From Bugula neritina (lineage: Eukaryota > Animalia > Bryozoa), in the NCBI GenBank assembly GCA_964035545.1, contig OZ037765.1, positions 21,204,995 through 21,268,994 of the forward strand: DNA of 64,000 bases, given 5' to 3'. Of this stretch, positions 1 through 64,000 are shown in pieces. Each line of letters opens with the position of its first letter. Position 1 is the first letter of the stretch. The notes beneath the pieces are model-generated. The model saw only the letters and a list, made by a program, of their open reading frames with translations. It was not told where the DNA came from and did no database searches. Position numbers and translations under genes: made by a program.

Positions 1-648
1 AAAATATTATTTACACGAAATCATGCTGCAAAAATGGGTGGCTTGTGTAGTATCTGTGGGAAGTATATTTATTTCCCCAACCTTCCATGTATTAAATACC
101 TGCAACAGAAGACGTGATATTATATTATATAGTAAAAGTTCCAAGAGACGATAACTCAGTTAGCAGTGCCGCATATCCATGCGGCACCACACCACTCATT
201 ACGGTTAGAACCGCCAGAACTCCCAGCGGCCAATCAGAACTAACCCTTTAGATATAAACAGCGCCTTCCAGCGCCCAGCCTCAGTTGGAGGATAACTGTC
301 ATGTAGACTAGGATAATATTGTACAACTGTTCTATATGTGTATTCTTTTGCAATTGCTGATAACTTTACTTGTATGTAATTAGACATAAAATATAGATCT
401 TCTTCAAATGCTATCTACTTCAGTTTCTCTCTCAAACCTCGGAGCAGGTTATGAATCAGTAATTTGTGTATACAATAACACCCCACTATTCGTAGAGCAT
501 AAAATTACAACACTTGAATGCAACTTATACTTATTATTAAATAAGTAAAACAATAAAAAATGACATATTTTTATTAACATATAAAAGTAAAAACTAAAAT
601 AATTTTACTTATATATCAGTTAAAATGAACACATATTGAAAAGCTTGC

Positions 649-2001
649 TTAAACAGCTGTTCCATGAGTTTGCCCTGTATTCAAAGCAACGTCAGATAAT
701 GAGGTATCTGCTGTTGTATTAGTCATAGATTTTCGAGCAGCTGTAAGCAATACGTTGTGAATCCATTTGCTAGTGTCCACTGCATGTTCATTAATGGGTG
801 GCCAAGGATTTCCTGCAATCAAAAGAGGTGCTATGTGATTAATAAACAAAGCAGCATCGAAACAAAATACTGTTTTTACAATAGTAAGTGATAGATGGAA
901 TTGCATAACTGTAAGCATTAGCTATTCCAATGCATTCCATTACCTTTTAATTCTAGTACAGCTTGCATCCTATTTTCAGGATAAACATTTGGTAGTTGGT
1001 ACTGTTCAGTGTAGCTGGTTGAATAATTCTTATATCTAGGCACTAGTGTGTTGAATAATTTGTGAACCAGATCTTTGTCCTAAAAGAAACAATTTGCACT
1101 TTAAACAAAAATTGTAATCTATTAATAACCTAATTACAATACATTGTACAATATATACTTGTTATTATACTAATATATTCATGTACTTGAAAAGCAAATG
1201 TATTTTATTGAAAAAGATTCCACCTGTAAGTGCATTAATTTGCTGGAACACAGAGCAGCAGCTATTCAAAAAGCAAAAAAAAACTAAAATTCTATATAGA
1301 CACTAGACAGTGTTCCTAACGGTTGCTAGGAAAGCTTTGACTTGCTAATTTACAATTAGATATTACTTTTAAACAAATATAAAGTTGTTCATACTGTGAG
1401 GGCTTAGATACAACCTACTTATGACAAAATATTTTTTTCTGTTGTAGTAAAAGAAGTTATATATGCTTGTTTATACCAAAGATAGAGCAAATTGCTAGTA
1501 GCTGTTACTTACTAATAGCCAAAAGTCAGCCATTTCCACAACCTCCTTGTTCTTAGGACCATGCATGGCCGCTTGTTGTATCAACTAAAGCGAAATTAAA
1601 AAAAACTTATACAACACATCAGAAAAACAGCTCTAATTTAATAGCATTATACAAAAATATTAATTTGAATCTTTTAAAAAAATATTTTGTTTTTCAATAC
1701 CTAACCAAAAAACAATATAATATGATGTCAAAAACATTCCACACACTATGATGTCTTATATTTATCTTAGTTCATTTAAAGACTACAGTTTTAATTACAG
1801 ACCACGACTTAAACCCACCAATTCTGCATAGGCTCGAGACTCATCTAAGACAGCGAATGAGCCTTCTAGCCTTTCATGTCGCATCAACTGTGTCACTGTC
1901 ATGCGTATTCTCTCTATACGACCTTCAGGGCCACTTCCAAGGCCCAGTGTCCCCCTTAGCTTTCTAGGCCTCCGATTTAGCGGAACTCGAAGCCTATTCA
2001 T
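649..2001 (-). CDS. MRPL17: Mitochondrial ribosomal protein bL17m (MRPL17), 4 coding exons, ~184 aa
   Basis: Exons 1819-2001, 1513-1584, 944-1079 and 649-812 join in frame with GT-AG ends: MNRLRVPLNRRPRKLRGTLGLGSGPEGRIERIRMTVTQLMRHERLEG...AEL|LIQQAAMHGPKNKEVVEMADFWLL|DKDLVHKLFNTLVPRY...AVLELKG|NPWPP. This matches the metazoan MRPL17 pattern. A probable non-coding first exon ends at the GTGAGT donor near 3916. Confidence 0.93.
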
Positions 2002-3039
2002 TCTGCACAAACATATCTATTTGCTACATAATGCCTAGTTTTACCTTCACAAGTTAGAAATATATTTTTAAAAAGCCAATTTTGGAGATACAGCGAGAGA
2101 AGTTGCTTTTTTCAAATCAATAGAAATTTACCATGTTTAGCATACATAATACAAAAATATTATAAGCATTAAACCTCACAGTCAATATATGAATAAGTGT
2201 AACTCATTTAATACAACCAACAAAAAATAATTCACCTATTATAGCATTCACTTTGGTTTCCAGGCTCATGCGGCTTAATTGTGTAAAACATAATGTAAAA
2301 ATTACATAATTATAATAGTAGAACAGGGATGAGCATGAATACAATTAATCTAACAATTACACTGTGTTGTCAATATTGACTGTAAACCTAATACATATAT
2401 CCATAATCATTATATCAGTAAATATATAAATATAACTATTACTGTGAAGTATGAGCCTACTATTATACCAATCTTTTAACAGAAATACTAGTTAAACTAT
2501 ATATTAGTATCACTTAAAGAGTAATTGCAATCTATAGAGTATCATTTGTAGTAGATAAAATTAAATTAACAGTGACAAACACCATAAATCAGTATCTGAC
2601 AGCCATATGTGCAAATGATACATACTAAGATGTGTAATAAAAAGTTATTAAAATTGTTTTCAAATAAGTAAATAGTAAGTCTACCCTATTTTAATTAAAT
2701 TTTCTACAATACTCTAGCTTAGATTTCGTACATGTTAAATTTAAAAAACACAACATATTCATGCAGTGAAAACGCAATATGATTGTTCATTATAGGATTT
2801 GTACTCCTAATATAAATAGTTTAAAAAATTCAATAAGATAAAAGGCACAGTGATATTAAGTATTAACTGTTAATTTTATACTCATGCTGATAATTAGCAA
2901 TCACATAGTTAAAAAGTACTAACTATTAGTAATAAGTTAACTGTTAAACTTAACGCTAATGCCATGCTCTTACAGTTGAACGAAACTTTATTGCTAATTT
3001 ATTTTTAACTCTACCATTAGACTTGGCATAATTAATAAT

Positions 3040-3790
3040 CGTTACTATTAGTATTATAATTATTATAGAATTTATTATAATTATAATAAATTATATCATT
3101 ATTACAATTATATAAATTATCAATATAAATTATATTATTATTAATATTTTTATTAAAATTACTCTCTTTATTATTTATAACTATTACTATTACTATTAGT
3201 CCATTATCACTTCATTATGAACAACATTGCTACAACTAAACACTGATCTAGTAATACCAATACTTATACTAATAGTAATACTAATATTAATGTAATAGTA
3301 ATAGTAATACTAATGCCAGTATTAGTAATAACAATATCAATGACAATATGAATATGAATAATACTAATACTAATTATTTATAACTATTACTATTACTATT
3401 ACTCATACTATTAGTCCATTATCACTTCATTATGAACAACATTGCTACAACTAAACACTGATCTTCATCTAGTAATACCAATACTTATAGTTATACTAAT
3501 AGTAATACTAATATTAATGTAATAGTAATAGTAATACTAATACCAGTATTAGTAATAACAATATCAATGACAATATGAATATGAATAATACTAATACTAA
3601 TAGTAATACTAATACTAATAGTAATAGTTATAGTAATAGTAATACTAATACTACTAATACTAATAGTAATACTAATAGTAATAGTAATACTAATAGTAAA
3701 TGTAATAGTAATAGTTGTAACAATATTTATACTCTTATTTATTGTTGAACTATGTTATTGCTACACTAACTACTAAGTATTTTAATAATA
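3040..3790. repeat. Degenerate period-3/6 tract (AGTAAT/ACTAAT class) in inferred MRPL17 intron 1; contains a ~200-bp tandem duplication
   Basis: Runs such as 'agtaatactaatagtaatagttatagtaatagtaatact'. 3170-3372 is repeated at 3373-3599. Confidence 0.85.
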
Positions 3791-4020
3791 TTATTGCTAT
3801 AATTAGTAAAATACAAATACCAAGAAGCTAATGTAATAATTGTATTCTTCATTGATTAATTTGTGACCAAGTGAAAGAAAAATAATTGCGTTGGAAACTC
3901 AACATGACAAACTCACCGGCCTTCACTTAGCCGATGAGCTTAGCTTTCTTTGCAAAAAAGAGGTAAATAGAAGTGTTTTGCAGCTCGGTGCATTATTACT
4001 CGGTCAAGGTAACACTAGCA

Positions 4021-4033
4021 GTTTCCAGGCAAC
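4021..4033. promoter_or_regulatory. RFX X-box-like motif in the MRPL17/CCDC166 bidirectional promoter
   Basis: GTTTCCAGGCAAC (reverse GTTGCC-T-GGAAAC) fits the RFX consensus GTNRCC-N0-3-RGYAAC/RGNAAC. It lies ~530 bp upstream of the CCDC166 ATG. Confidence 0.55.
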
Positions 4034-4551
4034 CATGATAATATCGCAAAATTGAAGCGCAAGTGTCTTACTACTTGCCTGTGCAATTGAAGTTACAGAT
4101 TACATAGAGAGTTTCTAAGGTTAATTTTAACTAAATTCAAATTATAACTTTTTATATTTATAGTCATATTTTTTTCACGTTTGAACACACGTATCAAACA
4201 ATCAAAATTTGACAAAACTTAAAACACAAAGGCAAATTAAAAATGGCTAATTGAAATTCAACTTTATCCTGCACCTTTATCAGCAATATCTTTAAGTAAA
4301 TATATTGACATATATAATTAACATATTATACACAATAATTATGTAGAGTAATAATTTTCAAACTGTTTCTAAAAGCATGCAACTCAATTTGATTTTTTTT
4401 CTAAAAGATTAACTTAAAACAAAGTCAAATGCACTTATAATTTGTAAATTCCTGAAGTTTTATGTAATCAAATAAATTATTTTCTATTATTGCTAACACA
4501 AAAGTTTTTAACTTGAACAGTTTTAGCAGTCAACAGTACCATTTCTACATA

Positions 4552-6739
4552 ATGCCACCCAAAGCAAAAAAGAAGGGTAAAAAGAAAGGAAAGAAGGCTG
4601 AAGGGTCTAAGCCTGAGCCTGGTATACCTACAGACAAAGAAGAAATAATGCAAAAAGAGTAAGCAGTAGCTGTAAAAAAACTCTTGATTAAAATTGCTTT
4701 GATATTTGCAACACCTTAGCAAGACCATGTTTTAGCATTTTGAGTTTATGTAATTATTATGCATGTATACCTCTTACTATGCTTTATATGATATGGGTAG
4801 TAGCACAACAATGGTTTTCAATTTTGATTTGTGTAGAAAACGTAATTTTGATTGTTATATTGTTTTTAGACTAGATGCCTTAACAACTGAGCTTACAACA
4901 TTGAAAGATCGATGCTCAGAATTGTATCCTTAAATAAAGGCCAAATTGTCCTGTTCAAAAGATTTGGTGTTGACCCATAGCAATCTGCTAGTGCAGTAGT
5001 TCTGTTTAGGTTGTATTTTTAGGCTGTGCTAACTTTTGTTCTTATACCTGTTTTAATTATAACTTTTGAAAAGCATAATTATTTTCAAATAATTATTTAT
5101 CCTTGACCAAATGAAAAGACGAAACCAAAACAACTTTCTCCAACAAGAAGCAGGAAAGATCCGAACAGAAAGTGTAAGATATTAATATTCGAACTTATAA
5201 TTTCAATAAGATTTACGCATTCAATTGCAGACTCACCACTAGGGACACAAAATCTGCCATTTAAATATATTAACATTTATTATCAAAATTTGGTTTGTTA
5301 ATTTTAGCATGAGTATATGAGTTACATGGAAAAAAAGACTCATAAAAGACAAACTTCTATTATTACACTGAGTGATCAAAACACTAAAGAAATACAAGAC
5401 ATTAGAGACCAGCAGGAAAGAATGTTGGCTACATATGAAGAAAAGAAGTCTAAGTTACGAGCCATTATGCTTGAAAAAGAGGCAGCCCTAGCCAAAATTA
5501 AACAAGAGTTAGATGACTTGGGTGATTATAAGGTATTTCCACGTCAAAATAGGATATTCTAGCAAACTAGATAAGGTCAAATTTTTTATGTGTTAATTTA
5601 GTTTTATAAGCTAATTTAGATGAGATTTTGCTCCAATAAACGTGAATGCCTTTAAAATAATAATTGACATAAACTATGCTGTGTGTGAGGCCAATGCAGC
5701 CTCCAAATAAGGGTTTCCCAATGACTAATCATAAAGCAGTTCTATTGTTCAAGACAATCATGCAACATTTCACAGCATATGCAGCATCTCTTGGTGCTCT
5801 GCTAAAGATGAGTAATTTCATAATAGTTATAACATAATATAATTTACCAATATACCCGTGAACTGCAACAAAGCATCAACAATTGATTATTGTCAAAATC
5901 AGTAATACTGACTGAGCCACGCTCTATATAATAATTTGCTCAACTTGTAACAACTAAATTTTTTCTAACTGTATCCTACTCATGTGACGATACTTTTAAT
6001 TGTGCAAAAATTAAATCTAGCTACATGCATAATCTTATGTTGAAAAATAGAGCTTTAAAATAGCAATGATCAACTCCATATTTTTAGAATAATAATTCAA
6101 AGGAACAAAGCATGTAACATCACAGGTGCTATCACAGTTTACATGTAATATTTTAGAATCTACAGAGTAAGCAGTTAACCAGAATCAAAGAGTTGGAAGC
6201 AGAAGTGACGCAGATGAGATCAACACACACCAGAGCAATACAAGATCTTAAAAATAAATTCTTGGAAGAGAAACGATCTTTTCAGCAAGACTCGGACAGT
6301 AAAATTAATACGATGACAAAGTTGGCTAGCAAGGTGAGAGGTGTAGCTAATACAAGTAGCAAATGAACAAATTCCTGAACAATTGGATCTGTTTCTTTTT
6401 CGGTATTATACTTTAAGACTGCAGATTCACTTAGTTATAGTTTACCAGTTTTGTATGGTTTTGTAGGAAGCTATGAGCTGTTTGAATGAACACACAACCA
6501 AAATAAAGTTAGAAAACAGGCGACTCAGACATGCTCTTTTGAACTTGATCAGAAAATCCAGAGCACTGAATGAACAAAAGGTAGAATTAGAAGAGCAAAA
6601 GAAAACCTTGCTTCGAGAAAAGCAGTATGCTGAAGATCTTAAAACTATTCGAAGTACTAGACAACATAAAATACAGAATGCTTTAGGCTTAGATGTTACC
6701 CCTAATCCTGAACAATTTGATATCTCAGATGAAAAGTAG
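4552..6739 (+). CDS. CCDC166: Coiled-coil domain-containing protein 166-like (DUF4515/BBOF1-CCDC121-CCDC166 family), 6 exons
   Basis: Exons 4552-4658, 4870-4923, 5119-5173, 5308-5532, 6157-6333, 6467-6739: MPPKAKKKGKKK...NNFLQQEAGKIRTES|HEYMSYMEKKTHKRQTSIITLSDQN...LGDYK|NLQSKQLTRIKELEAEV...KFLEEKRSF...HTTKIKLENRRLRHALLNLI. This is collinear with my recollection of vertebrate CCDC166. Confidence 0.78.
4924..5118 (+). other. U12-type (minor spliceosome) GT-AG intron
   Basis: 5' splice site GTATCCTTAA at 4924. Branch site TTATCCTTGAC at ~5097-5107, ~10 nt before the AG at 5117-5118, with no polypyrimidine tract. Splicing keeps the CCDC166 frame. Confidence 0.88.
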
Positions 6740-6849
6740 CTAGAGAATATCTCGTATACATGTATTTGTTTAAATTTTATAACACACATCATATTTTGAT
6801 AAGCATGTTATACAATAGTTGTATATATTGACTGCTAAATGTTTTTATT

Positions 6850-7767
6850 TCAAAATATACCAGATTTTTTACACAGTTCAACAATGTCCATGTGTTTAAA
6901 CTCATTGGGGTTAGTTTGCATAGATTTTACCAATTTAAAATTCTCTTCACTTCCGTACATGAATTGCGTTTGATGAACTAAAAGTGTTGCTAATTCAGGT
7001 TTCAAATCCTCCTGGGCAATCTCCCCTTTCATAAGTACAATACCTTTAGCACTGGCCAACTCTGTATAGTACTGAACGCACAAACTGTAGGGAGCATATT
7101 CTCCATGAGTTTGGTAGGCAAGTAGTGGTGTGAAATACCAATCATCATTTGTACACTGGCCTAGCATAAACTCATAGCCAGATTCTCTAGGTAAGGCATA
7201 CACAAACATCGGGCACTCGTTACCCTTCTCTCGTAGACGGTGATACTTCTCAACAGGCAATGTGGCAAATAAAACATTTTCTTTAGTAGCATAGTACTGG
7301 TTCCATATTTGTGCAATCTCTTCACTAGATTTGACCTGCAAAAGCTCAAGCTTAATAATTGAATCCAAACTTTTTCGCTTCGACGATTGCGGTGTTTGAG
7401 AATGACTGGTAGAAGAGCTTTTCATTCTTTCCAGGACTGAAGATCCTTTCACATCACTTTCAACCTGTTTTGCTTCTACTGGTTTGTTTTTCTCTCCGTA
7501 TATTTTCTTCATAGCAGCTTCATACTCTTGAGGTTTGCTTTGCTTGATTTTCTCTAGCTTTTCTTTATATTTGTCATAATAAGTGTTTTCTTCGATAGTT
7601 GGTGCTGCTGGTTTGTCATATGTTGATAATTTAGCTAAATGAGTCAACAATGCTGAAGTTGGTTGGTTAGCAGCTGAAGCAGCTGAAGCCGCTGCAGGTG
7701 CTCTTATATTGAAAGCTGCGTTTAGTAACCTTTTTGCATGCATGTCTGATAAATTTCCACTAGCCAT
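6850..7767 (-). CDS. ATPAF1: ATP synthase mitochondrial F1 complex assembly factor 1 (ATP11 family); CDS in a single exon
   Basis: Uninterrupted ORF with NTYYDKYKEKL, KSLDSIIKLELL, IAQIWNQYY, CPMFVYALPRESGYEFM, FTPLLAYQTHGEYAP and KGIVLMKGE (ATP11 domain), plus an Ala/Arg-rich presequence-like N-terminus. Acceptor at 7780; upstream exon donor at 8730. Confidence 0.93.
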   Translation of the reverse strand: MASGNLSDMHAKRLLNAAFNIRAPAAASAASAANQPTSALLTHLAKLSTYDKPAAPTIEENTYYDKYKEKLEKIKQSKPQEYEAAMKKIYGEKNKPVEAKQVESDVKGSSVLERMKSSSTSHSQTPQSSKRKSLDSIIKLELLQVKSSEEIAQIWNQYYATKENVLFATLPVEKYHRLREKGNECPMFVYALPRESGYEFMLGQCTNDDWYFTPLLAYQTHGEYAPYSLCVQYYTELASAKGIVLMKGEIAQEDLKPELATLLVHQTQFMYGSEENFKLVKSMQTNPNEFKHMDIVELCKKSGIF

Positions 7768-8239
7768 CCAAGTGTTCACCTAAACATGTACACAGAAAAT
7801 TTACTTACAGCAATAAGAAAAGTCAATCAAATTAATAATAATAACACAACAGCAACTATGCTGTCATTACTACAACTAGTTGACACAATGTTATATGTCA
7901 GTGTTGTTCTGATAGTCAAAATTTCGAAACAAATCAACATTTTGAATACCTTAACTTTAAGGCCTAGAACTAAATGGGGCTTACACAATTGAAAAAAAAA
8001 TCACTTCACCTAAGAATGTTTACTCTATAAATTGATTCTAGCCCCACTTTTAGAAATTACTTCCCTTTAGTTAAGCAGCTCAACAACGTGCAGTTGATAG
8101 ATGTAATCAGTAATGATAATCATAATTGACATGCATTTACAAGCAAGTTGTGGGTTTTTATACCCTTAACAAACTAGCAGTAGTTGGGCGCAATTAAAAT
8201 GATTTTTGCATGGCTTTGCTTTAAATAAGTCAATTTGCA

Positions 8240-8630
8240 GTTATACTGTTACTGTCATACTTGTAGTAAATGTAATACTAGTTTAGTTAATAGTAATACT
8301 AATAGTATTACTATAAATATAAGTATAACTAGTAATAAAATAGTAATAGTAATACTAATAGTTATAGTTTATACTTTATTAGTTATACTTATAGTATTAG
8401 TTATAGTATTACTAACTCTAAGTCTAATAGTAATAGTATTAGTATAAGCATTACTATGTTTATTACTACTACTACTCAGTAGTAGTAGCAATAAACATAG
8501 TAATACTTATACCAACACTGTACAGGTACTACTACTAGTAGTACTAGTACTGTAGTAGTAGTAGTAGTACTAAGTACTATAACTCAATACATTATATAAT
8601 TATAAATATTACTATTAGTAGTTGAGTGCT
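8240..8630. repeat. Degenerate period-3/6 tract in inferred ATPAF1 intron 1
   Basis: 'aatagtaatactaatagtattactataaatataagtataactagt...gttatacttatagtattagttatagtattact'. Confidence 0.8.
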
Positions 8631-8729
8631 TGTTAGTTAATACTTCTACAAATATAAGCAACGGTTATAAATTACTCTTTATTTTAAGTCAAACTTAGGG
8701 CAATAAAATGAAAATGCAAATTAAAAATA

Positions 8730-9175
8730 CCTTCACAGAATATTATAAAACACGACTCTGAAAATGCAAAGTTGCTCATAGCCTCTCGCAAAGAAATCTA
8801 TTGATAACCAGGTAAAAACTTTAGAATGTGTTGAGACGTCAAGCCACCAATCAGCCTTCACTACTTGGTTTGTTGTCCAATCCAAGGTGGTACTTTGCCG
8901 TGTAACCCTTTAGCCCAATCAGAGTGGTGACATCGAAACAAGCGCGTGATTAGATCGGTGCCATGCGGATTTATTTACTTTCACTCGTGACTCAAAGTCG
9001 AAGCACTGGTACTTTGTAACTCAGCCCATCTGGTTTCACTCAAAATTAAAGTCAGTGACTTGTTTCACATATGCCTTCTTTAATATTGCTATTACTTTGT
9101 ACAAACTGAGTTATTTGCTTTTTTTCTTCTGCGTAGTTTAAATTTGTTTAAACTATTAAAGCCCTGTAGACTGTA
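8730..9175. promoter_or_regulatory. ATPAF1/ATIC bidirectional promoter with three CCAAT boxes
   Basis: Locally GC/CpG-richer island between divergent genes. CCAAT at 8847, 8877 and 8915; CRE-like GACGTCA at 8835. Outward-facing donors at 8730 (- strand) and 9173 (GTAAGT, + strand). Confidence 0.65.
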
Positions 9176-9189
9176 AGTGTAAGTGGAAT

Positions 9190-9860
9190 CTAATACTAAT
9201 AGTAATAGTAATTGTAAAACTAAAAGTAAAAATAATTTCAAAGTCATCATCAAATTCAATATCAATATGAATATCATTATTATCATTAACTTTATCGGTG
9301 ATTATAATAATGATTATTGTTTATTGACTATCAATGTTAATATCATAATGATTAAGTGATTATCATTATCATTATGATTTAATTTTAGGATATTGATTAT
9401 CATAAATATGATGAAGTAATTACTAATTACTATTAGTAATTAATATTATTATAATAATTATGATGACCAATTGATACTCATATCTCATGCTGATACTGGT
9501 ATTTGTGGTGATACTCATACTGATGCTCATAGTCATTGTGATTGTCGTACTTATAGTTATAGTGATAGACCATAGTGATCCTCTTGACTCGGTAATATTA
9601 ATTTTAATACTGATTCTCACACTAATAGTAATACTAATAGTGATACTTGGTCTTATAATCATAGTGATACTGATGGTCATGATGATATTGTTAGTGATTG
9701 TCATACTCATACTGAAACTTATAGTCGCACTCATTGTGACGAAGGGACGTTGTGATTTCGATACTGATGTCATGTTGATGCTCAGCCTCATAATCATAAC
9801 TCATCTTCAAAAATATTAGAACACTCTGGCAACACCTAATAGTAATAACACAAAATTAAT
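9190..9860. repeat. Degenerate period-3/6 tract in inferred ATIC intron 1
   Basis: 'atactcatactgatgctcatagtcattgtgattgtcgtacttatagttatagtgatagac', i.e. (AT-N-[C/G]T-N)n. It yields the spurious I/V/L ORF 9487-9819 and I/S/T ORF 9423-9797. Confidence 0.85.
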
Positions 9861-10046
9861 GATTGCCTCTCCGTGATCATCTTGTGTTGTTTTTGTTTAA
9901 GTTTATTGGAATAAAACAATTCTAGCGTGTAGCTAAGTTAAGTTTTAGGTTTATTTAACTGAGATGTATAAGGTCTAATAGCACATATCTAAGCTGCGTT
10001 TGTGTTAACTCTTATGAGGTAGTATCATCAAATCTCTAATCTTTCA

Positions 10047-18008
<7,962 letters not shown>

Positions 18009-18398
18009 TTGGTATTTTTTGTGATTGTAAAGTCTAAACTTGAAATTTTGACTAACATTTACTATTTCTGCCAAAGAATATTAATAAAATATATAAAAAT
18101 ATTATTTTATGCAGTTTATTTCACCATTGATTTTGGTCCCATAATTTTTTTTAATAAATTATATAAAATCACAAAGGAATGAAAAAAAGTAATAGAACTG
18201 TAAATTTTAATGCACAACAACAGCCAAATAATAAATATAAGATTACATGTCTTTTCACAAAATGTATAGATTTGCTCAAGCATGGACCTAAAAGATAGAA
18301 ATGTAGAATGTCTATTACCTTTGCATTGCATTGCATACGTTGAATACAAATACACTGACTAATAATTTGGTGATTCAATATCCTGTTGAACTGGCTCA

Positions 18399-21300
18399 TC
18401 AACTAAGTTGCTGAGACTTCCTGCTACTTCTGCGTTCAGATCTTGTCCGGCGAATTGGATGAGAGTTTGCATTACCGCCGGTCGCTAATGTCTCCTCGTC
18501 AATGACTCGACTACGTCGATCTGATCCAGTTCGTCTGATGGTGTCCGTGTTGGGCGATTCCTCTAGAAGATCTGCAATAGCTCGGTCTAATTCGGCCAGT
18601 CTCGCCTGATACAACATTTGAGATTCGTCACTGTAACTAGTGTCTCCAACTACAACATAGATTAGAATGTGTCCGAATTGGTTTATAAATACTTATTAAA
18701 AACACTTGCACCCATTTTTATTATAAGTTTCAGAGGCATCGGTGACCTGCAAGATTTCTATAATTGCTGTATGCAGTGACTTTGAAACAATTACAGAATG
18801 TAATTGAAATTTATATAGTTGGTAGTAAATGCTAAGAGATAACATTCTGGCTGCAAATTTGTGAAATTCCATTGCAGATACAATGAAGTTGAAAGTAATA
18901 AAACTTCAGTATTCGTTTTTGTAGTAGATGTCAATATGTTGAAAAGTTTCCAAATCTTTTTATAAATCATGGCACGATATTCCTCATGGAATTGTATCAA
19001 AATTACATTAATATGCACCTGCAACTTGAGCTGGTTCACTTTTAGTCACTCCTAAGCTATTCATAGATAAATTGGCAGCGTTGCTAGCTGATGGTCGTGC
19101 TGAACTACTTCCACTCATAGCACTTCCTAATGTCGATGGTGAGTTGTATTCTCGTGGTAATGCTCTTTCAGCTATAGTCTGTCTTTGTTCATCAGCTGTT
19201 TGGAGCGACATTGCTATAGCAAGTGACAAGTCATCGTCTTGATTTTCTAGAGAATATTAAATAGAGATAATAGCTATTTAGAGAAAAGTTATATACATAA
19301 TAAACACACAATTAAGTTACACTAAACGAAGCTTATGAGGTGGCTCCCTAACTAAGTAATTGTTTCAAGTTGAAAACATATTTCAAATTTAAATTAAATA
19401 TTAGCGTCAACACTAAATACAACCATGTTAAGTTCATGGAGGAAATTTTGGGGGTTTGACAGCTCGGGGTTGTAGATTAGAAATAACACCAACGGTGCCT
19501 CACTACCTGTATAGTCTGATTGGGAGAGTCTGAGAACATGTTCTAGAATTGGGTCAGGAGGGAGATCTGTTACATTTATGCCTAAACGCTGACGTAGAGA
19601 TGCGCCTTCATCATCTCCACTAAAAATATAATACATTAGGTTATGAATAAGCGTTGAGAAGAAACTAAAAAAACAAGATCAGCTATAAAAATATTTGAGT
19701 TCAGATTGCCCAAACAGTAACAAACCATTAAGTAAAATACTTGCTAAATAACTAAAATAAAAATTATATAGTAATTACTGCATCAATTAGAAATAACTTT
19801 ATAAACTCTACCACATATTTCATAGCAGCCAGTAAACATTTGGACTTGCTATACACTTTATCATTGTATGGCATGCAATGTACCTGGCATCACTACTACT
19901 TCCTGTTGTTAGGGAATCCATATCCTGTAATAACTGTAACCTTGACATTTCTAAGGCTTGCAGTAAATCTATCTGTCTGTTTGTTCCTTGGCTCTTGCCT
20001 AAAAACATTTACCTTCTTTTAGTAACATTAACATTGCAGCAGCATTCTTTAAAATAATTTCACTTTAATAGAATTGATTGAATCTAAAAAAATACTAAAT
20101 TTAGCATGATTTCAAATTGATGTGCATAAAAAAGTTAAATGATTCAATTTAGTCATTGTATAGCAGTAAATCATTAAAAATTAATATACACAATTCAAAC
20201 ATAATATTAACCCTACTTTTCCGTTTAGCTTTGGATAAGTAATCTTTTTTGAGACAGCTAAGACTGCAGTAGTAGTGATGTTTATTAGGAGCACTGGAAT
20301 GTTTCAACCGTGGTTTGTTGCAGTTGCTTGCTCTACAGAGACCTGAAAATATATGATTCAGCCCTTAGTCAACCACGGACACTTTTATACCATCTTCAGT
20401 TCCCAGTGAATCGTAAAATACAACTAGATATTATTATCATATTATAAAATATGTGACCTCGCCTAGACGTGCTCTCATCACTTGAGTCATCATCACTGTC
20501 GGAGAGCCAAGCACCTGAACTGCTTCCTTTTCTGTTTCGTATAAAAGGTGAAGGAGTGATGCCACCCTTGTTGCCCTGTAAATGATAAGCAAACGCAATG
20601 AAAGAATTACTGAAATCAAAATTGAATTTTATCAATGGAACATCTAAAACTCAAACTAGATTTACCTATTGAAGGTAGACAAGTGGTGTGTTCATTGTTT
20701 GTTTGTTAAACACCATATTTGGGTATTTTACAAAATTAACTTCCTTAATCTACAGATTTTTAGGTAAACAACAAATACAAATTGATTAGCATTACGGTAG
20801 GCAACCTAATAGAATAAAGAAGTCACTTTATTTTCTGCTTAAACCTTTAATATGCCTATAATGACTGTCAAAAGCCATCAAATAAAACTAGCGGTTAAAA
20901 TAAATCAGACTAAGCCTCAGTACCTACATTAAGACCAAGTCTAGCTCAATTATAAAGCAAACTCACTTGTGGTAAAAGACCATTAGCTATAGAACTCAAG
21001 AACTCTTCAGTCTTTTCTGCAAGCTGTTTTGTCGTTTTAACTATTTGCTCTTTCGGAGTTCTTAAATATGGTCTTGCAACAATCTCAGATAAATATTCCG
21101 TTTTTTCTTCAAGCTCCGTCTAAAGATACAAATATATAATTGCTTCATATGTTAAAAATAAACAATGCCAGAACAAGAGTCCTTGTTCTAGCATTGTTTT
21201 ATGAATTACTAAATTCTTTATGCTTCAGAACTGTTGAAAAATTCTTAACAAAATTACTGAACTTGCAAAGACTAATTATAACATGGTTTTTGCTGCTTTA

Positions 21301-24300
21301 ACTTTACTATAAGTCCCAGCAAAGAATTTTAAAAATTATAAAACTTCAATGCAGCATTGTAAAAGACTGTTTTGGTATGTAAAGACACCCTATTGATTTT
21401 TAGCAATTATTACAAAGGTTTTGTACTTTACTAATTTCAATAAAATTTAAGCATACACAATATAAAGCAGTGGAAGTATCAGAAGTAAGATACACAGATT
21501 GTAAAAGCTTTCGTATAAGATTTAACTATACTTTTGCTTTTGAATTAACATATACCAAAACTTCAATTTAGAAAAACATATCTAGAAAAGATTATCACCT
21601 GAAGAAGTTCAAAGACCATACGCTTGACATTATGATCTTTGAGGTAGTAGCCAAACACGTAGGTAAACTGAAGAAATTGTCTAGCTTTAATGAGAACGGA
21701 AATGGCTTCCTCAATAAATTTGGCAGCAGTCAAACTGCTATTCTGTAACTCGAAAGAAGAAGTAGAAGCGGAACGAAGAGCTTTCTCCCGTTGCAGTGTA
21801 TGGACGCTGATGAGCTGAGCCATCTTCTGCTGAGCCTGGTCTAGAAGCGGGCGCTCCAACTAAAAAATATTATTCTAATCCAGTTAAACTTTAGTGCAAG
21901 CAGTTCTAACACAAACTGCGCAATGTCTAAAAAGTAAAAAAGATAAAAGCTTTCATATATTATTGTAAAGAAAAGAGAAAACATTTTGTTAAAGCCAGCT
22001 ATTAATTTTTCAATGCAAATTCATATAAATTGATATGTTGTGGAAATAACCTCTAGGCTACGTTTATGATTCTCGTATCTGCTATAGTAATGAACAAATC
22101 GGTTGAGCTCCTGCAAAGCTTGATGTTTCTCCGATGCACTCGACACTTCACTCTTGTGATTCTCGTCAACCTTATCTACTACTTCAAACCTCGTACAGCG
22201 AAAGAACCCTCCAGTTAGTGAGTTGTGCAGCTTCCATGGTTCTAGACACACCCAGCAGAAGTCATGCTTGCACTAGTAAAAAAATAAGCTATTCTATACA
22301 GACTATTAAATAGCTGCTAGGTAAAACAATCAAGTTGTCTCGAAAATATTCTCAAGTAGTAAAGTGAGAGTAGCCTTTTATTGAGCAATACTCAATCACT
22401 CAGGAATAATGATTTAGCATGCTAAGCTAAGCATAAACATCATGAAGTTTTTTTTAGTCACTTTGATTAGAAATTGAACATTTGCGGACAATAAAGTAAC
22501 TTGTTGAATGTAGGTAATGGTATTTCGCTTGCTAGAATAAATACTAACTCACGGATGATGTAAGATACCGAAACCCGATACTAATGGCTCCTTGTATGAA
22601 ATATGAACTGTGGCTTACATTGCACATAATTACTCACCTTGGAGCATTTCATATGATTGCATCCTTCATTTTTCTCTATAGGGGATTTACAATTTGGACA
22701 TTTCTTGGAGTTGCTTAACATCCAGAATACGTTGGCAGCTGATTCGGACTGTTTATTAATATCCTTAAACTCGTCTGTTTTCATCTAATAAACAAACATA
22801 TAACAAATTACAAATATACAACTTTAGTAAATTAAAAGAAATTTCTGTTTGTGCGTGCATGTTGTGCGTGTGTTCACAATTTCATAATGCATATACATAC
22901 ATGTTTCTGTGTGCGTTGTACGTGTACTGTGTGTGTTTTGTATGTGTGTGTTGTGTATGTGTGTTGTGTATGAGTGTTTTGTATGTGTGTTTTGTCTGTG
23001 AGTGCCCGTGTGTGTGCGCGTGTGTGCGTGGTGTGTGTGTGCGTGTGAGTGCCCGTGTGTGTGCGCGTGTGTGTGTGGTGTGTATATGTATGTACCTGTG
23101 CAATTTTGTTCAACCAGTTCTTGTAGTCCTCACAAGAGGCCGGATCATGAGGTTCCATCTGACACATCCAACAGAAAGCATGGCCATTACTACAGTGAGC
23201 AGTGAACGACTGGTACTGCTGGCTTCTAGAGTGTGAAGATGCAGCAGAACTAATAGACTCAGACCTATCTCTCTGCGGGTTCTGTATAGCCGACCCGCAG
23301 CCAGGGTGAGGACACCACACCAGTTGCGGGTTTCCAGCCACAAATGCCTGGAAAAAAACATTCTAAGTGTGAGTGAAAATAAACCAAAAGCAAAATAAAA
23401 AAATTAACACAGAAAAATCATTTTATTTAACATACTGAAATAGTAGATCCAATTATTTGTAAACTTGAGCATACAAATGTCGATGAGTCATCAGACTGAC
23501 AGTACAAATAATTTTGATGAAGCCAACCTTGATATCAAACTGAAGATATCTCTTAGCCATGTTGGTTGATACTTTAGACTCTATGAATTCCACTGGTACT
23601 AATATATTGCAATCAATTGCTGGGCATATGATATTGTGAGCATCACCTTCTTTGATCTTGATGTTCAAATAACTAAAAAAGCGGTTCACGTTAGTGATAT
23701 AACAAAAGCCAGTAGAGCATTCAGTTGACAGTCTGTAATGCATATATTACAGTGTATAGAGATTAAGCTGTATGAAATGAAGTTACCTATACTCTATTAT
23801 GTATTAGATGATACACTATTTCCTCAATAGGCACTCAATTGTAAAGTGAAATCCCAAAATAATTCATCAAATAAGACCAACCCTATTGCATAACTATGTT
23901 AACGTCACACATAGAGTTCAATAGATGCAACAAAAAATAAAGTTTTTTGAAAATAATAATCCAATCATGACTAAGCAATACTTACTCTGTCCAACATGTC
24001 TGACAGAAAGAGTGTTCACACATCATCGGGAAGCTGTCTTCCTCATTCACAATGTCGTCAAAACATATCTCACACTGAAAAGTTGTGTTAAAAATAAATA
24101 TACATTAATGATATATAACAAGGCAATTTTTCATTCATTAGACATTTCTATATTCGTGCATTATGTACATGACTTCATTTACTAACTATATTACAAAAGT
24201 CAAGAGATTCAGAAAAATTTCACTTACAGTAGTTGGAGTGAAGTCTCTATTTGCAGAAGACGCGGTCATGATATTCAACTCGTGGTCGCCTCCAGTTACA

Positions 24301-27300
24301 TCATTGAGATTTTCAGGAGGGACAATTCCAGATATTTCACAGCACTTTACGGGGTCCACAATCCATGCCTCTAACAGCACCTCTCTCGACCACTCTACAA
24401 TACACACTACAATACAGTGCTCTCTCCATATCTCACAGTTCCTTTACTCACAAAACTCTATCGGACCCCGTTATATGGCTTATGTAGGTGTGTATAGAGA
24501 CAAAACGGCTGCATTTAATGGATTCGTGAGCTAAATCTGGTATTCTACTATGTCACGAATCAACAAGTTTTCAGGACCAGTATCTCACTAAGCTATGGAG
24601 GGAGCACTGTACTAAATGCAAGTATAGCAACACACTTTTACTGCATGTAATATAAGAGAAACAGTTAATGGGAAATACCAAGACAAGCTTGTAAAGGCGA
24701 AAACCTCACCTATTTGCAGTTTTATAAAATAAATGACACAGTAAGGAACCAGCCTGCCAACTTTAGCTGTTTCCTAGCAAATATTTTGTTGTCAATGGTC
24801 AAACATTCCAGGCAAAAATATTTAGTGATATTAATATAGATTGCATGATCAACTATTCATTCAACATAAAGAAGGTTCCAGACCATTGAGTTGCCATTTG
24901 CAAGATTTTTGAACAATATTTTATATGGCAGAGATAATATTATGGGTTTAAACTTTGAATGCACTAAAATATAAATATTATGTTAATGAATAACTGAACA
25001 CCCAACAGATAACAGACAGTGATAAGATAAGCTCCGACATTCATCTGTTGATAGTGAAGCATCATTTCTAATTTCTCATGATTGTTCAATTTCTACATTT
25101 ATTGAAATTAGAGATAAAATTGTTATTATTATATAACTATGAGAGCGTATAGCACTGAGGACTTGTAGAATCATCTCTAGTTTGCCAAGTATTTGTAGAA
25201 ATGCTGGCAAAAAGGAATTTAAAAATAACTGTAAACACAAACGAAAGTTCCTAGCATAGCCTCATCATATGACCAACACATTAGCAAATAAACTGAGGGG
25301 AAGGCAAGTGCAGAAATTCTGATTTTCCTTTCAAAATAGCATAAGTTCTGGCAGAACTCTTCATCGGGGAAATTCTTCTGAATATGAACTTAGCAATTGT
25401 ATCCCCAATTCAAATTTCAAACAAAAACTATAAACCCAAACTAAGCAAAAGGGTAAAAGAGCAGGTAATGTATGGTGAGTTGGTACTTTAGTGAGCAGTA
25501 ACCTGTAGCTACCTATTTTGATCACTACTTGTGTAATCAGGAAATTTCCCCTTGAATTAAGATAAAAAGCTGACGAAATTTGAAGCCGAGATTTAAACAA
25601 TTCCAATAACAAGTACTAAAACTACAATCATAGAACTAACAGGATGGATTCCAAGATACAAACACTGCAAACAGAAATAGACCTCAATTGAAACTAACTA
25701 GAGGGCCTAGCATGGGGAAGCACACACCACCTATCAGAATATTAGACGAAAGACTTAGTTAGATTTTAAGCTTAGTTTCTATACATTGGATAATTTCATT
25801 TGTTGGCTAACATCAACCCAAGTATAGCAGGCTGGGGCTGGTCTCTTATCACAGAGTTTGAGCAGCATATGGCAAACAGCTAATAGGCAGCAAAACAGCT
25901 GGACAAAGGTTTTGTCTGCTTGGTGCAGATGTTACATAATTTTGAGCTTTAACCAAAACTGATTTATGTAAATATACTAAGAGAAGAGATCCATAACATA
26001 CTATGGTGACGTAGCAAGACTTCAGCTGTGAACAAAGGAACTCTCAGCATATCTGAAGTCTCCACAATTAAAGAGTCTTTGGCTTCCTGCAGCTCCTGAG
26101 GCCTCAAGCCTTGATAGGATTCCTCCCTGATGATGTCATCGGTGCCCGTCTCCTCTTCAACTGCTGTGCCTGAGTTTTCTGAGTCATCATTGTTCTGTGG
26201 AATGAAAATAAAACTAAAATAATTCTATACACACAATACATGGCCACTTATTTACAATACATTAAAACTGTATGGAAAAGGTCCTATTAAATGGCAGACC
26301 TATATTTCAGTAAAGTACAACAATTAAATTATATTATCTCGATGGCTACTGCCCAGTTGTCTTTTACAGCCTACCATGAACTAGTTTTAGATTTGCTAAA
26401 TCTATTTATTGAATTAGCATGTGCATTAGAAAATGTATCCTATGTTATAGGAGGGTAAACACAGCTTAGAATGCACAAAATAAGGTAAAATGGTGAATAC
26501 TTTTGATATATTTTAGTGTCTTTACACAGTAAAGTATATATTTTCACACTAATATAGTAAACAGCAAACACTATGTTAGTTAAACTTTTTGGCTTAAAAC
26601 TTTCTAACGGCGTGAGAAAATTTTAGTTAGTGGAAAAAATTTACAAATTAAAACACAATTGATTTAAAGTCAACTACTCCCAACTAAACTGAGACAGTAA
26701 AAGTAGGCTTGTGTCATAGCCTAGATGGCTACATTATATTTGGAGTCAAGTAGAGCTGAGGTAAGCCACACACTCCATTCAGGATAGTAGAGTACCAATG
26801 CCCTTCTAGTGGGCAGATGGTAAACTGTGCCACAAAACATGTCAAAACTTTAGGAAAAACTCTAAAACTGAATTTTTTTTCAAAAAAGCTTGAAATTAAG
26901 TAAGCAGTAGGTTACAGAAAATGCAAAGAATAAAATGATGACTGAATTTGTAGGCAAATAATGCAAACAAATGTGATACTAGGACAGTAATTGACATGAT
27001 GTGATCGGCTGACAGAATAAATATTTGTTAGTGTGACAGGAAGATAAGGGTTTCTTATCGGCAAACTATTGCCCATTTGTTGTGACTGGCAATCAATAAA
27101 CTGGGTTGTAACACAAACACAGCTACTTTTAAACTCTCAGTATACTTTGTAAAGTACAAACCAGCACTGACTACAGGCCACACTCTACAGCTAATAAATA
27201 TAAATCATCTAAATTTCATTCTCAAGTATTATCCCAGCTAACAAAAGTATTTGTACTACAAGCATTGTATAACCGAAACAAAGAAATCTTGGTTCTATCT

Positions 27301-30214
27301 TTGTTAGTAAAAAGGCAATGTTGTTGCAGAATTACATTGATGTGTATTGTTAGAGGACTCTGAACAATAGACTATCAGCTCTCAGCATAAAGGAAATGTT
27401 TGTAGAACAGTATGCTAATCTCTAACAACTATTGGGGGGATTTAGACTGCACTGGTAGGGCCCAAGTGTTGAGCAATGGGAGTGTGGTGTAGTTTTAAAC
27501 AGTTGAATGATGAGATTATTGGAACTGGCCACTTACATAGAACACCATTTTAGACTCTAAGTACTGGGCTATGTTTATCATAGAAGCTTTCTCCGCCATT
27601 TCACAAGGGGTTTGCCTGGCATTATTTTCAACAAACATGGGGGCACCCAGTTCAATTAACAGCTACAAAATAAAAATGGTTACAAAAGACAGCAATCAAA
27701 AGCAATAAAACTGTGACAACTAAACAAAGCGAGCAAAGAAGCTCATACTACCAGTAGAATAGCTTGGGGGTTTGGGGTTTGGGGTTTGCTGCTACTTTAC
27801 TGTTTAGCAAGCAAAAATAGTACTTGTTTCAGTATTGAATTTTATTGAAATTTAAAGGTTTTAAAATTTAAATTAAACTTAAAACTTCGAATAGGTGGTT
27901 ACCAAGTCTATACCATGCAAACAATGGTCTGTAAGTCAATGGAACTTGTGGTTGCATAACTGACTGGTTAAAGTAGGGAATAAGGAAGTTGGGAAATTCT
28001 CAGTTATCAGCACACTAATGCTATTAGACTAAATGATTGGAGCAACCAAGCTTATATACTCAATTATTCACACGCTAATAGCATTATATTCACGTAGGAA
28101 AACTGCCTCTACTAACCTTAACACAGGACATGAGCCCAGCTTGTGCTGCGTAGTGCAATGCTGTATTTCCCAACTACAAAATTCATCAACATTTACCTAT
28201 TTTCCTTCAGTTATTATGAAATACAGCTATTTAAATGTAATGAGAGTTGATAAGGGCTGAACTACCAATAGTAAAACTACCATGTATATATAAAGATTCC
28301 CGAATATATAAGATAATTGCAGCAGCATACTAGCTACTATTAGCAGCTAATATGTTGTAGGTAATATATAATAGTATTGTTTGGTGTGAGTAATAGTTAT
28401 AGGTAGTGGCTAGTTATATATAACTACTAGTTAGTGTGTAGTTAATAGTTAAATGTAGCCACTAGTTGGTATATAATCAATAGTTATATATATGTACCTA
28501 CTAGTTAGTAAGTAATTAATCTAGGTAGTAGGTAGTAAGTATTATGAAGGTAAGTAGGTAGTAGATGTTGGTATGAAGGTAAGTAGATAGTAGATGTTGG
28601 TATGAAGGTAAGTAGATAGAAGATGTTGGTATGAAGGTAAGTAGATAGTAGATGTTGGTATGAAGGTAAGTAGATAGTAGATGTTGGTATGAAGGTAAGT
28701 AGGTAGTAGATGTTGGTATGAAGGTAAGTAGGTAGTAGATGTTGGTATGAAGGCATGCAGTTAGATGTAGTTCAGAGTTCATAGTTTGTGCAGGTGATTA
28801 GGGATAGAATAGTTGCACAAGACACTACAGGCACCTGCTACTGGATGGCATACCCAGTGCCTACCAGCCACTTCAGTTGCCAAAAAAGATTTGAAAGAGA
28901 GCATGCGAATACCAATGTGTGGATAGTCAGTATATACATAAATAGAGCTATTTGTCTCTGTAGTAGTCAATAAATGGTAAGCTATTACTCATTCTTAACT
29001 CACTTATTGAAGTCATCAGTGTAATATCATTATTAAAATTTAATCATATTTCAAATGATTTGGCCATCTCTAAGACTAAATTCAAATCTAGAGCTTTTAA
29101 TCTAAATACTATGCAACTATGTTCAGATATCTTTTGTGCAGACCTTGTCTTGGGCTGCAACATCCAGTTTCTCATGAGTCCCATCAGTTAGGAGAGACCC
29201 CCTCCAATTTAGTAACATATTGACACACTGCTCATTGGCTGTTTTGTTGGCATTTGTGTGATCACCACTAAACTGACAGGCACAATGTAAAGAGGATTCA
29301 TTGTTCCCGTTTTTCTTGTTTGGATTGCCATCATACTCAAATAAAAATAACCTGGAAACAAAAGATCTATTTTAATAAGGAAATATGTAGACAACAGCTA
29401 TGTTTGCAATGACATCAGCTGTATATATTTGTGAAATAGATTAGGTTTAATCCATTAGACAAATCCTGAAATAAAATAAATTTAACCTAAAGTCTAGTCA
29501 CCAAAAGAAAGAAAGTCATTTCAGGAAATGGCCATTTGCCATTAAAGTTTAGGCAACATTCATGAAAATGGAATGGCATAGGATTGGAAAAACACAAAGG
29601 AGAGTTGTTAATGTTTGTGTGATGAGTCATACGAATAGCTAAATTTATAAAGTTTTTATGAGTTGAGCAAAAAATATTAGTAATAATTTAAAATTCATAT
29701 ATCATTGTATTGAAATACACAACTTGGAAATTACTTGGCATGCAAAGTAGTTGAATTCAGTCATGATACAATGATAGCTACATCTCAACTGTAGACTTAA
29801 CTGAAAAAGTCTGGTAAATTCAAAAGAAACCTGTTGGAAAATTAACTATTTTTGCCCAGTAATTTGTACATTTAATTCCTTCAAAAATGGTTCATAGCAA
29901 CATTTGCGAACGTTACTACTTTGGATTTCTCATATCTTTCAAAACTGTCAACACTGTGATTCACGAGGATATTTTTAGTGAAGAGTTGGGCAAATACAGT
30001 TCATATCTAAATGACCCAGACAGTACCTGAGGAGTCGATGCATAGAATGTCTAGCCACTAAATGCAAAGCTGAATCATGGTTGTATCTGTCACCATAAGA
30101 CACATTAGGATCAAATTTCTTGTGAAGATCTTTATTTGTGTCAAATAAAGACAATGCTGCTGTTTCATCTCCTTTAACTAACTTCTTTTTCAACTTTGAA
30201 CCTGAGCTTCCCAT
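18399..30214 (-). CDS. ANKIB1: Ankyrin repeat and IBR domain-containing RBR E3 ubiquitin ligase, 19 coding exons
   Basis: Exons 30027-30214, 29144-29351, 28117-28173, 27537-27662, 26002-26194, 24228-24394, 23986-24074, 23528-23672, 23096-23347, 22638-22784, 22051-22272, 21599-21859, 20967-21119, 20458-20575, 20217-20342, 19884-19998, 19507-19619, 19019-19246, 18399-18649. Contains MGSSGSK start, ankyrin repeats (GNTALHYAA), LESKMVF, RING1 (CEIC...CEHSFCQTC), IBR (WCPHPGC...GHAFCWMC), RING2 ([19 protein letters not shown]), Ariadne-like region and UIM ([11 protein letters not shown]). The C-terminal exons are less certain. Confidence 0.93.
22848..23092. repeat. Degenerate (GT/CA)n microsatellite filling most of an ANKIB1 intron
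   Basis: Interrupted GT repeats with a duplicated 'gtgagtgcccgtgtgtgtgcgcgtgtgtg'. CA-rich on the sense strand, starting right after the donor at 23095. Confidence 0.88.
28525..28753. repeat. 29-bp minisatellite, ~7.5 copies, in ANKIB1 coding intron 2
   Basis: Unit GATGTTGGTATGAAGGTAAGTAG(A/G)TAGTA; copies are nearly identical. Confidence 0.93.
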
Positions 30215-31959
30215 ATTAACTGTTATTGTGAACTCACTTGTTTATATCCATACTTGATAGTTTGACAAGTATCTGTGCAAAAGATAAGAAAGCAAAATCA
30301 GTCCATATTTGTATAAATTTCTATTTATATAAATAGACACTTGCTGACTATTAAAATCTTACTTTTGTTAATTCTTAGTCATAATTTCAATTTATCTCAT
30401 CACTGTTTGCACTTGGTTTGGCAACAATTATCTCCTGGCATATATTATTTACATAACTATAATTTTAATGGCTTTATTCATGAAAAGTTACACAATGATA
30501 ATAAAATTATTCCGCCAAAGGAAAAAACACTACTGAGGGCATTTGTAACTTGATTACAAATGTTTATATACTAACACACAAAATAAAAAGAATCTGTTTA
30601 CATTAACCTGTTGGTCACAGGTGTTGGCTTGAACATCTCCATGAAAATTTGATTAACATCACTAAAAATTTGGGTGACATAAGCTGTGCAAAGGCCTATC
30701 ACATAACTCTGTAAAATTATGCTATTGATCAAATGCAGTCAACTGTAAAAGTACAATTTATTGCTATTTTATTAACTATATCCACTAACACACTACACCA
30801 ATGAGCTACAGCAATTTTCAACTTTTATACATTGAAATAACTATAGCCCTGTTAGTTATAATGCAATAGTTATTTTGAAAATTGTAACACTGCACAAAGT
30901 TATGTAGCTTAACCCAAGTCACACACATAGCTAACATGTGGTACTATAAGTTATACAAGTCAAACCTTGGCCCTTACACATACCTTGCCACCCACATATC
31001 TATTCCTTTTTATTAGATGCTCAAAGCATAAATATAAAAAATCAGTCATATATGGTAGTGTATTTCACACAGCATTTTTCTGTATATGTATAAAGCTCAA
31101 AATTTATAGCTTTACATCAACATAGTGCTTATAAACAGTAAACATTTAGTTTGCAATTAAAAAATTCTAAAAAAATTATTATTCGACTTTTCATAACCCA
31201 TTTCATAAGACACTTTTGCCTGCTACAGCCTACGGCTAGCGGTATTTTGTCTGCCATGTATATCATTTCGCTAAGGAAACCCAGCAGACTTCAAACATGA
31301 TAATCATATAAGTGCTAGTCAGTGCTTTAGTGCCCATAATCCCACATGTTAGATATTATATAACTTTGTGCAGTATCACTAATACCTGTAAAATTGTATG
31401 CTGCTATAATAAAATTAGTTATCTTATCGGTGATAAAGTTACTAGCTCTAAAAAATCACTAGTCTACCTGTTTTATCCGCAAAGTTAAGTCTGGATTGCC
31501 AAAATATGACAGTTATTCCAATGGTACTAATGATGAGTCTACGTAGCCTTAATCATGATGCTTATCAATTTATCAATATTAAACTACAGAAATAAGCCAG
31601 GTTTTAGAAGCAACACTTAAATCCATTACTTACTAAAATAATTATAAAGAAAATGCTATCTATTAACAATGACAGACATATTCTTAGATTGATGAACATG
31701 ACTACCATGATTATAACCACTAATACTGTGACAAGGTCTGTCTCAGCACTAAATAGTTATAATATTGTCAAAAACAATGACATATTTTTCTCAATATGAT
31801 CGTGGCTATCATGGTTATACTGCTAGCAAAAACCAGTTACAGTCGTATATAGTTAGTTATCAAAATAAAATGACTATAAAGTATAATTAATGAAACAACA
31901 TAATTATAATACAATTTTTACAAAATCTCAAGAACAGAAACTAATCAGATACTTTGAGT

Positions 31960-32620
31960 TAAATTGTCAATACTAATAGTATTATAAAACTAAATAGCAA
32001 CATCAACATAAATATGATAATGAGAAACTACCCAACAATTAATACTAATAGTAATACTGACAGTCACTAATTCAAATTGGCTTACACTTTTAGTTTTACT
32101 AAGTAAATCAATTTTACAGCTGCAGTAACTCTAGTATAAGAATTACAAAATGGTATCACATGATCACTATAATTATCATTATGATTATCATAATGATAAT
32201 CATTACGATTATCATTAAAATTATGATTATTTTCATAATAAAAAACACTGTACTAATAGTAATAGTAGTAATCATTATAAGTTTATCAGAGTTCAGTAAT
32301 AGTTGTAGTATTACACTATTACTATTAGACTTAGAGTTAGTTAATTAGTATTAATATTAATATTATACCTTCAACTTAGGACTAAAAGCTAAACAAGAAT
32401 CTGAATTAGATCAGTAAAACTTTAAGTAACACTAACAGTTGATGTTTATGTTATGACTTAGAGTTAGAGCTAGTCTTACACTTACAGTTAGTGTTACTCT
32501 TATGAGTTAATAATAATCCTATCAATATCATTTCATTATGAGTTTACCATTATGATTATTATAACATAATCATAATGATAATGATAATCATAATGTTAAT
32601 AATATTATTCCAAATCAAAT
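31960..32620. repeat. Degenerate period-3/6 tract in the inferred ANKIB1 5' intron
   Basis: 'atcactataattatcattatgattatcataatgataatcattacgatt', 'actaatagtaatagtagtaat', 'cttacacttacagttagtgttactcttatgagtt'. Confidence 0.8.
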
Positions 32621-32679
32621 TAGTTAATTACAAATAATTCAAATTGAAAATTTTATTCATTGTTAATAAATTATTCACC

Positions 32680-33050
32680 CAATTTATTTGCTTCTCTGAA
32701 TAATTTACAGTACGAAGTATATGCCTGTAATTTTCTGCAATGACTCAACCTTCTGTAAGTAAAAGCCACTGTACTGTAAGACTAAGAACAAGCCTTTGTC
32801 ATGATCTTGTTGAATGTAAAAAATAAACAGAGACCAAAAGGTCAAGAGTTCGCATGCAGTTTCCGTTGCATTGTAGACATAAATTCTAAATCTATAAATG
32901 AAAATGTAAGGGTGTACAGTATACATATCGTTTAGAAAAACTAATGGGGATTTGAAATAAAGAATAATTATGTGGCTCGCGACATCTCTCAATAAAAGTT
33001 GCAGCCATATGTTCACCTCAAGTTGAAGTGTATATTAAATTTAATACTTA
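32680..33050. promoter_or_regulatory. Putative ANKIB1/NT5C3 bidirectional promoter
   Basis: Higher-complexity island between divergent genes and between two periodic tracts. Contains TCGCGA at ~32977 and a candidate minus-strand donor (G|GTGAAT) at ~32677. No transcript evidence. Confidence 0.45.
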
Positions 33051-33199
33051 TATTGTGATTATATGAAGTTTAATTTTATTTCACTGTTTGAAATTTTATT
33101 TTATGTTTTTGATGTGTATTTTAATTTTTTTACTTTGCTCAAACTGAAATGGAACACAGTACATAGGCAGGATCTGCCTAGCCCTATGACTTGTCTTAT

Positions 33200-34200
33200 C
33201 ACTTAGTCTTATGTCTGTTATGAGTTACGAGACTGAGTATCACTATGACCATCAGTATCACTAACAGTATCAGTATCTGTATGAGTATGTATAAGTATTG
33301 TGTTCTATTTTGGTTTCTTCTTTAACTTTGAATTTGTGTTACTTTTATTTTTAGTTTTAGTGTTTTATTTTTGATTAAATTTTAATAGTTTTAGTTTTAA
33401 ACCAAGACTTAGATTTAAATTACCTTTTAGTTGTAGTTCAAGTTGTACTTGTGCTTGCAGTTTTGAATACTGGCAGTTTATACTTTAGCTCTTAGTGTTT
33501 TGACTTTTGATTTTGCGTTATAACATTAACTTGAGTATCAGTATCGCGTATGATTATCAGTATCACTGACATTATGACTATGGCAGTATATCTTAGAGTT
33601 ACTCTATAACTATGTCTATTGGTATTAAAATTAATATGTGATATTACTATTAATATTAATTATTAACCATTATAATATTATATAATTATTATATTTATAA
33701 TAACGATTATCAATATTAGTTTTAGTATTGCTTATTATTATGAATGTAAATATATTATATTTATTGTTACTGTTGGTATAACTAATACTTGATGTTATAC
33801 TGTGACTATCAGTATAACTCTATAGATTATAAGTATCAGTATTGTATTTACTATTGCTTATTAGTATTACATCTAATTTAGTCAATATAACAATAATACT
33901 AATAAGCAATAGTAAAACTAAATGCAATACTTATAGAGTTATAGTCATAATATTAGTATAAGATGAAGTTTCTATTAGTATCACTATCAGTATCACTATT
34001 ACAGTAAATAATTAATGCTATTAGTGTTAGTATACATTCTTACATAAGTAAAAGTATTACTTTTAGATTACTATCAGTCTTGCATTTACTGTTAACAATT
34101 TAAACTAGTTATTTATTTATTAGTACAAGTATTAGTACTACTATTTTAATAACTTGCTTGCTTTTGGTATTACTATATTTATAACTATCATATTACTGGC
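33200..34200. repeat. Degenerate period-3/6 tract in the inferred NT5C3 5' intron
   Basis: 'gagtatcactatgaccatcagtatcactaacagtatcagtatctgtatgagtat', 'agtatcactatcagtatcactattacagt', i.e. (N-A[C/G]T-AT)n. Confidence 0.85.
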
Positions 34201-34553
34201 ATAATACTTGTAAAAGAATTCTACAATCATCAAGCCAGTTTATTCTGCTGACTTTGAATTTTTTTACTTATTCTAATGTTTATATAAAATTAATATTATT
34301 TTTTAACTGTTGATAGCAATTAAAGATTCAGTTATTGCTTTGTACTTGAAAATAATCATTTTTATTTTGTTGCCCTTGTAGCTCATAAAATTCTCAAAAA
34401 CAGTGGTTGAACTATCTGAAAAGCTTTTACGTCAGTAAAAATTGTTCATAGTTTGTAATGGTGCTTAGCTTACTTGTGTTGAATCTTAATTGTCTTTTAA
34501 TAAAAAATGATGTATACTAAATTTAGTAGCTCTTCAGTTTTTAGAGCATCATT

Positions 34554-37500
34554 ATGGCAGTGATGTCATTTCTATCATCACGGGCATTCCGTGTAGCCCT
34601 ACTGGCTGGTGTTGGCTTGACTGTCACAGGACTTTTATATAAATACTATACTAGAAAGTACTCGGTTGTGCAGGACATTACAGGATCTGCTGGGGATGCA
34701 GGAGAGCAAAATTGGTCTGCCAAACTTAAGCTTAAGATGCTGGTTTGTTTTCACAAATCAATTGGTGTGGCTTGTTGTACTTTATTTTTTGCTTGTATTA
34801 CCACATGCAATGACATAAGCTAGCATTATAACTCTAAAAAAACATCTCATTTCCTATCATGCAAAATATAAAAGCTCTGTACAATGTCTAAGGAATAAAT
34901 AAGTGTGTTAACTAGAGTGCTTTGTTACTAACATTGTGAGCACATATTGCTTTGTATGAAAATGACAAAAATGTGCACATATTTTGCATTATTTTTTAGC
35001 TGAGAAGAGAGAATGTCTACTGCTCTGATATTGATTATGTTGAAGAAATGATTGATAATCACATACAGGGTGGCTCAGATAAACTCCAAGTACGTCACAA
35101 GTTTACCTATTAGCTGTAAAAGTGTCAGCTCATTAGCTGGCTGTTGGAGAAATTATCAAAGTAGTAGTTGAGGCAACTGACTAGTGACAACTCTTTCCAT
35201 CATTTTCAACCTCAACTACAACTTATGATAGGATTGCTTAATGCAGATGACATCGCAATATTTGTGTACAGTTTGTGATATGTCTACACATAAATGCTTG
35301 ACGCAACTGTCAAAATTAAATAAAGCAAGAAAACAACTGGAGTTTGGCGTAACTGTAACCCATTACTCAATAAAATTTAAATAGTTTAACCTTTCTAGAT
35401 GCATGATTACAGCTCCTCTCAATAAGCATAAAATGCATTCATATAAGCAGCATAAGTAGTTGTAATAGCAGTAGGAAAATTTAAACTATAATAAATACAA
35501 TTTCAATCTCTACAAATTATATTAATATTGATTTACAAATAAAAATCCTGTAAATTTTTAAATCTGCCTGTTTCTGGAAAATGTATAACAAATTAACAGT
35601 CCTTTATTTGTTAACTGAATGTGTGTAGATCAGGGTTGTCTCCTCTTTTCCTTACCAAATACCAACACCAAACATTTAAGCTCATCGATATGATTATCAT
35701 TTATCCCATAACAATATTTTAGTTTTGTAAATGTGAAGTTATTGACGCTGTAATTCCATGTAGTATTAATTCTGATTATGTGTTTCAGTTGAAAATATTT
35801 TCAAATTTAAATTGTGTTATTTACTGGTATGGACATAAAGTTTTATTATAAACAGAGCTCAAATATTCTTTCAAAAAGTTACGCCACAATAAGTTTTTTT
35901 AAGTAATATACTTCGAGTTCTGATGACTGAAACACAACAGCAAAAATGTTGTTGAACCTGTTTTAGTATTCAACCAGATTTCTTGTAAGAATCATTATTT
36001 TGTATATTTCTTGTGGTTATTAGATTATTGCTGACTTTGATGCAACTATGACCCCGATGACGTATCGTGGCAAGTCTGTTCCTTCGTGTCATGGTGAGAT
36101 TTCGTTATATAAATTTTTTTATCTATAAGTTAAAGCTGTTGTAATTAAGAGATTTCCTGCCAAATATGGTGTGGAACTTCTGCACCGCATAAAATGTAGT
36201 AATGTGGAATTGTTATAAGTGGAAAAACTTTTTTTAAGAATTGATTGAGACGTTTCCAAGGTTGCCCGATTGGTACAGAGAAAAAGCAGCTAAAATCAAG
36301 GACTATTATATGGCAATAGAGTTTGATCCTCATTTAACTAAAGAGGAGAAGCTGCCGTTCATGGTGGAGTGGTGGTCCAAGGCCCGGGAACTACTGATCA
36401 GCTGTTCTGTTGTTAGATCTGACATAGAGGCTGCTATAAAATCATCTAACCTTTACCTCAGGTTGGTCTTGGCTGCTGTATTCATCAGTATCGGCCATTG
36501 TGTAGTTTATATTTGTTTATACTTTGCCTAATGTGTGATTATGCAATGATAAATTGAAACCAATAATTCACAGATATAACAAAATAATTGGGGAAACCAT
36601 GTGGAGAATCTTTAATTTATAAAAGTTTAAATTAAAGTTAAGGGCCAGTGTGCTGTCTAGTTACCAATATTTGCTGACTAACAAATAGACAAATTTTGTG
36701 TTGGTTTCATTGTAAAATAGTAAACATGCAGTTATATATTTTCTAAAAAAAACATACTGATAGTTTCAGTCAATTTAATTTGACTGAGCCTTCTTTTATG
36801 GAATGCTGAAACTCGTTGCAATCACATTGATGCCAAAGATTACTCTCTAATAAACTTTATCCGTACTTGATACCCTTTAAAATAGTAAACATGTGATTAA
36901 AGTGAATTGTGCAGACCGATAATAATAATCAGTGAGATTATACAATTTGAAGTTTTCATTTGAATTGCTGAAGCTTTATTCAAAACCTTTTCAGTAAGTC
37001 ATTTACTATAGAAAACAATTGATACATATCAGTAGCTGAAAGTATTACCGTTTGATATTGATTGTATACTGAAGCTGTGCAAAGTAAGCAAGACAATAAT
37101 TTTTACTAGCTGCTTTTAAATTGAGAGAAGACTCATTAACCTGTTCCTTCTGGCCAAATTAATATTATGGCTGATAATTTTGAAAGTGTGAATGCACCTT
37201 TAGGTCCAGGTTATCTTGCACCACGGCACCTACCATTTTAGGGGAGCTACTAATATACACTATAACCTATAATAGTTGGTACAAATAAATAAATTTTGAT
37301 TCATACATTGAATCAACCATGTCACGCATCACTAAAATACGTTCCTTGATCATTTTTAAAGCTATATTGTTTTTCGTAATTTTGTAGGGAAGGAAGCAGC
37401 AAGCTTTTAGGAAAACTTTATGAGAGTGATATTCCACTCCTGGTATTCTCTGCTGGTATAGGAGATGTTATAGAGCAACTTTTTAGGCAGCGTTATAAAT

Positions 37501-38490
37501 TATACGAAAATATCCATATCATATCAAACTGGATGGAATTCAATCATGAGGTGGCTGTTATTAAACTTTTTTTCTTATTTATTGATTAGTGTTTTACGAA
37601 CTGTTCAACACTAAAAGATACATTTTGTATTAAAGTTGTTCACTTTTGTGATCAGTGAATTTCGTAAGAGTATCAATTATTGGTTTTAGAAGTCTTACCA
37701 TTTTAGCATTTTGCCCTGACTGCTTTTAACTTCAAGGTCTTCAGCTGTGAATACTTTAAATAAAAATAGTAACTAACAGGCTTGCATTTTTCATTGTATT
37801 ATAAAATACATTTGCATGCCAAACATTCATATTATTTTATTAAAGAAAACAAAATATGTTTTAGGGAATGCTAGTGGGATTCAAGGGAGAAACTATTCAT
37901 GTTTTTAATAAGAATACTCACGCTTTAAGTAATGCATCCTACTTTGATAGTCTTCGACATAGACACAATGTAATACTATTAGGAGATTCACTCGGAGATT
38001 TGGATATTATTGAGGGACTTTCTACTGAAGACAGAACGCTCAAAATCGGATATCTCAATCACCATGTAAGTGTGCACCTGCTATATCAGACCTGTCATCT
38101 AGCTCTGTAAATGTAATACTGACTTATTAAAATCTTTTGCACTCATTTGTGTGGGTTGAGACCAACTCCATGCTTAACAGGTTTTGTGAGATGTTTAATT
38201 AAACATTAGTTTGTATGAAGTTTGTATCTCTTTGAGTCCGAAGGTGTTTTTAACCGATAAAACCTTTTTGTTTCAGTCTGCATGTTATCTTAATATCCAT
38301 TCCCAGTTGCTCAGTGTTCTATGAGCGGGTAAATATATTGTGTTCCGCTGTGATATTGACTAGGTTATTTTTGGTGTAGGTCGAGGCTAACCTACCAAAG
38401 TATAAGGATGGATATGACATTGTCTTAGCTGAAGAAGATAGCATTGAACTTTTACAGTTGCTCATAGAAAACATATCAAACTCGTCCTAA
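34554..38490 (+). CDS. NT5C3: Cytosolic 5'-nucleotidase III (HAD family, NT5C3A/B-like) with N-terminal hydrophobic anchor, 7 exons
   Basis: Exons 34554-34742, 35000-35089, 36024-36093, 36239-36461, 37388-37550, 37865-38065, 38380-38490. Motifs GGSDKLQ|IIADFDATMT, YYMAIEFDPHLTKEEKLPFMVEWW, PLLVFSAGIGDV, GFKGETIHVFNKN, NVILLGDSLGD, LKIGYLN, YDIVL. Confidence 0.94.
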
Positions 38491-41400
38491 GTTCTTTCAG
38501 TCGAATTTTCTGTATTATGTTAAAGACGGTTTAGTTTTAATTCTTGTACTAGTCATTTTCCATATCTCCAAGTTGGAATTCTGTCTGTTTAGTATTATTG
38601 TGCATCACCATGATGTCGGTTAACGCTAGCTTGTCTTCTTCAGTCTGTATTTTCCTTTTCTCTTGGTGACTCAAAAAACGCTCTCCATTCAATTAGTTTT
38701 GATAATCAAACTTCAATGTTGTTTGGTAAGAGCTGCGTTAAACTGTTGAAGTTACATTTTATGTTCTATAGAATGTATTAATATCCATACACCAATTCTC
38801 CAACCTCTTTTTAATTTTTTTTAACTTTTGTCAAAATGAACAACAAGATGCTGTATTTTTAAATTTTGTGGTTTTACTCAAACATTTACCTGTAATGTTT
38901 AGTTTAAATAAATAACTTGTAAATTGAATTAGCAGCAAAAATAGTCATTAACGTCTGTAAGTGTCAGCTTTTGCAAAATAAATTAAACTGATTTTTCTTG
39001 GAAAAACTTTTGTTATTAACAAGGCTTGAACCTTTTATGGATGCCAATCCCTTCAGTACTCCACTTAGAAATAAACTTACAAATAGCACATTGCAGTGGG
39101 ACTTATCATAGTGAAGCAGCAAAAATAAAAAATTGAGGTTTGACCCTTACCACTGACAAGTCTTTCAGCATATAATATACTTATATATTTCTGGTTTATT
39201 TAAACTAAAATATATTTTGCATGTATTAATCCCCACACAGTTGAGAAGACTGTGAGGAGAGTGACTTAGTATTTCACATGCTGGGTTCGAGCCTAGAAAT
39301 AGTCTAGTTGAATTGTACTGCGTAGCAAGTATACAGGGGAATCTGCTACCAGCTGCTATGGTGTATGCTGAATGCTTTCATATTAATTTCATTAGTTTCC
39401 AACCTGCAATAATAATTTAACTTCAGTCAATATCCCATTATAGCAGAATAACTGTATTATAAACCTACGTATTCTTTGTACACTTGAAGCCGACTCCAAA
39501 ACACCTAACATAATCTTAAATTCATATCAAAATAGCATTAAGGACTAAAAATGGTTTTGCAAACCAGCTTAGCCTTAACTGGAAATTTTAGAATATTACA
39601 TCTGACTGTAATAATATATTTATGCTGACTTTGTATATAGTAATTAGCTTGACTTAATGTTAATAACCTGATTATTTAAACATTATCCCCCTTCTACCTT
39701 AATTTAATAGTAAGCAGTGATCTGTAGCTGAGAGCTGGTCTATTGATCTTTATTTAATCAACAGCCATATTTAGCCAGTATTTCTTTTGATTTTGTTTTC
39801 TTCATTAAGTTGTTGTGTATATATATATCACTAATATTAAACTTGGTTTTAAATTGTTAGAGAAATTAAGTGACATTATAGCATGAGCTGATTAACTTTA
39901 ACTGATGTTTGCATCATATTGTGTAAATATGTAACAGGATACGAAATTTTAAAATAAATTTAGTTCAAATATTGCAATAACTTGTCAGTAGCATAACAAC
40001 ATACTAGTAGATGGTATCAAAGACTCTAGGTGGTGTTTAAATCAGTGTACCTTTAGAATTCAAGTTAGAAAACATAGACTGTAAAAAAAAACTGAAAATA
40101 AGAAATTATTGCATAACTATGGGTTAGACCCGTTAGAGTGATGGGAGCTTAAATGTCAAGTGTACTCAACATGTCATGTGACTTATACGATCATGCAGCT
40201 GTTTATGAAAGGAGAAATTGATAGTGTCTTTTGGTATTACATTTAGATAATTCGAATAGTCCCACCAAAAAGAAATTACAGCACTTTGTTCATACTATAA
40301 TCTGTTCTTTGTTTATCATCATAAAATAAAACGTGATGCATGTTCTTCATCCGCAGCATAAAGCTCACATCACTTTATTAGTGATTGTGTAAAAAAGATT
40401 CCAATTTCTCAGCTTCCAACTACTTATGAGTGGCTGCATGTAAAAACATTCCCATGGATCTGGATACATAAAGAGGAGTTCTAAGCTAAGCCATGGTTAT
40501 TGTAACCTTTCCACTCTATGGCTGTTGAGGCCAATTGAAATCTACTACATTGTTTAAGAGAAGTTGTTGGTTGTGATGTACAGCTTCAGTTACTTTGTTT
40601 GCTTTGCATTGAGACCAATATGGAGTAGCTCAAGTATATTCTTGAATTAAAATTTGATAAAAGTATGTTTGACAACTTTGTATTGCAGAGCTAATTTATA
40701 ATTAATTAGGCAGTTGGCGTTATGTTCTATTAAATTTTATTACTATAACTGAATTGCATGTAAAAGCACTATTGATTAAAAATATATTACATATATACTT
40801 ATAATATGAGCTGAATATTTAAGTAATAAAGTAGTAATACCGTAGTAGATGTAGAGGAGAATAAATAATAATATTGTTATAACGATCAATAACATGTTCT
40901 GCTTGCAATGATCAATATAAAATAGATTTACCAATGACAGTAAGTACTAACAAGAACAATTGTATTAGACAAGCTATAAATTTGTGTAATAAATGAAACT
41001 GGATAATATAACTGTTCAGGTAATGCAGTATAACACTAAACATTCTAAATCTATTTTATAATAATGATAATATAATATACTAATATAATCTTATATGTGC
41101 TATAATATAAGTAAATCTATAAAATATCAGACACTACTTAGAGAAATCCTTTGGTCAGCAATTGCAATTACATGAATGTTTTTAAAACTATAATAAAAAC
41201 TTAAATGAACTTTAAAATGTCTAACTTTTATACTAATCGTGTTAAACATCAATAAAATTGCTCCAATAAAAATATAACAATAATTTTGACTGTAAATGAG
41301 CTCTTAGTTCATATGCTCAACAACTCTACAAGTTCACACTGTCTGCACATAAGTTTGTAGTTTGGTTTGTGAGCAGGATATTGCTGGAAATGTGGCCTTT

Positions 41401-41600
41401 TTCCATTTTGTGCACATAAAAATACTATAAAAGAATAAATAGCACACAGAAAATTAGCTAACTTGCGTAACTTGGCTAATATCCAGGACGAAATTGATCG
41501 AGATTCAGTAACTAATATTGATTGTATCACTGGATTGTATTATGATAATCTTATAGAATCTGACAGGAGTTAAGTAAGTGAAATTTTAGCCTAGACTGGT

Positions 41601-44565
41601 TTACTGAAGGCGAGCTTCTGCCGGGATTGGATAAGCCATCCCAAGGGGATGCCCAGCGGGAGAGATGAAATAGGGGGGCACGGTGTAAGCGCCCGTCACA
41701 GCAGGAGCCTGTGAGAAATCAACACCGTATGGAAAGGCGTAGTCAGCCATGTTGAACTGCCCAGTTGGACTAATTTGTTGAGGAGTTGGTAGAATTGGCA
41801 ACTGAGGAAAAGGTACCACGCCGGCTATTCCTGGTATATAATATGGCGGCTGAGTTCTGCAAAATATAAGATATTTAATACTATCAGGGGACAATTCACA
41901 ATCTAGAAGTTAATATTTACTGTGATAAAACATAGCATGACGTGATACACACAGCAGCCATTAGAAACATGGAGAAGATTTGCAAAAAATGAGAATTATT
42001 CTAGCAATTAGAATCACTCTTGCACTCCAAATAGTCAAACAACATCAACACTGATTGTCAGGGATAAGCATGCAAATAAAACCCATACAATATATTTTAG
42101 TGATCAATCCTTGTGCAAATTCAACTACATTGCTTAGTTTAATGGCCATCTGTAAACTGTTGCCCCATTCAACTAGTCATTTGTCCTCATGTTTGAGAAA
42201 CTCTATTCAACTGAATAATACTTCATTTCCCAAATGCAGAGTCTTTTATACTTTAAAGAACAGTTTGAGTTTAGCAGAAGCCCAAAACAAAAGGTAATTG
42301 TTCGAGAATCTTTGAAGGAACTCTGCCAAATAATCAATGGAGGTTCTAAGTTATTATATTTTGCTCCTATCTTCAATGTAAGTCAACAAAGACACTCAAC
42401 AGTTAACCTGCACCAATTAAATTAAGGTGCCATGTTAGTGAATTCACCCACTAAACTGAGTATTCTTCAACAATTATTGTAATTACAAATCTAGTTTGTG
42501 CAAGTTTAAAGATAATGGGTTACAGAGTGGAATTGAAAGGAACAGATTGAATTTTAACGTGGTTGTGATTGCTTATTGCTTATCACCAAGTTGAAAACAG
42601 AAATCTGGCAGTAAAGGCAACTCACTCCACACTACAAACTAACAGAACACCAACTCTAAATACTGAAATAGACCTGTTTTTACGGAGAAAATAATGGCTT
42701 CGGTCGTTCATCACAGCCAATCAACTTTGTAAGCCTACCGAGCCTCCAACGTGGTTCAAACGTAGGCACTGCTGACAGATATACATACAATGTTTATACT
42801 CTACTACTAACCAGTAGTACCTAAGTATCACTCTACTTTTTATTTTCTTAATAAAAGTTTTTAAGTCTTATAGAAGTTTTTAAATTTTGTAGAAAGCAAC
42901 AACATAGCAACTTGCTATTTGTTATAAATGATAAGAAATGTAGCAGTGATAGGTAAAGCTTTTAGATAAGTAAATAAATTTGTATAAATAAGTTAACTTA
43001 CCCTAAACCCTGACCATATGGAGGCACAGAAAAGGGGGTGGTTGGCATTGCAGATGCTAAAACATAATATTAACTAACATGAAAACTATTTTACATTTGT
43101 TGTTCATATTTAGCACACATCAACTGTAATACTCAATTTTATTTGGTTCACATTTATAAAACAAAGGTCACTGTCTATGAGAAACAGAATGGCAAATGCA
43201 ATATGTGGTTCATGTCAAATTTAGTACTTTAATCACAGGAGTTTTGGCACCTTCTAGTGCACAGGGCTTTATGTACTAAAAGCATGTATGATAACAACTA
43301 TGTTACCCAGAATACTTTCTTTTGTGTCTTTCTGAACAATGCCAAGTCAACATTGATATTGATGATGTAAGACTAACAGAAAATTACAGGAATTTTCCAT
43401 TAGGGGTCTATAGGCTCTATAGCTGGCTTCTGAATATTTATTCAAGTAGATCTACTTACTAGTTGAGACTGTTGTAGGTGTGCGAGCCTTGGCACCCAAA
43501 TAGGCAAGATTTACATTAGCTTTCCTTCCATCAATAACTGGATTGGGGTCTTTGATAGCAGCTTGAGCATCATTTGGGTCAAACATGGTTACCTGCAAGC
43601 ATTATTCAAAGATAAATATTTCTTTGTTTGAAATATTCTACTGCTGGTCATTTAATCTGATGTCATGCTTAATTATTTTAAAACAAAAAATACTATTACA
43701 AAATTTGACACTTAAAAATCAGACGGTCATTATAAAACAATAATGTTGAAGGATTCAGTTAAATTGCATTGGTGTCAATGTTGGGGCTTGATATTGGCTC
43801 TCAGATTGAGTTCGCTAGTAGTACTTGTGTAAATAACTTGAGGGTATTGATATTAGGATTACACACTTAGCTATATATATTTTAGGTAAACAAATATCTT
43901 GAAACTATCCCTTATTCAGGACCTCACCAATTTTAGAAACCCAACAAGAATGATGTTTAAGTTGATCAACAAAACCCTGGTTTTCTCAAGAATGAAAATA
44001 TTGGCAATATTGGACTTGGCAATTGAAGCTATAAGATTAAGTATATTCATATTAAAAACTTTATTTGCCAATTTGAATATATATTTATATTATATATATT
44101 TCTAATTCTTGCAGTAGCAGCATTTAATTTTTGGTATTTTAGGTACATTTATTCCATATTAGGAATGTCCAACTAGTAACTGTGCCAATGAAATTGCATA
44201 CAACAAAGTAGTGAGTATCAGTATGGCTGAATGACTACAAGAAATATCTTTTAAATTACTTCCATGAAAAGACTAACTTTAAGGATCACATTAACTCATT
44301 AAGTTCAACTATAAATTATAACCATAGAATACCAAAAAGAAACATTCTAGAAAATTGTAAATTAAAACTAAATACTCTTAACACTTACAAATCCATAGCC
44401 TTTACTTTTACTCGTAGCTCTGTCAGTGATGACTACAGCTTCTTCGATTTTGCCATACTGGTCAAAGTGTTCTTTTAAAGTCTGGTCGGTCGTGTGATAT
44501 GGCAACCCACCAACAAACAATTTAGTGTACGTGGTATCTCTATTTGTTATTCCTGGACCAGCCAT
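41601..44565 (-). CDS. RBM24: RNA-binding protein RBM24/RBM38 (SUP-12 family), 4 coding exons
   Basis: Exons 44389-44565, 43460-43592, 43002-43056, 41601-41856: [22 protein letters not shown]...[20 protein letters not shown]|VTM...[22 protein letters not shown], then a Pro/Tyr/Ala-rich tail ending EARLQ*. Confidence 0.92.
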
Positions 44566-44744
44566 ATTACTGAATTTACAAATAAAATAAATAGGCACAC
44601 AAATAAATTAGAAATTACACACTACACTCAAAGCAAATGAACACAAACTAAAATCTACTTTGTATTCTGCAACCTATAGATTGACTGAGGTATTTTAGTG
44701 GTTTCACAGCCTTTAACTGCTACTTATTTACACTGTTTGTATGC

Positions 44745-44815
44745 ATACCACGTGTTCGCTAGCTATACAGCCATGTTAGTTTCTTTGTTATACCTATCTT
44801 AAGCTCCGCCCCTTT
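44745..44815 (-). promoter_or_regulatory. Candidate RBM24 proximal promoter/first-exon end
   Basis: GC box (CTCCGCCCC, ~44804-44812), E-box CACGTG (~44749) and a candidate donor GTATGC at 44747. Confidence 0.35.
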
Positions 44816-47007
44816 GCCTCTTACTTTTGAACTGTCCACAAAAGATTTGCATTAAAATTTATTGCCCGTGGTTTTCTTAGTGGTTACTGACTGTACATGT
44901 ATAGTTAGAGTGTGCATTATATTATAATAGCCTTCTAGTGGTACCCACGGCATAAGTTTATCATGCAAACTACAGTTATTAGTCACAAAATGGCTTGACA
45001 AGTCAACTTAATTTGCATACCTTGCCTCCTATTGAAACAATATAATTGTAGACTATATAGAGATAATAATATATAAAAGTGTAGATGCATCTGCTGTAGG
45101 TAAATAGGGTAATAGTTGAGCTAACTTTAAAATAAAGCTTATTGTTGAAAAGAACCGCAGGTACTACCTGTTTTCTTAACCTGTCAGCATCACACCGAAG
45201 GTGATTTAATATTTATAAGTATTGATCTCTATTACTTATTAGTAGTTTAAATTGGTTTCTTATATAGTTTATACTTATAACTACATGGTAATAATTCAAT
45301 TAAAAGCCTATTGCTTTGGTATGAGGATTGGGTCTTCCTAACCCATGTCTTACTGGCCAATAACAAATGTGATATAACATAGAATTTGATAGTCATGGAT
45401 CCCTGATACCTACGACGTGTGAGTGTGGTGAAGAACTAAGTGTTAGTAGTCTGAATAATATGCCTTCGAAAGTAGGCACCTTAATTACTTCTAAATTTGA
45501 CATTTATGGCAGGATTTGCTGAACAAAGGATAGCACTCTTCAAAGCTCTCTGTACCTGCAGTTAATCTGCTGCCGTAACCTTTATCCATCCGAAGTAATC
45601 AGGCTATGTTGTTCTGCTTCCGATGCAGTCCTGATTTTCTTCATAAATATAAAAACCTGCATGCAAAGTTATTAATTATGTGCAGTATAATGTATTGCAA
45701 CTGGTAATTAGTGACACAAGGCCAAACAAGCTAGTGGCTTTACTTTGCTAAACTGCATTCCTACCTACACCTTACAATTTGCACCTAAATAAAGACCAGC
45801 TCCTTTACCTGTAGCCACCTAACTTGGATAGACTTCTGCTTATTGAAAGCTGCATGTATTGTGAAGACAATTTTTAGAGGTAGGCGCAGAATTGGAGAAA
45901 TTAAGAAAAGCCTGTGTTTTAGATTAGAAATGTAACAAAAGAAATTATATTCTCACAAGAATTTTAACTAGCACCCCAAACCAAAATTTAATAAAATAAT
46001 TAAAGAACTTAGGCCATCTCAATTTTTCCCTTACTGCTTCTATAAATGGATCTTTATTTTAATCTTCCTGCTCATTCAACATATACATAATATCACAGAG
46101 CACTTGATGCTAGTTTGGCTAATCATAGTGAAACCTAGCTTCCGTATATAAGCTACTCGTGAGTCTTTCTTAAAAGTGTTATCATACACTCCCTTCAAAA
46201 GACACTGAGCCAAATTGGCAGCTATTTCTATACTTACTATAACTCTATAACAGGTCTATTGTTAGCAAAAAGATATGTGCAGCATATTATATAAAATTAA
46301 ACTAATAACAGATCATACTTTACTTAAGTAAAGTAGATTTTCTACAAACATTAATGCTATCTGTTTTTAGAAGAGTTGATGTTTAGAGTACATGAAACCA
46401 TTTCCTAAGGCTAAATACTAAAAACACAAGTTAAAAGAAAATTCAAATAGATGATTGTAATTGTCATAAGCCCTCAGTACATCATCGAAGCTTCATATAA
46501 AAATAGTGAATCTAGTAGCATGTATTTCAATCTGTTTAGCTGTAGTTGCTATGCAAGTTTATATTGGCCACCATTGTTGATAGAATTCACATCTTATAGT
46601 TTGTTAACTCCTGTTAATGTTTACTTTGTGCAAACAAAGCTTAAACAAATTAGTTTAGTATCACTTGCTATCAAACTCATTTCTAAATCTAACACGAAAA
46701 AATAATAATACTTTCAGATTATTCCAACTGTTAGTTGCAACTGCGTGATACGCTCTTGTGTAACTTGCTCAATATAAGTGCATGTCATGAGTCATCAAAA
46801 GCAGTGTTTTAAAAAATTGATTTTACTACCAGCAGGTCTGACTAAAGCTTATTTATTAAGCAAAAAGCTTATGATTGACCTGTCTACAGCTGATTAAACA
46901 CATCAAGCAAGGTGGTGGAGAGTGAAATAATTGTGCATGTGAAAAACGCTGGTTTTTAGGTGTAGATATTTGTTTTGCCTTCAATCTCTTTACATAATAC
47001 AGCGTGA

Positions 47008-47717
<710 letters not shown>

Positions 47718-47759
47718 AATAAGTAAGTAAGTAAAATTAAACAAGTACAATATACTACA

Positions 47760-48340
47760 AAAACAAGAAAGCTCAGACCAGAGCTGCAGAACTGCCAAAA
47801 CTAGATACAAAATTATTAATCCACACACAAGCAAATACTAAACACTACAGGTTTCCTATTCGTCTAAACTTATTGATGGACAAGTTATTTCATGACTAGC
47901 ATTGACTCCTGCATTATTCTATTTCTCTGGCTAATTTAACAAATATTAGCAAAATATTAGGATGCTCATGGGGAGACTAAAGTACAGCTGAATTGTTGGT
48001 AAATTGACATTTCCTGTGTGAAAGGTATGATGAGGATGAGTTAATCAATTTAATTTAATTTAATTAGTAATTGATAAAAATATGATGAGAAACTGCATAA
48101 AAGTTGCAGTATTTTAATGCATAAACTTTGCTATTTCCTAGTTAAATTTTGGTCATTCTGTTGCACAAGTATAAACATTTTAGGCATACTACACAATATT
48201 TCAAATTTGAATTTAGCAGATTATGCTTCTCAAAAAATCTGTTTATGACAAAAGCAAGAAAGCTCAAAACAGAACTGCAAAACTGCCAAAACTAGATACA
48301 AAATTAGTAATCCACACACAAGCAAATACTAAACACTACA
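47760..48340 (+). repeat. ~90-bp imperfect direct repeat pair (47760-47849 and 48251-48340)
   Basis: Both copies carry CAAGAAAGCTCA...ACTGCCAAAACTAGATACAAAATTA.TAATCCACACACAAGCAAATACTAAACACTACA. Confidence 0.85.
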
Positions 48341-51300
48341 AACATTACAATTTCAATTATCCAGGAAAAACATTTCAGAAAGATGTTGTTTAAATTTGAT
48401 TATTTTACACTCAGGTTTAACAAAAATTATTGTAATTTGTGTTCCATCATTGTATTAAGAATCACTGAACCAAGGGAACATGACGTATTAAGGAAATGTT
48501 AATAATAGCAATGATGATATATTGCGCACATGTGCATAATATCTGTGTACATTTCTTGCAGCAAAGTTTCCTGCAACTTGTTTATTTTTCTTAAACACTG
48601 CTGTTGCCATTACATGTTGTTTATTGGCCACTGTTACCTCATTCAGGCAAGTTCAATTGCTGTGAAAAATCAGGTATAGTCCAATTCTATAAACATCTGA
48701 TGGGACGTTAACCTACAACCCACACAAATTTTAACAAAAATGATGAATGCTAAAAGCATTGAATTACTTTTGTTAATTCAACCAGGTAGTTTAAGGTGTT
48801 GATGTGTCGGGCGAATAATATTCCACGAATAGAATATCTTACTTGCTCAGCACAATGAATTGTGATGTCATGATAAAGTACAATTACTATTACTCAATGG
48901 TAGTAGATGAGACATAGTGCGATGCTTAAATATAATATGGCGCAGAACAGTGCAAAATATTATAAATCTCATTGTATGGACACAGCAGGTTTTCTCTTTC
49001 TTGCTTGAATTCATTGTGCAGGACCATTTGTTACCTACACTAAAAATTCCAGCACAACATAGAAACTTATGTAGTATGTAACATTTTTCAAAATATAATA
49101 ATGGCAAGACATAATCATTAAAGCTTAGCTGCACTGCCAAATAACAATAATTATAGGCATTTTACAAAAAATATTGTATAGTAATATTTCATAAACATTA
49201 TGTTTTTGCATAAATCTATATTATATAAACTATATGAAAGTTTTCAAAAGCTTGCAGGTGAGTCAATGATCATCAAACTGTTTACACTGAAGTCTACACT
49301 ATAGTGGTGTTGACCTCAGCAACCTGATATTTCATTATTATTATTACTCCAGCAAGCTTAAGATGTGCTTGTACAGTTGTATATATGTTTGCCAATTAAT
49401 TTCTTGATTGTTTTGAGTACTAAAATACATTGAATACTCAGCATTTTCCCACTGCAGATGTACAAAAAGGCGCAGTGATTTGCTGTTAGTTTAAAAGCAA
49501 ACACTTTGTTAGTCCATCAAATTGTTCGCATGTTGATTTAAAAATTCTTCAATGCATACAGTTAGCTTCTGTAAGCTTTGGAAATTCATACTCGTATGAA
49601 TGTAAGCAATTATTTTCGTTTAGTATCTTAAATATCAAAGACTGTCTGATAAAAAAAATCATAGATTGATTATTTACATAGTTAGTAACCGCCAAGAAAA
49701 ATGCAATTTGAAATGCGGGCAAGTTGCTCACATTTGTTTAAGCCCAAACAAGGCTTATCTATTTGATATTAACTTTCGGAAATAAAATGCTAACAACCCA
49801 ACAACCTTATAGTGCAAGTAAAATATCGCGAATGAGCATGTACACACAAGCCTGGATAATCACTTACTTCATCCCTACGTTTGCTTGAAATAAACCCATA
49901 GTTTGTAGTATACAGTCTAGAAAATGGATACTTTCTGTAAAGGTAATGCAGTGTTGTTAAATAATTACTCATTGTGGCATTGTGTAGTTTTGCTACTGGA
50001 GTTATATAATGAATAGTGGACAATGCCGAGCTCCGATTTATCCAGCCAGTGATTTTAATCATTAGCTTATATACAGTATCAGACCAGCCAAATTCTATAA
50101 TAACTGACACTATAAGATTATAAGTTAGGCTTCAAATTTAAAATTATAAGCTAATTTTAAAATAACTTGTAAAATAATGAATCATTATAAATATATATGA
50201 AGAAAGAGAAACAACTAATTTTAAATCTGTGCCTGCCATTGATACACCAACATTTGGTCTGGACACCATATTATTTGAAAAGCTCACAAAAGAAATTTTC
50301 TAGCATAACTTGAAAGTTGAATATTTCCCGCATTAAGTATGGCCAAGGTTTAAACAAAGGCAGGTATGACTTAACAAGTTATTGTTATGTTTAAAGCAAT
50401 TTTTGCTTTATTAGAAATGTGTGTGCCAGGCCGTTAGTCAATATTTGAACCAGCGTAGCCTTCTCAGAGTTGCTTAATATATGCATTCAAGCTCAACAGA
50501 TTTAATTTGAATAAACACTTGGCTTTTGTTGAAATGAGTTTTCTAAAACATTCAGTGCACAGTTGAAAGACAACTGTTACAGCTTTTAATTAATTTGTCA
50601 ATTTTTTGGTCACAATGGAAAACTATACAATGTACAGTTACTTTCAACAAGGTAGAAAAATTCAGGCATTTGCATTGTCTGATTGAACTAGAGGATAAAG
50701 GAAAGTTGTATTCAAAATAGCAGAGTAGTAAAATGATAATAGTCCATTGACTGCAGAGTGTTGACAAATTTTCGGTGCACAATACCTCAATGTGTTTTCT
50801 AGTATCTGGTGAACAATCAACTTTAATTTGAAAATAAATGCTACAGCAAAAGATTACCAGCTAAGGTATTTGCCCTGGATCAATAAGAACTGATTTCTTC
50901 CACACCACCATTGCTCACCTGTTGGTTGTTCTACCAAATGTGACTTATTTATGACTTTTTATTGGCCAGGAAGAGAGATTAGCATCAGGTTATTTTTACA
51001 AAGATGAGATTTGTGGAATTTTTACAGTAGAAAAACAAGTTATTAGGAAAAAAAATTAGAAATATTCTCTATAAAAAAGTTACTACCTTCTAGTTATATT
51101 GAAGATTTAATCAAAACCTACATGATTTAAATTTCTAGTAAGTATATAATAAGACTTGAGTGTGCGACTAGCAATATACTTTATTGTGCTACAACACTAG
51201 TGGAATGAAAAGTTAATAGATATGTTTAATGGGTATAGGATGTTTGTTAGAGTACATACAATGTAGTATATGTTACAGACCAGCAATATGGGGTGTTCAA

Positions 51301-51610
51301 TAAATAGTATATAATAAGATGGCACGAATAACTAATTGGGGCTAAATATATTGCAATTGTATGCTTGTTAACCTCAAAAACTACTCAGGTACCAACACAC
51401 TAAGCCACAATTTATTTGAGGAGTAAACAATACACTCTATGAGTAAGCAGGATAAAAATCCTCTGCCAGTCAAATCTGACTTTATAATCAGGCAGTAAAA
51501 TATTTCTTGATCTCACACTGTAGGTTTCACCGAAAATCCCTCATAAAAAGAAAAGAAATGAACCAGGAAAAGACACAGAACTGTTAGTTAATTCTAAACT
51601 CTAAATACAT

Positions 51611-54600
51611 TCAGTCCATCTTTATGTTTGCATAAATATATCTAACAAATTTCAGAGCAGAGAAGAATCCGACAGTTCCGAGTGACAAGAAGAAAATGTA
51701 GCATGTTAAGATAGTGTAGCCGAAAAACTGAACAGTCTGAAGAGCTCCTGACATAGACGACCGGTTGTAGAAGAAGAACATTGAGTATCCCAAAACAAAC
51801 AAAGAGGCAGATCTAAAACATACACAGAATCTTTAATATTGAAAATACGTAATTCGTGTAAAAATGGCAAATGTATGGACCACTGCCTGTAGTAATATGA
51901 CAAGTTCTGCAGTACATTACAATGTGAACGGAACATGTAGCTAGTAAAACAGTAGAGTATCAGTCGAGATATAATCACAATCCTATTTTGGTATTCAAAT
52001 AAAAACAAGAAGTAGGTAGGCCTGTACATGGCAAAGTTTGAAGGGTTACAAGTCATATTTGAGGCCTACACTTTCAAGTCACCAAATAAGCTACGCCTAA
52101 ACAAAGAACATGCAAAGGGGCAGAGCTCTCACACTATCATTTACTGGTAAACCTGTTGTGTGACAAGACTATTTTAGTTTCAAGTAAAACATACATTAGC
52201 AGTTGGTAAAAATAACGAATTTGGTTGTTTGTTTAAGCTAAAGATACAAGCTAATCAGAATGTCACGCAGGCAATGAGAAAACCAAATAATTGAATATAT
52301 TTCCAGCATTATCTAACAAGAGATGTTTGCAGGTACTCTCATTATTGCTGATAAAACCAACTCCAGTTGATTGAGTAAATTAATTTGATATGTGATATTT
52401 TCTTTGTGTTAGAAGCAGCAAAAAGGTCAAAGTTAAATTGCCATGCGCCAATAACATTAGCCTGTTGCAGCTGCTTCTCACTATTATGGCAACCTGCGTT
52501 TGCATGATTTTGCCAATTCGACAATCGTAAACAATAACTTGAAGCTCTAGTATTGCAGTAAGTAGTAAGTTATAGTGGGTTAGAGTCAGGTCATCCTACA
52601 TACAAGGAAGTATCACTGAATGCATAGTCTAGGTGTGAACTGAATTACATCAAATGTACATGTTTTATTTCCTCAAAAATATCTCTAAAATTCATCTAAA
52701 CACACACCAGAGCATAGTAGCTCCTGCTAATTTCCCATTCATAAAACTGACCGAATAAAAAGTACTCATATAATTATCACTTTAGTTGACTTTATATTTT
52801 GAGATTCTCTTCACAGTAGCTAAAATTACACTCCAATTGTGTACTAAACCAACACAAACTGTAACTATTTGCTAACTTCTACAATTGGCATGTTATCAAA
52901 TAACCTGCAATATAAATGGACAGGCAAAATGAACAACTCTAGCTAATCGTGATAAACCTTCACATACCCAGCAGTGAATATGGACCTCCACCACCACCTG
53001 TAGTCTTCAGCATTGAGTTGAAAGTAGACGAGTGCAACTGTTATGCATGCAGTCACCATCAGTACCATAATATACACAATGCCTAGTATTCCCCACAGCG
53101 TGTAGTGCTCTCTCCCCCATAGTGTTGAGAAGATGTAATACAACTCCACTGATATAGCACTGAAACACCACAAAAACCAACATCACCACAACTTTATATC
53201 TATAGCACAGATTAGTGATAAAATATGACATGTTGGTAAATTTGCACTAACACTGTAAATTGGCATGTTCTAATAAACATAGCTGAGTTGCATTAAGCTA
53301 CATGTACACCTTCTGATCACTGTAAATTACTTGGTAGTATTAATAGTTATTTCTAGCTAGTTTAAAGTTGCAACATGCAAACTATTAGTCAAAAACAGAT
53401 GAAAATAATAATAAAATGAATAATGAAAATGTTATATTTTTGGCTCACAATATTATTCTAAATATATAAAACAGCACATATGCTTCCTTTTTGTATCCTA
53501 ATATAAGCTTCTCAATTTATAAAAATAAAAACTCGTACATAAAATATCTGAGCAAGTACGATCTCAGTTGCTATGTAATTCCAATTGTTGAGTTTTGAAA
53601 ATTCAAGAAAAAAGGTGAATCATTTTGATAGGAGGAAAACAACTCCAAATGTATTATATAGCTATTTGCAGCAAAAACCATAAATTTATTAAATAGCAAT
53701 GTGATAAAATATGAATTAAAAAAAATTTCAACTGTTTTGGGGCTCTCAGAAATAAAAAAATAGCTAATGAAAACAACATCGAAACAGAAATTGTTTAACT
53801 AAAATTGCAGTATAATAAAATAGAAAGTTTAACATGAAATCAAGACCACTAATTACATATATTTCCACTTTACTTATGTAAGCCAACCTTTCAAATTTGG
53901 TTTCAAGATAAAGACTCTAGCATCAGCATTGAGTATTGAAAGGGATATTATTGTAAGAGCTATACAATGACACTAACAAATAATCTCTTATAATACCTGA
54001 AAGGTAGAAATCCACCAATGATTAATTGTATGGGTGCAGATCTAAACCAGGGAAGGCGAGGCAACTCCCGAGCAATATTCTTGGTGCGGCAAGGTGAGTC
54101 AAAGGCTGAGGCAGAGTTCTTACCAAATATCCCTCCTATGACTGTCAGTGGATACCCAACTGCAAAATACTTGTCAGTGTTACACCAGCAATGAGATTGT
54201 ACTAAAAAACCCAATATAATTTTTTCTTAACCTTCAGTTGCTGTAAGAGCTGCAAACTTATAAATGTGAATATTTATGGGCTAAAGCAGAGAAATCCGTT
54301 AACATTTACTACAAAATGCAAATAATGAGTTTACTTAAATACACTGATCAGCAACTTTGGTGTAATTTTAAAGAAGATTCTTTGATAGTCAATATTGGGA
54401 AATCACAAATAAAATACTAGTGTGTTTAGCTTTCGGACTAAAAGTGATGCCTGCCCCAACCTTAAGAGCTGGAAAAGCTGACAGCCCCTGGAGAACTTAC
54501 TGACGATCCAGAAGGATACCAGGAATAGTATGGTGGTCCATGGCAGGGCCTGTGTGGAACCATAAGCCCAGGCAACAGAATTCATCACACTCCACACAAT

Positions 54601-57600
54601 AAACAGTGGCACTAAAATAATAAATAATGTAATAATACACAATAATAAACTCTACTTGCTTTTACACAAGTGTAAAAGCTAACAGAGTTTAGCAATTTAG
54701 CAATCCATATAACTATGTAGACCGATAAATATTTTAGAAAAATTAGCAGGCTTAATAACAAAAATCACCATAATTAGCGTTACATTTTATTTTGTGTAGA
54801 GTAATAAAACACACACTATGAGCAGCCCGTAAAGTGAGATATCTAACTGCATGTAACAAGCAACAATTGTATGCCAATTTTAGAGAAGTCTGATCTTGTA
54901 CAAATTTATGTTGCGAAAAAATATTTATTACTCAAGACTGCAAAAACGCCATTATCCTGACTGAGTATATTGCTATCACAATATAGCATTAGCTACATGA
55001 TCATATAAAACGACTGCAAAACATTTAAAAAGCAGTAGCTAAATATTACTATCGTTATTTATTGAAAAGCAAGGCTGTTACTTACCAGCAAACAAACATG
55101 ATGTTAGATTGATATTCCAGACCCACCGCTCTCCATCCATCATCTTGTACATACTAGCTGCTACGTACCCAGCAACACCTGTATAGGTACATATGACTGT
55201 ATCACTAATAGTGACATATGGCTATATCACTTGTAGATACATATGACCAATTCACTGATAGTTACATATGACTATATCACCGCTAGCTACATATGACTGT
55301 ATCACTGAGATTGATGTACAACTTAGAAGGAAATTGATACAACCACTACAATAACCACACAGTTATTATAACAGAAGTTATAATTCAAATATTCTAAAAC
55401 CCGAAAATAAACTAAAACAAATTTATTATGTAGTACTTTGAACCTCTGAACTCTGCAAATAACAAAACAAATAGAAAGAAAATATTTTAAATTACCCGAC
55501 GTGAAGGCATATAGGATGATAGCTGCTGTATTCAACTGGCCATGCTTGTGGACGTTGAATGTGCCGAGAAGAGCCAACAGAAGACAACCGGTGGCTACGG
55601 TGAGGAACTGAGAGCCAACACCTGTGATACAGAGTGCACACATACAACCACAGTGGTACAAACACATTTGGTATCTATATACTTTATGTATGAAACTTCA
55701 CCATCATGTTACAATTCTGAACTGTATTCAAGAAAACAAAAACAGTAGAGATCGTAGACGCAAAACTAAAAAGTATTTATGAAATTTAGCCAATAAATAG
55801 CCTTTTTTGGTGTAATGACGAGAAAAAAACTTATTTTACATAGCTGCTAAGATTGTAAAACAAGTAATAGATATGTGCTAAGATGTCTAGACTTGAGTGA
55901 GTTTACCTAACACTGCACAGAAGAGACTCTTCTGCTTGGGAAACCTGAAGACATCAGTGTGAATTATCTTCCAGCCATTATCTTCCTGGTCTTCTTCAGC
56001 GTCCATATCATCATTATACTTAGCAAAATCATTCTTCAACACTCTAGACTGTAAAATATTTCCCCGATACTCGAGCATGATAAAATTGAGAAAAAATCAT
56101 ACAAACCTTGATTTGGCTTTTAATATTATAGATAATTTTAACTGATTCAAGAATAGTAGCCACCTGCATTAACTGAACAAAAGTCATCAGTACATTCAAC
56201 GATGAACATTTGCAGGCTGTAGTAACACATGCAACTACCAAACCAATGTAGATGATTATAATATGTTGGTGATTACATTACTCACCAGTATTATGACGAC
56301 GAAGCCAACTAACAGCACTATTAACACCATTGAGTTGATGACAGAGAGCCAGTGAATCTAAAAATATATGAAGCAACCATCTAACTACATGTACTTGTAC
56401 AATATTTAGCTAATTATGAAACTCTCAGTAACAAAATATGAGGTCATGTTGTACACACAGCCTGTCAAAGCATACAAACCTCTAGTGTCTGTGGAAAGAA
56501 CTTAGATTTCTTGATAAATGATGTTCTATCTTTTGTTGTAGCTCTAAAAGTACAATCAGAAAATGACTTCCATAACTCTTGTGGTTGCCAAAAAATGAGT
56601 TCAAATTGTATGATTGCAAGAGCATGAAGTTTAGATGAAGATGATGAGAAGTAACCAGCTAGATTTTAACCCCTACAGCACCTAATCACTTAGCTTCTTC
56701 ACAAGAAAACATGCAGCTCAAACTTGTAAGAATTCAGTAAATAATAAAATATTTAGATAGACAAGATAAGCTGCATGCGCCATTAATCAATGTACTAATA
56801 CAACGTTCGTTTTAAATTTATGCATAATGAAAAGCACAAATATATGCAGCATAAGGACATATTCTCTGTTTTAATTAACACAACCTACACGCACTTAAAG
56901 TAACAGTGAAATCATGCTGGCATGGGTGTTAGCTATAAGGCAAATATTTACTCACTCTGTAGCTTTCCATGTAACTGAGTAGGAGAAAGTAACTACGACA
57001 TTAGGGTTCTCTTCTGTAATATCTAACGCATGGTTTTCAGAAGTTGAAACATTCGCCGTTATTATCTAAAAAACATGAAGTAAGTGCTGCACACATATAT
57101 ACAACATACATATTATAGTAGAATTATGCATGACAAAGGCTCTGTAACGTAATGTCTGTAACACAAATTACTTCAATGGTGAGCCTGCCAGAGATATGCT
57201 GTGCAATTGCTAACTACTTGAGCAAACATTACATCTGAATACAATTAGGTGAGCCTTTACTTACATTTTCACCATTGTATTGAAACGTGAAATGCAGTTT
57301 AGTATAAAGGTACATCTTATGCCTGTGAGGGAGAATGCCTTCCTCACTGAGGTGTCCGATGAACCCTCGAACTGGCAACTCATCTGCAAGAACAGTGACA
57401 TTGCCAATGAACAACAGGTAAAAATAGGACAGGCGCATATTGTTATGAAGCAAGAATGAAATAATTGAAGCACTATATGTAAATATAGTACCCATTACTT
57501 TTCAGCTCTATGACAATATCTTCAGCTGTAAGATTTGCATTGACTGGTACGAGGGAAAAAAATGAAGTTGAACAGAGAGATGGTCAGAATTTTGATTAAT

Positions 57601-60010
57601 AAATACATTAACAGCCACAAAATTAATAGATATATGCAATTCTAGAACAACTCTTCTCATGCGAAACTAGATAGCTGATTAAAAATTAGTCATTGTCTTA
57701 CTGGAATCTTCCATCAACTGACTCAGTCACTGACTGAAAGTGAGTCATTACAACTGAATCTCACCGTCTGTTGCAGAACTTACCAATTACAAACTCAAAG
57801 TAATATAAATCTTCAATAGCATCCCTGATCTGACCCAACTGCTCGGCACTGTAAGTCTTGTCACACAGCTTCACATCTTCAACATTCTCTACAATAACTT
57901 GAGCGTATCAGACTTGATACTTGCATAGTATGGATGTGAACTTTAATACTTTATGTGTGACAGCTTACATATCATTAAAACTTTCAAGAAAAGGGCAACT
58001 ACTTGAGAAAATGTTGGAATCGGCAGAACTGTCAATATGTATAACATATAAAGTAATATTAGAAATATTGAAGTACCTCTTCGTCATTGTGCAGAGTAGT
58101 ATCTCATTTTACACACAAGTCTCACAATAGCTTTACAATACAACTACAACTATGTTTTATCCTAATTTTTAAACAATAAAAACTGTATTGTTCTCAAATT
58201 AAAGAATATACAAGGCTACAATTTTCTACCACATGAATCATATGTAGCTAATAAAAACCAACCTTAAGATTATTTTTACTGTCACTTGTCATACAAAGTA
58301 AAGCCTATAGCCTATTTCATGTTCGCTATGTTGAGTGAAATAAAGTAGCAGTAATTTAAATGTTGCGGTTGTCCCAAGAATACAATAAAGTAAATCTTAC
58401 TTTTGAACTCAACATTATACAATGACTTTGCCATGCGATCTCCATCCAACACTTCTCCCAAAGTCAAAGCTTTGTGCTCAATCTGGAAATGGAGAAAAAG
58501 TCTTTTTAGCCGGTCTATATTGTATATTAATAGCTGAAACATTTCTGATTGCAACAAACTTCACACACAGTGTTACTTGAAACGATTATAAAATTGTATG
58601 TTTGATAGAGCATAAACTCATTAGGAATGTTATAATCATCTTTGAGAAGATTTCATCAAACTCTCATGCCAATGCAGCACAATTCACACAAAAATCTACA
58701 AACCTTTTCTGGACTGCACACTGGTATTTCATAGTAGTGGTAGGTTTCATGCACATTGAAGTACGGACCGACTTTATTTACATACACTTCAACCTAGAAC
58801 ATATAGGCGCATAAATACTTATGTTACCAAAAGCTTTTCTAGCTCCACTGCTTAGCACTCTTTTCAATAAAAAAAGCTTCATATTTACTTACTCTACATA
58901 ACATAAAGTCAAGTAAACTGCAAAAAATAAACTTTACAACATATGAGGGTGAACATATAAAATAATTATGTTATTGCAGCATAAGTGATACATTGAATTA
59001 TGAATGCAAGTGATTACATCTAAAAAGCCTAAAATATAGTTCTAATGAGTATGGCTATCATTACAATAAATATTACTATAAATATAATCTAATTTTATGA
59101 TACAAAAAATAGATGTAAACCAAAATGGTACAGTTCAAGTTAAGACAACTTTTACTACCACGACTAGTACTACACAGTCTAACAGTACTATACTATTTTT
59201 GTTTAAACCACAATAGTAATAGTAATACCAATAGTTCTTATAGGCATAGTCATATAGTCACTATCATAGTAATAGATTAGGTCAGTCATTTAGCTACTAA
59301 TATTGATAACCATAAACTGGAACTCAAACTGATAGTACTAGTACTAGTTGTTAGTAATACTAGTACTGGTACTAGTAGTAGCATTGGTAAAAGTAAATAA
59401 CTAATACTAATAGTAATAGTAATACTGTAACTGTAAGTGACTGTAAGTGTAACTGTTGGTGTCAGTATAGTATTACTATTATTCTTACTAATAGTATTAG
59501 TGTTACCATTAGTATTAGATTTTCATTCAGTATTAGCATTACTATTACTATTAATAATACTGTAACTTACAGTGTAAGTGTATTACTATAACTATTACTA
59601 TTATAATTTTAATTAGTTACAACTTACATCAACATGTAGTAGCACCATAAAAGTAAAACTATAACTAAAACTTAAACTCAGTAAAACTAAATATAAAAGT
59701 TAAAATATATCAAAATGCAAGCAAGCACTAGCACTAAAAGTAGCACTCTGACAGTGACTCTCAGTCTCACTATCACTCTGAGTCTGAGTGTCTCAGTCTC
59801 ACTCTCACTACGACTTGAGCAGCAAGTGCAACTGCAATATTATGATGTATATAAAATTTATAACAAAATATATATTTACGGTACATCGTTAGTGCTAATA
59901 GCGTTTACCTTGTCATTTTCTTTAAAATTAGCAAAAGCTGACACTTGAAAAACGAATATAATTAAAATAAAATACAAGACATTGTAACAATTTCTAAACA
60001 ACGTAGCCAT
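51611..60010 (-). CDS. TM9SF1: Transmembrane 9 superfamily member 1 (nonaspanin/EMP70), 15 exons
   Basis: Exons 59909-60010 (signal peptide), 58704-58793, 58401-58482, 57784-57888, 57265-57383, 56956-57065, 56480-56543, 56286-56357, 55907-56048, 55496-55621, 55086-55178, 54501-54611, 53997-54159, 52968-53159, 51611-51812. Motifs [77 protein letters not shown] and C-terminal YANIKMD. Confidence 0.96.
55187..55310. repeat. 25-bp degenerate minisatellite (5 copies) next to a TM9SF1 splice acceptor
   Basis: Unit approximately ACATATGACT(G/A)TATCACTNNTAGNT. Confidence 0.85.
59150..59830. repeat. Degenerate period-3/6 tract in TM9SF1 intron 1
   Basis: 'actaatagtaatagtaatactgtaactgtaagt', 'aaaagtaaaactataactaaaact', 'actctcagtctcactatcactctgagtctgagt'. 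Confidence 0.85.
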
Positions 60011-63000
60011 TTTGTTCCATGACAACTGCATAACTATTAAAGCGGTATGCTAAATAAGATAAAGAATCTATTTCCAAATTAGCAAAATATTACATATTTT
60101 TTTACATAAATTCAAATCACAAGCCAATTTTGTTTTGATCTAATTTATAATAACATTTTTAAATATTTGCATTGCCGGGTCACATATTGAAATAAAGATA
60201 ATATTATTATCTTCATAAGAGGGCCATGTTTGTAAGGAGAACATAACTCTTTAAATGTTGTCAACTGAAGTAATTTGCCTAGTTAGCGCAGTAAGGGTTA
60301 AGTTCTCATGCCTAGTTATATAAGGTATGAACCATACCATACTGTGATAAAGGTTACACGTGTATAATCATATGGTAGAGGTTCCTCACCATTACTCTAT
60401 GCTCTAAGAATTTTTAAGTTAGCATATTGCTACAGTAAAAATGGCCTCCATTTTAGTAATAAATCTGCTTTAAAATATGATAAAACATTGGCATGTTGCA
60501 ACAGTCAAACTCAAATCTAGCCAAAAGGATATGAAGGGTGTTGATTTTATAATTATTCGACAAATAAAATTCTTTGTCAATATATTTACACATGCAACTT
60601 GTAACACAATTGATGAATTTTTTTCATGCGTATCTTATAACAATTATACACCTAGAAATAAAATTAATTATAATATATTTATATTAAGGTTATATAATGT
60701 GCAATTTACAAGGTCGTAAAAATTGTTATTTTTTGTTTTCAGTTAAACTTTTGACTGGGAAAACTTACAAAGCAATTACAGCCAAAAGCAGTAACTTTGA
60801 GATGCATTGATATATTACTTTTCCATAATTGTCAATGATCAATTGTTAGATAGCATGTGCTCCAAATGCGTTTTTAAATTGCATGATCAAGTTAGCAATA
60901 ATTCACTTTAATCAACTGTACTAATTATGCTAATTTTAAACACCACTTATAGATATGCTGCACTTGGTTATTGCAATTGTTGAAAAATATTATATAAAAT
61001 CAAAAATAATGTAATATAACAATACATGAGCTAGTATGGTTAACCTTTTACAATGGTATATGTGACATAAGCTATTTGTGATATTTTATAATAAATGCAT
61101 ATATAAACATTATTAGGTAGTATACAAAATATTTTATTTCCATGATGACAAAATTGATCAATAAAATATAGAAACTATTTCCATTTATGACACACTTGTG
61201 CACTAGTATATAACGATAGCTAAACTTTTCACAATGCTATTTTGTATCAAATTATAACTGTACAATATAGCATTGGTTATAACGCTGTCCATCATGTATA
61301 CATCACAATATATTAGATTGAAACTTTTCAAAGTACTGTATGCAAATTTCCAATATTCCCTATCATGCTACTACTCAGTTTTACCAAAGAACTCAATGAC
61401 CTGTTATCATCAAAGTGAATTGAGGTCAAAAAGTTGCATAACTCAATCTATCACCTGTGCTACATATTAAAACTTCTATTGAGTTATGAAATTTGTTATT
61501 GATATAATTTTGTCACTCAGTCATATGCATTATCAGATTAAAGTGTAGTTATACACATTTTAGCACATGTATTTAGCTAATTCATATTACCTTGATAGTT
61601 CTGAGAATCTAAAACACCATAACAGCAGGGGTACACAACCTTAGAACAAAGTTAATGTTCAAATTGACTATCTTACACTTTTAAAAACCTTTGCACTAGC
61701 CCATGCAAATTTTAGATAATTTTGTAATATGTATGTATTATGTTTGAATTATGTAATTTAAAAGATGTGCAGTTACAAAGCTGTATGCTAGGAAAGTTAT
61801 AGTAGGCTATATGCAAGCTTATTTAGAATGGTTTTTAAAGCTGCACTATTATATTTATTATGCAGCAAAGTATATCTATTAGACAAAATTCTAAATTTAT
61901 GAAAGATTATAAAACTCTTTGGAAATTACTTGTAATGACATAAAACTTTTAGTTAAAACAATTCAATTCTACCTCAGTAATTTGTTGTAAGAATTGTATA
62001 CCCTTAGCTTTGTCTTTTATTTTGAGCATTTTCTACAATATACTATAATGATCATAATACTACATTTTTATAAGTTACTCCCCCCCACATGTACAGTCCG
62101 TGTTCTTTCAAAGGCAATAAAACATTGCAGAAATGATAATACTACACCGATTCCAAGAAACATGCTAAAAAGTGTTTAAATATTAAAAGAAAGTTTTATT
62201 TTTCAAAAAACATTCATGTATATTTTTAGTAATTTGTGATTGAAATTTGCAATAGCTGGATACTGCTTATAGGCATTTTGTCAAAAACTTTCTTTGCAAT
62301 AGTAATGTCATTTGTTTTAGGATTTTTTGCTTAAAATTTGTGTTAATTAAAGCTCAAATAAGAGAATAACAAGATATTGCATTGAATAATATGTTTTATA
62401 AGCTACCCTCATGTAGGATACAACAGATCTTTTCTTTATACTTTCATGTAGACCTGTACCAGTGTACCTGTCTCTACCAACAGATGCACCAACAAAGTTG
62501 TCTCACACACTCAGAATGGAGTCAGTAAGCTGTGGACTTCAAGGTGTATGTCGGTACTTTGTGATATCATGAAATACAAAGGAAAAAAGTGTAATTTTCT
62601 TATTTCTTCTCAGTAGATCAATATAATATACATGTATATGTGTGTCTATACTTAGACATTCAGGTTTATACATTAAAGAGTCTAGAAAACTGATGGTAGC
62701 AGGAGTTTGCAAAGTATGATTAAATAAAGAAACCACCTGGTATACTAAAACTTGGACCTTGATAACAGCTTTTAGTTTCTTTTACCGGATGCTTCTAACC
62801 CTTTGATCTGTTAGAATTTGAGAAATGCACCCCTTCATTTGATGTAACAAGTTATAGATACAATCGCAATATTACAGCTTAGCTCAGACCCCTATATCAT
62901 TTCCATTCTTGTTCTGATAATTTATTCTGCATAATATATTGTATCTTGAGGTTAATTATTAAAGTTTTAAATTATTTACTTAATTTATAACGAGTTTGTT

Positions 63001-64000
63001 ATAATTAACACGGCCTGTAAAGAAATTACCATTGTTCAGGAGGCACAAGATAGACTATAAGTTGCCCATTTGTGGCAGATTATCAACTATCTTTGAATCA
63101 CTTAAGGCTTCAAGTTTGTATTCATTATAATTGTTACAGGGTTTTATTAATTGATGGATTAACAAGATTTGGATCTGCTCATGGTGTTAAATTACATCCC
63201 AATAATGTATTGTTATTGTTTAGAGGCACCCTTACACAAATGTCAGAGTATGATTACTAATTGGGTTAACTACGTGCATTCCAGCGTCTTATGTTCATCA
63301 AAGTTATGTATACAATTTGTTTATAGATTATTTGTTAATAAATACCAATACTCTATGTGGTTCCCCACTGCAGATCTGCTTACTGTGGGTATGTCTTTGT
63401 AATTGTGAGCAAAAAGCATTGAGAATAAATTATGTTTTAAAAATAACTGACCAAAATTCGGCCACCCCAAAGTTGGGAATGTGATTTTATTACACTTGCT
63501 TGAGTAGGCAGATTAGCACTTCAAAGTTTTGTTTCTCATCGTATTGGCTTTTGATTATGACATCCCGCCATGGGATCTAAAAGGGACGTTGCTATGAAAT
63601 CTGTGTGATTTGATTGTGTTTTCTTTGCTCTCACAGTCATGGCCAAGTGAAGATTAGCCGTTAGCACTTACAAATCAACCTAATTTTAGTAGTTGAGCAA
63701 AGAAGTACTTGATTAGTACCACGTATTCTTATTGGATATCCGATAAGTTCTACCTTTGTTCCCTCGCTAAGTAAAGAGTTTTTAGCATTAGATAACTTTT
63801 GTTATCTCTATCCAGCATCTAGGCCCGTCAATTGTCTAATACACTTAATAATCTTAGAATGCTGACAACATAATAGGGCTAGATTTAGTTTTCACATATA
63901 TTTTAGACTATTGTCAATATTTGGAACTGTATATTAGATTATGAAGTATTGCACTTTGTCTGCCACACTGGATGGGTAACATATACTTGAGTCTAATCCA

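Follow-up and report, generated by a model that had tools for sequence, protein, structure and literature searches.

CpG islands are compositional domains that lie at the promoters of broadly expressed genes in CpG-depleted genomes. Periodic non-coding DNA is represented by the PATCs of C. elegans, An/Tn clusters with a period of 10 (PMC4947018; bioRxiv 10.64898/2026.08.08.743475), and spliced leaders are known from nematodes, flatworms, tunicates, cnidarians, rotifers and chaetognaths (PMC7986045, PMC3795323, PMC12460157), with lengths of 22–39 nt (PMC3795323) and of 46 nt in Hydra (PMC7986045). Here we analyzed a 64-kb window, that is, the whole stretch of 64,000 nucleotides of the bryozoan Bugula neritina under study, together with the genome from which it derives (GCA_964035545.1, 216.0 Mb in 321 pieces; the published assembly tzBugNeri2.1 comprises 216.00 Mb, 9 chromosomes and 20,264 coding genes, PMC11480708). 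Judged from the abundance of its motif, a 6-bp-periodic tract appears to be carried just behind the promoter by thousands of B. neritina genes.

A first-pass annotation of the window had pointed out six such tracts, which we could confirm at 3040–3790, 8240–8630, 9190–9860, 31960–32620, 33200–34200 and 59150–59830 (tracts 1 to 6; z scores of 7.3–13.5 against dinucleotide shuffles). A model-free scan over the whole window, in which a C/G indicator was autocorrelated at lags of 6 and 12, recovered the six tracts and the two edges of a (GT)355 microsatellite, and a Markov detector called the six tracts alone. In leave-one-out training of the tract detector, five of the six were recovered and the ATIC tract was missed. 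GT-type microsatellites elsewhere (L015, L019 and L063) also trigger the autocorrelation detector and were removed by eye. Repeats of the ordinary kind are likewise found in the window: the (GT)355 microsatellite is nearly perfect and lies upstream of the RBM24-like gene (47004–47713), and intronic minisatellites are located at 15099–15238 (15/30 bp), 28543–28753 (29 bp) and 55183–55308 (25 bp).

The annotation had proposed a period of 3 and 6 bp, of which only the latter stood: the C/G indicator reaches an autocorrelation of 0.31–0.48 at lag 6, whereas its lag-3 values range from −0.10 to +0.15, the signal there being one of purine/pyrimidine only. The phase fades over about 40 bp. Within the slot, the choice between C and G is random (280 same and 265 opposite pairs at lag 6, and likewise at lags 12–24), and both orientations alternate within each tract, whatever the strand of the gene. 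Neighboring strong bases are under-represented, as are A/T runs (observed/expected of 0.68–0.74 for AA and TT), runs of four or more A are fewer than in the background, and the overall composition is CpG-poor (GC of 0.19–0.30, CpG observed/expected of 0.27). The proposed lack of alignable homology also held, as at most 4% of 20-mers are common to any two of the six tracts and no transposon or satellite consensus could be aligned among them, which indicates that they are not one repeat family. Neither termini nor common flanks were seen among the tracts, and most are without long internal repeats. A coding role was rejected, since the open reading frames within the tracts encode low-complexity I/V/L or S/T/I runs that are broken by indels in a sibling Bugula type.

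We went through the spliced gene models one exon at a time. Gene bodies display CpG observed/expected values of 0.20–0.40, compared to 0.48–1.0 in the promoter regions. Tract 1 lies between the promoter region of MRPL17 and its acceptor and ATG (2001), and this CpG-retaining region (3800–4250, CpG observed/expected of 0.79) is inferred to be divergent and shared with CCDC166, with a tract on the MRPL17 side only. Tracts 2 and 3 flank the divergent ATPAF1/ATIC promoter region (8640–9180), which has a CpG observed/expected of 0.75 and two CCAAT boxes and differs from the sibling type by 7%. Similarly, tracts 4 and 5 lie on either side of the presumed divergent ANKIB1/NT5C3 promoter region (32630–33190), tract 4 preceding the acceptor (about 30273) and ATG (30214) of ANKIB1, and tract 5 the acceptor and ATG (34554) of NT5C3. 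Tracts 1, 4 and 5 each precede an acceptor near the ATG, an arrangement which fits both an outron and a cis-spliced intron, the latter lying within the 5′ UTR for tracts 4 and 5. Tract 6 resides in the cis-spliced first intron of TM9SF1 and begins about 77 bp past the donor of coding exon 1 (59908–60010, minus strand), which encodes 34 hydrophobic, signal-peptide-like codons and reads on in frame into exon 2 (about 58796). Beyond the TM9SF1 promoter (60300–64000), neither a gene start nor a tract was evident. In addition, the 3′ ends of CCDC166 and ATPAF1 converge (6465–7781), and a single RNA contig joins both, which suggests that their 3′ UTRs overlap.

As the annotation had claimed, neither detector called a tract in any internal intron within the window, nor at CCDC166 (start codon 4553–4555, plus strand) and RBM24 (start codon of the RBM24-like gene 44565–44567, minus strand), which thus serve as negative controls. 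Both genes possess an acceptor close to the start codon in the absence of a tract. Together with the location of the TM9SF1 tract in a cis-spliced intron, this indicates that the tract follows the promoter and not the splicing mode.

The annotation had further placed the tracts about 20–130 bp behind the first splice donor in the five cases in which it could propose one. This was the case for TM9SF1, with its coding exon 1; it was not for ATPAF1 and ATIC, whose tracts lie in outrons and whose RNAs carry a leader at the downstream acceptor. We aligned RNA contigs of three studies on positions 4700–10640, the RNA status of these contigs being guessed and their source type being about 5% divergent. 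None of them covered the first exons formerly proposed for the two genes (8680–9077). ATPAF1 contigs extended past the AG at 7780–7781 (minus strand, 13 nt before the ATG; runs X11 and X14) into 15–21 foreign letters, and an ATIC contig carried the same 15 letters directly before the AG at 10551–10552 (plus strand; run X17), where the first coding exon (10553–10595) starts that is spliced to 11833 (joint in runs X14 and X17). The ATPAF1 outron would span 7782–8800 (minus strand, 5′ limit approximate), a stretch without RNA contig cover outside repeat-matching bins. The leader itself has no meaningful match within the 64-kb window, and a pattern scan of metagenomes yielded unrelated chance matches only. 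According to these alignments, the ATPAF1 and ATIC RNAs appear to be trans-spliced to a common leader, which replaces their promoter-proximal stretch; since both genes take the spliced leader, tracts 2 and 3 lie in outrons.

A genomic source of the leader was found by searching 17 nt of it, which returned five exact matches, one of them (L008) apparently by chance. One match continues into a GT donor (L012:1447–1650, C8:12439940 onward) and belongs to an SL RNA gene family of at least 27 copies, most of them with a GT donor, clustered on C8 (11.85–13.14 Mb), C3 (31.46–31.63 Mb) and C5 (8.08–8.32 Mb). Copies on C3 constitute a subtype of their own, and those on C5 look degenerate. Most of the genes share a layout of a variable 71-nt exon (L012:1447–1517), a GT donor, a conserved 3′ part and a common upstream element, and would encode an RNA of about 204 nt. 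The portion seen on RNA, the last 15–21 nt of the leader, corresponds to the 3′ end of the 71-nt exon. The AG/GT at the leader end is invariant in 21 aligned full copies, and nearly all copies end in AAG, in line with the WWG end used as a spliced-leader criterion (PMC3795323). The 23-nt leader read from RNA has no genomic copy within two mismatches, which fits a segment that varies among the SL copies. We found no canonical Sm site (AU4-6G) in the conserved 3′ part; variant Sm sites are in use in Hydra and Schistosoma (PMC7986045). The consensus folds into several hairpins (−39 kcal/mol) with weak covariation (compensatory change in only 4 of 48 pairs), and no Rfam match was obtained.

Four further copies consist of the leader exon only, break off where the donor would follow and are joined to LINE-like elements whose ORF1 contains a PHD finger (L065, C5:10536234; L066, C1:13822982; L067, C9:170649; L010, C1:19052657). 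The ORF1 of L065 is open over 340 aa, and an endonuclease-like ORF2 follows ORF1 in the two copies read far enough. The most plausible origin of these fusions is reverse transcription of trans-spliced RNAs, and they define the 5′ end of the leader. An adapter artefact was considered as the origin of the leader and rejected, as the leader is encoded in the genome with a donor and is fused to genomic LINEs. [quoted passage not shown] No published report of spliced leaders in Bryozoa was found in a literature coverage that is incomplete, and the system, while well supported, is apparently new for the phylum.

All four leader-bearing LINEs, which were found via the leader alone and without a tract criterion, are situated inside a tract or no more than about 600 bp from one (chance probability of 2e-6 to 4e-4). 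In addition, one MITE-like inverted-repeat element interrupts tracts at two loci (L066:430–920 and L024:70–570). As such insertions are heritable, they point to access in germline or stem cells, and they suggest that the tracts lie in germline-accessible chromatin.

Genome-wide, the 18-mer (ASTAAT)x3 has 16,970 matches, compared to 0.8 expected from non-tract DNA, without strand bias (8,723 forward and 8,247 reverse). The first 100 matches fall into about 24 loci over 1.6 Mb, which extrapolates to roughly 3,000–4,000 loci; as the 18-mer is present in only four of the six window tracts, this number is a lower bound. Among the same first 100 matches, 8 were pure repeats where free choice would give 25 (p=2e-5, the overlapping matches being non-independent). 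This under-representation and the random C/G slot bear out the earlier view that the tracts are too degenerate for a microsatellite. At locus L022 a CpG-rich, promoter-like stretch is followed by a tract and then by an acceptor and ATG, and at L010 a tract lies upstream of the acceptor and ATG of an RS-domain gene. Among the matches listed, two of nine proteasome, UBC and L7Ae genes on C1 had a tract motif within 6 kb upstream (p about 0.005), both of them proteasome genes with motifs 1.5 and 5.7 kb upstream, compared to none of ten homeobox and forkhead genes, a comparison without statistical power. Gapped searches for AAAATGGC and the CCAAT box beside tract motifs gave rates of about 1% and 0.3%, no higher than chance, and this null is probably uninformative, the motifs being too uncommon or too unspecific. 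Intronless proteasome and UBC matches were also obtained on unplaced contigs (C85, C66, C114, C110, C175, C95, C39, C272, C278 and others); they carry in-frame TAA/TAG, consistent with contigs of a cobiont using the ciliate code.

To follow the tracts in evolution, we compared the window to the orthologous locus (L002) of the sibling Bugula type, which is about 7–10% divergent in non-coding DNA. For the ATPAF1 exon, a relative at 94% clusters with B. neritina ATPAF1, and the nearest named relative is Watersipora subatra (59%). The sibling type keeps the three checkable tracts at the same positions. Watersipora and two other bryozoans, by comparison, show no tract in the whole ATIC/ATPAF1 promoter region (maximum lag-6 autocorrelation of 0.11 versus 0.52), in agreement with the lineage restriction that had been proposed. 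The ATPAF1 contigs analyzed from other bryozoans are all genomic. The other bryozoans sampled retain the acceptor that immediately precedes the ATPAF1 ATG, and the gene order ATIC-ATPAF1-CCDC166-MRPL17 is kept in Watersipora (among L004, L005 and L006), with a retroelement-like insertion between ATIC and ATPAF1.

Although kept in position, tracts 1 and 2 are largely rewritten in the sibling type, with an apparent divergence of 28–34% in one alignment, compared to 7–10% in the flanks, and of 8–17% plus 19–27 indels under cheaper gaps. Indels in multiples of 6 are enriched in the tracts (21 of 59 versus 7 of 51, p=0.009). The differences within tracts preserve the S/W class more often than those in the flanks (38% versus 22%), a figure that depends on the alignment of low-complexity DNA. 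Tract 1 moreover contains a recent 203-bp tandem duplication (3170–3601, 202 of 203 identical), whose copies already differ by indels of 12, 6 and 6 bp, that is, by three indels to one substitution. These results indicate that the tracts are built and rebuilt by duplication and deletion in a 6-bp register, with a phase that is blind to strand and to C versus G. Swaps between ACT and AGT could arise from micro-inversions.

The best reading of these observations is that the tract is a DNA-level element that takes up the first 0.4–1 kb of non-coding sequence downstream of some promoters, irrespective of whether this sequence is an outron or a first intron; the absence of strand bias argues for DNA rather than RNA as the level of the signal. 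Given the random C/G identity and the rarity of pure runs, plain slippage would not yield such tracts. We favor, with a probability of roughly 0.45, a chromatin mark that would be built by slippage and kept by selection. In this functional reading, duplications and deletions in the 6-bp register would build and rebuild the tract, and selection would retain a strong base pair, C and G alike, at every sixth position of the phase. Minor-groove or shape readout separates strong from weak pairs and not the orientation of a pair, and such a readout or a repeat-binding protein may accordingly provide a reader blind to strand and to C/G identity. The tract would hold the first kilobase open and CpG-free between the CpG-retaining promoter and the CpG-depleted, presumably methylated gene body, and would thereby act like the C. 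elegans PATCs with a different period and origin. Against this reading, the other bryozoans manage with the same promoter and no tract, and indels outrun substitutions, as a purely mutational engine predicts.

Such an engine is the closest competitor and, at somewhat longer odds, a serious one. Transcription-linked breaks or single-stranded DNA behind germline-active promoters could be repaired by slippage and template switching, thereby seeding and sustaining micro-inversions and duplications in 6-bp register and leaving a neutral footprint devoid of function. The excess of multiple-of-6 indels and the indels already present in the young duplication agree with this explanation, as do the interleaved, self-pairing orientations (fold z of −1.8 to −6.4), the insertion of mobile elements at tracts, expected of break-prone or open sites, and the confinement of the tract to discarded RNA. 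A neutral footprint leaves unexplained, however, why the period should be 6 across tracts of 19–30% GC in a genome that also grows ordinary (GT)n, why pure runs are under-represented and why other bryozoans have no tract.

A signal in the outron RNA seems improbable. AU-rich, self-pairing or ACUAAY-rich RNA might mask cryptic donors or recruit the SL snRNP and so favor trans-splicing, but a sense-strand bias is absent within and between tracts, tract 6 sits in a cis-spliced intron behind a coding exon, and the tracts hug the promoter, ending 350–1750 bp before the start codon. Least probable of all is that one transposon, minisatellite or telomere-like repeat family colonized promoters and has since decayed into the tracts, for which their thousands of copies in only one of the lineages sampled and the precedent of Helitron minisatellites giving rise to PATCs (bioRxiv 10.64898/2026.08.08.743475) may be cited, but which is at odds with the scarcity of shared 20-mers, a widely varying composition and the lack of termini, shared flanks and, in most tracts, long internal repeats.

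Returning to the selected chromatin mark, a fuller version of it can be put forward only tentatively: a strand-blind and C/G-blind 6-bp code would mark the chromatin downstream of the promoters of broadly expressed genes, as a substitute for CpG islands with a reader of its own, atop a trans-splicing system of independent origin whose leader is unusually long and whose RNA lacks a canonical Sm site. If functional, the tract would allow promoters to be found from sequence only, in an animal whose start sites vanish from the mRNA. With a bryozoan example, the phyla in which trans-splicing has repeatedly arisen would grow by one; bryozoan gene models, promoters and 5′ UTRs would have to be reread, and the question of operons arises. 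Leader priming would also allow full-length cDNA to be obtained from symbiont-rich colonies.

Compared to described spliced-leader systems (PMC7986045, PMC3795323, PMC12460157), the one of B. neritina is similar in its common leader on unrelated mRNAs, its AG acceptors, its multicopy SL genes with a GT donor and the AAG end. It differs in its phylum, which those papers do not list, in the length of the leader (about 71 nt, compared to 22–46 nt reported) and of the RNA (about 204 nt, compared to 75–123 nt), in the absence of an AU4-6G Sm site and in a leader fixed in genomic LINE copies, the latter akin to the leader-bearing transposon transcripts known in Hydra (PMC12220107).

With regard to the tracts, CpG islands share the position at promoters; in contrast to them, the tracts are AT-rich, periodic and located downstream of the promoter, and their CpG observed/expected ratio lies well below the value of more than 0.6 used as the island test. 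Microsatellites, minisatellites and cryptic simple sequence are similar in slippage in the register of the unit, fast turnover and length change in multiples of the unit, whereas in the tracts the units are not copied, pure runs are rare, orientations are mixed, and both period and position are fixed. A further likeness is to PATCs (PMC4947018; bioRxiv 10.64898/2026.08.08.743475), which are likewise abundant, degenerate, periodic and lineage-restricted and occupy transcribed non-exonic DNA of a trans-splicing animal. As had been anticipated, period and motif differ, the PATC period of 10 being one of An/Tn clusters and the tract period of 6 coinciding with a depletion of A/T runs; the Bugula tracts are moreover confined to the promoter-proximal kilobase, with no transposon source seen. 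As periodic non-coding DNA close to promoters, the tract would be a variant not described before, with a putative function; if this function holds, it would follow PATCs as a second, mechanistically different example of periodic non-coding DNA that marks active genes.
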